From the NCBI RefSeq assembly GCF_032191835.1, contig NC_083223.1, positions 249,612,001 to 249,676,000 on the forward strand: a stretch of DNA of 64,000 bases, in the 5' to 3' direction. The translations under genes were made by a program, and so were the position numbers. Under the pieces are notes generated by a model. The model ran no database searches. It had not been told where the DNA came from and saw only the letters and a program-made list of their open reading frames with translations. Position 1 is the first letter of the stretch. Every line of letters starts with the position of its first letter. Positions 1-64,000 of the stretch are shown here, piece after piece. The stretch comes from Heteronotia binoei (taxonomy: Eukaryota).

Positions 1-1189
1 GGACTTGCATATAAGTGTGCACAGCACTTCAGCTTTAACATTTATCTAGTGTTTGAGGAGCTTCATGTATATTCTCAATAATCCTTAAAACAACCCTACA
101 CTGTACGGCCAGGATACCCATGCTGTGGAGGGTGAAAGAAAACTGGTTTGCTTGCTTGCTTGCCTGTGGTGACCAGGCAAGTGCCTAGATGAATCAGGAC
201 AGAAACTGTGGATTTTCCAGTACCCAATTTCTCCGCTGGAAGTTTACTTAATCTCCAATACATGGATTTCTTAAATGCTCAATGGGCAGGTGACTTCAGT
301 TTAACTAACTATTTTTAATTGATCAGGCTGAAGAGCCCACTGTTAGACTGGAGTCTTTGGTGCTTTGCACATGCTGCAGCTGGGCTTCTTCATGGTTAAT
401 AACGGTTAGCACTGAAAGGAAATGCCTGCCTGCTGGGAAGGAGATGCTATGAAAAGGACTGCAACTAGGGAGAGAGCAGTACTCTTGTGGAAGGAGATCC
501 CACTATCATCATACCAGCTCAATGCTTTGCAGAAGTTGGGTCACCCTGCTTTGTAGATTAGTTGGTCTCCGAGGCAGTTTTTTTGCTCAGTTCATATCAC
601 TGGGACGACTGCCATTGAGAAATAGATTATGAAAAGCAATTTCAAAAAGTTGTGAATATTTATGATCATATGTAGAAAAACAAAAGAATCTTAATGAAAA
701 GAAAAATGATATTAAAGTTCTTCTTGGATCCAGAGTGTCTAAAAAGACAAAACCATGACTTTGTCTTTTTCACTTCTTTGTTTTTATTGCAAAAAACCAA
801 TGTGCCTCATTCCTTTGTTTTTAAGATTTATGTATGCCACTATCAAGTCATGGGGAAGAAATCATTTCTCCTTTACTGGTTCTCTCATTTAAATATGGAT
901 CTGTTACCTATCATAATAGTAAAATAACCTTTTTGTTATGGGGGAAATAAAGGCATTTTATTAAGGTCAGTGTCACCTGTTCTGGAAGGCCACAGGAAAC
1001 AGCCCAACAAGATAAGAGTTTTACAGGTGACAAAGAAGCCATGTTGTATTTTTTGACAGTAGGTTCATGTTCTCTTGAGCCATGTTTCAGGTACAGATGT
1101 GGGTAAAGTTATATCCTAGATGTGTTTTAAGCTCCTATCTCTTTGGAACAGAGACAGAATATACTGGGAGAGTGGTGCAAAGGCAGCAC

Positions 1190-1365
1190 AGTAGAGCCTG
1201 ATCTCAGATCTTGGAAGCTAAGCAAAGTTGGTACTTGGGAGACCACCAAGGAAGACTCTGCAGGGGAAAGCAATAGCAAACCACCTCTGCTTCTCACTTG
1301 CCTTGAAAGCCCCTTGCTGGGGCTGCCATACGCTGGTTGCAGTTTCACAGCACTTCACTCACACA
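1190..1365 (+). mobile_element. 5S rRNA-derived SINE with RTE/BovB-type 3' tail (degenerate)
   Basis: Head 'ctgatctc..ggaagctaagca..gtacttgg..gagaccacc' resembles the 5S rRNA internal promoter region. It is followed by 'caaaccacctctgcttctcacttgccttgaaagcccc', a BovB/Sauria-like tail. Confidence 0.6.
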
Positions 1366-1509
1366 CAGAGAAGATTCTTGAAGGATAGAATGGTTTAAAA
1401 GAGAAATACTGAGCCACAATGGTGGAATCTCAAGCCACTGCATAAAATCCCCGGCTCCAACAACCCTCATGGCTTGTAGTGATTTTGCCTCCAAGACAAA
1501 TCCAAGCAA

Positions 1510-2300
1510 CGGAACATATGGCTGAAGCTAAATCCTTCCATGACCAAAGAGATGCGCCTGGGTCAGCACAGACCTGTTGGCAACACAGAACTCCTGGCTT
1601 TTGATGGTGGTCTGCTTACATTGCTGGACTTCATCAGGAATCTGGGGGTATGGTTGGATAACTTGGTCTCAAGAAACAGGTGTTCAACATCACATGGACT
1701 GCCTCTTACCATCTATGCAAGCCCACCAATTAGTGTACTACCTGCCTCATTCCGATCTTGCTATAATGATCCATGCCACAGTCACCTCTCACTTAGATTA
1801 CTGTAATTCGCTTTGCACAGAATTGCCCTTGAAAATGCTACGGAAGCTTCAGGTAGTTCAGAATGCAGTTGCCAGATGGTGTAACCTGAGATGCACATAT
1901 CCATCCTGTGCTGGCGCAGCTACACTGCCTACCTGTTTCTGGATCAAATTCAAGGTGCTGGTACTCACCTTTAAAGCCCTAAACAGTCTGAGACCATCAT
2001 ATTCAAGGGACTGGCTCTCCCGCTATAATCCCCTTTGTATGCTGCATTCATCATCACACAACTTGTTGGCGGTGCCAGATCCTTGGCTACTACCAGGACA
2101 AGGGCCTTTTGCACCTTGGCTCCGTCCTGGTGGAATGCCTCGCCGGACAAGGTTAGACCCCTGCAGGGCTTGCAAGTCTGTCATGTTCAGGGAGGCCTTT
2201 GCCTAATTTTTTTCTGTTATCCCTCCTGGAACTTATCCACTTCTTTTTATATTTTACTGATTATGAATTATCAGTGTCTGATTATACATATTTTATATCC
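1510..2300 (+). mobile_element. L2 LINE ORF2 3' fragment (degenerate)
   Basis: Translations give L2 post-RT motifs: WLKLNPS, SHLDYCNSL..LPLK.LRKLQVVQNAVAR, FKVLVLTFKAL and TRAF..LAPSWWN, with frameshifts. Confidence 0.8.
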
Positions 2301-4255
2301 AACTGTTGTTTTAATCCATTCTGAACCTCCAGGAAAGGGCAAAGGAGGGAGGGAGGGAGCTCCCTTCTCCTTTCCCCAAGTTGCAGCTTTTTTGACAGAG
2401 TTTGGTGCAGTCCCACAATACTACTAGAGAAGGGAAAGGTCTAAGAGGAAAATATTATAGTTAAATACAAGCAGACTGCACATACCTTGACTTCAGGAGA
2501 AGAGCAGGCTATTCAGTGTGGCTTTTTTTTTTTATAAAAACAAGTGCTGCCTGAGATTGTCTCAAGCACAAAAAATGAAAAGGACAGATCATGCAAACCA
2601 CAACAGGCGCTCACCCCAAAGGAACAGCCTCACAAACTACAGATGCAGGAATATGGTTATCTTACTCCTCTAAAGCCTCATATATACACTACCAACCTAA
2701 ATTATTCAGAGAGTCAGTTGGTCAAGTCACACTTAAGCATCTTTATTACTATAGCTTGAGTCAGTGTCCAACATCACTTCTGACTGATTACACAGCCACA
2801 CTATTTTAGAGCTCTGCTCCAATTCTAGTTAAGAAATCTGTCCTTTTGAAAGTGTTTTTAAAAGGGGGAATGTTTCTCTGAAGGTATGCTGAGTTAGCAG
2901 CAGAAGCAAAAAGGCTATATAACATCTGTTTAGTAAGTTAAAGGGAAGAGCAGAGGTGCAGTGCTACAAATTACTTTTGGGTGGCAATGTCAAACCCCGA
3001 TTTGAAGGACATTCAGCCGGCTCCTCTCGCAGCCTGTTTTTCCATGCAAGGATTGAGGCATGTTTGTTAATGTACAACAAGTAAAGTAAACAGGCCTGAA
3101 GAACAATGTCACAACACTGTTGTAACTATTCCTGTCTAATCTATTCCCTTCACTGGTTTTACAATCCCATTTTCTGCTCCTTCTACCTTCAGAGCACAGG
3201 GTCCTCCCCTCCCCTATGAGATTCTCCCCATCAAGTCCCCATGAGAAAGTTCTGACCCCTCCCCTCCAATCTCTGTACAACTGTCAACACCAAGGCTGAT
3301 GAATCTCTAAAGGAAAAAAAAATCATGCATTGTTCACGACTGTCTTGTAAAGAGTCTTACATAGACAGACTTAACACTTACACAGAGAGAGCCATCCTCA
3401 ATATTACAGAAGTAGACTGGGGACAGATACCTGCTGTGTATGAATCATCCCCATTCCATGCTGATAGACACAATCCTAAATCTGGCTACTGACACACATG
3501 CAAATAGGAAAGAAGGAAATGTTGCACACACTCACCAAAACTGCTCAAGGAATATACACCAGACAATTAGATTTTCTAAACTGTCAAACAGCCCACATTT
3601 TATTTACAGAATACAAAAAAAAGGTCTAAGCTTAGTTCTAACATCAGGTTTACTTGCACGCTTGATACTCGCATAAATCAACAAAGTATGCTGTTATATT
3701 AAAAGCAACTGAGCAAGTTTGGAAAGGATATCAAGAAATCCCTTCAGCAAAGACATGAAATGGACTGCAATACAGGAACAGTTTTATTTTTACTGGGGCA
3801 CAAGCTAGAGAAAGGCAAGGACAGGAAGCAAACACAGTTCAGTATGTGGCCATCCTCATCCTAGGACTTTGGTTTTAAATAGCTGAACGTGCAGCCAAGT
3901 ACAGTGCTTCCAAGGCCAAGCACAGAGCTCTAACTCTAAGAAGTTACAACAGCAACTCAAGACTCTCTAGCGATCTAAGATGGCCACATTGGTTCAGGAA
4001 GGTCTCATGCTCCCATCTAGACTTGGTATAAGCAAATTATATATCTTTTAAAATTATAAAGAGCTAACTAAACTGATCAGCTGCCAACAGGCAGGAAGAA
4101 ATGTAGTGACTAAAAGGCGATTTTGAAATCAAATGGCAAAGGCTGCACACTGCGAACGCAGCAAGTGGGGGGCTATGTTATGTGGGTCACAACGGCGGGC
4201 TCCTGAACAGTGACGCAGTCCCACCCCAGAAAGAGCCGAGGGAGGGGGGAATCCT

Positions 4256-4475
4256 CTACAGGCGGCGCTGGTAACTAGCCTGCAGCTGCAGATTACGCAA
4301 GTAATCGCCATAGGCACCCGCATACCGGGCATAATCGGCCTGTGTTTCTGGGAGACGGCGATAATCCAGTTGAGCTTTTGTCGGCGAATGGCGGTATGCG
4401 TGAGGGGAGTCTGCTAAACGGCGGAAATCTGAGAGATCAGTTAAACGGCGGTCATCTGAGAGGTCAGAACCGTAC
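4256..4475 (-). CDS. RBM14: RBM14 coding exon 3 (last; R|[11 protein letters not shown]...ASYQRRL*)
   Basis: Acceptor ttaaccag|G at 4476/4475. Phase 2 matches exon 2. Translation matches the RBM14 C-terminus (YRHSPTK..LDYRRLP..DYARY). Confidence 0.95.
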
Positions 4476-4844
4476 CTGGTTAAGAGAAGAGACATTTGAT
4501 AAATAAGAGCTTATGGATGATGCCCTTATATATGCTACCACTGAGAGGATCACTGAAGCATAAGCTTAGGAGACACACTACAGGAATCCAAAGGATAATA
4601 TTGCCTCCATTGTTGCATTTGCTAGGATTTGAGCCATTATGAGGTGCCAAGTGTCGAAGCAACATTCTGACAATACCCTCTTCTGATGGAACAGAGTATC
4701 TTCTGAACTGGGGAACAGATGCCTAGGATCTGTTGTAATCAACAGAACTGTGCAAGGAGGCTCAGGTCTTATGAGACTTCATCTAGGGGGCCACAATACC
4801 TAAAAAGAGGTATATAGAGCTAAATGTTCAAGGCTGCAATTTAA

Positions 4845-4870
4845 CACACACACACACACAGATACACACA
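4845..4870 (+). repeat. (CA)n microsatellite
   Basis: Sequence reads acacacacacacacacagatacacacac. Confidence 0.9.
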
Positions 4871-5640
4871 CTCATCCCAGGCATATGGAAGTTGGCAGTG
4901 GTTATCTGCCAAGGAAAACGCATAGTAACAAACTTAGGACTTTCACGTGACTTTGTGTGTTCCACAGTTGAGCCTTGGGCTCAAATTCACCTCAAGCTAT
5001 ACCACAGCTGAAAACTCTTCTAGGCTCCTGGAGTTTTGTGTATTCCAAAATAGTTGTGCTATGTGCACAGCCGGCCTCAGGTAATTAAGAGGCTGAATCC
5101 TAGTTGGCTCTCTGGGATCAGGAGTATTTCAACCCTGCATTATGTCGCCACAACCAGGAGCTAAACTGGTTCAATCCTTTTATACAATCCAAGTCCAGAG
5201 CATAGTTTCCCTTCTGTGGAATGTCAGGCATACAAGACCCTTTCCACCACCACCCCCTGCAGGTTTGAGCCTTTCAGATCTCAATGTGTCCAATCCAGCC
5301 CTCTTAAGCCTCCACAGAAATATGAAAACAGGAAAAGCAACAGAATCCTGCCCAAAAGGTCCCCCTCCCCCAAAGAGAAGAGCACAGGGGAAAAGGTGTT
5401 GAAAACTTAAGCTGAACTGTTGGTGAAGAACTAACAGCGCAGCCAGCATAGCAAAAAGAAAGGAAGCAAGCCCCACTCACCACCCACCTTCAGTTCCAAC
5501 CACCCATTTAGAATATTAGCAAGATGTCTGCCACCTCCCAGGGAACTGAAGACTGAAGGTTCTTTCTGCAAGTGCATGGAGATCCTTAGACAGAAGACAT
5601 GACTGACATGCAAAGTATTACCCTGGGTTTAGCTGCATAC

Positions 5641-7000
5641 CTCTTATTCATTGCAGCTGCTTTTCTGAAGAGATCTTCACGGCTGCCACGAGGTGGGGAG
5701 AGGCGGGTGCGTTCATATGGGGGGTGCAGCGCAGCAGCTTCTGACTGAGACATGGCTGAAAAGGCAGCGGCCACCTGTTGTGCAGACTGAGTTAGCCCAT
5801 TGTATGCTTGCTGAGCTCTGTAACCTGCCACTGGAACAGAAGACTGTTGTGCTGCATAGGCTGCCTCTGTTGGATTGGCGACCTGTGCTCTGTAGGCTGA
5901 AGACAGTGAAGCAGGGAGTGATGCTTTGTAGGAAGCGGCAGCTGCATCCTGCATGTTGTAAGTGGCTGCAAGGTTTGCCGCCGATTGCGCCCCGTATGCA
6001 GCTGGCAGAGCAGATGCAGCCTGGGAGCCATAGGATGCTGGGTGGCCAACAGCTGGCTGAACTCCATACGAAGATGGCTGGGCTGAGAGAGAGTGGGCAC
6101 TGTACAAGGCTGCCTGGCTGCTTGCAGCTGCTTGGGCCCCATAGGAGGCTGAGTATGCAGCAGCTGCTTGAGCCCCATAGGTAGCTGCATATGTTGCAGC
6201 AGCCTGAGCCCCATAAGCAGCAGCATAGGTTGTGTTGGGCTGGGCCCCATAGGAGGCTACTTGAGAAGCAGCAGGCTGTGCTGCATAGGCGGCGGCGGCG
6301 GCGGCAGCAGCAGCAGATTGAGCATTGTAAGTGGCAGCCGCCTGGGCACTGTAGGATGTTAGAGCTGAGGCTACTGGCTGGGCACCAGAAGCTGCCATGG
6401 GAACAGAGGACTGAGCTCTGTATGCATTTCCACCCAAAGCTGAAGGCTGGGCTCTGTACATTGCGGCTTGCCCAGTTGTAGGCTGGGGTCTATAAGCCAT
6501 CCCAAGAGAGGCTGACGGCTGGTCTCTGTAGGATGCTCCCATGGAGGCAGCAGTCTGGTCTCTATAGGAAGCTTGCTGGGCTGTCATAGGAAGTGTGTAA
6601 CCTGCTCTTGTGGGTGAACGTCTAATGGGACTCCTGTCTCTTCCAAAATAGGAGGGAGATACCTGTCTGGCCTGACCATCATGTGAGTCAAATTTGGTTA
6701 AGTTGTTGCCCATGCGCTGCTGATAATCATACTCAAGTGTAGAATAACTGGAGCCTGCCATCGGGAAGGAAAGATCAGCAGATCTCAAACCATCATTCCT
6801 GTTCTGGAGTTTATCCAGAGTTGGTATTTTGTTCTTTTCAGCTCCACCTCCTGGCTGCCCGCTGTATGCAGCTGGTCCCCTTTTATGAGCTTTATTAGAA
6901 AGTTCCACATTAATTCTTTTGCCTTTGACTTCCCTTCCGTTAAGGTGTTCAATGGCGGCTTTAGCATCCTCTTCCTTCTCCATGTGAACGAACGCATAGT
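5641..7000 (-). CDS. RBM14: RBM14 coding exon 2 (RRM2 C-half plus Ala/Tyr/Gln-rich prion-like domain)
   Basis: Acceptor tttatcag|AC at 7001/7000 and donor AAGAG|gtatgc at 5641/5640; 1360 nt. [17 protein letters not shown]...[20 protein letters not shown], repeated YGAQ/YRAQ units and [12 protein letters not shown] match RBM14. Confidence 0.97.
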
Positions 7001-8129
7001 CTGATAAAGCAGCAGACAGAGGGTTATCAATAAGGAACACATTACATGTTATTACAGGACCCCAATCCTACTGGGACGTAGCCTGGAAACAGTCAGAGAC
7101 CTCAAACTGCAACATATCTATTTGGCAGCAGAATGCAGGCTGGAGCAGCTGACATGGGTAAACGTGCAACTCAGACCAGCAGCCAGAGTGAAAGAATAGG
7201 CCACCTGCCCTACAAGTCTTCAGGTTAATCATCTGACTTTCACATCTGCCCCACAGCTCACACTCCACCCTGCTCTTTGGGTTCATTACAGGACATTTCC
7301 CATGAACAACCAGAAAGTACCATGGCACCTCAGCTTCTGTATTATTAACCCTCAGCAGAGAAGTTCACATGGCAGTTGCTATTCTGGAGTCCTCACATTA
7401 AGGCAGGAATATAACCTTCTGATGGCAGACCAGGTGTCTCATTTGCAAAGGTGTGCCATGCTGTAAAGCTTCTATACAGCTAGCATTGTTACAACAGTTC
7501 TTGCACTGAATTTTTTTAACATGCTTTTTAAAAAAAACTGCATCTAAGAAGATAATGTAAAGATAAACTTATAAAATTTAATAACATCACACTTGCCTCA
7601 TTTTGACAGCACATGAACTTAATTTACCTCCCCTCTCCAAGCAAAAGAGTGTATTAGCTTGAACAAGATGAATTTCAGGTTACTGGGCAAAGTATGCAGG
7701 GACTGAAGTCAACAGTCTTCCCCCCCTCTGAGTCAACAGTCTGAAGTCAACAGTCCTCTGAGGGATTTCACACCTCAGAGCACCTGCTAGCCACCTTCAC
7801 AGGCTCTTTTCCCAGTTACATCTCTCATCAGGGACACCAGGCTTACATGATACAGGACAGGAACACTACTTACTAAGTTTCATACACCAGATGCTACCTG
7901 TCATGATTTAGACAAGAAACCTAGAGTACTCAATATAACCAAAATTACAGGAGTAATTAATAAAACGTTTCAAACACCCAAGACTTTTCGGTACTCCTAG
8001 TCCAAATAGTCTAATAAACTGAATTCACATCACTGGATCTAGCCAATGCAAACAGCAGCTTAAAAGCTGCTTGAACTAAGTTGTCTTCTGGGATAAGTCA
8101 AAAGCTCCAATTTGTTTCCTTTGTGGCAA

Positions 8130-8432
8130 ATATAACCATGTTTTTATGGAATTTGCTGCCAGGGAATGTAGTGATGGACACAAGCATAGAAGGCATTAAA
8201 AGGATATTAGACAGATTCACAGAAGACAAGTCTATCAGTGGCTATTAGCCATGGTGAGTAAAGGGAACCTTCCACATTCAGAGGCAGTCAACCTCCGAAC
8301 CACAGTGCCAGGAGGCCACATCAGGGGAAGGCCTTCTTTCATCCCTTCATAGTAACTGGTCAGTCACTGTGTGAGACAGGATGCTGGACTAGGGGACCTC
8401 TGGTCTGACCCAGCAGTGCTTATGTTCTTAGG
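8130..8432 (+). mobile_element. CR1 LINE 3' end
   Basis: 'ggaatttgctgccagggaatgtagtgatgg...ttagacagattc...ggctattagcc...ggatgctggacta...cttatgttctta' is a typical CR1 3' end. Confidence 0.7.
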
Positions 8433-9463
8433 AAAACAGCACATTTCATGACTTGAGGAAATATGAAGGGGAAAGTCCTCAGCAGTAAGACGTCTGGCAT
8501 TATTCAAATGAAACTGTGCTTGCACATCTGGTTTCAAACGCTTGGGGAAATTTTCTAAAACTAAATGTTATTTTACTGTTTTTAAACGGCTTTACATATT
8601 CATTCTGTTGAAATAATTTGACTGCTAAACAAAACACAAACCATTCATTCATTTCACAGCACACACCGAGGCATTCTCATGAAATGAGACATACACCATA
8701 AATTGCTTCTAAGGAGAGATATGCTGCCAAGTTTGCCTCAACAAGTCACATGACAGTGATGCCCACAATTCTCAGCGTGATTTTATGTATTTTAACGAGC
8801 CTGGTGATCTGGATGGTTGTGGGATGTCAACCAATCAGCAGTGGATAGGAGTCAGAACAGAAGTCAATAGGAAAAGAGACTCCTTGGCCTGTGTTTGCCA
8901 CAGAGCTTTGGGAGGCACTGCACGAAGGACAGTGAAAACACTCAGACTACATAGTGTTTAAGGGCAAATTTATGTTTAACATGTGACAGTCTCCATTTAG
9001 CATTAATAGCTCCCTAACTTGACTCTGAGGGCCTACCCATATAGATCCATGCCCCAAAACCTGAAGGCTAGACTACTGTAACATACTACATGGTACTAAG
9101 GTGTACATTCCTACTGCCACAGAGGGTTAACAGACAAAGGTCATATCTCCGAATGGGTTTAGTTGTCCTGTGGGAAAATGAGACTTGCTGATGATTACAT
9201 CTTATAAGCAACGTTGGACTATGGCATTGAGAAGGATATGCAAAGAACCACCCTAAGGTCCTGTCAGGAAGCTTACTGGGCACATAAAAGCAGAGATCAC
9301 ATGTCTTCCTAATGGCCCACCTAACAACAGGACTGGGCTAAACAAGTAAATAATTTTATAGTGAGCCCTATAATTTTACGACTACTTCATGACAGCTTTA
9401 AAAAGATATGCTCAGTATCAGGATAGATGTTCAAGGGATAAGGCTTTATCAATGACCTAACAG

Positions 9464-9583
9464 CAGGGGTGGCCAACGATAGCTCTCCAGATGTTTTTTT
9501 GCCTACAACTCCCATCAGCCCCAGCTGGGGCTGATGGGAGTTGTAGGCAAAAACATCTGGAGAGCTACCGTTGGCCATCCCTG
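9464..9583. mobile_element. 120-bp palindromic MITE (CAGGGGTGGCCAA termini)
   Basis: The whole element is a near-perfect hairpin. It is flanked by the direct repeat ACCTAACAG at 9455-9463 and 9584-9592. Confidence 0.85.
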
Positions 9584-11319
9584 ACCTAACAGTATTCTTT
9601 CATGCAATGCCCACAGCTGGGGTGGACAGCGATTTGCAGGAGGTGGGTCTTAGTCACAGGACAACTGGAGCAGCTGCACCAGGCAGGGGGCACTGTGAGC
9701 CCTGAATGCAGAGCAGCTGCATTTGTGAGCTGGCCATGGACAGTGCTGGGCAATCAACTGTAGGGTTGTCAAAGTCTCCTCTACTTGCTCCACAGACCCA
9801 GCTCCAGCCTGGATTACCTGGAGATCTCAGCTGCAGCAGAGTGCACAACCCAGCCAGTCACTTTTGCGCTCTGGGAGGCCAACATACTTTGCCTTTTGCA
9901 ACCTGCTGGTCTCTTCCTTCTCAGGGACATCAACACCCCCCCACTCCCTTTGCTTTGACCAGCCAACATTTGCAGAATCACACAGAGGTAAGAAAGCCAC
10001 ACAGCTGATCAAGTGTGTGCAATGGTCTACCTCAGTGTGAACTGCCTCTCCTTCTCCAGCAACTGCTTGTAAAATATCTTTGCTACATAGTCAAAAAGTC
10101 TGACAGATCATAATATTTCAGATCAAGGCAGCCATTTTCTTTCCAAAGCTGCTAGATATCTCCTTTCTTTTTTCTCGTTTTCCCCACCACTCCTCACTGT
10201 TCTTTCCACTGCATCCCACAGACATGGTGTCTCCTTGGCTTAAAGCAGAATGACTGGCAAGTAGATCTAACATTAGAAAGAGCAGTGCTTAAACTTTAGA
10301 AATTCAAGCCTTCAATTAATGTTTCATCTGCCTGAGTATGCAGTACAAAAGGGGGCACAGAAACTAGACCCCTCCATTCTGTTCTCAAACATTCCCCGCC
10401 CCCCCCCCCCCATCATTTTGGTTTTTTGCCCTCAACAACCAGACGGATGATAATTTCTGGGAATCTTAAAGACTGCTGTTGTGTGACTTTGTGCTTAGCC
10501 CTAATAAAATATATTATGCTACTATTGTTTATAGAGATGTGTAATTATACTAGTTTGTGTAGCACTTTTTATAACGTTCAGTGTTTTCTGGCTATTTTAT
10601 ATCATCACAAGAACACTGTGAGTTTGGTAGATTTTATACATTTTATCCAGCACCCTCACACCACCCTATGGTAACTGCAAATGATTTGCCAGCCACAGAA
10701 AACAGCAATCAGCTGGGGGATAGTTGAGAGAAAATGACGTGGGTAAAGGGGATCCTTCTGCCCATGGCCTCATAATCAGTATAGCCACCTCTGGAGAGCT
10801 GCCAGTGCAGTCAGCAACTGCTTAACCGTAAGTCAATAAGACAATAAAGGCTAAAGGAGAAATATGAGGTCTGTACCTCAGGGGTCATGCTTTTAGGTTC
10901 AGCAATGCTGCTTACCACCCTGTGTGCTAAATTAATTTGCAAGAAGGGTTGCCATACCTTCGATTTAGAAGACAAAATTTCTGTATTAACATCACAGGGA
11001 AGAATTTTCCAATTGTTTTTGGCAAAGGTGGTCAAAACAAGAAAATAAATCCATCTGTGGTATATTGAGCCTACGTTGGACCTGGTCAGTCCCAACAGAA
11101 CAACAAGCTGAAGTTGAATCCAGACAAAGCAGAGGTAATGCTGGTCGGGAAGGTTGATGTTTTAGAAAGACTGGATCCACTTGTGCTAGGTGGAATGGAG
11201 CTGGCTTTGACTGATGGTGCTCACAGATACTACAGGGGGTAAGAGTGCATTCTATCAGCCAAAACTGGTTAACTAACTCTCTCCTTTATTAGACTGCCAA
11301 TATGGCCATGCTGATTCAT

Positions 11320-11880
11320 TTTTGTAACCTCAGGGTTGGATTACTCTGATATGCCCATAGTAGGCTCCCCTTGAAGACGACCCAGAAGTTGCAGCTGATC
11401 CAGAATGCAGCAGCCTAATTACTGTCAGGCACTAGACAACAGGAATGCATCTTGCCTATTTTGAAACAGCTACAATGGCTGCCAGTTTGTTTTCAATTTA
11501 ATTCATGGTGCTAGTTAAAACCTTTTAAGCCCTTCACAGATTAGAGCTCATGTTGCTAAACCGTCATCTCTCCCCATACATTGCCATATGCCAACTATGG
11601 TCTTCAGGTTGTTCACACACTTAGGGCAACCTGTCTGGCATCAACCAGTGTCCAAGACATTTTCCATTGTGGTTCCCACTCTGTGGAACAGGCTCCTTGA
11701 AGAGGAAGGAGAACCTTGTTGAAGATCTTCAAGAACTGCTGTAAGGCTTGTTTGTTTGCTGAGGCTTTACATGTGGTATGAACCACAGACATCTTTCAAC
11801 CGAGAGTTTGGGGTTTTTATTTTAGCTGGTTTTCCTCAGTAGTGTTTTAATTCTTACTTGTAAACTGCCTTGACCCAAAA
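11320..11880 (+). mobile_element. L2 LINE 3' fragment (degenerate)
   Basis: 'ggctccccttgaagacgacccagaagttgcagctgatccagaatgcagcagcc' and the downstream 'cccactctgtggaacaggctcc' match the L2 LQLIQNAAA and LWN motifs. Confidence 0.65.
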
Positions 11881-14274
11881 AGAGGGTTCAAATATTTTAA
11901 TTCACAGAAGACAGATCCTAAAAATCATTAATGTTTTACGCACTGCAAGTAGGTAAGCCCATAAATACCATATATGCTGATACCAACTTTTTAAAGCAGC
12001 TGCAAACCTGAGGTTGCCTTCAATTGTACTAGCTAGGAGTCAGAATGTGCTCTTCAAGATTAACACCCCCTTTGAGGATCCTGCTCAAGAGCCCTCCTTC
12101 CATGCCATCCACCTGAGTCCAATGAAGCACCTCTGCAGCCCATATTGGACCCAAACATGGCACTACAGGTGCCCCTGCACATGCCCCCTCCCATGCAAGG
12201 GCCTTGTCGGACCCAAGCTCGGCTGCAGTGGTACAAATTTGGGAGGTGATGACAGGTACAAGCTATACACCTTTCACTTATTCCCATGGTACACTCTCTG
12301 ACGATTTAATACCCCAAGCGGTCATGTGGGCAGTAAACTGGCCCTGTCTCCCTTCCTGTGCTACTATGTATTTTTTTAAAAAAAGAGAAAAAACCTTAAG
12401 TGGGATATACTAAATGTGCGAGAGAATAAAAAGAACCATAAAGCCTCAGAACACTAAGCGTTAGGGGCAGGAAGCCTATCTGCATATATGCATTTATTTA
12501 TATGCCACTATTCTACCCAGTTGGGACTCAAAGCAGCTTAGACCATTGTTCTCTTCCATTCTCTCATAACCACCACCCTGGGAGGTGGATCAGGCTGAAC
12601 ATTTGTAGTCAGAGACCACCTTTGTGTACACAGCTGAGCACACAATAAATAATCAGAACTAGGATACAGACATACACCTACTTTAATGGGGCTGGGAATT
12701 AAAATAAGAACTTTCCTGTTTTGCAGAGAACATGATTTTATTCATGTCACTCCCTTCTGCAGAATCATACTTCCTGCTGTGGCCAGAAAGAGGAACTTTC
12801 TGCACTGCAAAGGGAGACTTAAGCAAATGGGAAGCTTTGTCTGCGCCTAAACACAGCCCAGGTGTACATACCAGAAGAGTAATCTGAATTCCTAACATTC
12901 CACCCCCACCAAACACCCAAAAATAAACCATGCACCATCATGCAGCTATACTAATACAACAGAGTATGCAACTCTGGATGTGTTACCCCTTAAGGCAGAA
13001 TGTCTGTTTTGTTGACAGTCACCATAGCAACAAGACAAAAAAACTTATTTGCAGTCAAAAGGATTTTTGAAATTTGAACTCTTCCAGCAACAAAATTTTC
13101 TTTCTATAGTTAGTACATTTCAAATATCCTTTAAAAGTGCAAATATCTTGTTTTCCTATTATTTATAATTTTGCACACAGGGGGGAGATACTGAATTAAT
13201 AAGTTGTCCTTCACTTTCCTCTTATTGCCATGGTGACTCAAAAAAACAGGTGTTCTATTACACCTTGTTTAATGCCCAATGATGCACTAATTTAATGATG
13301 CACTGAAGAGAGTTCTCCTAATGCTTGCTGCAGATTCAAAACCTTTGGCCTAGCAACAGTGGAACCTCAGAGAATCCAATCTTGTGATATCACAATCCTT
13401 GTACAGGTGAGTGAGTAGAACAGGGCGCACAGTTTAAATTGCATGGCATGACACTGCAAAGTCGAGTGAAGACCATGAAGTTTGCTGTGCCAGAGATCCT
13501 GTAGGAATAATACCTGTTCAGCACAGAAAGTGCCACATATCAGACATATCATGGCAATGAACTTGGATGCTCTGTACCTCTGTCAGGAATTGTTTTTGCA
13601 AACCAGGGCTCAGCAGTTACCTTCTGATAACTGTAAACCCCCAGCCCCAATCCCACCACTGCTTTCTACTTGACCATATTCCCACCCTATCTCGCGGAGC
13701 CATTCTCTAAAATCTCCCTTTATCCCATGAGGGCACGTAGGGAGAATTACCATTTCTTAAAGAGTTCTCTAGCGGTATCCGCAAGGAGGCAGAAGACGTT
13801 TATGCTTCCACTCGGAATAATCTCTACCCACCCCACCCATGATGGCGCTTCTCTCATGTGTACACAGGATGTACCGACTGCCGCCATCGAAGTCACCTTC
13901 GGACAAAGAAAAGGCCTGCCGAAAGCCGTGAGTGCTAAACGGAGCTTCCGCGTTCACAGTTCGATGCCGGGGGAGCCTAGAGGCGACAGAGCCTAAGTGG
14001 GAGCTTCCCAAGAGTATACAGGCGACTCAATAAGCCGGGTTTTTTCCAACGAGGAGGATCGAACAAGTTTAAACGGCGGGCCAGTTTACTGCGTGGTGGC
14101 GAAGCCCCCTTACCCGGAGCCAGTTTACCCCCCTCCCCCCATTTATTGAAGACTCGGCCGCTGCCTTACTACGCTGTTCGGTAAGAGAAGGGAACTAGAA
14201 ACGGGAGAAGGGGCCCGGCTAGCGGGCGTCCTGCACCCAAGGGAGAGAACGGAGCCTCTCGCTCTCGCCGATAC

Positions 14275-14629
14275 CTTTGACGACGTCGCACTCGACCACG
14301 GGCCCATACTGCTGGAAGAGGACGCGCAGCTCGCTACTAGTGCAGGCAGCCGAGACGTTGCCCACAAAGACCTTGACGGTGTGTGTGGGCCTAGGCCGCG
14401 AGGGCTCGACGACGACGCGGCGGCCATGCAGCGGGTGGCCGTTAAGCTTGAGGATGGCGCGCTCGGCCGCCTCCTCGTCGCGCATGTGCACGAAGGCGAA
14501 CTGCTTCATGAGGGCCACGTTCAGCACCTCGCCCGGTTCGGCCGCCGCTGCCTCGAACAACTCGCGCAGTTCCACCTGCGACGCCTCTTCGGGCACGTTG
14601 CCCACGAAAAGCTTCACGCCCGGGCGCAT
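14275..14629 (-). CDS. RBM14: RBM14 coding exon 1 (RRM1 and start of RRM2)
   Basis: ATG at 14629 gives [12 protein letters not shown]...[10 protein letters not shown]...[25 protein letters not shown]...ECDVVK. Donor AAAG|gtatc at 14275/14274. Spliced CDS is 355+1360+220 = 1935 nt, or 644 aa. Confidence 0.95.
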
Positions 14630-14990
14630 CGGCTCGCCCTCCCTGCCGAGCGGAACCAAGGAAGGAAGGAAAGACACTCAAAATGGCGCCAGCGTTCTGA
14701 AGCAGGGAGGGAGGAGGAAGAGGGACGAAGGGAGACGACGCGCCCTCCAGACACCGCCAGGCGGGACGTCATCAACCATAGACACCAACCGCTTGCTCGG
14801 CGCTTGGCACGCGCCCAAACAGTCTCAGGCGAAGGCTCGGCCCTCCCCTTGCGTTACATAAATCAGCTGCCTGCGCACTGGTGTCTCCATAACCCTTCCA
14901 AAAGGAATTCCGTCTTGCCTCGTACCGTAGAGCCTCTTTGTACACATGCGCACTGCTCTCAATACAGCGGTTCCTTTTGTTGGAAGTAGT
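14630..14990 (-). promoter_or_regulatory. RBM14 CpG-island promoter / 5'UTR
   Basis: CpG-rich from about 13900 to 14960. Contains a YY1-type CAAAATGGCG (14679-14688), a CRE-like GACGTCA (14765-14771), GTTACATAA (14853-14861) and an NRF1-like CATGCGCA near 14945. Confidence 0.65.
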
Positions 14991-15240
14991 CATTTTACAA
15001 AGCCATTCAAATAACTATCATCAAAGTTAAATGTGATCCTTCTCATCTAAGGGAAAGGGGGCAGGTATGAACTGCTTAAGTTGGCGAAAGGTGGAATGGG
15101 GAGGAGAACGTGTTTGGGATCTACTGTGAATAACAGATCTGCCCTAGAGGCAGAGTACCTTGGTGACTCGAGCCCGGTTCTCTATTATTGATGGGATTTG
15201 TGCATTTCTTAATATTATAAAAACACTAACAGTCTCCAGA

Positions 15241-15372
15241 GGAACTTCAGAAACAGATGGGAACGAGAGATTGCTGAATGACAAGTTATTACAACTCTCA
15301 GAAACAGATAGGAACTTCAGAAACAGATGGGAACGAGAGATTGCTGAATGACAAGTTATTACAACTCTCAGA
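15241..15372 (+). repeat. 70-bp tandem duplication
   Basis: ggaacttcagaaacagatgggaacgagagattgctgaatgacaagttattacaactctcagaa begins at both 15241 and 15311. Confidence 0.95.
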
Positions 15373-15714
15373 AGAACAATGGAATCCACAGGACATAACA
15401 GATATCAGCTTCTTACACATGCTAAGTCATTCAGTTCTCACTTATACCCAGAAATCAAACTTTGTTGACCACTGAACTCAAAGTTAATTCTTACATCTGT
15501 TGTTAACTCCTTTATTATCCATATACCAACTGACTGGTATTTACATATCTTAGATATGTGTTTTCAATCTTAGCTGTATTCATTGCTCAATTACTTAAGG
15601 CATCTTGATTCTAATTAGCTCTTCCTGGCAACTAACCCCCCCCCCATATGCAATATTTGAGGAAATCTGTTTAAATTAATGTGATTTATGGCACTTTCCA
15701 CCATGTTACCTGCA

Positions 15715-15837
15715 CCCCACTTCTGAACAGTGGAATTCACTGCCACAGGAGGTGGCGGCGGCCACAAGCATAGCCACCTTCAAGAGGGGTTTAGATAAAA
15801 ATATGGAGCAGAGGTCCATTAGTGGCTATTAGCCACA

Positions 15838-15870
<33 letters not shown>

Positions 15871-15955
15871 AAATTTTGCCTCTGTGTGACACAGAGTGTT
15901 GGACTGTATGGGCCATTAGCCTGATCTAACATGGCTTCTCTTATGTTCTTATGTT
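15715..15955 (+). mobile_element. CR1 LINE 3' end with internal (GT)n(AT)n tract
   Basis: 'gtggaattcactgccacaggaggtgg...ggctattagccac...acatggcttctcttatgttcttatgtt'; the microsatellite lies at about 15838-15870. Confidence 0.75.
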
Positions 15956-16199
15956 AAGTTCAGCTAATAAACACATACCTGGACTGGCTCAGTGAGCTGC
16001 TGTGCATAAGGAGTACTTTGTAGGTGCCCAGAGGTTCATGCACTTTCTGTTTTTAAATCCTGCTTCCTCATCCACTAGAAAAGATCCTGTAGCTAGTGAT
16101 AACTGAACACAGGGAAAGCTGTTGTGAGCTTGGTTGTGACTAAGTCTATCTTACAGGCTTGCCTTCAGTGGCTTTTTTTCTTTTGCAGTAAAGTCATAG

Positions 16200-16355
16200 G
16201 ATTTTCAAGGTAAGAGACATTCAGGGTTGGTTTGCCATTGGCTGCCTTTGCTTCATGACTTTGATGGTTCTCCCATCCAAATACTGACCAGGGCTGGTCC
16301 TGCTTAGCTTCTGAGACCTGACGAATTCAGGCTTGGCTAGGCTATCCAGGTCAAG
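16200..16355 (-). mobile_element. 5S rRNA-derived SINE (degenerate)
   Basis: Reverse complement reads 'cctgaattcgtcaggtctcagaagctaagcaggaccagccctggtcagtatttggatgggagaacc', which is 5S-like with A-box and C-box similarity. Confidence 0.65.
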
Positions 16356-18086
16356 GGACACAGTGACATGCCTATGAGGAACTACAGCCCATGACAAAAG
16401 GAATGGTAATGCATCTCAGTGATTGTAGACGTTGTCTCCGTCAGCCTTAAGTGCTGGGAAATGGCAAGGACCTATCAGGATATGGAGAGGGTGGCCCTCA
16501 TCTGAAGAGAAAGGTCAGGAGCGCACCTTTATGTGTATGAAGAAAAAATATATAGTTTAGTTTCTGCAAGATACAAAGAAGCAGACACAGCTGTAAATTG
16601 GCTGAAGTTCCTTATGGATGCAGATGTCTCCCTTAGATCCGAAGTGGGTTAGTGGATCTGTTGCCCAGGCTAGGAATACCTTTGTAATGCCACCTGTTCT
16701 CTTCTGATGTATTTGAAAATATCACAAACTAAGCTCTGGCTCGAGTCAGAAGAAATAATCATGCACAGCAGTAACCATAAGCAGCCCTTCCAGATTAGAA
16801 GAGCATAACGTTCAGGAATCCTGAAAATACTCCACAAAAGATTCCTACACAGAAACACACAGACACAGAACAAGGATCACCCAAAATTAACATGAGACCT
16901 GGAAGTAGAGTGTAAGAATGCAAAATTTAATGGTTGATTTTAGATCACAAGGAACAGGCCTAGAGTATGCTCATCTGAAAATTCTCTGACATTTCATCCG
17001 TCCAACATACAAAGCAAGAGAAAGAATCCCTTCCTCAGTAATCCCCCCACAGTTCCAAGACAATTACACAAATTTTGTATTCATCAATCCAGAATAAATG
17101 ACCCACTGCATTGCTGTCATTCATAATTTCTGTCTTAGATGATGATTCCCCATTTTGTTTATCAGTACGTGCTGACAGTGGGAGAAAGGTCATTGGTTTA
17201 GCTTTTCAGATTGCAAGTATGTGGCCAAAAGAGTCATCTGTGTTTATAAAGGTAGCTTTGTATGCAGGATCATCGAGGGTGCTCTCAAAGAACACATGCC
17301 TCAACATCCTACCATCCTTTCACAACACGGAAGACAGTGTTTCAAAAAGGAAACTGTGCAAGGCACTTTTTAAAAAACAATACTTGGCAATTAACATTAA
17401 ACACACCCATGACAGCACTAGCAAGCACTTAACTCATGTATCAACAACCAGGGACATCAAAGGATAGCAACAATTTCCCATAAAAAGTGGCATAGCCACC
17501 ATCCACACATTTTCCTACTTCAAGGAAAGATTAAGGTAATGGGATATTCCTTCACAACATGAGTTGGTTGTGCCTTTCCAAGATGCCACCTCCTCCCCAG
17601 CTGGGCTACAAAGCATTTAAGATTGCATGACCAGCAGTTATTCAACAGGCTAAGCTACTGCCTTTACTGTGCTTCCATGTAGCTGCACCTAAGAGTGCAA
17701 CAAGAGTGGGAAAAGAGAAGAAGTGTCAGTCAGTCAATACCTTTATTGGCATAAAGAAAGAAGTATTCTCAAGCAGGGCAAGACCAACACAATATGGGCA
17801 CAGAAGCCTCCATCCAGAGGGCAAATGCTTTCATTGGAATGTTTCTAGACAGAGTATAGTTCACAGGGCCATACACTGAGATGCTGCCCAATCACCTTCA
17901 CTCATGAAGGAAGCTGGCCTATTAAAAATATGCTCACTCCACCTATGCCATGGCCAAGATCTCTGTTTAGGCCTGACTGGTATTGTGGCAACCAGCCACA
18001 AGCCAACTCCTGCAATGCCCCAAAGAGTCTTATGCCAAACAGACAGACAATCTGCAGTGGAGATGGTGCAAGCTCGACCAGATATC

Positions 18087-18228
18087 CTAAAGATGAGGGG
18101 TTGGCTGGCTGGCCGCCTTCCTGCCTGGCTGTTTCCGTTCTTCCCACAGCGTCACTCCATCACAGGTACATACTTTCTTGGGGTTCTGGAAGAGGCCAGC
18201 AGAGCGAGCAATGATTCCACAGGCCACT
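18087..18228 (-). CDS. CCS: CCS exon 8 (domain III, CXC motif)
   Basis: Acceptor tgctttcag|A. Translation [31 protein letters not shown]...PHL*, with TAG at 18089-18087. Total CDS is 819 nt, or 272 aa. Confidence 0.96.
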
Positions 18229-19020
18229 CTGAAAGCAAAGAAACAGAGGATTGGAAAGGGCTGGGCCGGGGCGGTGTGCATTAAAGATTTCTCCACCACA
18301 GAATTCATAACTTTTTTTAACAGCAAACATTTAGTCCTGATTGCAGCAAAGAGAAAGCTGAATGTGTGGGCAATGCCAACTGAAGTCACAAGAGGACAGA
18401 AGCTGAACAGGATTGAAGGTTCTATGCCAGGCTTTTTTTCCGCAGGAGTCCACAGGAGTGGAGCTCCACCTGGGCTGACCAGGGCTCCAGCTGGCCCAAA
18501 CCACCATGCAGCAGCCACATGCTTCCAGGCCAGGGGGTGTGGCCTAATATGCAAATGAGCTCCGGCTGGACTTTTCTGTAAAAAAAATAAAGCGCTGTTT
18601 CCATACCAAATGGAAACCTTTGTCCTTCTTCACAACTAGCAGAAGAAAATAAGCTAAGCAAAATAAGCAACAGGAATAATGTGCAGCCTTTGGATTTCAA
18701 GCACAAAGTAAAAATAAACAGAAGTCTGGCATCTTAAACAAGACTAACTTTCACAGCACCACAGGACTTCTGTTTATTTTCATCCTAACAGACTAAAACA
18801 GCTGAAACTGTTACACACAAAGTTTGTATGCATGCAGATATTTATTTTATGCTTGAGCTAGAGACAAAGCTATCCCTTGCCTTTCCCTCTTCCATCACCT
18901 CCTTCCCTTCCCCAGTGGCTCCCAAACTTTCCAGCCCCATCAAACTGCAGAGTTTATCACGTTTCAGCTTGTAAGGCACAAGAAGAACACCTGGTCCAAG
19001 TCTACATCTTCATTTCTTAC

Positions 19021-19124
19021 CGCTCGCCTGAATTGCCTGTGACTTTTGAGAGTGGGTGGCTTCCACGGCCCAAGTCATCCTCTCCTGAGTCTACCACCAA
19101 GGAGCGCCCAATGATATCATAGAC
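19021..19124 (-). CDS. CCS: CCS exon 7
   Basis: ctcttag|GTCTAT...GAGCG|gtaaga; [35 protein letters not shown]; 104 nt. Confidence 0.96.
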
Positions 19125-19386
19125 CTAAGAGGGAAGCAAAGCAATGACTGGGACTTGCCTTGAGCAAATGCTATTCACCCCAGCTGAGCAGGTGATAAGC
19201 AAATGGAGTGCATAACAACTTGTCAGTGGAATTCTGGACTTCGGTGTGGACTGGGAACACTACTTGTGATATTGGTAGACTAGAGCATGCAAAAATAACC
19301 AGGATGCAGATGCATCCTATCATTGCTTTTCAAGGCCTTTGCTAAAATCATTCATCAGATGGTTCATGTGCTCCAGATGGCCTCAC

Positions 19387-19464
19387 CTTCAATTGGTTGT
19401 TTTCCATCCGAAAGGAAGCCCTTCCATCATCAGCAGCCAGGATATTCCCAAGATCCCCAGCATG
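19387..19464 (-). CDS. CCS: CCS exon 6
   Basis: gttccag|CAT...AAG|gtgagg; HAGDLGNILAADDGRASFRMENNQLK; 78 nt. Confidence 0.96.
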
Positions 19465-19934
19465 CTGGAACATAAAAACACAAAACTAACCATGCTGGAT
19501 CAGACCAATGGTCAATCTAGTCCAGTATCCCATTCCAGAAATGTCCAGTCAGTGAAACACACAAGCAGGGACCAGAGGCAACAGCCATCACCTGCGACTG
19601 CTCCCCACCACCCGTCAATCAGGGGTGGGATACTGGACTAGATTGACCATTGGTCTGAATCCAGGGGCCCCATTTGGTTATATACCAGCTAATAGCAAAC
19701 AGTAGACCTGTTTTCTGCAAGCCTGTCCAACCCCTTTTTAAATTCATCTAGGCCAACGGCCACCACCACCACATCTGGCACTGAGGCCTGCAAGCCACCC
19801 ACTGTAAGCAGTACTTTTTGTTCATCTTGCATCTACTACCTAATCTGTACACTGGCCCTAAGTTCTTATATGGTAGGAAAGAGAGAGAAGTTTCTAGCCC
19901 CCGAATGCATAGTTGTGTAGACCTCTGTTATGTC

Positions 19935-20667
19935 TAGGGATGGGCACGAACCTGCTGACGAACTAAAAATCATTATGAATTTTGGCTGGTTTGTGACTTG
20001 CAAAACAATGTTTGTGAACTGGAGTATTCCATAAATTTTGGTGCAGTCTGTGGCAGTTCATGAAAAAACAGCTGTTTGGTTTAAATGGTTTAAACCAAAC
20101 AGCTGAGCAGTGATTCCTGCAGCAGTCCCTGTCTTAGTTTAGTGTAGTAGTTAAGTGTGCCAGTTTGGTGTAGTGGTTAAGTGTGCGGACTCTTATTTGG
20201 GAAAACCAAGTTTGATTTCCCACTCCTCTACATACACCTGCTGATGTGACCTTGGTCAGCCACAAGTTCTCTCAAAGCTGTTCTGCTCAAGAGCAGTTCT
20301 GGGAGAGCTCTCTCAGCCTCACCTACCTTACAGGGTGTCTGTTGTGAGGAGGGGAAGGGAAAGGAGATTTGTAAGCCGCTATGAGACTCCTTTGGGTAGT
20401 GAAGGAAGGGGTATAAATCCAATCTCTTTTTCTTCTTAGCAAGGGTTTCCAAAAAGCTGAGTGGTGGTCCCACTGATCTGCTGTTTGGAAATCCCTGCTT
20501 TCTGCTTGCTGAGAAAAGCCAAAGGGAGCAGAAAGGAGTTTAAACTTTAAATAGCTAACGAACCAATATAAACCAGCCTCCCAGTTCATATGGGTTCATG
20601 GTTCAGTTTGTGGTTCAGCTATGAACTACAAACCAAACTGCAAAAATGCAGTTCATGCCCATCCTTA
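19935..20667. mobile_element. Non-autonomous hAT-type element with 8-bp TSD and a nested SINE
   Basis: TIRs TAGGGATGGGCACGAAC and GTTCATGCCCATCCTTA. TSD GTTATGTC at 19927-19934 and 20668-20675. Confidence 0.85.
20135..20437 (+). mobile_element. tRNA-derived MIR/Ther1-like SINE (Squam3-type) with duplicated head
   Basis: Head 'gccagtttggtgtagtggttaagtgtgcggactc', MIR-like core 'cctaccttacagggtgtctgttgtgagg' and a CTT-rich tail. The head motif is repeated at 20135-20160. Confidence 0.8.
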
Positions 20668-20906
20668 GTTATGTCACTCTTCATTTACTATTTCCCCCTA
20701 AACTAAAAAACCCAAATGCTTAAAACTTGCTTCACAGGGCAAGTGTTCCAACCCTGTGATTGTTAATGATAACCTTTCTCTCTTCCTCACCGCTGTTTAT
20801 TATTTTTTTGACCTGTGGCAACCAGAACTGTGTACAATATTCCAAATGAGACCACACCAGGGATTTGCAGAAGGGTATGTCTATGTGCAGAGGTCTGGCA
20901 TCTTAC

Positions 20907-20967
20907 CCTGTACAGGTCCTGTGGGCCCCCATGGCAGTTCCCATCAGGATTGAAGTGTTCCCCACAG
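20907..20967 (-). CDS. CCS: CCS exon 5
   Basis: aacacag|C...AGG|gtaaga; CGEHFNPDGNCHGGPQDLYR; 61 nt. Confidence 0.96.
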
Positions 20968-21069
20968 CTGTGTTATGCGGAAGCAAAAGTGAAGGTTTTG
21001 ATACTCATAAAAAAGAAGACACCCCCACCCCAGTCACTGCCCCAATTGATAATGGATGGTTCTTCTCAC

Positions 21070-21250
21070 CTGTCACAGGAACTGGTGATGTCCCCAAATT
21101 CGTGAACATGCAAGCCATGTGGGCCTGGCTCCAAACCATCCACAGTGCCATCAATGAGACATTTCTCTCGGGACACCTGCAAGAACCTCACCACACCCTG
21201 TATTGATCCAGGGCCAGATATCATAGCTACTGCTGCACTGTCAATTGGTT
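21070..21250 (-). CDS. CCS: CCS exon 4 (SOD1-like domain II)
   Basis: cttgtag|AA...GACAG|gtgaga; AAVAMISGPGSIQGVVRFLQVSREKCLIDGTVDGLEPGPHGLHVHEFGD; 181 nt. Confidence 0.96.
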
Positions 21251-21649
21251 CTACAAGGGAATAAAAAATCAAAACCGTGTACTTTTAATCTATAGGCTAC
21301 ATATACAGACATATACATACAGACCCTACATATGCATACAGACCCAGCAGCTAAAAATAATAGACAATTTACACATGGGGAACTAAAGGTAAGAAAATCT
21401 ACAGCAGGAGTAGGACTTGAACCCAGGACTGCCAGATCTACATTTAATTCTCAAGACAGTTATTCTCTGTAGTAACGCATTTGGTTATACTGATCACTAA
21501 ACCCTGACAGAATTACAAACCCCAGAGATCATTTGAGGGCGAAATCCATGATGTTTGAAAACTACTTTTATAAATGTAATTTTGTTGTGCACATCTTTGC
21601 GAAAGAGGGCAAATGTTGGGGAGGGATGATGAGGCAGGCTGGGACTTAC

Positions 21650-21787
21650 GTGGCACAGTGCCCCCCATTCCTTTCAACACAGCTGTGCGTCCAGTGCTTT
21701 CCAAAAGGCTATGGACTTTCTCAGTTTGAAGGCTGGTCTCTAGCAGCACGGTTTGTGAATCTAGATTGACATCAAGCAGCTGGATGC
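21650..21787 (-). CDS. CCS: CCS exon 3
   Basis: gctccag|GC...CCAC|gtaagt; IQLLDVNLDSQTVLLETSLQTEKVHSLLESTGRTAVLKGMG; 138 nt. Confidence 0.96.
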
Positions 21788-22522
21788 CTGGAGCAAAATT
21801 AAGGCAAAGTGAGAGATGCATACCAATACGATAAATATACTCTACTGTATTGTGCTGTATGCAATTTAATTGACCACCATCGCTCCCCGGGATCCTACCA
21901 TAATCTTTTTCATGTCACTATTATCAAGTTTTTTAAAAAGTAGACAGAACTGAACAAACAGCAGTTACGATGAGTGTCAGGGAAACATTCTGGGGTGAGG
22001 CAGAGGTTAGGCTGAAGAAGCCTGATACAGACACCAGCTTCTCTATAGAGAAAAAGGGTGAGAGAGTTGCATAAGACCACAAGTACTGTGGAGACAGCAA
22101 AGAGGGAGAAGCAGTGCAGGGTTAAAATGCACAGAGTGAAACAACATTTGCACACACATGTATGAACCAAAGTGAAACCCCTTCCCCTAACAGCTTAAAT
22201 CAATTCATACAAGATCTGTTTGTGGGTGGACAGAAACAATCTGTAAGCATCATAAAGGCTAGACTTCCAACAGATCACTCTCTCTCCTCTTTCTTTCATC
22301 AAGTTCTTGATTGTGAAAGTTCTGGGGCACCATTTCTAGCTGTTCTCTGTAAATGTGGTGATGATGTAATAACACATCTGTTCCTATGAGGCTTTTAAAA
22401 AAAGTTCCGGTGCATTTTCAGATAGCATAAGCAGCATCCATATGCAGGGGTCGGGGTGAGCAAGAGGTGAACACCTGCTGCAAAAGTGGAGCTTAGAAGA
22501 GCAGCCCAGCCATTCACCTTAC

Positions 22523-22595
22523 CTGGTACTTCTTGCAGAGCTGCCTGAATGGCCTTCACACAACTCTGGCAGCTCATCTGGACAGCAAACTCCAG
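22523..22595 (-). CDS. CCS: CCS exon 2 (HMA/ATX1-like domain, MXCXXC)
   Basis: ttatgcag|CTG...CCAG|gtaagg; LEFAVQMSCQSCVKAIQAALQEVP; 73 nt. Confidence 0.97.
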
Positions 22596-23665
22596 CTGCA
22601 TAAAAGAGAAGTATCACATGAGGCAAAACTTACTGGGGAAAGTCAGTTACAGAAAAAGCTAAACACCATGGAGTGAATAAATGCATTTTTTCTCCTGGAA
22701 GGCTTGAGGAGATTCCATCCAGATTTCCAACATGTAACACATAAATGAAACCTAAGAGCCTTAAGAACAGTCTTGCGCAATTAGATCAAGGTCCACCCTG
22801 CTAAACATTCTTTACAAGAATCCTCAACACCAGAAACTGGCCAGGGGTCAAGACGTTGTTTCTTTTCTAGCTCTTTAATTTCTTTCACGGAGGAGAGGGA
22901 AGGCTGCTGACCAGCTCTGCTTTAGCGGAACTACTCCCATCTCCCACTGGGGGCGTAAAGTCTACTAGTCAGAGTAAAGCAGTGCCCAGAAGCAAGCTGC
23001 AAGAGGCTGGCGAGCAGGAGCATAGCGCTTTCTTTCTCCCCAGACTGCTCTTCCATCTCTATCGGCGTAGGGAGCGTAGTTCTTCTCCAGAGCCCTTTTG
23101 GCCTCCCCGCCCGCCCCTAACTAGAGGCATTCATCACCTATAAATAAACCCGAGGGCGACCACATCTCCGCTCTTTCTCCTCTGATTCCAACATGCTCAC
23201 CTGTTTGCCCTTCTTCACCTCTCAGCCTACCTCCACCCATAGCATTCCCACCCTACAAGCACTCAAGTAGCCCTCCTCTTCCAACTCACAGACCTAAACA
23301 AGAATGGTAAGTGGCATGGTGGTGGTTGTTTACCACAGAACTGAAGAGCACAAGACCTCCTTAATCAAATCCCTCGTCCACCTACAGCCTTTTCCCTCAA
23401 TTCCACTTATCAGGGTTTCCTCACCAACACGGAGAGCAACTTTTTTTTCCCCTGAAAAGGTTCCTGCTCGTTTTTTAAAATCGTTCCTGCACTTTTAACG
23501 GCTGCTCAGCAGACAGAAATTCAACAGTAACTCCTTAACACATACGGCTGAACCTACTGAATTGCCACCTGCTGGGCATCTCCCAGAAAGCTTAACAGCC
23601 AATACCCCGGAGAAGAAATAATTTACAATTTTAGTGCCCTCTATAGGGCAGGAAAGTCTTCTCAC

Positions 23666-23707
23666 CCGACAGCTGATGCCTTCACCCTCTCCAGAAGCAG
23701 CCTCCAT
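23666..23707 (-). CDS. CCS: CCS exon 1 (MEAASGEGEGISCR)
   Basis: ATG at 23707 and donor CGG|gtgaga at 23666/23665. It joins exon 2 in phase 0 and is similar in size to mammalian CCS exon 1. Confidence 0.85.
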
Positions 23708-24017
23708 TTCGTAGCACTTTCCTAATGGGAAATATTACACGACGTATTTGAACGTGACACACAAAATCGGCATATCGGAAATCCGGGCTGAGCAACAAAC
23801 TCTATGGTCTTTATTTTTCCGGGAGGCGGGCCGATAGTCCCGCCCTCTCTTCGCGAGCGGAGCTGGGGAAATCGTTCCCGTCGCTATAGTACAGTTACAG
23901 AAACAAAGCCACGCACCCAGCGTTCCGCCCGGAAACAAGCCGGCTCAGCTCTTTGCAGAACACCGTTTCTATGGCTACCGCTAGATACGTTGGCAAGCCC
24001 TGCTTCCCTCTCTCGCT
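23708..24017. promoter_or_regulatory. Bidirectional CCS/CCDC87 promoter
   Basis: There are 310 bp between the divergent ATGs. The interval is CpG-rich, with ETS-like CGGAAA motifs, a GC box and TTCGCGAG. Confidence 0.7.
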
Positions 24018-26624
24018 ATGGCGTCTTCCCGCTCGCCTTCCGATCGCGGGCTGTACCCCCTGGAGGACACAGAACAGGCTGCTCAGAAGCTGCATAGCCA
24101 ATACCGGCGCATCCTAGCTCCACTTTCCCTCTTCCCCGCTACCCATACTCGGCGGAGGATCCCAGTTTTTAAAACTACTTCCTTCTATTCGCCTTCTGCT
24201 CAGAAGCCCGGTGCGCCCCTCTCCCAGGCGGCCCTCCTGCAGCTGGTAAAAGGGCGCCTGGAGTTAGGGCCGCAGTGGGAGAACGTCTGCACTCAAGGGC
24301 AGAGTGTCTTCCAGGAGGTCATCCTGGATGAAGTGAAGCGCATCTGGAAGGACACCCAGCGTTCGTTGTATGACCCCGCCTTCAGTCTCCAAACGAACCG
24401 GGAGATCTACCAGAATCTAGTGGCCTACATTGGCTTGGTATGCCAGCATCTCTTCCTTCACTACCTGTGCCTCATGGAACACTGCCGAACCCTGGGTGTC
24501 TTCACTGACTGTGCCAACCTCACTCGCTTTGCTGCTCAGCTCTCCCTGGACTGCTCCACCTTCCTCAAAGTGTCTGCTGTCCGGCACCGCCTGGTGATGG
24601 AAATGAAGACTCTGCAAAATCGCCATCCAGAGCAAACTACGAAGAGTCTGTATGGACAGACTGCATCTCACCCTTTGGGTTGCCGCTTGGGATTCACTAT
24701 TAGCTACTTCATCAAGCTCATCAAACCTCATCTGCCAACGCTGAGACAGAAAATAGCAAAAGATATAAGGGAGTTGGAGGACTTACCGCCACTGAATTTA
24801 AGAAAAATAAAGCATTTACTTCCATTGTCAAGACCTACTGTTCCCATGCAACAAATGACATGTGCTGCAGTCACAACACCTTGTCCACCTATCCCTGAAC
24901 CAGTAGCTAAGCCTAAACGAGAACGTGCTCATCGGCCTGTTTCTTTTGTCAAGAGGAGCAAATCCCTGCCCAACATGCGTGTTGGTCAGCTCCTAGCAGA
25001 TGAACTTGGAATCAGTTTATGTATTCGTCGCCTCACTCCTGATCTGCCTACTCATTATGCAGAACCTACAGAAGATGGTGACCTCAAGGTGTCGAAAAAC
25101 CTAGCTGAGGACCTCCGGAGGCTGGTGCAGGGTTCCATCCTGAAAAGCAGCCAACGGAGAGCTAAACTGGATGAGGAGTCAGAGCTTCCTCCCCTCATTA
25201 AAGCCCTGACGTGGCGCAAGTCTAATGAAGTTCACTGCGAGCAGCTCCAAAGGATACTTTGTTCCCTGCAGCAGGAACAAGATAGTGAGAAGCAGCAGAG
25301 AGACACCATAATTTCTGCACCAGCCAGTCATCCTCAAGCTGCCACAATTAATCTCACAGTTCACAATAGGCTGGTGGTGAAGGCAGCGGATTTACAGGTA
25401 TCTGAAAGAACATATATTGAAACTATGGCTACAAACAAAAACACAGCAGTGTACAATCACCTCCTGGGGGAGATAGACATTCCTACCATCAAAGCTTTGG
25501 ATGCAAATCTTTCTGCTGGGGAAGAGGTCAAGAAGATATACATGGAACTGAAGAACACCATCCTAAAAGACCACCAGAAGTTTGATACGGGGTCCTTGAT
25601 AGAGCCTGCTGCAACTGACATAGAACTATCTACCTGCTTTGCTTCCTCAACACTAACTAGGAAAAGAAGCGAGCAGGTCATCAATCAAGAGCTGAGTCAA
25701 ATCCTGCCAGCTGGGCCATTCATCCTTGAGACAGTAGTAGACACACCTGCAACCCCCAATCTACCTATCAAAAAGAACTTATCCAAAAAACGGCGTGCTT
25801 CTTGGCTCAAATGGTGGAAGGCAACCTTCAACACTGATGATTACCTGAAATATATCAGTACAAAGGATTCAGACTATTTACAAGTGGTATTTCATTTGTA
25901 TGACTATGACAAAGAAGAAGAGGAAGAGGAGCAACCCGTATTAGATGAGGCTGAAATTAAAAAACAGGAGGAGGTGAAAAGAGAAGAGAGAAAGAAAACT
26001 ATACAGTTACAGACTGAGAAGGAAGACTACCAGTCTGGGGAATGGAACTTCAATACCATCTTGATGGGGGGGTTAGGAACTTTCATTGGCTATGATCACA
26101 AGCCTGAGGAACTCAAGGCTTTACAAAGGAGGCTGGAAAGACTGTGGACAGTTCTACATTTCACTGAACAAGAGAGGCTGGATATGGCAATTAAATACAG
26201 TTCCAAAATATATTACTTGCTGCTTCCAGACATGCTCAAATCTTGGGAGCTAGCAGCACAGTGTATCCAAGACCGGGAGCTCTTGCTGTCTGAACTGGAA
26301 AGCTTTGAGCTAACTGCTTCAGATCCAAACCGTTTCTTCAACAAGGCTACCAGATCATCTGTATTGCGAATGAAAGAATCCAGAATCAGGAGCCAGCTGT
26401 ACTCTGAGTTGTCCATGTATGACTCTGAGCTCTGTGTCATCTTCAATCACATCAAAAAGACATTCAATGATGTTGTGACCTTCAAGGGACGCCCATACTT
26501 GGAGAAGATGGATTGGGACCTAGTGGAGATGCTGTACTGGCTACAGCAGGAGCGGCGTGCTAACAACCTGAATAAAGTAATCCAGAGAGGCAGGGAGCAG
26601 TGGAAACTCCACCCTCTTACTTAG
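24018..26624 (+). CDS. CCDC87: Coiled-coil domain-containing protein 87 (intronless, 868 aa)
   Basis: Single open 2607-nt ORF head-to-head with CCS, as in mammals. C-terminal LQRRLERLW..L....QERLDMAIKYS...FELTASDPNRFF...TFKGRPYLEKM...EMLYWLQQERR is typical of CCDC87. Confidence 0.9.
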   Translation: MASSRSPSDRGLYPLEDTEQAAQKLHSQYRRILAPLSLFPATHTRRRIPVFKTTSFYSPSAQKPGAPLSQAALLQLVKGRLELGPQWENVCTQGQSVFQEVILDEVKRIWKDTQRSLYDPAFSLQTNREIYQNLVAYIGLVCQHLFLHYLCLMEHCRTLGVFTDCANLTRFAAQLSLDCSTFLKVSAVRHRLVMEMKTLQNRHPEQTTKSLYGQTASHPLGCRLGFTISYFIKLIKPHLPTLRQKIAKDIRELEDLPPLNLRKIKHLLPLSRPTVPMQQMTCAAVTTPCPPIPEPVAKPKRERAHRPVSFVKRSKSLPNMRVGQLLADELGISLCIRRLTPDLPTHYAEPTEDGDLKVSKNLAEDLRRLVQGSILKSSQRRAKLDEESELPPLIKALTWRKSNEVHCEQLQRILCSLQQEQDSEKQQRDTIISAPASHPQAATINLTVHNRLVVKAADLQVSERTYIETMATNKNTAVYNHLLGEIDIPTIKALDANLSAGEEVKKIYMELKNTILKDHQKFDTGSLIEPAATDIELSTCFASSTLTRKRSEQVINQELSQILPAGPFILETVVDTPATPNLPIKKNLSKKRRASWLKWWKATFNTDDYLKYISTKDSDYLQVVFHLYDYDKEEEEEEQPVLDEAEIKKQEEVKREERKKTIQLQTEKEDYQSGEWNFNTILMGGLGTFIGYDHKPEELKALQRRLERLWTVLHFTEQERLDMAIKYSSKIYYLLLPDMLKSWELAAQCIQDRELLLSELESFELTASDPNRFFNKATRSSVLRMKESRIRSQLYSELSMYDSELCVIFNHIKKTFNDVVTFKGRPYLEKMDWDLVEMLYWLQQERRANNLNKVIQRGREQWKLHPLT

Positions 26625-27487
26625 ACTTGCATCATTGCCCAGTTTATTGTCCCTCAGTGACCCACCAAGAGACCATTTCAGGACTTTTCTGCATATATGC
26701 CAAATTCATTCATAGATTTTTTTTACAGGTTTTTCTTCAACAAATGAAAGGCTTTACTAGTAGCACAACCTGGAGACAGACCCAAGCAATGTTAATAAAA
26801 AATATTCTAAATCAAACCCCAGCAGCCAATCCATATTCTTTATTATCCAGGAGAGGGAAATTCAAGGCAGGTTCTAGTAGGACTCAAAGAGCACAAGCTG
26901 TGCAGAAGGCAGAAAATGGATTCAGACAAAACCACAACTAACAAGTGGAACTGTCAATCTGAATGTGTAATGTAAGAGCATAACTAGTCAAGAAAAGTGC
27001 CTTATTTCAATCAATCTGACAGTTTACATGCCACCCTTCACTCTCTTCTAGAGCCCCAGGGCAATAGTCCTTTTTCTGTTTGTACTATCCTGAACAAAGA
27101 ATAACATTTGTTCAAGCCAAACATTACCTGCATATCTAAGTGAACCACTTAATTACTCTCGGTTGGGCAGAGAAATTTTACTTATTCCAGAAATATTTAG
27201 GCAATCATGTTAGTGATTGGCTCAAGCTGGTCAAGGGAACAGTTGTCCTATAAAATGAAAACTAAGGAACTGGGGGTAGGATTATGTGCACAAGCACACT
27301 GGGGTGCCTCAAGAAATCCTTTTCCTGAGATGGCCCATTCCACTGGGGAGGGGGGGGGGAGAGGAATCTCACATGGCTGCTGTAACCTACATGTCTCCCG
27401 AGTGAGTTATTTTATAGCACCAACTTACTTTGCTTGCTTATAAGACTGTTTTCTTTTAATAAACTTGTTGCTTTTAATGGCATGTCA

Positions 27488-27786
27488 TGAAGAGCCCCAT
27501 GGTGCAGAGTGGTAAAGCTGAAGTACTGCAGTTGGAGCCCTCTGCTCAAGACCTGAGTTCGATTCCAGCGGAAGCTGGTTCAGGTAGCTGGCTCGAGGTT
27601 GACTCAGCCTTCCATCCTTCCAAGGTTGATAAGAAGAGTACCCAGCTTGCTGGGGGGAAAGCATAATGACTGCGGAAGACAATGGCAAACCACCCCGTAA
27701 AAAGGTCTGCTGTGAACACTTTGTGAAAGCAGCGTCACCCCAGAGTTGGAAACGACTGGTGCTTGCACAGGGGACCTTTCCTTTTC
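27488..27786 (+). mobile_element. Sauria SINE (tRNA head, BovB-derived tail)
   Basis: 'agagccccatggtgcagagtggtaaagctg..gagttcgattcc..ggttgactcagccttccatccttcc..ggcaaaccacccc..gggacctttccttt'. Confidence 0.85.
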
Positions 27787-30024
27787 CATGCATGTGGAAA
27801 GGTTCAAAACCAAGGAGGGGATTTATCAGAGTAGGAATGGAGGAATCAATCTCAAACAAGGCCACAGCGTATTGATGAAACTCTGTGTCTGCAGCAGTGA
27901 TGCTCTGTATTCTTGGTGGTGGTGGGGGGTAACAGTGAGAGGGCTTCTAGGGTCCTGGCCCTACTGATGGCACCTGGGTTTTTTGGCCACTGTGTGTTGG
28001 ACTCAATGGACCATTGGCCTGATCCAACATGGCTTCTCTTATGTTCGTATGTAACGAGGGCCAGGAGAACCCTGGGTCTTGTCAGAACTTGCGTTGCCTG
28101 GCTCATTCCCAAGGAACTCTAGTAGTTATGTGGGGAAAAAAATTAGTGCGATAGTACAAATGTTGTATTCCTGACACATTCCATTTTTTTTAAAAAAAAC
28201 TAGCAGTTAATGTTTCAAGTAGTGGCAGAATCTTTGAACATTTCTATAGCTGCAGTGGTCCACAGACTATACTAGGACAGCAGAACCTCTACCTCTTTAG
28301 GCTACTGTTGAATTTCCACTGTCGCACAATGGCAATCCATGCTACTACAGGAAAATAGTCCTTATAATATTAAAGACAAGGGAGCTACATGGGAAGACTA
28401 ATGCAGGAATCACTGGTATGGGACCAAACTTGTAAATTGTGGAAGCATGCATTTTTTAAAAAATATGGTTCAAGACCATAGGTCAGCAACTTTGGCAGGC
28501 CAGAGCTCAGGCTGCACCCTCCAGCTACAAGCAACTCCCAGAACTTAAGTGTCACTTGACTCAAACTTTGTTCTGTTGTTTCAGATCAGCATGGCTTCCT
28601 ACCTGGATCTAAAGCAACTCCCACTTATTGCTGTTATTACAGCTCCAGCTCCCTTCATATAAAGTATGATAATAGTATATATAAGTGAGTTGTAATATGC
28701 TGTGTAAACAGTTTGTTTTTTAAATATTGTAATGTTTGTATATTATGTTATGCTATGTGAGCCCCTTCGGCGGGGAAGGCAGGATACAAATTAAATATTA
28801 TTCATATCCTCCATTTGGTTTCTTAGCTTTCAGTGTTAACCAAACTATAGAATCTTAAGTTTCAGGACCAAGACAACAGTAAGTCATCTCACACCGATGG
28901 ATGCCCCAGCCTTGAGTTGAGGTGTAGTATTTAAGATGGCCACAAGCTTATTTCACAGTAAAAATTTTGCAAGCTTCATTCCCTGATCTAGGCTGCTCAT
29001 ACTGCTATAAGAGCTGAATTAAGGAACAGCAGAACAATATGGCTGCTCAAGCAGTGCCAACCAGCATCAGACATGCTTGCTAGAACCATTAATTGCTCCT
29101 AAGCAATTACCTAAGAAAACTACACAATGCAAGTTGCTCATGCATCGTGCATTCTGTCCTCTACAGCCTGAGTAGGGATGCTGGAGTCCAACCTGTACAG
29201 GCAGCTCACCATGTAATCAGCCTTTTCTCCCTCTTGGGGGCTGTTGTTACCCAGTTAAGGTGAGACCTAGAGGTGTACATGGGTTTGTCATGGTAGGACC
29301 CTGGCAACCATTGCTACTCTTGGGCTCCAGAAACCCAGGAAAGTTATGACTGGCAAATAATTCCAGTACTTGGCTTCACTATGAAAAGGGAAGCTGAGCA
29401 GAATTATTCTTTACAGCTGCGATCACCAAGGTTTAAAGAATGGAGTCAAACACAGAAAGGGAATGCCAACAATCTCCCTCACATTCTTTGAAAGCTTAGA
29501 CTAAGCCATTTGTTCAGTGACATACTCCCATTAACCATAAAGGCACTCTGGTGATAATTTATAGGTGTAATCCACCTGCAATTTATGCACATTAAGGCAA
29601 AGGGCTTGAAATGAAAGCAGCATAGGTGGTTTCAATTCAACACTGCATGGATGTTACAATTCAGCATAGTTTCTAGGTAAGAAAACAGCAGCAGGCCTGA
29701 GCCTCCAACCTAATTCCAGCCTCAAGGGACACAAATGAGGCTGAGCAAAAAGAAGCAGCTGAATTTTTTGGTACTTCACCTGATATCCTGTTACAAAAGA
29801 AAACAAATTTCAAGTTGAAATTAAGCCACTCGGCCTTTCAGGTGAAAGGAATGGATATTTAACTGCCAATTCTACCTGAAACCAAGCTTAAAACTAGCAG
29901 TGGAACTTGACATACATGCTTGAGTGTATTTCTCACACATACAAAGGGTGCTGATAAAACACTGAATCAGAGGGTGTGCAACTAGCTTTTAAGTTCTCCT
30001 CTTGGGTATACAAAATGAACACAC

Positions 30025-30617
30025 AGGTTTCTGTTACAAGAGCTTTATTTTACTGCAGAAAAAAAAGAGTGCTTGTCAAATGTCAAAGGACAAAAGTCAC
30101 AGGTTAATATTAATATCAGAGGATTCCACAGGAGGGGCCAAATTCAAGATAATACGAAGCATGACAATGGCTTCCCATAGTAAAAAAAGAGCTGATTATT
30201 TATTCATTTTCAAAAATAAGCCTATTTTGAGAGGAGGGGGAGAGCGATAAAATGAGCTGGGGGAGAGGACAGTGGCTCGAGCCAGGCTCTGGAAAGAAAA
30301 GACACCTCCCATACTCTACCAACACCCCCTTGCCTGAGCTTAGAGGTCAGGTCCAGGCACAAGTCAAGGACCAGCAAAAACAGTCACCTCTCCAGACAGG
30401 AAGGTGCAAGTGACAGCCAAAATAACACCTCCCCCACTCTATGCAACTCCCCAGAAGTAAAAACAAAAAGAAAGTTAATTGTCACTAAGCTTTGAAGAGA
30501 GACAAAATGTCCATTAATGAAATCATGCTAAACACAAATCGTCACATCGTGAAGCCTGGCACTGTTTTGCCGCGGACGTACCACAGGAACCCGACATCCA
30601 GCCCTCAAATAGCCTAC
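30025..30617 (-). other. RBM4B: RBM4 non-coding last exon (3'UTR) with polyA signal
   Basis: Strong acceptor tcttttatttttcag|G at 30618/30617. AATAAA on the minus strand at 30049-30044 is followed by a GT-rich downstream element. It pairs with the donor just after the stop codon (33524). Confidence 0.65.
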
Positions 30618-31134
30618 CTGAAAAATAAAAGACACAATTCATTTCAAGGCTCAGATATATCTCTGTATAGAGAAAGCCCAAGAGCCACTGTATAGGGGAT
30701 GTCAGCATAAAGATTTTCACTTATAAGTATAGGGCATGTCCATCCACATTTGTGAAAGCTGAGATGTGTGGTGTGTTTATACATGGCCGGTGAGAGAAGC
30801 AAATGCTACCTTGCACTATACCTTCATCAATGGGTCTAGAATTCACCACAAACTCTATGGTTTAACCACAGAGTATCACGTGACTCCTAGAGGGCCCACT
30901 AGCACATTGTGAGTCTGTGCAGCATCAAGAAGACTGTCCCTGCACCCTAAACTCTCCCTACTCCTGGTGCTTAACTTGTGTTTCACGAATCGTTTTCTGG
31001 TTTGCTATTCACAGTCCTGGCCTCAGTGATGTCATAACTCTGGCTTCCCCTCTTCCTGTCTTGATTAATGTCAAGTCACAAGCAAGCAACTGAGGTAGAT
31101 CTGGAACAGTTTAAGACCACTTTTCCAAATCACT

Positions 31135-31352
31135 GCTTACAATCTCCTGTATCTTCTCCCCTCACAACAGACACCCTGTAAGGTGGGTGGGGCTGAGAGG
31201 GCTATCACAGCAGTTGCCATTTCAAAGACAACTCTTGCGATAGCTATGGCTAACCCAAGGCCATTCCAGCAGTTGTAAGTGGAGGAGTGGGGAATCAAAC
31301 CCGGTTCTCCCAGATAAGAGTCTGCACACTTAACCACTACACCAAACTGGCT
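31135..31352 (-). mobile_element. MIR/Ther1-like SINE (Squam3-type)
   Basis: Reverse complement of 'gccagtttggtgtagtggttaagtgtgcagactcttatctgggagaaccgggtttgattcccc...'. Confidence 0.85.
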
Positions 31353-33531
31353 AAGAATCTTGTTTCTTAGCTTTATGCCACAAAGACAAAGCAGCAGTTC
31401 AAAGATATTTTTTTACGGTTAAAAACTGGAATATTTTATATTAAACATAGGAAAAATTGTAAGGCCACAACTGGTCCATTTACTTGGAAGTTCTCTGCAA
31501 ATTGTTTCCAAAATTAAATGATTTCTACATATCCTGGAAAGCAAGCAAATGGCTGAAATGTCACGTATTGCAGCTGACAGAGCCAAAGTCTGTGGCAGCC
31601 AGTTCCCATTTGGCCACGCTACTTATGTTCACATTCACAATCAGCCTCTGAAGTGCAACAAAAGGCCAATTACAGACACTGTCTACCTAGACAGGTGGTT
31701 TCCTAGCCCTCTTTTCCAAAAACACCTGTAACTGGAGATGCCAGGGGCTAAACCTGGAATCTTCTACATGCAAACCATGTGCTATGGCCCTTGTTAGCAG
31801 CAGTAGCACTCTCACAGCTCCCCTCCTATCAGACTGTCCAAGGACTGACTCAATCCATTTTGGCAAGCCCCTGAGAAGACTCAGGTAATTTCATTACTTA
31901 CCCGGGACAGTACAAGCTCGAAGGCCAAAAAAGGACAGCACTTTCGCTGCCTTTTCAGTAAGCTGCAGGCAAAAGAATACCTGATGGGACTTCAGAAGAC
32001 AACACAAATCAAGGAGCCTGCAAGGGCCTTTGAACTACATACAATGCTGCCTGCTTGTTACCAGATGAACATCATGTTCACAAACAGACTGACAGGGGCT
32101 GTGGTGGGAAGCTTGACCGCCATGAAAACTCATTGCTTAGCCAAGTCACTTTCTCTTAGGCTCTCAGGGTTGCTGTTTTAAAGAGAAAAGGAGCAAGGGA
32201 GAATGATGCTTTAAATTGACTTTAAGTCCCCAGTGTGGAGAAAAGTGGAGTATAAGTCCACTCGCGGAGAGGGCGGGATATAAATTTAATGTAATAAATA
32301 TCCAAATATGGCAATTAAGTTGCCTGAAGGGTTGGAGTATCCTCACTGCAATAAGTAACCAAAACATTTTGGGGTGGGAGGGAAAAAGGACTGACAAGGC
32401 ACATGAAATTCCTGAAATTATGAACAGTGTTCTGCGCCAATAAAGGTATTTGGATTTGGAACAGTGTGATTATTTTTAACCATCTTACAATACTAAATGT
32501 TGAAGCCACTCACTAGAATTAATGGCAGTGAGCACATATTAAACAAAGCAAAGCACCTCTTTGTAGAGTTTACCAGACATAAAATCCATTCCCACAAGAT
32601 GTGGTCATAGCCACAGACTTGAAAAAGGGTCTGAGACAAATTCTTGGAGGAGGAGGAGTTTCAGCAGTCCATTAGCCAAGACTGCCAACTGGAAATCTAC
32701 ATTAACTGAGGCACAGTATCACTAGGTGTACAGACACCAATTGAGAAGGGCTGCTGCCTTGCTGTCCTGATTATCAGCTTCCCAGGAACAGACAGCTAAT
32801 GTCCAGCTTTATGCTTCCAACTGACAGAGTGGATCTCAACCTCATAAGCAATACTTATGTAATGAAAACTACACCTTAAACAGACTGCTCCCTTTGGAAG
32901 TGCTGGGGACTTCTGTGGATGACCGACCCAACACATGAAGAGCTAGAAGAGTCTGATGCTTCCTCCTATATGCTAAAGGTCTTGCTTTAATTCCACAGTT
33001 ATTATTACTCAAGGATGAAGCCTCTCCCTTGATAATCAGAGTAGGTGCTAGCATCTCAATCCCATACTCAATTGTGCATGCTTAGGTCTGTACGCAGAGA
33101 GGCTGGAACAGGAGAACTGACAGCCTTATAATCAAACAGTAAAGGTTATAGCAACCAAAGGGGAAGTAGGTGCACTTGGGAGAGGAGATGGTTGACAAGA
33201 TTAGCCTAGGAACAGATCTTTAAATGTATCTGGATGGAGCCTAGTTTCCCTTTGGGCAAAATCTTTGGAGTGTCTAATGCCTAGGAACACAGGCTGTTAG
33301 AGCCTTCTTTCTTGCTTGGCTGAGACCAAACCTCTCACCCAGCAGCAAAGCCTACTCAAGATGTCCTAAAACCTATACCTCTGCTGCTGCTCAGCTATGA
33401 CATCCAGTGATCGGAAGATACCAGGTGTTCAAGCACACAAAGTAGTCCACTTTCCCATCTTTCACGAGCCACACTAATACTTCATCCCCCTCTTCCAAGC
33501 TGCATGAGAAAATACGCTCTCACCTCCAGAA

Positions 33532-34193
33532 TCAAAACGCAGTGTACCGCAACCTTTCCGCGTACGCATCCCGCCCGAACCGCTGGACATCGTAGAGAGA
33601 GGATCGCGGGACGGGAGACAGCTGAACACGCTCGTATCCATACACGTCTCCAACGGTGGAAGCCGTAGCTGCCGAGCGACGCAGGGGACTTCTATCCCGG
33701 GCATAAAAGGAGGAAGACGCAGCTGCAGCAGCGGCAGCTACCGCTGCTGCAGTTCCCGAGGCAGGCAGCAAGGCCCTGTCGTAAGGGTCTAAGGTGGTAG
33801 AAAGGCGATTGGCCATGGCTGCGGCCGCTGTGGCTTGTGCTTGTGAGTACTGGGCGTACTGGGAATACTGGACCATGGTGTGCTCCGCATATGTGTCGTA
33901 TGCAGAAGCCCCGTACGCGGCGGACCTCGCGCGATACCGTTTATAGTAGTCCACCATTCCATAAGGGTCATCGTAATACATGGCCTCCCCATAGCCCGTG
34001 GGGTAGGGGGTGCGCACTGCTCCGTATTGCTCGCTATAAGTTTCGGTCAGCTCAGGCACTTGCCCCGTACGATCTACCGGGCACTCTTTAGACCAGTGAC
34101 CCTCCTTCCCACACCGGTAGCAGCCACTCTTGTCTCCCATCCCGGGCGCAGTCCTGAGCCGGCTGGTGGACAACTGCACGCGCATTCGTTTGC
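33532..34193 (-). CDS. RBM4B: RBM4/RBM4B-like coding exon 2 (CCHC zinc knuckle, Ala-rich C-terminus)
   Basis: Acceptor tttcttcaag|GC. Translation [43 protein letters not shown]...RDRSPLRR...RYTAF*. KASTK, PVDRTG and DYYKRYR residues are closer to human RBM4B than RBM4 (from memory). Confidence 0.93.
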
Positions 34194-37100
34194 CTTGAAG
34201 AAACAGACGCAAGAAGGGCAGCTATAAAGATTGGTTAAAAACAGTTCAAAGCAAAAGCACAGCAGGTCAAGAATTAAAAAAAGAACAAGGGAACAACAAC
34301 TAATCTGCCCACCCACCAACGCTAACCACGTAACAGCAAATCAAGCCACCTCTGGGCCCGGTTGTTCCCAGTAGCAGGAGGGTGGTTTCCCACCTTGTAA
34401 TGGTCATTAAGTTGTTTAGGAAGCAAAGCAGCTAACAGCAGGTGAATCTTCAAATAACTGGGGGCGGGAAAAAGCCAAGTTTCTGCCTGCTTCTGATGGT
34501 GCAAGATTTCATTCGACCCCTGAAGATTTGATGCTAAACATTAAAGCTGAAAGTTTACTATCCTGCCAGAACTAGTTATGGAGGCTGATTTGCTACATGG
34601 GGGTGGTTTTTGGCTCCCAATGTGCTACTCAAAGCACCTACAACATTCCAGAAAATTACAACTGCCAACTGTTGTGTAAAAAAACCCAGGTAATTCAGCC
34701 ATTATGATAGCAGGCAAAATGTTTACAGAGATGAAGACAACATATGTTGAAGGTTCTCAGAATAGCACAAAGTAACTTCTTTCAAACTTGTCCTTCCCAC
34801 AGATCTCTATACTGTAGGCCTATTTCTCTTTCCACACTCTAGTTCTCTCAGACCAAGTTTAACACAGTGACTTAAAAGATGGTTATCTGCTACTGATGTT
34901 GGAACAAATACTTCTTATGCTCAGAGATCTCATAGAATTTGGCTTCCTCGGCTGTTAGGATGCATTCAATCCTTGCTTACTGGCCCAGCTTTATCCTACC
35001 ACAAACAGACAACACATTTCACACTTGAGGGAAACCTTTCAACAGCAACTAAATGGAGAATCCCTGAGGTAGGTCTGTAAAGAAACGCAGACTAATGGGT
35101 GTACAGAAAACTCTAGATGCATTTCCAAAGGTCTACATACTGTGACATCTACAAAAACCACCCAGTCGCTGAGACATCAACTACAATAATATGTACCACA
35201 TATGAATTCTAAACACAAGGGTGCCATAGTTTTTTCCAAGGCTCTGCATCTTTTATCTCATTGCTATGGGCCTTGCACTTCATTCTGTTGTTCACAACAC
35301 AATGTTGTCCTGCTTCACGGGGTGACCCATCAGGGCTGGCCTATCTTCAGTCCCCCTTAACATCCTCGGTCTACAAACTGAGCAGCCAAAAAACTTTTAT
35401 TTCAGCAAGCAGTTTTACATTCAGCTGACGTGTCACATGCTTGAAACCCCTTGCATTTTTAGCCTCAAACAGGTGTCCTTCCGCCTCTCTTTTACTCACC
35501 CTTTGCTGATCCTGTTCAGAAGCATGGTAAGCTCAACAAACCCCACTGTTCTGACCAGATGACAGACAGGAAGGCAACCCTCTTGACACTAGGGTTTCTA
35601 GGCATGGCTCAAAAGCTATCCTTGCTCCTGGGCAGCAACCCCTGGAGAACTCAAAGGGGAAGCAGGCTTTCAGCAGAGTATTTGGTCCCACCTCCCATAT
35701 CCTTCTCCCCACCCACATGCTTTCATCTAGTGGCTTAGGATACACTGAAGATTCTGTAACCTAGAACATAAGCGGCTACCATTCAACTGAGTTCTAGTTC
35801 TCCTCTACCTGGAGCTCCAGGAATTGGTTAATTGGCATATTTAGTTAATGTTTTACACCAGGGCTACTGGGTTATAGGTCCTCTATCCCTGTTACTCAGC
35901 TCTCATACTACTAATTACGTTTACCCTCCACCATACATTAACCCACACAGAAAGACCAGTTGTTGTGCCTTTAAGGAGTAGCCAGAAAAGGTATGTCTGG
36001 AAGTGCTGCTTTTCTAATCCCAACAGGAAAAGCCGTGCCTGCAAAAATTAATTTTATCTATAAAGTGCACCTTTACATCTTATTATCTGGCATACATAGC
36101 TTCCTGGCTGGCAAATGATGGATCAAGCACTCCATAAAATAGCCTGCAGGGACATTTCTTAACTTATGCTTGCCTGAAAGACATGTGTTTTTCTTTGGGA
36201 GAGGGAGACTGTTGGCAGATGAATGCTTAAGGCACCAGTTCTCAGTGGCCCATCTCCAATGTTATCAGGAGCAGGTTTAGATGTATATCCATCTATCTTA
36301 GTGAAGTTCTTTACAAAACTCAACCACACAGTCTGTCAAGTCCTTAAGGGAAGTTTTGCTTCCTTGCTGATACAACTTAACAAAGCTACTCTCTAGGGAT
36401 CTAGCAGTAGCTGTTATTGGTTCGACACTCCTTAGAAAGTCTGACTGTTATGCTGCTGGAAGAGAGAAGCACATTCAGGGCATTAAGTAACAGCAGCCAG
36501 GTATTGGGTATACAGCCCTGTTATCCCTTAATTCAAAAACATGTAAATTCAACTCTCTGTATCGCACAAATGACATCCTTCCTCCCACCCCATCAGTCCT
36601 GCCCAGAACACTTACTGAGATGAGAGTATGTGCTAGGCCTAAGTCTACATGTTCTAAGACATTCATCAACAGAGAAGCAGGAAAAGAGAAGGCTTGAGTT
36701 ATTAGCAGAAGAGATAATGATCCACTTTAGCTTTCAGCTCATCTCAACAATACAAAGTTCCTCCCTTTCCACAGTTCTAACCATCAAGACAAACTGTTGT
36801 GCAGCTTATTAGTAATCATGACTGCCTAGTTTTTGATGCTGAGACTCCTTCAGGAGACTGCCAAAAAATCTGACACAGAGGGTATTCACTTTTCCAACAT
36901 TTGCTCCGGAAATTTTTAATACCATTAAACTACCAATCTACTAAGTTGGCGTTCAATATTCTTAATGCTGTTTGTACTCCTTAGATATCCAGACACAAAA
37001 GAGGGGAAGGAGGGGGGGGGGAAATAAAGTTAAAGATTAGCTCCTTCCTGCCTGTAAGCTGCTTCTGGCTACTGCCAGACGTGCTGTAATGTTCTGAATA

Positions 37101-38105
37101 TACTAAATGTTTGATACAAAACTTACCAGAAAGAACACTAACAGTGCAGCTTCTGCAAGATAAGTAAAAGGTTAACCTCACCAAAACCTCACTAAGTGCC
37201 TTAGGGTGGTGAACTTCTGGTAGTAAATGGCTGGTGTATGAGGGAGGAGACTGAATCACAGCAACTGAAGGCTGAAAAGACAACTGGGAAGAGGTAGATT
37301 TACTGTGCCTAGAAATGATGACTGATGGGATGGGAGAGATGTAAGTCAGTAGGTAAAGAAGCACATACTTGAGTGAAAGTTAGGCAGCAGTGGCACAGGA
37401 ATAAAAAGGAATTTCCTGTTTATGGGAAAGGACCCAGCAAGGGAATTTGGGGACAAAAAGCTTGTTGCTAAGATATTTGCCTGAGTTACACAAAGCCAAA
37501 AAGGAAAGCAGGTACAGCTGAAAACTAGTAGACTGGGCACTCTTACATATAAGCATTTCTTCCCTCAATGCTGTACAAAACTGGATGCAAAGAAAACCTA
37601 ATGGATTTTCTGAACAGTTGGAACAAAAAAATTAGGTAAGTTTTTTTGGTCTCAAAAAACACAACAAAACCCTAGCTCATGTTTCTTATAGTAATACTTA
37701 GCTGAGAATTTAAGGACATTTTTAAAGTATGGGTCTCTCTTAAAACTGTAGTACCTCATAGTCATAGATATGTCCCAAACTATCAGGGCTGTAAATCTAT
37801 ACCCCCAATTTTTTGAAAAATTGTATTAAAGCAGCCTTTATCATTATAGGAGCTTTTGCTTTTCAAAGTCTAAGTTTTCATTGAGAAAAACTGTCTTTCC
37901 CAAGATTCTAAAGTTTCATTTCTGAAGTTTTAAGCATAATCAATTAATCAAATAATTGGTTAGAAGGTAGCCTAGCCAAAGATTAAAATACAGCCAGTGG
38001 GACAGCCCTCTAAGATTCCTGCTGAAAAGACTGACTGCCTCAGTAAAGCAAGTGGCAAATGACACACACTTGTACATCCAGCTGTCAGCCAGACCCCTAT
38101 CCCAC

Positions 38106-38517
38106 CTTGAAACTCTGTGTTGTCAAGACCCCTGATGGCCTCAACAGCATCCTCTGCTCGCTCCATGTGCACAAAGGCATAATCCTTGACAATGTCGCAC
38201 TCAAGCACAGGGCCATACTCCTCAAACTTGGCCCGCAGCTCCAGGTTGGTGCAAGCAGTACTGATGTTGCCTACATGAAGCTTCGTGGAGGCTTTGCTCT
38301 TGTTCTTACTGGCCTCCACATTGATGCAGACACCATGTAACTTGTAGTGGTGCAGGTTGCGGATGGCGTCCTCAGCTGCAGTCTTGTCCTCAATATGCAC
38401 AAAGCCGTAGTTCTTGATAATATCACATTCCAGGACCCGTCCATACTGTTCAAAAAGAGAACGAATCTCTTGCTCTGTGGCCTCCCGAGGAAGGTTGCCT
38501 ATAAAGAGTTTCACCAT
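38106..38517 (-). CDS. RBM4B: RBM4/RBM4B-like coding exon 1 (RRM1 and RRM2)
   Basis: Kozak CCACCACCATGG; [26 protein letters not shown]...DNTEFQ; donor CAAG|gtggga at 38106/38105. 412 nt; CDS total 1074 nt, or 357 aa. Confidence 0.96.
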
Positions 38518-40193
38518 GGTGGTGGCTAGAGCTTGGGGGGGGGGGGGGAGAGAAGAGTTAGACTACATTTTTATGAAGAACAAAAAAAAAACCATTATGA
38601 AGTAACACAAGCAGCACATTTCTGCAAATAAGAGTTTGTACATTAGTGCTTCAGTTAACAGAAGCAGTTTGTATCACACTGAATTTCATAGTTGACCAGA
38701 AATTCCAACCAGGGTTTGCCAAATCTGAAGATGCAAGATCTGTCTGCCACACCACCTCACTGGCTCTCCAAGATAAAACAAAAGTCCAATGGCACCTTAA
38801 AGACTAAAATGTATTTAAATATGAGTTTTATTAGAGCTCACTTTAGATATGTGAAAAGGAAGAGTCCAGGCCTCTTGGTAACCTTCTGTAGAAATACAAA
38901 ACTTATTTTATAAATTCAGAATGTTCTCCCGTATGACTTAAAACCCCATATGCATGAAGATATGGTCATTGCTTGTTTATCTGTTAATTCTACATACATT
39001 ATTTGGAGATGGCAGATAAAGTCACTTATTGAACAACTGCTTTCTACACTGGCTCCAGTATTTGCAATTAGAGAGTTTAGATTTTTGTTGTACTGATATC
39101 AGTTAATTTTCTTACATTTAAGAAATTTCTTCCCAACCAATTTTATTTCTCCCGTCATTACCTTATTAGTCCTGCTCCGAGTAAGGCTGCAATCCATTAC
39201 CTATAATAATTCTAGTTCCTTTCACACTGGAAAGATTTACGTTAGGATTCACTCCAGATCTCCGTCTCCCTGCAGCTCCTCTCTTCTCCTGTAAGTAATC
39301 CCAAATTGACCTCCTTTCTATGCATTTAAAGAAGTTCTGACTCATGAAAGCACATATTGAAATAAACTTCAGGCACTACTGGAATTTTTTATTTTCCTAC
39401 AACAGGCTAACATGCCTCCACCTCTACAATTCTCAAGGAAGATCCGACCCGCCTCCTATAACCATAGGCTTAATCCTTAATTCGCCTACCACCAAACACC
39501 ACAATTGCACTGACTGGCACTTTTTTCTTTACTGGTCCAACTCTCAGCCCCTTGACCTACAACTGCGAAATTTAACAAATTATGTCTCGCTCCACCATTT
39601 TATGCCTATAACGGGAAAATTTCAGCATCACAGACAAATCTACAGCGAAGTGCGGGGCCTTAGGTACTATAAGGCACAAGAATGCAAACGTATCTCGGAA
39701 AAGGCTCTTTCGAAGAAACAAAACCCAGCTGAGCCAAGCCTGTTTTCATGAACTGCTACGGGAGCGAGCTTAGGGAGTTTCCATGGCGGCTGCGTACGTG
39801 ATGCTTCCTCTCTTTCCCTCCTCCTCACCAACCGCAGCTCGCGGATTAAGCGGTAATCTGCGGCCATCATGTCCAACTCCATCTCTCCTTTCTCTCTGTG
39901 TGTGGAACGGAGCTTCCAAACTGCTGGGAGGCAAAGACCTCCTATAGAAATGTTACTAATGGTAACATTGCGTCTTAGGAAGGGCTCCAGGCAGGCGCAG
40001 TCAGGCCCCGCTCCCCTTAGAATGACCGGGTATAGGGGGGTTTTATTTTGTGTTTTCCTTTCAGAAGCCCCGACTCAGGCCTTTCTTCATCGGCAGCTAC
40101 TCTTTTGCAAGGGCTCGGAAACCGAGCACCAAGCACAGCTTAACTCGCCACTCCGAACCTCCCCAAGTAGAAAATGGCACCTTAGTCACTCAC

Positions 40194-40250
40194 CGCCCCG
40201 GCCCTCTCTGTAGCAGCCAACGACACAAAATGGCGGCACGAACAACTGAA
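40194..40250 (-). other. RBM4B: RBM4 non-coding first exon (5' end approximate)
   Basis: Consensus donor GCG|gtgagt at 40194/40193. GCCGCCATTTTG (YY1-type) lies at 40237-40226, inside a CpG island. Confidence 0.65.
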
Positions 40251-40470
40251 AAGGTTCTCCGCCTTTCCCGAGCCTCGCGACCCGCCCTCACGTCAGAGCG
40301 CTGCCTCCTAATTGGCTCCAAAGGGGCCGTCCGGCCCGGTGAATGAGCAGCGGCTGGAATCCTTTGGGTGGAAATAGCCAATAAGAACTCGCTTCAGCAG
40401 AAGGTGGGGGGTTGGTTTAATGCTGTAAAGAAAGGAGCAAAGGACGGGCGGGATTCTCGCCAATGAGATT
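40250..40470 (-). promoter_or_regulatory. RBM4 promoter (CCAAT boxes, GC box)
   Basis: ATTGG at 40311, CCAAT at 40378 and 40460, GGGCGGG at 40446; CpG-rich. Confidence 0.65.
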
Positions 40471-40755
40471 TAAGCCCTTGCCTTTGCGTCCCAACGGATT
40501 TAAACTAGTCCCGCCTCTTTTTGTTTGTCAACGATACCTCTATTGTGACGGTCGGAAATGGGACTGTACCATTGTTCGAGCGGACAGGGATGGTTGCTTG
40601 GCGGGGGCGGGGGGTGACCACAGGTATACCCATGGGCGGTGGCGTGGGTGATGAGGGGAGGGGAGGTACATTTAAAAAAAAACGACAACAGTATTTTAAA
40701 AATTGTATTTTTAAGCCTCTAGTGGGGAAGGTCCTGTGGCCACTGTCTTAAGGAA

Positions 40756-40942
40756 AGGGTTGCCAACCTCCAGGTGGGTCCTGGAGAGCTGCTGGAATTA
40801 CAGTTGTTCTCCAGACGACACAAATCTTTTTCCATGGGGAAAACGGCTGCCTTTGACTGCGTCAGTAGGCTCTGCTGAGGTCCCTACCCAGGATCCACTA
40901 CCAAATCTCCAGGAATTTCCCAGCCCTCGGCTGGCAACCCTA
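40756..40942. mobile_element. MITE with AGGGTTGCCA termini
   Basis: Begins agggttgccaacc and ends ctggcaaccctag; same TIR family as 51383-51901. Confidence 0.75.
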
Positions 40943-41009
40943 GGAAAGCTATGGTCAAGGGGCTGAGGGTGAACATACTGAAACTTTTAATCCATGCGAG
41001 AAGTGGGTT

Positions 41010-41130
41010 AAGTTTGCCAGATTCCAGGTAGGGCCTGGAGATCTGGAATTACAACTGATCTTCAGACTGCAAAAATCAGTTCCCCTGGAGGAATTGGCAG
41101 CATCAGAAGGAAGATTCTGTGGTATTATAC
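41010..41130 (+). mobile_element. 5' half of a MITE related to 40756-40942, truncated at the satellite arm
   Basis: Aligns by eye with the left half of the neighbouring MITE (ttgccag..ccaggt.gg.cctggaga..ctggaattaca..tg.tct.cagac) and stops abruptly at 41130. Confidence 0.6.
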
Positions 41131-41149
41131 GGGTCTGGGTAAAAGTCGG

Positions 41150-44100
41150 ATCTACACGGATCTTCATGAATTCATATGATTTTTACATTGAAATGAAATC
41201 AAACCACTTTAATCCTGTAGATTCTGTCTTAGACTATAGGCAGGACCACAAAAATCATGCCTCCACGAATTCGTGGCGCCTCAGCAGTGCAAAAACTGGC
41301 TTCCAAAGCACGGATCCTCATGAATTCATATGATTTTTATGGTGAAATGAAATCAAACCACCATCATGTTGTAGATCCTCTCTTAGACTATAGGCAGCAA
41401 CAGAAAAATCATGCCTCCACGAATTGGTGGCGCCACAGCACTGAAAAAACATGTTTCCAAACCACGGATCCTCATGGATCCTCACGATTTTTGCCTTGGG
41501 CCACCACAAGATAACCAGCCAATCACATATCATGTCCATGGGCAGATGTTGGACCACAGAAATCATGGATCCACGGCTTCGTGGCAGCACCAGGGACCAA
41601 AAACTTACTTTTGGACCACGGATCCTCATGGATCCATGTGATTTTTGCTTCGGATCCCCCCAAGCCCTCCATCCAGTCACATATCATGTCCATGGGCAGA
41701 GTTTACACCACAGAAATCATGGATCCACGGCTTCGTGGCAGCGCCAGGGACCAAAAACTTGCTTTTGGACCACGGATCCTCATGGATCCACGTGATTTTT
41801 GCCTTGGATCCCCCCAAGCCATCCATCCAGTCATATATCATGTCCATGGGCACAGTTTACACCACAGAAATCATGGATCCACGGCTTCGTGGCAGCACCA
41901 GGGACCAAAAACTTGCTTTTGGACCACGGATCCTCATGGATCCACGTGATTTTTGCCTTGGATCCCCCCAAGCCGTCCATCCAGTCATATACCATGTCCA
42001 TGGGCACAGTTTACACCACAGAAATCATGGATCCACGGCTTCGTGGCAGCGCCAGGGACAAAAAACTTGCTTTTGGACCACGGATCCTCATGGATCCACA
42101 TGATTTTTGCCTTGGATCCCCCCAAGCCATCCATCCAGTCATATATCATGTCCATGGGCACAGTTTACACCACAGGAATCATGGATCCACGGCTTTGTGG
42201 CAGCACCAGGGACCAAAAACTTGCTTTTGGACCACGGATCCTCATGGATCCACATGATTTTTGCCTTGGATCCCCCCAAGCCATCCATCCAGTCATATAT
42301 CATGTCCATGGGCACAGTTTACACCACAGAAATCATGGATCCACGGCTTCGTGGCAGCACCAGGGACCAAAAACTTGCTTTTGGACCACGGATCCTCATG
42401 GATCCACGTGATTTTTGCCTTGGATCCCCCCAAGCCCTCCATACAGTCACATATCATGTCCATGGGCACAGTTTACACCACAGAAATCATGGATCCACGG
42501 CTTCGTGGCATCTCCAGAAATCAAAAACTTGGTTATAAACCACGGATCCTCATGGATCCACGTGATTTCTGCTTCGAACCCCCCAAGCCCTCCATACAGT
42601 CACATATCATGTCCATGGGCACAGTTTACACCACAGAAATCATGGATCCATGGCTTCGTGGCAGCTCCAGAAATCAAAAACTTGGTTATAAACCACGGAT
42701 CCTCATGGATCCACGTGATTTCTGCTTCAGACCCCCCAAGCTCTCCATACAGTCACATATCATGTCCATGGGCACAGTTTACACCACAGAAATAATGGAT
42801 CCACGGCTTCGTGGCAGCGCCAGGGACCAAAAACTTGCTTTTGGACCACGGATCCTCATGGATCCACGTGATTTTTGCCTTGGATCCCCCCAAGCCATCC
42901 ATCCAGTCATATATCATGTCCATGGGCACAGTTTACACCACAGAAATCATGGATCCACGGCTTCGTGGCAGCGCCAGAAATCAAAAACTTGGTTATAAAC
43001 CACGGATCCTCATGGATCCACGTGATTTCTGCTTCGGACCCCCCAAGCCCTCCATACAGTCACATATCATGTCCATGGGCACAGTTTACACCACAGAAAT
43101 CATGGATCCACGGCTTCGTGGCATCGCCAGAAATCAAAAACTTGCTTTTGGACCACGGATCCTCATGGATCCACATGATTTTTGCCTTGGATCCCCCCAA
43201 GCCATCCATCCAGTCACATATCATGTCCATGGGCACAGTTTACACCACAGAAATCATGGATCCACGGCTTCGTGGCATCTCCAGAAATAAAAAACTTGGT
43301 TATAAACCACGGATCCTCATGGATCCACGTGATTTCTGCTTCGAACCCCCCAAGCCCTCCATACAGTCACATATCATGTCCATTGGCACAGTTTACACCA
43401 CAGAAATCATGGATCCACGGCTTCGTGGCAGCTCCAGAAATCAAAAACTTTGTTATAAACCACGGATCCTCATGGATCCACGTGATTTCTGCTTCAGACC
43501 CCCCAAGCTCTCCATACAGTCACATATCATGTCCATGGGCACAGTTTACACCACAGAAATAATGGATCCACGGCTTCGTGGCAGCGCCAGGGACCAAAAA
43601 CTTGCTTTTGGACCACGGATCCTCATGGATGCACATGATTTTTGCCTTGGATCCCCCCAAGCCATCCATCCAGTCATATATCATGTCCATGGGCACAGTT
43701 TACACCACAGAAATCATGGATCCACGGCTTCGTGGCAGCGCCAGAAATCAAAAACTTGGTTATAAACCACGGATCCTCATGGATCCACGTGATTTCAACT
43801 TCGGACCCCCCAAGCCCTCCATACAGTCACATATCATGTCCATGGGCACAGTTTACACCACAGAAATCATGGATCCACGGCTTCGTGGCAGCGCCATAAA
43901 TCAAAAACTTGGTTATAAACCACGGATCCTCATGGATCCACATGATTTCTGCTTCGGACCCCCCAAGCCCTCCATACAGTCACATATCATGTCCATGGGC
44001 ACAGTTTACACCACAGAAATCATGGATCCACGGCTTCGTGGCATCTCCAGAAATCAAAAACTTGGTTATAAACCACGGATCCTCATGGATCCACGTGATT

Positions 44101-46600
44101 TCTGCTTCGAACCCCCCAAGCCCTCCATACAGTCACATATCATGTCCATGGGCACAGTTTACACCACAGAAATCATGGATCCACGGCTTCGTGGCAGCTC
44201 CAGAAATCAAAAACTTGGTTATAAACCACGGATCCTCATGGATCCACGTGATTTCTGCTTCAGACCCCCCAAGCTCTCCATACAGTCACATATCATGTCC
44301 ATGGGCACAGTTTACACCACAGAAATCATGGATCCACGGCTTCGTGGCAGCTCCAGAAATCAAAAACTTGGTTATAAACCACGGATCCTCATGGATCCAC
44401 ATGATTTTTGCCTTGGATCCCCCCAAGCCATCCATCCAGTCGTATATCATGTCCATGGGCACAGTTTACACCACAGAAATCATGGATCCACGGCTTCGTG
44501 GCAGCGCCAGAAATCAAAAACTTGGTTATAAACCACGGATCCTCATGGATCCACGTGATTTCTGCTTCGGACCCCCCAAGCCCTCCATACAGTCACATAT
44601 CATGTCCATGGGCACAGTTTACACCACAGAAATCATGGATCCACGGCTTCGTGGCAGCTCCAGAAATCAAAAACTTGGTTATAAACCACGGATCCTCATG
44701 GATCCACGTGATTTCTGCTTCGGACCCCCCAAGCCCTCCATACAGTCACATATCATGTCCATGGGCACAGTTTACACCACAGAAATCATGGATCCACGGC
44801 TTCGTGGCAGCTCCAGAAATCAAAAACTTGGTTATAAACCACGGATCCTCATGGATCCACGTGATTTCTGCTTCGGACCCCCCAAGCCCTCCATACAGTC
44901 ACATATCATGTCCATGGGCACAGTTTACACCACAGAAATCATGGATCCACGGCTTCGTGGCAGCTCCAGAAATCAAAAACTTGGTTATAAACCACGGATC
45001 CTCATGGATCCACGTGATTTCTGCTTCAGACTCCCCAAGCTCTCCATACAGTCACATATCATGTCCATGGGCACAGTTTACACCACAGAAATCATGGATC
45101 CACGGCTTCGTGGCAGCTCCAGAAATCAAAAACGTGCTTTTGGACCACGGATCCTCATGGATCCACATGATTTTTGCCTTGGATCCCCCCAAGCCATCCA
45201 TCCAGTCATATATCATGTCCATGGGCACAGTTTACACCGCAGAAATCATGGATCCACGGCTTCGTGGCAGCATCAGGGACCAAAAACTTGCTTTTGGACC
45301 ACGGATCCTCATGGATCCACGTGATTTCTGCTTCGGATCCCCCCAAGCCCTCCATACAGTCACATATCATGTCCATGGGCACAGTTTACACCACAGAAAT
45401 CATGGATCCACGGCTTCGTGGCAGCTCCAGAAATCAAAAACTTGGTTATAAACCACGGATCCTCATGGATCCACGTGATTTCTGCTTCGGACCCCCCAAG
45501 CCCTCCATACAGTCACATATCATGTCCATGGGCACAGTTTACACCACAGAAATCATGGATCCACGGCTTCGTGGCAGCTCCAGAAATCAAAAACTTGGTT
45601 ATAAACCACGGATCCTCATGGATCCACGTGATTTCTGCTTCAGACTCCCCAAGCTCTCCATACAGTCACATATCATGTCCATGGGCACAGTTTACACCAC
45701 AGAAATCATGGATCCACGGCTTCGTGGCAGCTCCAGAAATCAAAAACGTGCTTTTGGACCACGGATCCTCATGGATCCACATGATTTTTGCCTTGGATCC
45801 CCCCAAGCCATCCATCCAGTCATATATCATGTCCATGGGCACAGTTTACACCGCAGAAATCATGGATCCACGGCTTCATGGCAGCATCAGGGACCAAAAA
45901 CTTGCTTTTGGACCACGGATCCTCATGGATCCACGTGATTTCTGCTTCGGATCCCCCCAAGCCCTCAATCCAATCACATATCATGTCCATGGGCAGAGTT
46001 TGCACCACAGAAATCATGGATCCACGGCTTCGTGGCAGCATCAGGGACCAAAAACTTGCTTTTGGACCACGGATCCTCATGGATCCACGTGATTTCTCCT
46101 TCGGATCCCCCCAAGCACTCCATACAGCCACATGTCATGTCCATGAGCACAGTTTGCACTAAAGAAATCTTGGATCCACGGTTTCGTGGCAGCGCCAGGA
46201 AACAAAAACTTGGTTTTGAACCGCGGATCCTCATGCATCCACATGATTTCTGCTTCGGATCCCCCCGAACCCTCAATTGAATCACATATCATGTCTATGA
46301 GCAGAGTCTGCCGCACAGATATCGTGGCTCCACGGCTTCGTGGCAGCACCAGGGACCAAAAACTTGCTTTTGGACCACGGATCCTCATGGATCCATGTGA
46401 TTTTTGCTTCGGAACCCCCCAAGCCCTCAATGTAATCACATATCATGTCCAATGGCAGAGCATCTACCACAAAAATCATGGCTCCACAGCTTCGTGGCAG
46501 CACCATGGAACAAAAACTTGGTATTGGACCACGGATCCTCATGGATCCACATGATTTCTGCGTTGCATTCCACCATGATTTTTGGCAGACCTTGCACCAC
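41150..46600 (+). repeat. Left arm: about 35 tandem 153/154-bp satellite units (degenerate at both ends, fading to about 46980)
   Basis: Unit approx. CCACGGATCCTCATGGATCCACGTGATTTCTGCTTCGGACCCCCCAAGCCCTCCATACAGTCACATATCATGTCCATGGGCACAGTTTACACCACAGAAATCATGGATCCACGGCTTCGTGGCAGCTCCAGAAATCAAAAACTTGGTTATAAA. ORF-track offsets are 154 (41795, 41949, 42103, 42257, 42411), and 51-aa (153-nt) in-frame repeats also occur. Confidence 0.98.
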
Positions 46601-47314
46601 AGAAATGACAGGTCCATGGCTTTGTGCCGGTACCAAGGAGCCAAAATATGGTTTCGAAGTGCAGATCCTTCTTGATCTTAAAGTTATTCGCGTTGGGTCA
46701 AGGAAAACTCGACTTTATACCACATGTAATATCCATGGTCATAGCTTGCTGAACAACTATCACACATTCACATTTTTATTGTTCACCACACTCATTATCC
46801 ATCCAGATGTCACGTCTATGTCCAGCGTTTGCAAACTACAAATTGGATTTCGAGTACCTTGTATGCTGTCACGGTGTGCTTACATACTTTGAAACACTTA
46901 ATCTTCATGAATTCTGTGACTTTTCATTTTTGAATAGTTGGGCTCATCATGCGTGGTCCGCCTGAGGTTTCTTTCACATCACACAGCACGTCCATGACCA
47001 CAGAATAACCCACGAAAACCTCAGAACACTGCCAAGATGCCAAACACTGCTTCAAATACTTTGTGGCTTGTGCATTATGACATCACACCAATGTCTACAG
47101 GGTGACCAAACAAAAAAGTATCTGTAATGGTTCTACCTTACCATGAACACCACAGTAACATGAGAAATCAAAATAATGTCCATACCTTTCACTGCAAATA
47201 ACTGCATTCTGAACTTTCAGATGCCACCGAGTTGCAAAACTATCCAGATATTGTAATGGTCTTATCTTTGACTTCAAAACATCTTGCTCACTAGACAGAG
47301 GCCACCAAATTAGA

Positions 47315-47745
47315 ATAATGGAATCATAGAGTTGGAAGGGACCTCCAGGGTCATCTAGTCCAACCAACCCCCTGCACAATGCAGGAAACTCAGAAACACC
47401 TCCTCCTAAATTCACAGGATCTTCATTGCTGTCAGATGGCCATCTAGCCTCTGTTTAAACACCTCCAAGGAAGGAGAGCCCACTACCTCCCGAGGAGGAA
47501 GCCTGTTCCACTGAGAAATTGCTAACGGTCAGGAAGTTCTTCCTGATGTTGAGCTGAAACCACTTTTGATTCAATCTCAACCAGTTCTGGTTCTGGTCCT
47601 ACCTTCCGGGGCCACAGAAAACAATTCCACGCCATCTTCCATATGACAACCTTTCAAGTACTTGAAGATGGTGATCATATCACCTCTCAGCCGCCTCCTC
47701 TCCAGGCTAAACATGCCCAGCTCCTTCAACCTTTCTTCATAGGAC
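47315..47745 (-). mobile_element. CR1 LINE 3' fragment
   Basis: Reverse complement encodes EERLKELGMFSLERRRLRGDMITIFKYLKGCH and ends in an attctatgattc tail. Confidence 0.88.
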
Positions 47746-47914
47746 TTTTCATTAATAATTATTTTCATTAATAATGAAAAGCTGTCATCTCTCTTACATT
47801 AATTCAACTGTAAATGGTTTAAGGGGGACATTTTGTTATTTAGGGGTGAGTTTGTCTTGTACTCATTAACATAGGTGCAATCACAACTGTTTATGGTCAA
47901 CAGATTTTTTTAAT

Positions 47915-48265
47915 GTTGTTCAGTCGCACAGTCGAGTCCGACTCTTTGCGACCGACCTCATGGACAAAGTCACGCCAGGCCCTCCTGTCTTCCACCATCT
48001 TCCGAAGTCTGCTCAAATTCGTGTTTGTTACATCAGTAACGCTCTCCAGCCATCTCATCTTTTGCCGTCCCCTTCTTCTTTTGCCTTCTGTCTTTCCCAG
48101 CATCAGGGTCTTCTCCAGGGAGCACTCCCTTCTCATTTGGTGGCCAAAGGATTTGAGTTTCAGCTTCAGCATCTGACCTTCCAGGGAATAGTATGGGTTG
48201 ATTTCCCTTTCGACTGACTGACTGGATCTTCTTGCAGTCCAAGGGACTCTCAAGAGTCTTCCTTA
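47915..48265 (-). mobile_element. RTE-BovB LINE 3' fragment
   Basis: Reverse complement encodes SLEGQMLKLKLKSFGHQMRRECSLEKTLMLGKTEGKRRRGRQKMRWLESVT, the RTE/BovB ORF C-terminus. Confidence 0.9.
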
Positions 48266-48677
48266 ATGCAGCCTTCTAAAGCAGGAGTCTCCAAACTAGT
48301 GATGCCTATAGGTGCCATGGTGCCCAGGAGCACCTTTCCTGGTAACAGTGGAGTGTTTTTCTTTAAAATCAGGTGGCAAACTGTGCCCAGCTTGGCTTTT
48401 GATTGGTTGTTGTACATTTGATTGACTGTGTGGATTTTGGTAGATGTCGCTTTGGCAGCAGCTGCCTCCAACAGTACAAGGATATTCTCTGTGTGACTGA
48501 AGGTAAAACGTGGCACCCATTCTTTTGCTGGCTTTGCCCCTGCAGCAGTTGTTTTGTGACAGCTGTTTTATTGGTTGCAGCCACCATGCTGTGTCATGAT
48601 TCCAAAGATGAAGAAAGGCTTAGGGAAGTCGCACACCCTTGTTCTACATGCTGTACTCTTGGCTCGCCAGGTCATGC

Positions 48678-48880
48678 AAAGCCAGTATGGTGTAGTGGTT
48701 GGAATATTACATTAGGATCTAGTAAACCTAGGTTCAAATCCTGACTGCCATGGAAGCTTGCTGTGTGACCTCAGGACAGTCATGCACTCTCTGCCTAACC
48801 CACCTTGCAGGGTTTCTGTGAGCATAAAATTGGAGGACAGGAGAATGATGTCAGCCCCTTTGCTTTCATTGTGGAGAAAA
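48678..48880 (+). mobile_element. Old MIR-like tRNA SINE
   Basis: 'gccagtatggtgtagtggttgg..ggttcaaatcc..gtgtgacctcagg..cccaccttgcagggtttctgtgagcataaa'. Confidence 0.65.
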
Positions 48881-49689
48881 ATGATACATACACGAAGCCA
48901 GCAAACAAAGGTAGTTTTGGAGACTAATGGAATGAGATGCAAAAGGAGAATCCATCCCTGAGTCCTCCCATATACATGTGGAATGTGGGGTGTGGCTGGG
49001 CCTTTTCCCTCATCAAATTGGAGAGCATATGACTGAGGACAGAAGTGTTGTCATGCATATGTTATATGTATCTTGATGGGACACCTTGAGAGTGAAACAG
49101 GGTCAGTGGCAACGGGTTGACTTTTTTCCATACATCACTTGCCTGCTCAGAATTAAAACTTATTGAGTCTTCTTTTAATTAGAATAAAAACATAGTGACT
49201 TTGCATAATCTGTGGTTTTCCCATGAAAGAGCAAGCTGTGCACTGCCTTCTATGCCTGAGGGCAAAAGAGCTTCATAGGTTGGTTTCTGAAACGAGACTA
49301 GAGATTTCAAGGCCTGCTCTGTTGTGTGATATTCTGATGAATCCCTCTCTCTCCCATTAGCTTAACCAGGATTGGATGATGTTCCCGAATCACCATACTT
49401 TTCCTTACAGATATTCAGACTGGAGTACAGCTACCTATTCTTTAACTTAGTGCTTTTGGGAAGTGTACAGAAATGACAGCTGCTCTTGCGTGAGCTCTCT
49501 GGATGTAAGTGGGGGCAGAATATAAGGATCATGCTATAGTTACATAAAAACAGTTTTGTGGATGGCTGGCCTATTTATAGTTCCTATTTACAGTTCTGGG
49601 TTTTATTTTCAAAGTCTCAAACAACTGCAGGATGCTTTTCTGAACCTAGTTGCATATTCATTATAGCATGGGGGAGACTTATCTTTGCA

Positions 49690-50395
49690 GTACTATGTAT
49701 GAAACCAATCTAGGGAGCTTTGTGGACCACACGCTGAACATGAGTCAGCTGTGTGATGTGGCAGCCAAAAAGGCAAACACAATTTTGGGCTGCATCACCA
49801 AAAACCAAGTGTTCGCATCATGTTCAGTGATTGTGTCACTTTACTCTGCTGTGGTTAGGACCCTACTAGACTGCTGCGTTCAGTTTGGGGCACCACAGGT
49901 TAATAAGGAAATATGTCCAGAGGAGGGCAATGGAGATTATGAGGGACATGGAGACCAAGTCCTATGAGGAAAGATTGAAGGAGCTCGGTCTGTTTAGCTT
50001 GGAGAGGAGACAACTGTGAGGTGATATGATCACCATCTTCAAGTACTTGAAGGAATGTCCTATAGAGAATGGTGCCGTTGCCCCAGGATGTTGGACCAGA
50101 AACAGCAGGTTTAAATTAAATCAGAAGAGTGTCTGGGTAAACATTAGGAAGAGCTTCCTGACAGAGCAGTTCCTTAGGCTTAGGGGAACAGGCTTCCTCT
50201 TGAGGTGGTGGGCTTTCCTTCCTTGGAGGTTTTCAAACAGAGGCTAGATGGCCATCTATGGCAATGAGGATCCTGTGAACTCAGACAAATCATGAAAAGA
50301 AGGGCAGGGGAGATACCTGTGAACTCCCAGCATGGTTAAGGGGGGTGGATGAGATCAACCTTGAGGTCCCTTCAAACACTATGATTCCACGAGTC
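49690..50395 (+). mobile_element. CR1 LINE ORF2 3' fragment
   Basis: LNMSQLCDVAAKKANTILGCI...LYSAVVR..L..CVQFGAP...EERLKELGLFSLERR..MITIFKYLK, with frameshifts. Confidence 0.88.
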
Positions 50396-51382
50396 TGTGA
50401 TCTGTTTGGAAGAGGGCAGAGGGCAAACAATACAACTATGGGGTTGGTGTGCCTTTTATGTGACCAAAAGCAACAGAGTCTGTGAATGTTAAGTCTACAG
50501 AAAGGATTGATGAGGGGGGACATGAGAACACTTTGTGAAATGATGTATGAGGTAAAATAGTAGATAATCCCACCCCCAGCCCCCCCAACCCCATGGGTAA
50601 AACTATTGCTTAAAATGTGGAATATACTGCAAAAGCAACATCTTTAAAAATCTCCACAGCTACTCAAAACTCCAGTATCCTGATAGAAGCCTTGCTGGGA
50701 AAAAAGCCATACCTGGCCCCACCCACTCTCCAGGAACAAATGACCGGTGCCAGGAAAAGTGTTGGCAGCCACCATGGCATGCCCAGGCACCACTATTGCG
50801 AACTTTTGGCTAACCACGTGCCTCATTTTTTCTGATCATGTGAACTTACACTGTGTAATTTGCCTTGAGTTTCAGGGAGAAAAAAGGACTAAGCAGAAAG
50901 TAAACAAAGATATATATATTCTATGCTTGTTGGCCCTTGTGAGAGAGGATGATGGACCAGTATATTTATCTAGCTATGCTCAGTTTATGTTCCTCCCATA
51001 TCCTTCTCCGTTACCCCTTCCACTGGAAATATTGTGGGTGCCTATACAGAACAGCCTTCTCAACAGTGGAACCCAGTCTCTTCAACTCTCTCTCAAATGA
51101 AGTTTGCATCAATCCCTAACGCCCTCCTGGAGTGCTCAGTTGATTCAAGGAGGTTGGTTGTGTTTGTTGTCATTTGATAATTTTTGATGCTGACTTGGAT
51201 TGATCGTTAGTTGCTTTAGGGATTATGTGAAGTTGAAAGATTACATATTACCACGTTGACAATGATAGTAAAGCATGTAATGGTTCAATATGAGAACATT
51301 AGTTTTGTTAAGGCTCCTGCTCTATTTGAGGTGCAACAACAACAGCTCTGCTTGCATATCTGAGTGGATCTAGTCTTCTTAC

Positions 51383-51901
51383 TAGGGTTGCCAGGGCCAA
51401 CTCAAGAGATGGCTGGGAACTTTGGGGGTGGAGCCAGGAGACTTTGGGGGTGGAGCCGGGAGCAAGGTTGTGACAAGGATACTTGAACTCTGAAAGGTAA
51501 TTTCCGCCACTGCATTAAAAGGTACTGCACACCTTTTAAATGCCTTCCCTCCATTTGGAAATAATGAAGGATAGGGGCACCTTCTTTTGGAGCTCATTGG
51601 ATTGGAGCCCCTGGTCCAATGCTTTTGAAACTTGGATGGGTTTTTGAAGAGAGGAAACGGATGCTGAAAATTTGCTGCCTCTACATCAAAAAACAGCCCT
51701 CCCCAAAGCCCAAAATACCCACAGATCAATTCTCTATTATACCCTATGGGAATCGATCTCCATAGGGGATAATGAAGTCCCCAAGAGACATTTATTTCCC
51801 CCTCCCTGCCCCCCCCTGCTTTCTGATGACCCTGAAGTGGGGGGAGGGCCTCCAAACTGGGGGATCTCTTTCCCCCCCCCCCCCCGGGATTGGCAATCCT
51901 A
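51383..51901. mobile_element. hAT-type MITE with 8-bp TSD
   Basis: TIRs TAGGGTTGCCA and TGGCAATCCTA. TSD CTTCTTAC (51375-51382) versus CTTGTTAC (51902-51909). Confidence 0.85.
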
Positions 51902-52130
51902 CTTGTTACTATGGAAAGTGAAACTAGTGAAGCTTTAGTGAACTGTCTCTTTAAGGGGGCTGAGATTTGGGTGGAGCTCAGTTTAAGGAGCCAGGTCTTC
52001 AGAATCCAAGCTGGAGGTGCAGAACTGGTGAGAGATATACTTTCAGTCTATTTCCAAAGTGTGTGCAAGGAGGCAGATTCAGTTTATGTGACAGGCTTCC
52101 AAAACTCTTTGGAAAGGGGAAATCTTCAGG

Positions 52131-55100
52131 ATGGTCTTATATTGTAAGAGAAGCAACCCTTTCACAGTAGAAGAAGCCCTTCATATTCTAACTCATCCTG
52201 ATTATCAGAAGACTATAACTAATCCACCATGCAAGCCTCAGGGTGGTGATGTCTTCCTGTATTCTTTCAGTGGCTCTCCTCATAAAAAAGATGATTGGCG
52301 CTGTGATCAATATTCCTGGATCAATTGTGGTGTCAGACTATGGCCAAAGAAGGATCCAAAGTTGAGAAAATTCTATCATAAAATCAAAGGTGGTTCAAGC
52401 ACAGGCAACTTTGTAAGGCACAGTTATACACTGCTTGAACTTTCCTGTGAAATTGTCCTGTTACACTACATTGGAGATGAGAAGGAGTTCAAGCCACTTC
52501 CTCATGGCAATAGAAAGAAAAATTTGAAAAGATCACATGTACGGACCATGCCTTCTGTCATAGGACGTATTACAGATCACAATGCTAAGCCTTCCAAAAT
52601 CTATCAGGACCTCTGTAACAAACCTGTAACTGACTCAACCAGTATACCTGTATCTCAGCCACGAAATCTGGAGCAGATAAGAAACAAACTTAAATTTGAA
52701 AGACAACGTACACGAGTCAGCCATGATGATGTGTACAGTATAATAGAATTTACAGAACTCCTCGAAGGCTTCATCCATGATTACTCCCTGTATCCAGCAG
52801 TGATTGTTCTTATGGGCCTACCGGATATTTTATCTGAAATTGGGAAAGTTCTGTTGCTGAAGACTGAATTACCAATGCTTTTCTCATATGACACAACATT
52901 TCAGCTTGGAGACTTCTACCTATCTACTTTGATATTTCAAAATGTGCTTTTCACTGAATCACCATTGATTCCAGTGATGTTTATGATACATGATAGTAAG
53001 CATGAGGAAAATCACAGAAGATTTTTTGAAAACCTTTCAAAGCAGTGTCCTTCACTCAATTCAGAGAAGGTTGTCATGGTGTCTGACAGGGAGAAAGGAA
53101 TTTGTAAGGCTTTGGATCGTGTTTTGCTAAAGATTCACAGAGTGCTATGCTGGAATCACATCCGCAGAGACATCATGTTTTGGTTGAAAAAACATGGCGC
53201 CAAATCTGTAGATACCAAGATATACCTTACGGACTTTTTTGACCTCCTGAGGTCAAATTCTGAGGAGGAGTACACAGTCAAACTAGAGAAACTCAGCAGA
53301 AAGTGGAGCAGAGCATTCGTAGATTACTTTGATGAGGAGCTGCACCCAGCTATAATCAGTCATGCTGGTGCCTGGATTCTAAAGAGACTGAACATCTATA
53401 ACGAAAAGAGTGGAATCACAACAAATGTTTCTGAAAGTTTTCATGCTGCTCTAAAAAGACTTGCACAATGGAAAGAAATGTCCATGGAAGCAATGGTGTT
53501 AGCATTATATGCAATGCAAAATTTTTACTGGAGAGAAATTTTACGTGGACTATGCAACACTGGAAACCTTCATTTGCGATCTCAATTTCTCAGACACTCG
53601 AGATCACCAGAACACACCATCTTCCCTCATATAGCTTGTGATCCATCTGAAATCATGGATCTTGTACAAAGGGGAGAACTTCCACGACCCAAGAAAGATG
53701 AAATCTACGAGAAGGACCCATCGGTTTGTCAGGTAGTCCTTGCAGATTTCACTGTGCTAAGCAATTTAACAGCCACTTGTCCACAGCTTGGTGTGTTTGT
53801 GGTGAGGGGTGTTAAGGATAAAAATTATGTTGTTTCCCTTTTCCCCAAAGAGAGCTGCTCTTGCCCATCATCCAGGACTTGCTATCATATCATAGCTGCA
53901 AAAAAAACTATTGGCATGCCACCAGTACCCGGGAAGCCTCGCCGGCTGCAGCTCACACAGTTGAAGCGAAATAAAAGGCAGAAGACTAGATCAGGAAGAA
54001 AGTTCCCCAGACTTCAGGAAAACGTCACTGTAGCTGCTGCAGTAGATTCAATGCAGACTGCCACGGAGTTAGATTCCTTAAAAGCAGATCACCTTCTGAC
54101 CATGACACATCTAGAAAGCACCCAACCTCAAATGACCTCCACTCCAAAAGGCGTGCCAGAAAAATTGACAGTGGTCACTATTGATTCTTTGGATAATAGT
54201 CCCACATTCTCAGTTCACAGTGAGAAGTGTGCAGACACATCAGAGACCTATAAATCAGTTCCCCCATGGCACAACTGTACCTTCAAGATACTCAGTCTTC
54301 AAAAAAGGGGGCTTGTTGCCTCCGTTGCCAACATCTGTGTGTACGACTACGACATAGACACACTGAGGGGATCAAAGTGGATAAATGACCGCATAATTGA
54401 TGCATTTCTAGCCTCAAGGGTGATCATGGCCAAGGAGATGGGTCATGATGGAACAATTTTCACACTAAGTTGCCACTTCATACAGACCTTGCTGTGTCGA
54501 AGACTCTCTGTGCAAACTCTGAAGTACTGCTTGAAATATGGAGTGCTACAGAAGGATGTTTTGATCATTCCAGTTAATGACAGGCAAGTCCACTGGATAC
54601 TGATAGTCATCATATTCAAATGGAAGACCATGCTCTACCTGGACTCCAAACATGGATTGAACCACTCAGTGATTGAAGCCATAACATCCTTCTTATGTTG
54701 TCTGTATGAGATGGATTTGAAATGTTCGTATAGTTTTGCTGACTGGTCGTTTTTTGCACCAACTGATATACCCTGGCAAGACAACTCCAGTGACTGTGGT
54801 CCTTTCACATGTTCCATTGCACATGTGATTGCTTCTGCCACCCAACTGAATTTCACACAGGAGGATATGACTGCAGTTAGACCCTGGATTGCAAAAGAAA
54901 TAATCCAGTACAGTGGGAAAACATATCTGGAAAGAAAAGACAAATACATTCCACTGGAAATTGCTGTTGTCACTTACAAGGAGAGAGAAATTTTGAAAGA
55001 GAGTGGCATTACGGTTTCCAGATCATGTCCGGAGGGATGGAATGACACACTTAAGTATTGTGCGGATATTTTGCCTTCTTTGTTTCAGGGTCGCTGGTCA

Positions 55101-55268
55101 CAGTGCTTTCTGAAGGAGGGTTGCATGAAGCCCAGCAGTGACTTGACCATGGTTTACTGTGAAGGAAAATGCAAGGACTGGTACCACTGCTTTTGCATAG
55201 GCATGGACTCCAAAAATCTACCACAAATTTTCATGTGTCCAGACTGTCAATCCACAATGGCCAAATAG
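52131..55268 (+). CDS. Mutator/MULE-family transposase-like protein, 1045 aa: CG-1-like + MULE DDE + SWIM + Ulp1 protease + PHD
   Basis: Single open ORF. MULE motifs: SYD254TTF, VSD319REKGI.KAL, C340WNH343 and TTNVSE435SFH..LK. SWIM: C576-C578-C584-H586. Ulp1/C48: WINDRII, H821W, D838S, Q883..DC889G. PHD: C992/C998/C1010/C1014/H1019/C1022/C1036/C1039. Confidence 0.9.
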   Translation: MVLYCKRSNPFTVEEALHILTHPDYQKTITNPPCKPQGGDVFLYSFSGSPHKKDDWRCDQYSWINCGVRLWPKKDPKLRKFYHKIKGGSSTGNFVRHSYTLLELSCEIVLLHYIGDEKEFKPLPHGNRKKNLKRSHVRTMPSVIGRITDHNAKPSKIYQDLCNKPVTDSTSIPVSQPRNLEQIRNKLKFERQRTRVSHDDVYSIIEFTELLEGFIHDYSLYPAVIVLMGLPDILSEIGKVLLLKTELPMLFSYDTTFQLGDFYLSTLIFQNVLFTESPLIPVMFMIHDSKHEENHRRFFENLSKQCPSLNSEKVVMVSDREKGICKALDRVLLKIHRVLCWNHIRRDIMFWLKKHGAKSVDTKIYLTDFFDLLRSNSEEEYTVKLEKLSRKWSRAFVDYFDEELHPAIISHAGAWILKRLNIYNEKSGITTNVSESFHAALKRLAQWKEMSMEAMVLALYAMQNFYWREILRGLCNTGNLHLRSQFLRHSRSPEHTIFPHIACDPSEIMDLVQRGELPRPKKDEIYEKDPSVCQVVLADFTVLSNLTATCPQLGVFVVRGVKDKNYVVSLFPKESCSCPSSRTCYHIIAAKKTIGMPPVPGKPRRLQLTQLKRNKRQKTRSGRKFPRLQENVTVAAAVDSMQTATELDSLKADHLLTMTHLESTQPQMTSTPKGVPEKLTVVTIDSLDNSPTFSVHSEKCADTSETYKSVPPWHNCTFKILSLQKRGLVASVANICVYDYDIDTLRGSKWINDRIIDAFLASRVIMAKEMGHDGTIFTLSCHFIQTLLCRRLSVQTLKYCLKYGVLQKDVLIIPVNDRQVHWILIVIIFKWKTMLYLDSKHGLNHSVIEAITSFLCCLYEMDLKCSYSFADWSFFAPTDIPWQDNSSDCGPFTCSIAHVIASATQLNFTQEDMTAVRPWIAKEIIQYSGKTYLERKDKYIPLEIAVVTYKEREILKESGITVSRSCPEGWNDTLKYCADILPSLFQGRWSQCFLKEGCMKPSSDLTMVYCEGKCKDWYHCFCIGMDSKNLPQIFMCPDCQSTMAK

Positions 55269-56154
55269 AGTTTGAAATTGTTACACAGGTAGGTAACACA
55301 TACCAAATAAATTATGTGAACAGGTAAATCCACACACATGGTCTTCAGCATCATAGCTGAGCTGACCCCTTTCAGTGTATCTTGTATTTATGGAGAGTTT
55401 ACCTGATTTTCAAAATTCATTTCGGGGGAATTATGGTGCAGTGTTCCATGGTAGAGGGGATTCTAAAGTGCTACAGTGAAACTTCCTAATACCAGTTTTC
55501 TTTGTGACTAATGAGGCAATGTAGAAACACCAAGTTACATCCTTCTATGCATGATCACGAGTGCAACCTTTCCTACTGGAGTTCTGCTTGTGCACCCGAG
55601 AGATATACTACACCACACACAGAAAGTCTGCAGGTTCTCCCCCCTTAAAGAACAGCTGGCAATCACTTTGTACAATGTCTAGCTCCAGTGGAAATGTCAG
55701 TCAGGATGCAAGGGTCAGCATGGTCCGGTTAGTAACACCACAAGTGTTCGGGCTCCAGCACATGTGGAAATCAGCTGGATCCAACCTCTGGTTTTGAAGT
55801 AATATTATGAGTGTTCTGGAGATGCAGGGAGGCAGATAAACTGTAAAGGGTAAGAGGAAGGATCATACCTTGACTCCAACTCCTGTGCTATCAGCGTGTG
55901 TGTTGATCAGAGCCAGTGCACCCTGCAGGTGCACCTAGTGTTAGTGCATGGGTTACATCCATGCCTTGGAGAACTCTGGAAAGCACAGAGGCTGGATGGT
56001 TTGGAGAGAGCCCATGCACATATCCATTATACATGTTTAGGCATTGTTCAATAGTAAAGCCAAAAATATCTTTAGGATTAAAGCCCTAATCTCCACAGAT
56101 GACACTGAGTGGCATGAGGAATAAAACAAATGCTGGCCCTCTTTTCTGTAATTG

Positions 56155-56432
56155 GAGAGCCAGTTTGGTGTAGTGGTTAAGTGTGCGGACTCTTACCTGG
56201 GAGAACCGGGTTTGATTCCCCACTCCTCCACTTGCACCTGCTAGCATGGCCTTGGGTCAGCCAGAGCTCTGGCAGAGGTTGTCCTTGACAGGGCAGCTGC
56301 TGTGAGAGCCCTCTCCAGCCCCACCCACCTCACAGGGTGTCTGTTGTGGGGGAGGAAGGTAAAGGAGATTGTGAGCCGCTCTGAGACTCTTTGGAGTGGA
56401 GGGCGGGATATAAATCCGATATCTTCTTCTAA
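56155..56432 (+). mobile_element. MIR/Ther1-like SINE (Squam3-type), near full length
   Basis: gagagccagtttggtgtagtggttaagtgtgcggactc...gggcgggatataaatccgatatcttcttct. Confidence 0.88.
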
Positions 56433-56608
56433 TTGCAAAATGAAATAACATTCTAGATTCAGCATCTGATAATAGACAAGTAGTTCTACTGCTAGAAAAA
56501 GAAATCAATTTGACAACTTTGCTGCAATAATCTTAGAAATTTGTGGGACTTTCTTCCAATTAAAGGTTTACAGGCTCTTAATGCAGAAGACAAATCATGA
56601 CTCGTTTC

Positions 56609-56790
56609 CAGGGCTTTTTTTTTAAAAGCAGGAACTCCTTTGCATATTAGGCTACACACTCCTGATGTAGCCAATCCTGCAAGAGCTTAGAGGGCTCTTA
56701 GTATAGGTCATTCTGTAAGCTTTAGGAGGATTGGATACATCAGGGGTGTATTGCCTAATATGCAAAGGAGTTTCTGCTAAAAAAAAACAA
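56609..56790. mobile_element. Palindromic MITE
   Basis: gcaggaactcctttgcatattagg..tgatgtagccaatcct is mirrored by aggattggatacatca..cctaatatgcaaaggagtttctgc. Confidence 0.75.
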
Positions 56791-57524
56791 ACTCTGCTTG
56801 GTTCCATTACAATCACAATTTTAAATGTTAGTACTGAAGCAGTGCTCATGAGTTTGAGTTCGTGACTTAAGCTTTGACTGAACAAGATGCTGTGTGATTT
56901 CCTATCTTGCTTTTCAAATGTCACTATGATTCAGCAGCACTTTGAAAATGCAGTATGGAGATATATTACTGAGCAGATGGGAAGCAGGTCAATAACTTCC
57001 CATAACATCTTGGTATGGATTCCCACATAAGGGACAGAAAACTTTTAGGGGCCACATTTTTTTTGAAGTACGGAGACAGCACGGTATCTATGAAAAATGT
57101 GAAGCAAGTTCGTGAATTCATCCCCATAGAAATAATAATTTGTGGTGTTAAGGTTGGTGATGAGCAGGACCCTTTCCCATTTTCCCACACACAAGAACAC
57201 AGAGTTTGCTCTTAATGGGATTGAACAAGCAGAGTTTCTGTGGTCAGAGTTCCTGCACAAGACATCAGCAAAGTGCCTTTGAAAAAACTCAGCTTCTCAA
57301 ATGCATCATGAATCTTCCACTTGTGAACGTTGGAGTTGGAAGGCATAGAAGGTGCTGGTACTCACCTCCCTCCTCACAACCCCAGCCCCAGTGGTATCAA
57401 GGCATGTTTCTAGAGAAAGATGACAGTCATGATTATGACTATTACATATTATTTTTAATAATAATATAAATGAAGATGATAATCATCATCATTATTTAAT
57501 ATTATTATTTATTTATAGATGGTA

Positions 57525-57810
57525 TGACCTGAATCAGTGGGTTGAAATTAAACCAGAATAGTTTCTGGCTCAACATTAGGAAGAACTTCCTGACCATTAG
57601 AGCAGTTCCTCAGTGGAGCAGGCTTCCTCAGGAGGTGGTGGCCTCTGCTTCCCTAGAGGTTTTTAAACAGAGGCTGGATGGCCCTCTGACAGCAATAAAG
57701 ATCCTGTGAATTTAGTGGGGAGGTATTTGTGAGTTTCCTGCATTGTGCAGGGGGCTGGACTAGATGACCCTAGAGGTCCCTTCCAATGCTATGGTTCTAT
57801 GATTCTGTTA
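57525..57810 (+). mobile_element. CR1 LINE 3' end
   Basis: ggctcaacattaggaagaacttcctgacc...ggaggttttaaacagaggctggatggcc...ggactagatgacc...gtcccttcc..ctatggttctatgattct. Confidence 0.85.
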
Positions 57811-57887
57811 TTTACTGTAAGGCAGAGTCACAGACAGGAGGTATATACCAATATAAGAAGTGTAAACCAGAAGATACAATCGGGTAT

Positions 57888-58084
57888 GCAGCGATGTTCC
57901 CTCTAAGTTGCAGTCTTGTGAGCAAAACTTCTACTTTAAGAGCTACTGGTATTAAAGTTATGAGCTACTGCATATATTATTGTGCTCTGCGGCTATTTTT
58001 CCTAAGCCAAGACAGAAATGTGTGAGCTGGAGGCTAAAAATCTGTGAACTAGCTCATGCTAACTCTGCTTAGAGGGAACACTGG
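57888..58084. mobile_element. MITE (CAGCGATGTTCCCTCTAAG / CTTAGAGGGAACACTG termini)
   Basis: Terminal inverted repeats are visible by eye. Confidence 0.7.
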
Positions 58085-59977
58085 TATGCAGACTGCTTGA
58101 CCAATCCCCTGAATACCAACTTCTAGATTAACAATCCACTCAGGTGTGACTGAGGAGGATTCAAACAGCACCATCATGATTGATGTAACTCCCCTAACAC
58201 TCATCCCTAACTCCTATGGTCTAAATGAATGGGTCATGGAATTGCCCAAGTGTGGCTTGATGATGCTTCTAACCTGGGGTGAGGGAATCATCCATCCCTG
58301 TAGCAAACTGCATGTAGAACATGATTTTGTACAGAGTGCAGAACCACTTCTTCTCACAAGCAACCAAGGTGAGCCACTGAGGCACTGGCTGCAGCACTAG
58401 AGCAGGCAGTGTGGTTTGAACACCAGGTGGAGGTCAGAAGGATGTAACTCTTTCTGAGTCCTCGTTGGGGAGAAAGGGGGGCTATCAGTGAAGTAAAGGT
58501 CTCTCAGAGCAACAGAGCTGCCAGCTGGGACTGAGGGAAGCCCACTGAGGACCTTGCTCAATTCCACTGTGCTTTGGCTCGCTCCCTGAGTGTACAGCCA
58601 CTTTTGTCTCCCCGGCTGCACACCTTTAGAATAGTAGCACAGTAAAACCTTTACTAGAAGATGTGGGTGGGTGTCACTTAGGCCCAAAACATATCTTAGC
58701 CCCCCCTCAAGGAATCACCTTTTCAGTTGTAAACCTCTCCTTGATGCTACAGTGACTGCACCTTTATGAACAGTTATTTCTATAATAGACTCCCAACTGT
58801 AGATGGTTTGGGGGGAGCACCCACATGATCTTATGGTCTAAGCATGATGTCATTGTCCTTTACCTGCCCTCATTGTGCTCTTACCCTAATCTGCGAAAGT
58901 GATGGCCAACTGATGTTTCTGCTGTCCTGCTTTTAATGTTACTGCCACAACAGCAGCCTGAACAACTTAAGTGCCTTTCCCAGTTTTCAATGCAAGGTCA
59001 ATAATGTGCAGATAAAATAATTTTCTAATCATTAATGTTATGAAGCATCTCATGAAAAGATTAAACAACTCTCTGGAATATAAAGAAGGAATGAGAAATG
59101 TGAATTCAGCATATAATCCTGTTTATTACACTTTCAGGTCTCCATATAATCATGTGAACAGAAACCTCAGAAGGCTGTGTGATGCTGGTGGCACATTGCA
59201 AGATGACCAAAGCAAAAACAAGAGTTGTGCATATTTGATCTTTTGAAGTGTTACAGAAATATTCAAACCTTAGTTTTCTGATATCCATCACAAGTTCTGA
59301 TTGTCTCAGTTCTCTCCTCCTCCAAGTGCACTGTTCTAGTGCAACCCATTTGTTCTTATTATTAACAAAACTGTATATAAAGGTGTCAAAGTTAAAGTTT
59401 AAAGATTCAGCTTTAATACTGTGTCTCTCTTTGTATCCTTTCAGCGAGAATGCTTAAAACTGTTGCCAAGGAATACAGGTGGTCTCTGTGTATTGTGAAA
59501 AATTCCCAAATTAAAGTATAGATGGGTATGGACAACCATCTAGTCCATAATCTGCTTTCACACAGTGGCCATACAACTACACTGTGTGCCCAACAAATGC
59601 AGTAGAGACACAAAGTTCTGTACCTGGTACTGCCTCTTGGCACTGGGTTTCAAAGGTTTCTTGGCTCTGTATATGAAAGTTCCCTTCATTTAAATTGGCT
59701 AGTAGCCACTTATAGATCTCTTCCATGTCCCCTTTTGAAGCCTTCTTTGCCCGTGGATATCAGTCAATCCTCAGGTGGTGAAATCCATGGTTATGTCAGT
59801 CATGGAGTAAATTGGTGCTTCTTTAAGTTGGGTGCCCCTGAGTTCAGTATTACGGCAGGGGGAGGAACAGTTATCTCTATCCACTTTCTACACTCCATGT
59901 ATAACTTTAAATCCTCAATCATGTCTGCCCCCGCTTAGTTAAAGTTTTCATAGACTGAACATTTTCAAGACTCTTCA

Positions 59978-60678
59978 GCCAGTTTGCTGTAGTGATTGAT
60001 TGCATGGACTCTTATCTGGGAGAACTGGATTTGATTCCCCACTCCTCCACTTGCACCAGCTGGAATGGTCTTGGGTCAGCCAGAGCTCTGGCAGAGGTTG
60101 TCCTTAAAAGGGCAGCTGCTGTGAGAGCCCTCTCCAGCCCCACCCACCTCACAGGGTGTCTGTTGTGGGGGAGGAAGGGAAAGGAGATTGTAGGCCACTC
60201 TGAGCCTCTGTCCTTGAAAGGGCAGCTGCTGTGAGAGCCCTCTCAGCCCCACCCACCTCACAGGGTGTCTTTTGTGGGGGACGAAAGTGAAGGAGATTGT
60301 AGGCCGCTCTGAGCCTCTGTCCTTGAAAGGGCAGCTGCTGTGAGAGCCTTCTCAACCCCACCCACCTCACAGGGTGTCTGTTGTGGGGGAGGAAGGGAAA
60401 AGAGATTGTAGGCTGCTCTGAGTCTCTGTCTTTGAAAGGGCAGCTGCTGTGAGAGCCCTCTCTAGCCCCACTCACCTCACCAGGTGTCTGTTGTGGGGGA
60501 GGAAGGGAAAGGAGATTGTAGGCCGCTATGAGCCTCTGTCCTTGAAAGGGCAGCTGCTGTGAGAGCTCTTTCAGCACCACCCACCTCACAGAGTGTCTGT
60601 TGTGGGGGAGGAAGATAAAGGAGAATGTGAGCCGCTCTTAGGCTTTGAGATTCAGAGTGGAGGGTGGGATATGAATCA
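59978..60678 (+). mobile_element. Squam3-type SINE with its 3' body amplified five times in tandem (about 110-bp unit)
   Basis: ggcagctgctgtgagagcc recurs at 60111, 60221, 60330, 60439 and 60549. Confidence 0.92.
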
Positions 60679-60795
60679 AAGTCACTGCTGGGCTTCATGC
60701 AACCCTCCTTCAGAAAGCACTGTAAGCAGCGGCCCTGAAACGAAGAAGGCAAAATATCAGTACAATACTTAAGTATGTCATTCCATCCCTCTGGA
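60679..60795 (-). pseudogene. Inverted 117-bp fragment of the transposase 3' region
   Basis: Reverse complement aligns ungapped to 55028-55144 with 8 mismatches by hand count (PEGWND.LKYC.DILPS.FQGR..QCFLKEGCMKPSSD). Confidence 0.93.
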
Positions 60796-61395
60796 ATTGT
60801 TTTCTGTGGCCCCAGAAGGTGGGACCAGAACCAATGGGTTGAAATTAAATTAAAAGAGTTTCCAGCTTTGAGTGTGGTGGACCAGATGGAGTTCATGGCC
60901 CTTTCCTACTCTGTGGATCTGTAACTGGTTGACAGATCGCACCCAAAGAGTGGTTGTGAATGGTTCCTCATCCTCTTAGAGAGGAGTGACAACAAGTGGA
61001 GTGCCTCAAGGATCTGTCCTGGGACCTGTTTTGTTCAATATCTTTACCAATCAAAGTTTTCAGGTTTTCACGGCTGGTAACATCATTAGGGTTTGTAGAA
61101 TCTTTCGGGCTCAAGTGCTGTGTTCTACTGGAGAAAGTTTTCCTTACAGCTCAACATTAGGAAGAACTTCCTGACCGTTAGAGCGGTTCCTCAGTGGAAT
61201 AGACTTCCTCCTCGGGAGGTGGTGGGCTCTCCTTCCCTGGAGGTTTTTCAACAGAGGCTAGATGGGCATCTGACAGCAATGAAGATCCTGTGAATTTTGG
61301 GGAAGGTGTTTGTGAGTTTCCTGCATTGTGCAGGGAGTTGGACTAGATGACCTGGAGGTCCCTTCCAACTCTATGATTCTATACAATTCTATGAT
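60790..61395 (+). mobile_element. Patchwork of CR1 fragments (post-RT piece, RT piece, 3' end)
   Basis: gaattgttttctgtggccccagaagg (60790-60860), then SGVPQGSVLGPVLFNIF (about 60990-61050), then a 3' end with ctatgattcta tail (61135-61395). The pieces are not in native order. Confidence 0.8.
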
Positions 61396-61407
61396 TTTAG
61401 TGTAGAA

Positions 61408-61543
61408 CAGGGGTGGTCAACGGTAGTTCTCCAGAAGTTTTTTGCCTACAACTCCCATCAGCCCAGCAAGCATGGCTGATGGCTGGGGCTGATGGGAGTT
61501 GTAGGCAAAAAACTTCTGGAGAGCTATCGTTGGCCCCCCCCTG
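61408..61543. mobile_element. Palindromic hAT-type MITE (same family as 9464-9583)
   Basis: CAGGGGTGGTCAAC...GTTGGCCCCCCCCTG. 8-bp TSD GTGTAGAA at 61400-61407 and 61544-61551. Confidence 0.88.
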
Positions 61544-61619
61544 GTGTAGAATGTCAGTTTGGGGACACTGCTAAACCAGGAATAAAGGTCTACTGTGAAA
61601 TTGTTTTCCAACATTCCTA

Positions 61620-64000
61620 TCTTCTCATAAGAGGACCCATGAGGATCCGTGCCGCAAAATCATGTTCTGGATCCATGGTGCTGCCACGAAACCATGGATC
61701 CATTATATCTGTGGAGCAAGCTCTTTCCATGGACGCAGCATGAGATTGGATGGTGAGCTTGGGATGAGCCAATGCAGATATCATGAGGATCCATGAGTAT
61801 ATGTGCTTCAAAGCCATGTTTTCGCTCCATGATGTTGCCACGATGCCAAGGATCTATGATTTCCGGGGTGTAAACTCATGAGGATCCATGGTGCAAAACC
61901 AAGTTCTTCTTCCATGGTGCTGCCACGAAGCCGTGGATCCATGATTTCTGTGGTAGAAGCTCTGCCCATTGACATGATATGCGATTGTATGGTGAGGTTG
62001 GGGGGATCCGAGGCAAAATTAATGAGGATTCTGGAGGATCCGTGGTCCAATACTACATTTTTGGTCTCTGGCGCTGCCACGAAGCCGTGGATCCACGATT
62101 TCTGTGGTGAAAGCTGTACCCATGGACATGATATGTGATTGGATAGTGAGCTTGGGGTGGCCCAAAGTAAAAGTCAGGAGGATTCATGAGGATCCGTGGT
62201 CCAAAAGCAAGTTTTTGGTCCCTGGCGTTGCCACGAAGCTGTGAATCCACGATTTCTGTGCTGCAAACTCTGCCCATGGCATGATATGTGAATGGATGGA
62301 GGGCTTGGGGGGATCCAAAGCAAAAATTATGTGGAACCATGAGGATCCGTGGTCCAAAACCAAGTTTTTGCTCTTTGGCGCTTCCACAAAGCTGTGTATC
62401 TATGATTTCTGTGGTGCAAGCTCTACCCATGGATATGATATGTGATTAAATAGTGAGCTTGGGGTGGCCCAAAGTAAAAATCATGAGGATTCATGAGGAT
62501 CCGTGATTCAAAACCAAGTTTTTGGTCCCTGGCGCTGCCACGAAACCGTGGATCCACGATTTCTGTGGTGTAAACTGTGCCCATGGGCATGATATGTGAC
62601 TGTATGGCGGGCTTGGGGGGTCCGAAGCAGAAATCACGTGGATCCATGAGGATCCGTGGTTTATAACCAAGTTTTTGATTTCTGGAGATGCCACGAAGCC
62701 GTGGATCCATGATTTCTGTGGTGTAAACTGTGCCCATGGACATGATATACGACTGGATGGATGGCTTGGGGGGATCCAAGGCAAAAATCATGTGGATCCA
62801 TGAGGATCCGTGGTCCAAAAGCAAGTTTTTGATTTCTGGCGCTGCCACGAAGCCGTGGATCCATGATTTCTGTGGTGTAAACTGTGCCCATGAACATGAT
62901 ATATGACTGGATGGACGGCTTGGGGGGATCCAAGGCAAAAATCATGTGGATCCATGAGGATCCGTGGTCCAAAAGCAAGTTTTTGGTCGCTGCGCTGCCA
63001 CGAAGCCATGGATCCATGATTTCTGTGGTGTAAGCTGTGCCTATGGACATAATATATGACTGGATGGATGGCTTGGGGGGATCCAAGGCAAAAATCATGT
63101 GGATCCATGAGGATCCGTGGTCCAAAAGCAAGTTTTTGGTCCCTGGCGATGCCACGAAGCCGTGGATCCATGATTTCTGTGGTGTAAACTGTGCCCATGG
63201 ACATGATATGTGACTGTATGGAGAGCTTGGGGGGTCTGAAGCAGAAATCACGTGGATCCATGAGGATCCGTGGTTTATAACCAAGTTTTTGATTTCTGGA
63301 GCTGCCACGAAGCCGTGGATCCATGATTTCTGTGGTGTAAACTGTGCCCATGGACATGATATGTGACTGTATGGAGGGCTTGGGGGGTCCGAAGCAGAAA
63401 TCACATGGATCCATGAGGATCCGTGGTTTATAACCAAGTTTTTGATTTCTGGAGCTGCCACGAAGCCGTGGATCCATGATTTCTGTGTTGTAGACTCTGC
63501 TCATGGACATGATACGTGATTCGATTGAGGGCTTGGGAGGATCTGAAGCAGAAATCATGTGGATCCATGAGGATCCGTGATTCAAAACCAAGTTTTTGGT
63601 CCCTGGCGCTGCCATGAAACCATGGAGCCATGATTTCTGTGGTGTAAACTGTGCCCATGGACATGATATGTGGCTGTATGGAGGACTTGGGGGGATCCGA
63701 AGCAGAAATCACATGGATCCATGAGGATCCGTGGTCCAAAAGCAAGTTTTTGGTCCCTGGCGCTGCCACGAAGCCATGGATCCATGATTTCTGTGGTGTA
63801 AACTGTGCCCATGAACATGATATATGACTGGATGGACGGCTTGGGGGGATCCAAGGCAAAAATCATGTGGATCCATGAGGATCCGTGGTCCAAAAGCAAG
63901 TTTTTGGTCGCTGCGCTGCCACGAAGCCATGGATCCATGATTTCTGTGGTGTAAGCTGTGCCTATGGACATAATATATGACTGGATGGATGGCTTGGGGG
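61620..64000 (-). repeat. Right arm: at least 15 units of the same 153/154-bp satellite, inverted, continuing past the window end
   Basis: Reverse complement of the left-arm unit (ggatccatgaggatccgtgg...ccacgaagccgtggatccatgatttctgtggtgtaaactgtgcccatgg). Degenerate at the inner end (61620-62560). Confidence 0.98.

What the first reader, a model, noticed from the sequence alone, without database searches (positions are those of the whole stretch)
41131..64000. Giant Foldback-like Mutator element whose terminal inverted repeats are satellite arrays
Seen: about 35 copies of a 153/154-bp unit on plus (41150-46600), the same unit on minus from about 61620 to the window end, and an intact MULE-type transposase ORF in the roughly 15-kb interior. 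Known: Drosophila Foldback and some Mutator-superfamily elements (for example the Phantom group) have long TIRs built from tandem subrepeats. Inference: this is one DNA transposon of more than 22.8 kb whose TIRs have expanded into multi-kb satellite arrays. I know of no described element like this in a squamate or other amniote, where MULEs are mostly non-autonomous fossils. It could also be a vehicle that seeds satellite DNA at new loci.
Basis: partly seen in the sequence, partly recalled or inferred. Interest (0 to 1): 0.92.

Follow-up and report, generated by a model that had tools for sequence, protein, structure and literature searches.

The report
Lizard foldback transposon with satellite arms
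This stretch of lizard DNA looks like one very large cut-and-paste transposon: an intact Mutator-type transposase gene sits between two opposed multi-kilobase arrays of a 154-bp repeat, a design known from beetles and flies but which I found unreported in reptiles.

Summary
A 154-bp repeat forms a 5.9-kb array on the plus strand (41131-47021). The same repeat lies on the minus strand from 61630 to the window end. Between the arrays is an intact 1045-aa ORF (52131-55268) with MULE DDE, SWIM, Ulp1/C48 and PHD parts.

- **Second species:** in the lizard Elgaria, a 59%-identical intact ORF at an unrelated locus is flanked by homologous repeat units. They are plus-strand upstream and minus-strand downstream (E down to 4e-14; no hit in controls).
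- **Left end:** the outer edge is sharp. Its 19-bp tip matches 12 of 19 bases of the terminus of a complete related MULE that has 9-bp duplications.
- **No other ends:** the ORF has no inverted repeats of its own nearby.
- **Selection and copy number:** dN/dS against Elgaria is 0.195. Reads show about 1-2 copies per genome.
- **Age:** at least eight nested repeat insertions swell the interior, so this copy is old and may no longer move as a whole.

The closest known kind is Rehavkus/Foldback-type Mutator elements; Tribolium has arms over 11 kb. Earlier notes of this scan report non-coding 154-bp foldback copies elsewhere in this genome. This window adds the candidate transposase.

The parts
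41131..41154 (+). Left terminus (tip) of the element; 9 bp before it (41122-41130, GTATTATAC) is the predicted target-site copy
   Evidence: The tip is unique in the window. The unit HMM finds nothing upstream of 41155. 12 of 19 bases match the terminus of the complete MULE L002.
41155..41460 (+). Two outer variant 154-bp units (86% alike; about 67% to the main unit)
41461..46565 (+). Main left array, about 33 units of 153/154 bp, many 98-100% identical; 460-bp higher-order period
46566..47021 (+). Degenerate inner units of the left arm
   Evidence: HMM hits 46573-46771 (E 4e-25) and 46790-47021 (E 3e-4)
47022..52130 (.). Upstream spacer, mostly nested repeats: 275-bp SINE-like copies at 47312-47629 and 49957-50359; a 2.4-kb piece bounded by 116-bp inverted repeats at 47632-50072; a ~10-copy repeat at 50360-50930; a ~10^4-copy repeat at 51383-51930
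52131..55268 (+). Intact single-exon transposase ORF, 1045 aa: N-terminal DNA-binding-like domain, MULE DDE core with CWNH, SWIM CxCx5CxH, Ulp1/C48 protease (H821, C889), C-terminal PHD finger
55269..61629 (.). Downstream spacer with nested repeats: SINE at 56155-56416; palindromic element at 56609-56796; SINE-like at 57526-57806; SINE plus its 109-bp tandem expansion at 59966-60677; SINE-like at 60792-60867 and 61144-61382; palindromic element at 61408-61547
60679..60795 (-). Inverted 117-bp fragment of the ORF 3' end (equals 55028-55144, 93% nt, 79% aa): remnant of a second copy or of aberrant repair
61630..64000 (-). Right arm: the same 154-bp unit on the minus strand. Inner units are degenerate (61630-62521) and outer ones 88-96% like the left reference unit. 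At least 15 units; the arm runs off the window.

Best explanation
This is a Foldback-type member of the Mutator (MULE) superfamily, architecturally like Rehavkus elements. It has a left terminus at 41131, a 5.9-kb left arm of about 38 tandem 154-bp units, and a central region encoding an intact MULE-SWIM-Ulp1-PHD transposase. A right arm of the same units in inverted orientation continues past the window.

Inferred mechanism: the transposase binds repeated motifs inside the units (conserved cores such as ATCATGGATCC and GATCCTCATG..TGATTTTT). It then pairs the two arms and cuts and pastes the element, making a 9-bp target duplication. The arms grow and homogenise by unequal exchange, which turns subterminal binding-site repeats into kb-scale satellite arrays. 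Arm-only derivatives would be moved in trans.

This copy has since taken up at least eight nested SINE or other insertions. It is therefore probably too large and too old to move itself, but it can still supply the transposase.

Shown here: the anatomy, the domain content, purifying selection, low copy number, and the ORF-unit association in a second species. Inferred only: binding, the 9-bp TSD at this copy, and present-day activity.
For: 1. Arms and orientation.
2. Second species: in Elgaria locus L001 the 59%-identical intact ORF (10001-13129) has homologous units on the plus strand at 8945-9617 (E 4e-14 to 1e-10). It also has units on the minus strand at 16234-16837 (E 1e-5 to 5e-4). The same HMM gives no hit below E 0.35 in 55 kb of the window outside the arms or in seven unrelated loci, and none below E 3 in 0.93 Mb of shuffled L001.
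3. Different genomic contexts: the ORF copies of four squamates sit next to different genes. These are CCDC87/RBM4 here, PRY-SPRY in Elgaria, a zinc-finger array in Phrynocephalus, and an IL27B-like gene in Podarcis.
4. No other TIR pair flanks the ORF within 47.6-60.1 kb.
5. Termini: the outer edge is sharp and the inner edge decays. The tip shares 12 of 19 bases, anchored at the end, with the terminus of L002. L002 is a complete 6.8-kb MULE with 205-bp TIRs and the 9-bp TSD TCCCGATGC, and its transposase is 37% identical to this ORF (p about 5e-4 to 3e-3).
6. ORF state: dN/dS 0.195 and dS 1.42 against Elgaria, with all domains constrained. The DDE/CWNH, SWIM and C48 His/Cys residues are conserved.
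7. Copy number: whole-genome reads of the same species label give a summed depth of about 3 on the ORF, as on unique flanks. A few reads carry 3-12 differences.
8. Precedent: Rehavkus elements have a MULE-related transposase with a PHD finger, 9-bp TSDs, and satDNA units of 164 bp in inverted termini, with arms over 11 kb (PMC6446971, PMC10218199, PMC12581902).
9. Leads from this scan, not checked by me: non-coding foldback copies built of the 154-bp unit with matching termini and 9-bp TSDs elsewhere in this genome.
Against: - The right terminus and TSD are outside the window, so a single bounded insertion is not demonstrated.
- The two arms differ in higher-order structure (460 bp against 307 bp periods). 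Their degenerate inner units are alike only at the general unit level, about 65%.
- The interior carries many nested repeats yet the ORF is untouched and open. That fits selection at this locus and so also fits domestication.
- In Elgaria neither the tip motif nor a TSD could be found.
- The Podarcis fragment has no units within 10 kb. In Phrynocephalus the only units lie 9.7 kb downstream on the plus strand, which is the wrong orientation for a right arm.
- The tip-to-L002 match is modest, and the shared pattern was derived from the two sequences themselves.
- No RNA data were available.
Confidence: 0.68

Rival explanations
1. Domesticated gene with relic arms. The ORF is a host gene derived from such a transposon and is kept by selection for a cellular role, as FAR1/FHY3 or ZSWIM genes are. 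The flanking arrays are immobile relics of its former termini that expanded in place.
For: The ORF is at about 1-2 copies. dN/dS is 0.195 over a dS of 1.42. The ORF is intact despite at least eight nested insertions around it. The Elgaria copy is annotated as an ordinary gene and its arms are degenerate, 60-77% between arms. The best structural matches include the domesticated FAR1/FRS and ZSWIM9 proteins.
Against: The copies in four squamates lie in four different gene neighbourhoods, and two of them are broken. That is the pattern of a mobile family, not of an ortholog. Arm units here reach 98-100% identity, which means recent turnover. Notes of this scan report arm-only copies with TSDs, which need a transposase source. 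The catalytic DDE/CWNH motif is retained.
Confidence: 0.14
2. Chance or composite juxtaposition. The two arrays belong to separate elements, or to one satellite block split by an inversion, and the transposase gene merely lies between them.
For: The right end is unseen. The arms have different higher-order periods and no shared unique inner domain. The family is said to have hundreds of ends in this genome, so two arms could lie 15 kb apart by chance. An inverted ORF fragment at 60679-60795 shows that rearrangement has happened here.
Against: The same plus-units / ORF / minus-units order recurs around the Elgaria ORF, with the left arm ending 380 bp before the ATG. Both inner edges decay gradually, whereas an inversion breakpoint inside an array would be abrupt. 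No unit occurs elsewhere in 55 kb of the window. The ORF has no other termini.
Confidence: 0.13
3. Assembly artefact. The inverted arrangement of the arrays is a mis-join in a repeat-rich region.
For: Satellite arrays are prone to mis-assembly, and I could not lay reads on the arrays or their junctions.
Against: There are no gaps in the window. Independent short reads cover the ORF and its unique flanks at even single-copy depth. The edges of both arms decay gradually into unique sequence. The same architecture is seen in another species' assembly.
Confidence: 0.03

Closest known systems
Rehavkus DNA transposons (MULE superfamily; e.g. Rehavkus-1_TC of Tribolium castaneum, and the TfSat06 elements of T. 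freemani)
   Same: Both have a MULE-related transposase with a PHD finger. Both have inverted termini made of a short TIR plus tandem satDNA units of similar size (164 bp there, 154 bp here). Arms can reach over 11 kb, and the repeats evolve in concert and can seed satellites (PMC6446971, PMC10218199, PMC12581902).
   Different: The host is a squamate, not an arthropod or annelid. This protein also carries a Ulp1/C48 protease and a SWIM finger. Sequence kinship to a Rehavkus transposase was not tested because no sequence was available. The 9-bp TSD is not seen at this copy.
Drosophila Foldback / FB-NOF and Tetris
   Same: Both have long inverted arms of tandem repeats, a mostly non-coding family with rare coding copies, and arm repeats that spawn satellite arrays (Tetris TIR-220, PMC4079207). 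The NOF protein is a structural match (Foldseek E 2.4e-11). The top Atlas cluster is auto-named after it.
   Different: Identity to NOF is only 9%, and it ranks behind the plant FAR1 proteins. FB units are 10-31 bp. No autonomous Tetris copy is known.
Tm1 (Mutator/Foldback family of root-knot nematodes)
   Same: TIRs are built of variable numbers of tandem units, the TSD is 9 bp, the transposase is Phantom/MULE-like, and non-autonomous copies are in the majority (PMC3169594).
   Different: Tm1 units are 14 bp, its arms are under 200 bp, its elements are 1-3 kb, and its protein is 496 aa without C48 or PHD.
Plant KI-MULEs (MULE transposase with Ulp1 protease)
   Same: A MULE DDE domain and a C48/Ulp1 protease lie in one element (established knowledge; Pfam).
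   Different: They are a plant lineage with ordinary TIRs and no satellite arms. No sequence comparison was made here.

Membership tests
Mutator-like (MULE) superfamily | DDE transposase of MULE type with the C/DxxH motif | tested here: met
   Pfam MULE scores 28.8 bits against a 27.6 cutoff. D261, D319/E321 and CWNH 340-343 are invariant in a 7-sequence family alignment. Foldseek matches the FAR1/FRS MULE-derived proteins at E 2e-13.
Mutator-like (MULE) superfamily | 8-11-bp target-site duplication | not testable with these tools
   The right end lies beyond base 64000. The related complete element L002 has a 9-bp TSD. Notes of this scan report 9-bp TSDs for arm-only copies; I did not check these.
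Mutator-like (MULE) superfamily | Terminal inverted repeats | tested here: inconclusive
   The arms are inverted arrays of one unit. The left tip is defined, but the right tip is outside the window.
Rehavkus | PHD finger in the transposase | tested here: met
   Pfam PHD at 998-1039, E 8e-4, is below the cutoff. The Cys/His pattern is conserved in full-length relatives whose precomputed Pfam includes PHD.
Rehavkus | Inverted termini containing tandem (mini)satellite repeats | tested here: met
Rehavkus | Transposase clusters with Rehavkus sequences in a tree | not tested
The named hits were squamate, caecilian, Hydra and mite proteins.
Drosophila FB-NOF | Transposase homologous to the NOF 120.7-kDa protein | tested here: inconclusive
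   Foldseek E 2.4e-11 but only 9% identity, at rank 12. The Atlas cluster name is automatic.
Domesticated MULE-derived host gene (FAR1/ZSWIM type) | Orthologous, syntenic single-copy gene across species with loss of termini | tested here: not met
   Four species show four gene neighbourhoods, two copies are broken, and the arms are retained here and in Elgaria. The flanks examined were limited to 10 kb in the other species.

The most novel reading that the evidence does not exclude
The ORF is the live autonomous transposase of a currently mobile Foldback/MULE family in a squamate. It would drive the reported hundreds of 154-bp arm-only copies. That would make it the first functional Mutator-superfamily transposon shown in an amniote, and a working system in which a transposon's binding-site repeats grow into, and disperse, kilobase satellite DNA.
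Probability: 0.35. Interest if true: 0.82.

Novelty: new member of a known kind. Interest (0 to 1): 0.66.

Why it matters
A 2019 survey of Mutator elements could not confirm any vertebrate MULE. It listed their apparent absence from vertebrates as an open question (PMC6446971).

This window holds an intact, selection-constrained MULE-type transposase still sitting inside its arms. Relatives occur in at least four squamate lineages and in caecilians. The repeat unit of the arms is recognisable across a synonymous divergence of 1.4, which argues that the units are functional cis-sites rather than passive satellite.

The element therefore gives a concrete protein and a concrete DNA target for testing two things: how foldback transposons are mobilised, and how transposon termini turn into satellite arrays in a vertebrate genome. 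The element also begins about 2.6 kb upstream of the first coding exon of an RBM4-like gene, so it may matter for that gene's regulation.

Tried and rejected
- **Short TIRs near the ORF:** I searched for a conventional pair between 47.6 and 60.1 kb and found none.
- **Unique inner domain:** none is mirrored next to both arms. Only SINE-like copies and unit-level similarity of about 65% were found.
- **Elgaria ends:** the tip motif and a 7-10-bp TSD at the Elgaria arm edges were not found.
- **Outer variant units:** I tested whether they are closer to the Elgaria units than the main unit is. There is no clear difference.
- **Phrynocephalus locus:** the ORF is 5'-truncated and broken near residue 645. 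Units occur only at 20699-20942, on the plus strand at the locus end, which is ambiguous.
- **Podarcis locus:** a frameshifted 3' fragment (82% nt) has no units within 10 kb.
- **Distant relatives L003-L009:** no clear termini were found. Some have tandem arrays near the ORF (L006: 16-bp and 41-bp; L008: about 164-bp, 8 kb upstream), but these are not inverted pairs.
- **Exact-protein look-up of the ORF:** not on record.
- **Sequencing runs holding the ORF:** none was listed. A second query on the tip region gave whole-genome reads of the same species label.
- **Findings search by sequence:** blank.
- **Kinship to Drosophila NOF:** only a distant structural match.
- **Microcaecilia locus:** no DNA was served.
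- **Reads on the tip or arrays:** not attempted. Reads were laid on the ORF region.
Full report
**Observation.** Tandem Repeats Finder finds a 154-bp array at 41445-46561 on the plus strand (33.3 copies, 92% matches, 460-bp higher-order period). Two diverged units precede it at 41155-41476. The same unit lies on the other strand at 61877-64000, with more degenerate units from 61638. I cut the arrays into 34 left and 14 right monomers. Many left units are 98-100% identical to one another. Several right units are 98-99% identical to particular left subtypes, so both arrays draw on one homogenising pool.

A profile HMM of the unit shows that the left array has a sharp outer edge, with nothing upstream of 41155. 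Inward it decays gradually to 46771 (E 4e-25) and perhaps to 47021. The right array also decays at its inner edge, starting at 61630. No unit is found elsewhere in the window. GGATCC occurs 19 times per kb in both arms and 0.2 per kb elsewhere. The window has no N.

**The gene.** ORF 52131-55268 (+) is open for 1045 codons. Pfam gives Peptidase_C48 (1.9e-18) and MULE (1.7e-6, above the gathering score). It also gives weak CG-1 (residues 12-114) and weak PHD (998-1039).

- In an alignment with six full-length relatives the MULE signature residues are invariant. These include D261, D319, E321 and the CWNH motif. The SWIM CxCx5CxH (576-586) and the protease His821 and Cys889 are invariant too.
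- An AlphaFold model built on 50 relatives has mean pLDDT 80.
- Foldseek against Swiss-Prot returns the MULE-derived FAR1/FRS proteins, SENP/Ulp1 proteases and ZSWIM9. It also returns the Drosophila NOF protein of FB-NOF at E 2.4e-11, but with only 9% identity.
- The family is large. There are 279 cluster representatives at E<=1e-30. Named members come from caecilians, Phrynocephalus, Elgaria, Podarcis, Hydra and a mite.

**Is the gene tied to the arrays?** Within the window the interior is not a mirrored structure. Its internal repeats are as follows:

- four copies of a 275-bp SINE-like element;
- a 235-bp SINE whose 3' part has expanded into a 109-bp tandem;
- two palindromic elements;
- a 117-bp inverted fragment of the ORF's own 3' end.

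No short TIR pair flanks the ORF.

The decisive evidence came from another species. The only close full-length homolog is Elgaria multicarinata LOC134396010 (1042 aa, 59% identity). Nucleotide similarity between its locus L001 and the window is confined to the ORF. Yet the unit HMM hits L001 on the plus strand at 8945-9617 (E 4e-14 to 1e-10), ending 380 bp before the ATG. It also hits the minus strand at 16234-16837 (E 1e-5 to 5e-4), 3.1 kb after the stop. Direct alignment confirms both the inverted similarity of the two Elgaria arms and their similarity to the window's terminal units. Cores such as GATCCTCATG..TGATTTTT and AAAAATCATGGATCC are conserved.

The controls are clean. Shuffled L001 (0.93 Mb) gives no hit below E 3. 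Seven unrelated loci and 55 kb of the window give none below E 0.35. So the order plus-units / ORF / minus-units is shared by two lizards whose ORFs differ by dS 1.42.

**Mobile family or ortholog?** The window's left part carries a CCDC87 ORF and RBM4-like exons. The Elgaria copy abuts a PRY/SPRY gene. The Phrynocephalus copy, 5'-truncated and broken, lies by a zinc-finger array. The Podarcis copy, a frameshifted 3' fragment, lies near an IL27B-like gene. Four species show four contexts, and two of the copies are decayed. That is the pattern of a transposon family rather than of a conserved host gene. The flanks examined were only 10 kb, so the test is limited.

**Terminus.** The metagenomic contig L002 encodes a transposase 37% identical to this ORF. 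It is a complete 6.8-kb MULE with 205-bp TIRs and a perfect 9-bp duplication, TCCCGATGC. Its terminal 19 bases share 12 positions with the window's tip when both are anchored at the end. The derived pattern occurs only at those three places among the window and the loci held at that point. The chance of 12 or more matches in 19 is about 5e-4 to 3e-3. This is modest, partly post hoc support that 41131 is a true transposon end of this transposase family.

**Selection and copy number.** Against Elgaria, dN/dS is 0.195 overall and between 0.10 and 0.30 in every domain. I laid whole-genome reads of the same species label on 50330-56329.

- Summed depth is about 3 on the ORF and on the unique flanks.
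- Depth is about 10 times that on 50360-50930, about 10^4 times on 51383-51930, and about 10^5 times on the SINE from 56155.
- A few ORF reads carry 3-12 differences, so at least one diverged partial paralog exists.
- A related organism's contigs cover the ORF at about 87-90% identity.

The ORF is therefore present at about one to two copies per genome.

**Reading.** The simplest account is a Foldback-type MULE whose subterminal repeats have expanded into kb-scale arrays. This copy has been bloated by at least eight nested insertions. Most of the 5.1-kb upstream spacer is secondary repeat, which leaves an original spacer of the order of the 380 bp seen in Elgaria. This copy may be too large to move, but it encodes what looks like a competent transposase.

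Notes of this scan report arm-only 154-bp foldback copies with matching termini and 9-bp duplications elsewhere in the genome. I could not check them. If they hold, this ORF is the natural source of their transposase.

**What remains open.** The right tip and TSD lie outside the window. The arms have different higher-order periods. An intact ORF inside an old, insertion-riddled copy also fits domestication. I give the transposon reading 0.68, domestication with relic arms 0.14, chance or composite juxtaposition 0.13, and assembly artefact 0.03.

**Comparison with known systems.** The architecture is already described. Rehavkus elements are MULE-related, with a PHD finger and a 9-bp TSD. They carry satDNA units of 164 bp in their inverted termini, and in Tribolium freemani such arms exceed 11 kb (PMC6446971, PMC10218199, PMC12581902). 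Tm1 in nematodes and FB/Tetris in Drosophila are further parallels.

What is new is the host. A 2019 survey could not confirm any vertebrate MULE, and my literature searches found no squamate foldback or MULE description. Also new are the survival of an intact coding copy and the conservation of the arm unit across squamates. I therefore class it as a new member of a known kind.

Noticed in passing
window 24018-26624 (+): Intact 868-aa single-exon ORF with no Pfam hit. The Atlas places it with coiled-coil domain-containing protein 87 (CCDC87) at score 0.97.
   Followed up: partly
window 37972-38517 (-), 33532-34212 (-), 5586-7040 (-): Exon-like ORFs with two RRMs, a CCHC knuckle and a further RRM. 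The first matches RBM4/RBM4B clusters (0.96). Together with CCDC87 this looks like the conserved CCDC87-RBM4/RBM14 neighbourhood. The element starts about 2.6 kb upstream of the RBM4-like first coding exon.
   Followed up: partly
window 59966-60677 (also 56155-56416, 20159-20433, 31135-31362): A SINE with about 10^5 genomic copies whose 3' 109-bp part has expanded locally into a 4.9-copy tandem array. This is a small-scale case of a repeat tail turning into a satellite.
   Followed up: partly
window 47312-47629, 49957-50359, 57526-57806, 61144-61382: Four copies of a 275-bp SINE-like repeat lie inside the 14.6-kb interior, and none in the 41 kb to the left. This is either an insertion preference for the element or chance.
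   Followed up: no
window 51383-51930: A very high-copy repeat (read depth about 10^4 times single copy) with a variable 22-bp internal tandem. It sits only 200 bp upstream of the transposase ATG and may affect the promoter.
   Followed up: no
window 61408-61547 and 9460-9583; 56609-56796: Palindromic MITE-like elements with arms 82-93% complementary and loops of about 20 bp.
   Followed up: no
L002 1-7061: A metagenomic contig holds a complete 6.8-kb MULE with 205-bp TIRs containing GCGGAACGG-type subrepeats and the 9-bp TSD TCCCGATGC. It encodes a 688-aa transposase and a separate OTU-protease ORF, a parallel to the Ulp1 fusion here.
   Followed up: partly
L006 588-791 and 5906-6229; L008 787-2196: Distant full-length relatives (30% and 25% identity) also have tandem arrays near the ORF: 16-bp and 41-bp units in L006, and 153-172-bp units 8 kb upstream in L008. 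No inverted pairing was seen within the DNA held.
   Followed up: partly
P0004 (Geotrypetes seraphini): A 518-aa caecilian protein that is 43% identical to the transposase N-terminal half is annotated as mitochondrial tyrosine-tRNA ligase isoform X1. This is probably a transposon-gene chimera or a mis-annotation.
   Followed up: no

What the first reader, a model, noticed from the sequence alone, without database searches (positions are those of the whole stretch)
52131..55268. Intact five-domain transposase: CG-1-like / MULE DDE / SWIM / Ulp1 / PHD
Seen: a 1045-aa ORF with no stops or frameshifts. All expected catalytic and ligand residues are present: DDE candidates D254, D319 and E435, the MULE CxxH at 340-343, SWIM CxCx5CxH, Ulp1 H821-D838-C889 with oxyanion Q883, and a C4HC3 PHD. 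Known: MULE+SWIM+Ulp1 combinations occur in plant and some animal Mutators. Inference: adding a CG-1-like N-terminus and a terminal PHD gives one protein that could bind DNA, cut and paste, deSUMOylate and read chromatin. It may be active or recently active, and possibly horizontally acquired.
Basis: partly seen in the sequence, partly recalled or inferred. Interest (0 to 1): 0.85.

Follow-up and report, generated by a model that had tools for sequence, protein, structure and literature searches.

The report
Intact Mutator/Foldback transposase in a gecko
A gecko genome carries a complete, apparently still functional "jumping-gene" enzyme of the Mutator family, a family once thought absent from vertebrates. 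It lies between two opposed arrays of the 154-bp repeat that it most likely mobilises, and a lizard relative has turned into a cutting-dead host-like gene.

Summary
Window 52131-55268 (+) is an uninterrupted 1045-aa ORF, and all five claimed domains check out:
- a CG-1-type DNA-binding domain of the WRKY/GCM1 clan
- a MULE DDE core with D254, D319, E435 and C340xxH343
- a SWIM CxCx5CxH motif
- a Ulp1/SENP protease with H821, D838, Q883 and C889
- a C4HC3 PHD finger

The window comes from a gecko. The protein belongs to a large animal MULE clade: 279 cluster representatives score below 1e-30, from fish, amphibians, lizards, a crustacean and unnamed assemblies.

Horizontal acquisition is not supported. 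The three squamate copies branch like their hosts. Synonymous divergence from the Elgaria copy (1.43) exceeds that of the neighbouring host gene CCDC87 (1.00).

The gene is not a conserved syntenic host gene, since in Elgaria it lies on another chromosome. The Elgaria copy has lost D254, H343 and E435 but keeps an intact ORF and the Ulp1 residues, so it is a candidate domesticated derivative.

In the gecko the ORF sits in the 15-kb loop between two inverted arrays of a 154-bp repeat. Earlier notes of this scan, on other DNA of this genome, describe the same repeat as non-coding Foldback transposons lacking a transposase. Remnants of that repeat also lie beside the Elgaria and Phrynocephalus copies, and none were found in control DNA.

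Best reading: this is the autonomous transposase of a squamate Mutator/Foldback family. Current activity is unproven.

The parts
52131..55268 (+). Intact 1045-aa transposase ORF (stop codon included)
52164..52475 (+). CG-1-type DNA-binding domain of the WRKY/GCM1 clan, aa 12-115, with the conserved D59xxxW63 motif
   Evidence: The isolated domain scores 28.3 bits on Pfam CG-1, and 39 of 43 family N-termini hit CG-1. The AF2 model has pLDDT 92.5 and one helix followed by five strands. The top 12 Swiss-Prot fold hits are CAMTA CG-1 domains. PDB matches are SSR4, GCM, WOPR, NAC and WRKY at Z 5-8.5.
52866..53480 (+). MULE/IS256-type DDE catalytic core, aa 246-450: D254, D319, E321, C340xxH343, E435
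53811..53930 (+). SWIM zinc finger, aa 561-600 (C576, C578, C584, H586)
54330..54908 (+). Ulp1/SENP (C48) cysteine protease domain, aa 734-926 (H821, D838, Q883, C889)
55104..55247 (+). C4HC3 PHD finger, aa 992-1039
41131..46565 (+). Left arm: two outer variant units followed by about 33 regular units of the 154-bp repeat. Nearly all its CpGs sit in CCACG motifs.
61638..64000 (-). Right arm: the same 154-bp repeat in inverted orientation. It runs off the end of the window.
46901..46928 (+). Degenerate terminal-type unit just inside the left arm
60679..60795 (-). 117-bp inverted fragment of the ORF's 3' part (aa 964-1005), 93% identical: remnant of a second copy

Best explanation
The ORF is the transposase gene of an old, vertically persisting squamate Mutator-like (MuDR/Foldback superfamily) DNA transposon. 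In this gecko it lies in the loop of a foldback-type element of at least 23 kb, whose two arms are opposed arrays of the family's 154-bp repeat.

Inferred mechanism:
- The N-terminal CG-1/WRKY-GCM1 domain binds repeated sites in the arms. The candidate core is CCACG, four per unit.
- The DDE/CxxH core, helped by SWIM, cuts and rejoins DNA as in MULE and IS256 enzymes.
- The C-terminal Ulp1 domain removes SUMO from itself or from host chromatin or repair factors.
- The PHD finger directs the complex to particular chromatin, probably H3K4-methylated chromatin.

The non-coding 154-bp foldback elements elsewhere in this genome would be its non-autonomous partners.

Shown here: the ORF, the domains, the catalytic residues, the fold, the inverted arms, the linkage of unit remnants to the gene in three lizard lineages, purifying selection, and no sign of horizontal transfer.

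Inferred: the DNA-binding specificity, that this protein moves the foldback elements, and present-day activity.
For: The ORF is intact and the catalytic and ligand residues are present.

The fold is that of a DDE transposase. ISCth4 scores Z 14.4, Hermes 11.4 and P element 10.4.

The family holds many multi-member clusters with truncated members, as transposons do.

Inverted 154-bp arrays flank the ORF, and the arms are 93-96% alike.

A conserved block of about 55 nt of the unit recurs near the gene in other lizards. It lies about 500 and 940 bp upstream of the Elgaria ORF, with a third copy in inverse orientation about 6.1 kb upstream. A tandem array starts 10 kb downstream of the Phrynocephalus copy. 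There were no hits in 22.8 kb of Elgaria control DNA or in 41 kb of the rest of the window.

Earlier scan notes report non-coding foldback elements of the same 154-bp unit with 9-bp target duplications, and a spacer without a transposase. I did not test those two claims.

The gene is not syntenic. The RBM14-CCS-CCDC87-RBM4 block is conserved in Elgaria on CM068574.1, while the homolog lies on CM068556.1.

Decayed copies exist. The Phrynocephalus copy lacks aa 1-168 and has a frameshift, and a Logan contig carries frameshifts and stops. A 117-bp remnant of a second copy lies in the window.

dN/dS is 0.19 against Elgaria and 0.22 against the closer copy.
Against: - The right terminus lies outside the window, so termini and target-site duplication could not be checked.
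- No short TIRs lie next to the ORF.
- The 15-kb loop is littered with SINE- and CR1-type repeats, so this copy is not young.
- No RNA evidence was found for the ORF.
- The ORF is absent from the protein collection although the window's CCDC87 is present.
- The Phrynocephalus array has the orientation of the gecko's left arm although it lies downstream of the gene.
- The copy number of the ORF in this genome is unknown.
- The tree matching the host phylogeny would also fit a host gene.
Confidence: 0.6

Rival explanations
1. A domesticated, immobile host gene of this gecko that happens to keep all catalytic residues, as THAP9 or PGBD5 do. Host-level selection maintains it, and the flanking arrays are relics or coincidental.
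For: The ORF is intact despite an old, repeat-invaded neighbourhood and no adjacent TIRs. All domains show strong purifying selection. The tree is congruent with the hosts and dS is host-like. The Elgaria relative is clearly gene-like and DDE-dead.
Against: There is no synteny with Elgaria. No homolog turned up in the annotated proteomes of five other geckos or most squamates. Copies in two other lineages are decayed. The full DDE/CxxH set is kept. Unit remnants are linked to the gene in three lineages.
Confidence: 0.22
2. A dead transposon relic whose ORF is intact only because the copy was immobilised recently. It has no present function for the element or the host.
For: No expression evidence was found. 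The loop has been invaded by other repeats. The arms are only 86-92% homogeneous internally.
Against: A 3.1-kb ORF would be expected to pick up a stop or frameshift after roughly 0.2-0.8% neutral divergence (my estimate). The arms and the in-window fragment have already diverged by 4-7%.
Confidence: 0.12
3. A recent horizontal acquisition.
For: Distribution among annotated squamates is patchy. Relatives occur in distant animals.
Against: The tree gives (gecko,(Elgaria,Phrynocephalus)) with 100/100 support for the squamate clade, the inner Elgaria-Phrynocephalus fork being weaker (94/76), and a caecilian as sister. dS between gecko and Elgaria is 1.43 for this gene against 1.00 for CCDC87, and four-fold sites give 0.92 against 0.67.
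Confidence: 0.04

Closest known systems
Mutator-like elements (MULE/MuDR superfamily) and their bacterial cousins, the IS256 family (solved example: ISCth4 TnpA)
   Same: DDE triad with about 65 and 116 residues between the catalytic residues, a CxxH motif after strand 5, a helical insertion domain, an N-terminal WRKY/GCM1-clan DNA-binding domain and a C-terminal SWIM. The closest solved fold is ISCth4, and catalytic residues align one to one (Babu 2006, PMC1702500).
   Different: The DNA-binding domain is the zinc-less CG-1 type rather than the FAR1/WRKY/FLYWCH zinc type. The host is an amniote, whereas a 2019 survey found no credible vertebrate MULE transposase (PMC6446971). No short TIRs were seen; the arms are kilobase-long arrays.
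Mutator and Ginger1 transposases with C-terminal Ulp1 (with or without PHD) in Hydra, lancelet and plants (Bao 2010, PMC2836005; plant KI-MULEs)
   Same: The transposase is fused to a Ulp1 C48 protease with a complete catalytic set and, in some, a PHD finger.
   Different: Those reports are from invertebrates and plants. I found no paper in the searched library describing the CG-1 + MULE + SWIM + Ulp1 + PHD combination.
Foldback elements (Drosophila FB; the Tm1 Mutator/Foldback family of root-knot nematodes, PMC3169594) and Rehavkus (PHD finger plus minisatellite; PMC6446971)
   Same: Long inverted arms built of tandem subrepeats, a mostly non-coding family with rare coding copies, and a transposase related to MULEs. 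Rehavkus pairs a PHD-bearing MULE-like transposase with a minisatellite.
   Different: The host is a reptile, the unit is 154 bp and the arms are about 5.4 kb. I could not compare sequences with FB, Tm1 or Rehavkus transposases because none was available in the tools.
CAMTA transcription factors (CG-1 domain, PF03859)
   Same: The N-terminal 115 residues are a true CG-1 homolog by sequence and fold. Human CAMTA1 aligns at rmsd 2.9 A over 126 residues with 26% identity. The DxxxW recognition-loop motif of Holm 2022 (PMC9252788) is conserved.
   Different: There are no TIG, ankyrin or IQ domains. Here the domain heads a transposase. DNA specificity was not tested.
Zisupton/KDZ transposons (my first guess)
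   Same: Large fish and fungal DNA transposons, which from memory carry SWIM and SUMO-protease associations.
   Different: Rejected. The core hits Pfam MULE and Transposase_mut, and its nearest solved fold is IS256, not KDZ.

Membership tests
MULE/MuDR-IS256 DDE transposases | DDE triad on an RNase H-like fold, with D after strand 1, D after strand 4 and E on the helix after a helical insertion | tested here: met
   Secondary structure of model m2b6a6fa9c101. ISCth4 scores Z 14.4 over 234 residues. The family profile aligns D319 to D241 and E435 to E348. Conservation is 90-94%. Inter-residue distances could not be measured because no coordinates are returned.
MULE/MuDR-IS256 DDE transposases | C/DxxH motif downstream of the second D | tested here: met
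   C340/H343 align to ISCth4 C262/H265 and are conserved in 129 and 132 of 142 relatives.
MULE/MuDR-IS256 DDE transposases | Pfam MULE (PF10551) at or above the gathering score | tested here: met
   28.8 bits against 27.6, a narrow margin.
MULE/MuDR-IS256 DDE transposases | Terminal inverted repeats and a 9-10-bp target-site duplication | tested here: inconclusive
   Inverted arms are present, but the right end is outside the window. No short TIRs lie next to the ORF. The 9-bp duplication is known only from an earlier scan note that I did not check.
Foldback-type elements | Long inverted arms made of tandem subrepeats around a loop | tested here: met
   The left arm is 41131-46565 (about 35 units, + orientation). 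The right arm is 61638 to beyond 64000 (inverted). The arms are 93-96% alike and the loop is 15 kb.
Foldback-type elements | The family's cis-repeat is physically linked to the transposase in independent lineages | tested here: met
   Unit-like blocks lie in the Elgaria and Phrynocephalus loci (E 2e-6 and 3e-5). None was found in 22.8 kb plus 41 kb of control DNA. In Phrynocephalus the orientation is not the expected one.
CG-1 domain (PF03859) | Profile score above the gathering score, and a fold of one helix followed by five strands with a DxxxW loop | tested here: met
   28.3 bits against 23.5 for aa 1-135, and 39 of 43 relatives hit CG-1. D59 and W63 are at least 90% conserved.
CG-1 domain (PF03859) | Sequence-specific binding to CGCG/CGTG-type boxes | not testable with these tools
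   The only evidence is circumstantial: 114 of 154 CpGs in the left arm lie in CCACG contexts.
Ulp1/SENP C48 proteases | His-Asp-Cys triad and oxyanion Gln in the conserved motifs | tested here: met
   Alignment to SENP1 at 3.5e-21. The four residues are 17/19 to 19/19 conserved in relatives that carry the domain.
PHD finger | C4HC3 ligand set | tested here: met
   The eight ligands are invariant in the 8 full-length sequences aligned, which represent 4 distinct lineages. PDB PHD fingers match at about 1e-4. Pfam gives 19.8 bits, below its cutoff of 24. The first pair is spaced Cx5C.
SWIM zinc finger | CxCxnCxH motif after the transposase core | tested here: met
   The motif is about 100% conserved, but profile and fold matches are only weak and there is no Pfam hit.
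Domesticated transposase gene | Single-copy, syntenic orthologs across the host clade | tested here: not met
   The Elgaria homolog is on CM068556.1, while the conserved RBM14-CCS-CCDC87-RBM4 block is on CM068574.1. No hits were found in other annotated geckos. Decayed copies exist elsewhere.

The most novel reading that the evidence does not exclude
This ORF is the live autonomous transposase of a foldback family with hundreds of ends in a living reptile. That would make it the first working Mutator/Foldback system in an amniote. It would recognise its 154-bp arm repeats through a CAMTA-type CG-1 domain. It would also imply that the CAMTA DNA-binding domain and this transposase domain share a transposon-linked origin, as WRKY, FAR1, GCM1 and FLYWCH do.
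Probability: 0.3. Interest if true: 0.8.

Novelty: new variant of a known kind. Interest (0 to 1): 0.62.

Why it matters
- A 2019 survey asked whether MULEs are really absent from vertebrates. Here is a complete, catalytically equipped one in an amniote, with relatives in fish and amphibians.
- It gives a candidate enzyme for the orphan 154-bp foldback elements this scan found elsewhere in the genome, which makes that system testable.
- It links the CG-1 domain of CAMTA transcription factors to a transposase DNA-binding module. I found no paper stating that link.
- The gecko (active-type), Phrynocephalus (decayed) and Elgaria (DDE-dead but intact and constrained) copies capture three fates of one transposase lineage. 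The Elgaria copy is a possible new domesticated Ulp1/PHD gene.
- An active vertebrate MULE could also become a genetic tool.

Tried and rejected
- Zisupton/KDZ identity. This was my first guess. Pfam and fold evidence place the core with MULE/IS256, so I rejected it.
- Short TIRs beside the ORF. A sensitive inverted-repeat search in the gecko and Elgaria loci found only unrelated SINE, CR1 and MITE copies.
- An extended inverted duplication beyond the arrays. None was found apart from the 117-bp fragment.
- Reads. Only metatranscriptome contigs of a related sample were available. They cover the high-copy SINE-like repeats at 51300-51900 and 56100-56700 and a few unique flank pieces, but not the ORF. 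They show neither expression nor copy number.
- Element ends in distant relatives. L002 and L003 are one locus, with tandem repeats downstream of the ORF but no upstream sequence. L006 has a repeated 30-nt inverted motif around the ORF, but I could not find a matching target duplication.
- One contig look-up failed for lack of a slot and one had no DNA.
- Horizontal transfer. Rejected on the tree and on dS.
- Naive slicing of the array into fixed 154-nt units lost register because of indels, so that consensus was discarded. Only the CpG context counts are used.
Full report
**1. Observation**

Window 52131-55268 (+) holds a 1045-codon ORF with no stop. The window contains no N runs.

Pfam gives the following for the whole protein:
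- Peptidase_C48 at E 1.9e-18
- MULE at 28.8 bits (cutoff 27.6)
- CG-1 at 21.6 bits (cutoff 23.5)
- PHD at 19.8 bits (cutoff 24)
- Transposase_mut weakly

PDB sequence search gives SENP1/SENP2 at 1e-20 over aa 734-925, and H3K4me3-reading PHD fingers (PHF13, PHF2, TAF3, BPTF) at 1e-4 to 1e-2. So the Ulp1 and MULE calls stood at once, while CG-1, PHD and SWIM needed more work.

**2. Catalytic core**

An exhaustive HMMER search found 6407 cluster representatives at E<=1e-3 and 279 at E<=1e-30. Several cover the whole five-domain length: P0003 (1034 aa, 36% identity), P0008 and P0017.

In an alignment of the best 150, the key residues are conserved as follows:
- D254 121/133, D319 132/141, E321 136/142
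- C340 129/142, H343 132/142, E435 120/132
- SWIM C576, C578, C584 and H586 in about 85/85

The AlphaFold2 model of aa 135-650, built on 45 sequences, has pLDDT 84.6. It shows beta1 (D254 follows it), beta2, beta3, alpha, beta4 (D319 follows it), alpha, beta5 (C340xxH343 follow it), a helical insertion, and then the helix carrying E435. This is the arrangement Babu et al. 2006 (PMC1702500) describe for MULE/TnpA enzymes.

Fold searches put the IS256-family ISCth4 transposase first: Foldseek E 9e-6, and VIA Z 14.4 over 234 residues. Hermes, P element, RAG1, retroviral integrases, Tn5 and Mos1 follow.

A profile of the family hits ISCth4 by sequence at E 2.9e-4. After allowing for a 3-residue tag offset, it aligns D319, C340/H343 and E435 to D241, C262/H265 and E348. 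These are the published active-site residues (PMC7780238). I could not measure distances because the tool returns no coordinates.

**3. N-terminal domain**

I aligned 43 N-termini of the family (A1). Of these, 39 hit Pfam CG-1 (best E 1.7e-13). The gecko domain alone scores 28.3 bits, above the cutoff.

The model has pLDDT 92.5 and one helix followed by five strands. Its 12 best Swiss-Prot fold matches are all CAMTA CG-1 domains, followed by WRKY and NAC. In the PDB the best matches are SSR4 (Z 8.5), GCM (8.3), WOPR (8.2), NAC and WRKY.

This is exactly the CG-1/Gti1-Pac2/NAM subgroup of the WRKY/GCM1 clan defined by Holm 2022, including its DxxxW loop motif (PMC9252788). Here the motif is D59/W63, and both residues are at least 90% conserved.

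MULEs normally carry a WRKY/GCM1-type DNA-binding domain at this place, so this clade simply uses the CG-1 version. I found no paper in the library that links CG-1 to transposases.

**4. Ulp1, PHD, SWIM**

The alignment to SENP1 (3.5e-21) matches VHW, DS and Q..SDCG to H821, D838, Q883 and C889. These residues are 17/19 to 19/19 conserved in relatives that carry the domain.

The eight PHD ligands are invariant in the 8 full-length sequences aligned, which represent 4 distinct lineages.

Only about 18 of the 150 best representatives carry Ulp1, and about 10 carry PHD. Many of these representatives are fragments.

Mutator and Ginger1 transposases with Ulp1, with or without PHD, are already known from Hydra, lancelet and plants (PMC2836005).

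**5. Host and neighbours**

The 868-aa ORF at 24018-26624 is CCDC87. It is 84% identical to Gekko japonicus, 78-80% to other geckos and 64% to Elgaria, so the window comes from a gecko.

The window also holds RBM14-like and RBM4-like exons. Elgaria has the same RBM14-CCS-CCDC87-RBM4 block on CM068574.1.

**6. Transposon or host gene, vertical or horizontal**

The only close full-length homolog is Elgaria LOC134396010: 59% identity and full length, on CM068556.1 next to a PRY/SPRY gene. It is therefore not syntenic.

DNA similarity between the two loci is limited to the ORF plus 40 bp upstream.

dN/dS is 0.19, and every domain is constrained. dS is 1.43 against 1.00 for CCDC87 between the same species, and four-fold sites give 0.92 against 0.67.

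A maximum-likelihood tree of the core gives (gecko,(Elgaria,Phrynocephalus)). The squamate clade has 100/100 support, the inner Elgaria-Phrynocephalus fork is weaker (94/76), and a caecilian is sister. This is the host topology, so recent horizontal transfer is not supported.

Several facts argue against an old domesticated gene:
- No homolog appeared in the annotated proteomes of five other geckos or most squamates.
- The ORF itself is not in the protein collection, although the window's CCDC87 is.
- The Phrynocephalus copy lacks aa 1-168 and has one frameshift. A Logan contig, 82% identical in DNA, has frameshifts and stops, though its dN/dS against the gecko is 0.22.
- A 117-bp, 93%-identical fragment of the ORF lies inverted at 60679-60795.

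**7. A dead-catalytic relative**

In Elgaria the motifs read SYTETF (D254 to T), CWNR (H343 to R) and NMPPSF (E435 to P). D319, SWIM, D59/W63, the Ulp1 tetrad and the PHD ligands are kept, and its branch is the longest of the three. That is the signature of a domesticated or neofunctionalised derivative.

The named amphibian proteins are also degenerate. The Spea protein shows A, D and D in place of D319, H343 and E435, and the caecilian protein has H in place of D319.

The gecko, Phrynocephalus and Paramormyrops copies keep the full set.

**8. The flanking arrays**

The ORF lies between a 5.4-kb array of a 154-bp unit (41131-46565, + orientation) and the same unit inverted (61638 to the window end). 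The arms are 93-96% alike.

An insertion into a satellite would leave direct arrays, not inverted ones.

Earlier notes of this scan (AI notes that I did not verify) describe, elsewhere in this genome, a 10.9-kb non-coding foldback transposon made of two opposed arrays of the same unit. They report a 9-bp target duplication, a few hundred ends, and a spacer lacking a transposase. An arm of 5.4 kb is half of 10.9 kb.

My own test was to search the outer units against other loci. A conserved block of about 55 nt (...AAAAAC.TG.TTCCA...CACGGATCCTCATGAATTCATATGATTTTTAC...) recurs in these places:
- at L001 9058-9105 and 9452-9502, which is about 940 and 500 bp upstream of the Elgaria ORF in the same orientation as the gecko's left arm
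- once inverted at L001 3838-3865
- at L005 20813-20863, where a tandem array of about 163 bp begins 10 kb downstream of the Phrynocephalus copy

There were no hits in the Elgaria CCDC87 locus (22.8 kb) or in window 1-41000. The repeat has therefore travelled with the gene since the squamate ancestor. That is what one expects of a transposase and its cis-sequences.

Caveats:
- The Phrynocephalus array has the orientation of a left arm.
- Elgaria shows no downstream units.
- The gecko's right terminus is outside the window.

**9. Binding-site lead**

CpG observed/expected is 0.50-0.53 in the arms, against 0.13-0.30 around them. Of the 154 CpGs in the left arm, 114 lie in CCACG contexts, four per unit. 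Plant CAMTA CG-1 domains bind CGCG/CGTG boxes (my background knowledge), so this is a reasonable but untested candidate site.

The left terminus lies about 2.6 kb upstream of the RBM4 start codon. That fits the MULE habit of inserting near promoters, but it is a single case.

**10. Activity**

In favour: the ORF is complete, every catalytic residue is present, and both arms are there.

Against: the loop carries several SINE and CR1 copies, no transcript was found, and copy number is unknown.

I put the probability that this is the cognate transposase of the foldback family at about 0.6, and the probability that this copy is active now at about 0.3.

**11. Verdict**

This is a new vertebrate variant of the known Mutator/Foldback kind. 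It has a CG-1-type DNA-binding domain, a probable non-autonomous partner family, and a candidate domesticated derivative in another lizard.

Noticed in passing
L001:10001-13129 (Elgaria multicarinata LOC134396010): The full-length homolog has lost three catalytic hallmarks of the transposase (D254 to T, H343 to R, E435 to P). It keeps an intact ORF, the CG-1 motif, SWIM, the Ulp1 catalytic residues and the PHD ligands. It is a candidate domesticated Ulp1/PHD gene. The Spea and caecilian relatives are also degenerate at DDE sites.
   Followed up: partly
P0064 (1394 aa, unnamed source): This protein carries five to six tandem copies of the CG-1-like transposase N-terminal domain, much as multi-FLYWCH proteins do. 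It may be a transposase-derived DNA-binding protein.
   Followed up: no
window 60679-60795 (-): A 117-bp piece of the ORF's 3' part, 93% identical, lies inverted about 840 bp inside the right arm, wedged between a SINE-derived tandem array and a CR1-like repeat. Its divergence is similar to that between the two arms, so the structure may once have been a larger palindrome with two ORF copies.
   Followed up: partly
window 60099-60677, also 56158-56416, 31135-31352 and 20159-20433: A SINE-like repeat is dispersed in the window and locally amplified into a 109-bp tandem array of about 5 copies. The same repeat is extremely abundant in the metatranscriptome contigs.
   Followed up: no
window 5586-7040, 24018-26624 and 33532-38517: The host block RBM14-like / CCDC87 / RBM4-like is conserved in order and orientation with Elgaria CM068574.1. 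The foldback element begins about 2.6 kb upstream of the RBM4 start codon.
   Followed up: partly
window 56609-56796 and 61410-61540: Two short near-perfect hairpins (84-nt and 55-nt arms), MITE-like, inside the loop of the element.
   Followed up: no
L002:3600-5800 and 9332-10600: A distant full-length relative (36% identity, unnamed ENA/Logan sample) also has degenerate tandem repeats and a 244-bp array downstream of its transposase ORF. This recalls the minisatellites reported for Rehavkus and Phantom MULEs.
   Followed up: partly
L001:931-1368 and 13376-13875: Two copies of a MITE-like element of about 450 bp, with its own terminal inverted repeats, flank the Elgaria gene in opposite orientation. 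They are not the MULE's ends.
   Followed up: partly
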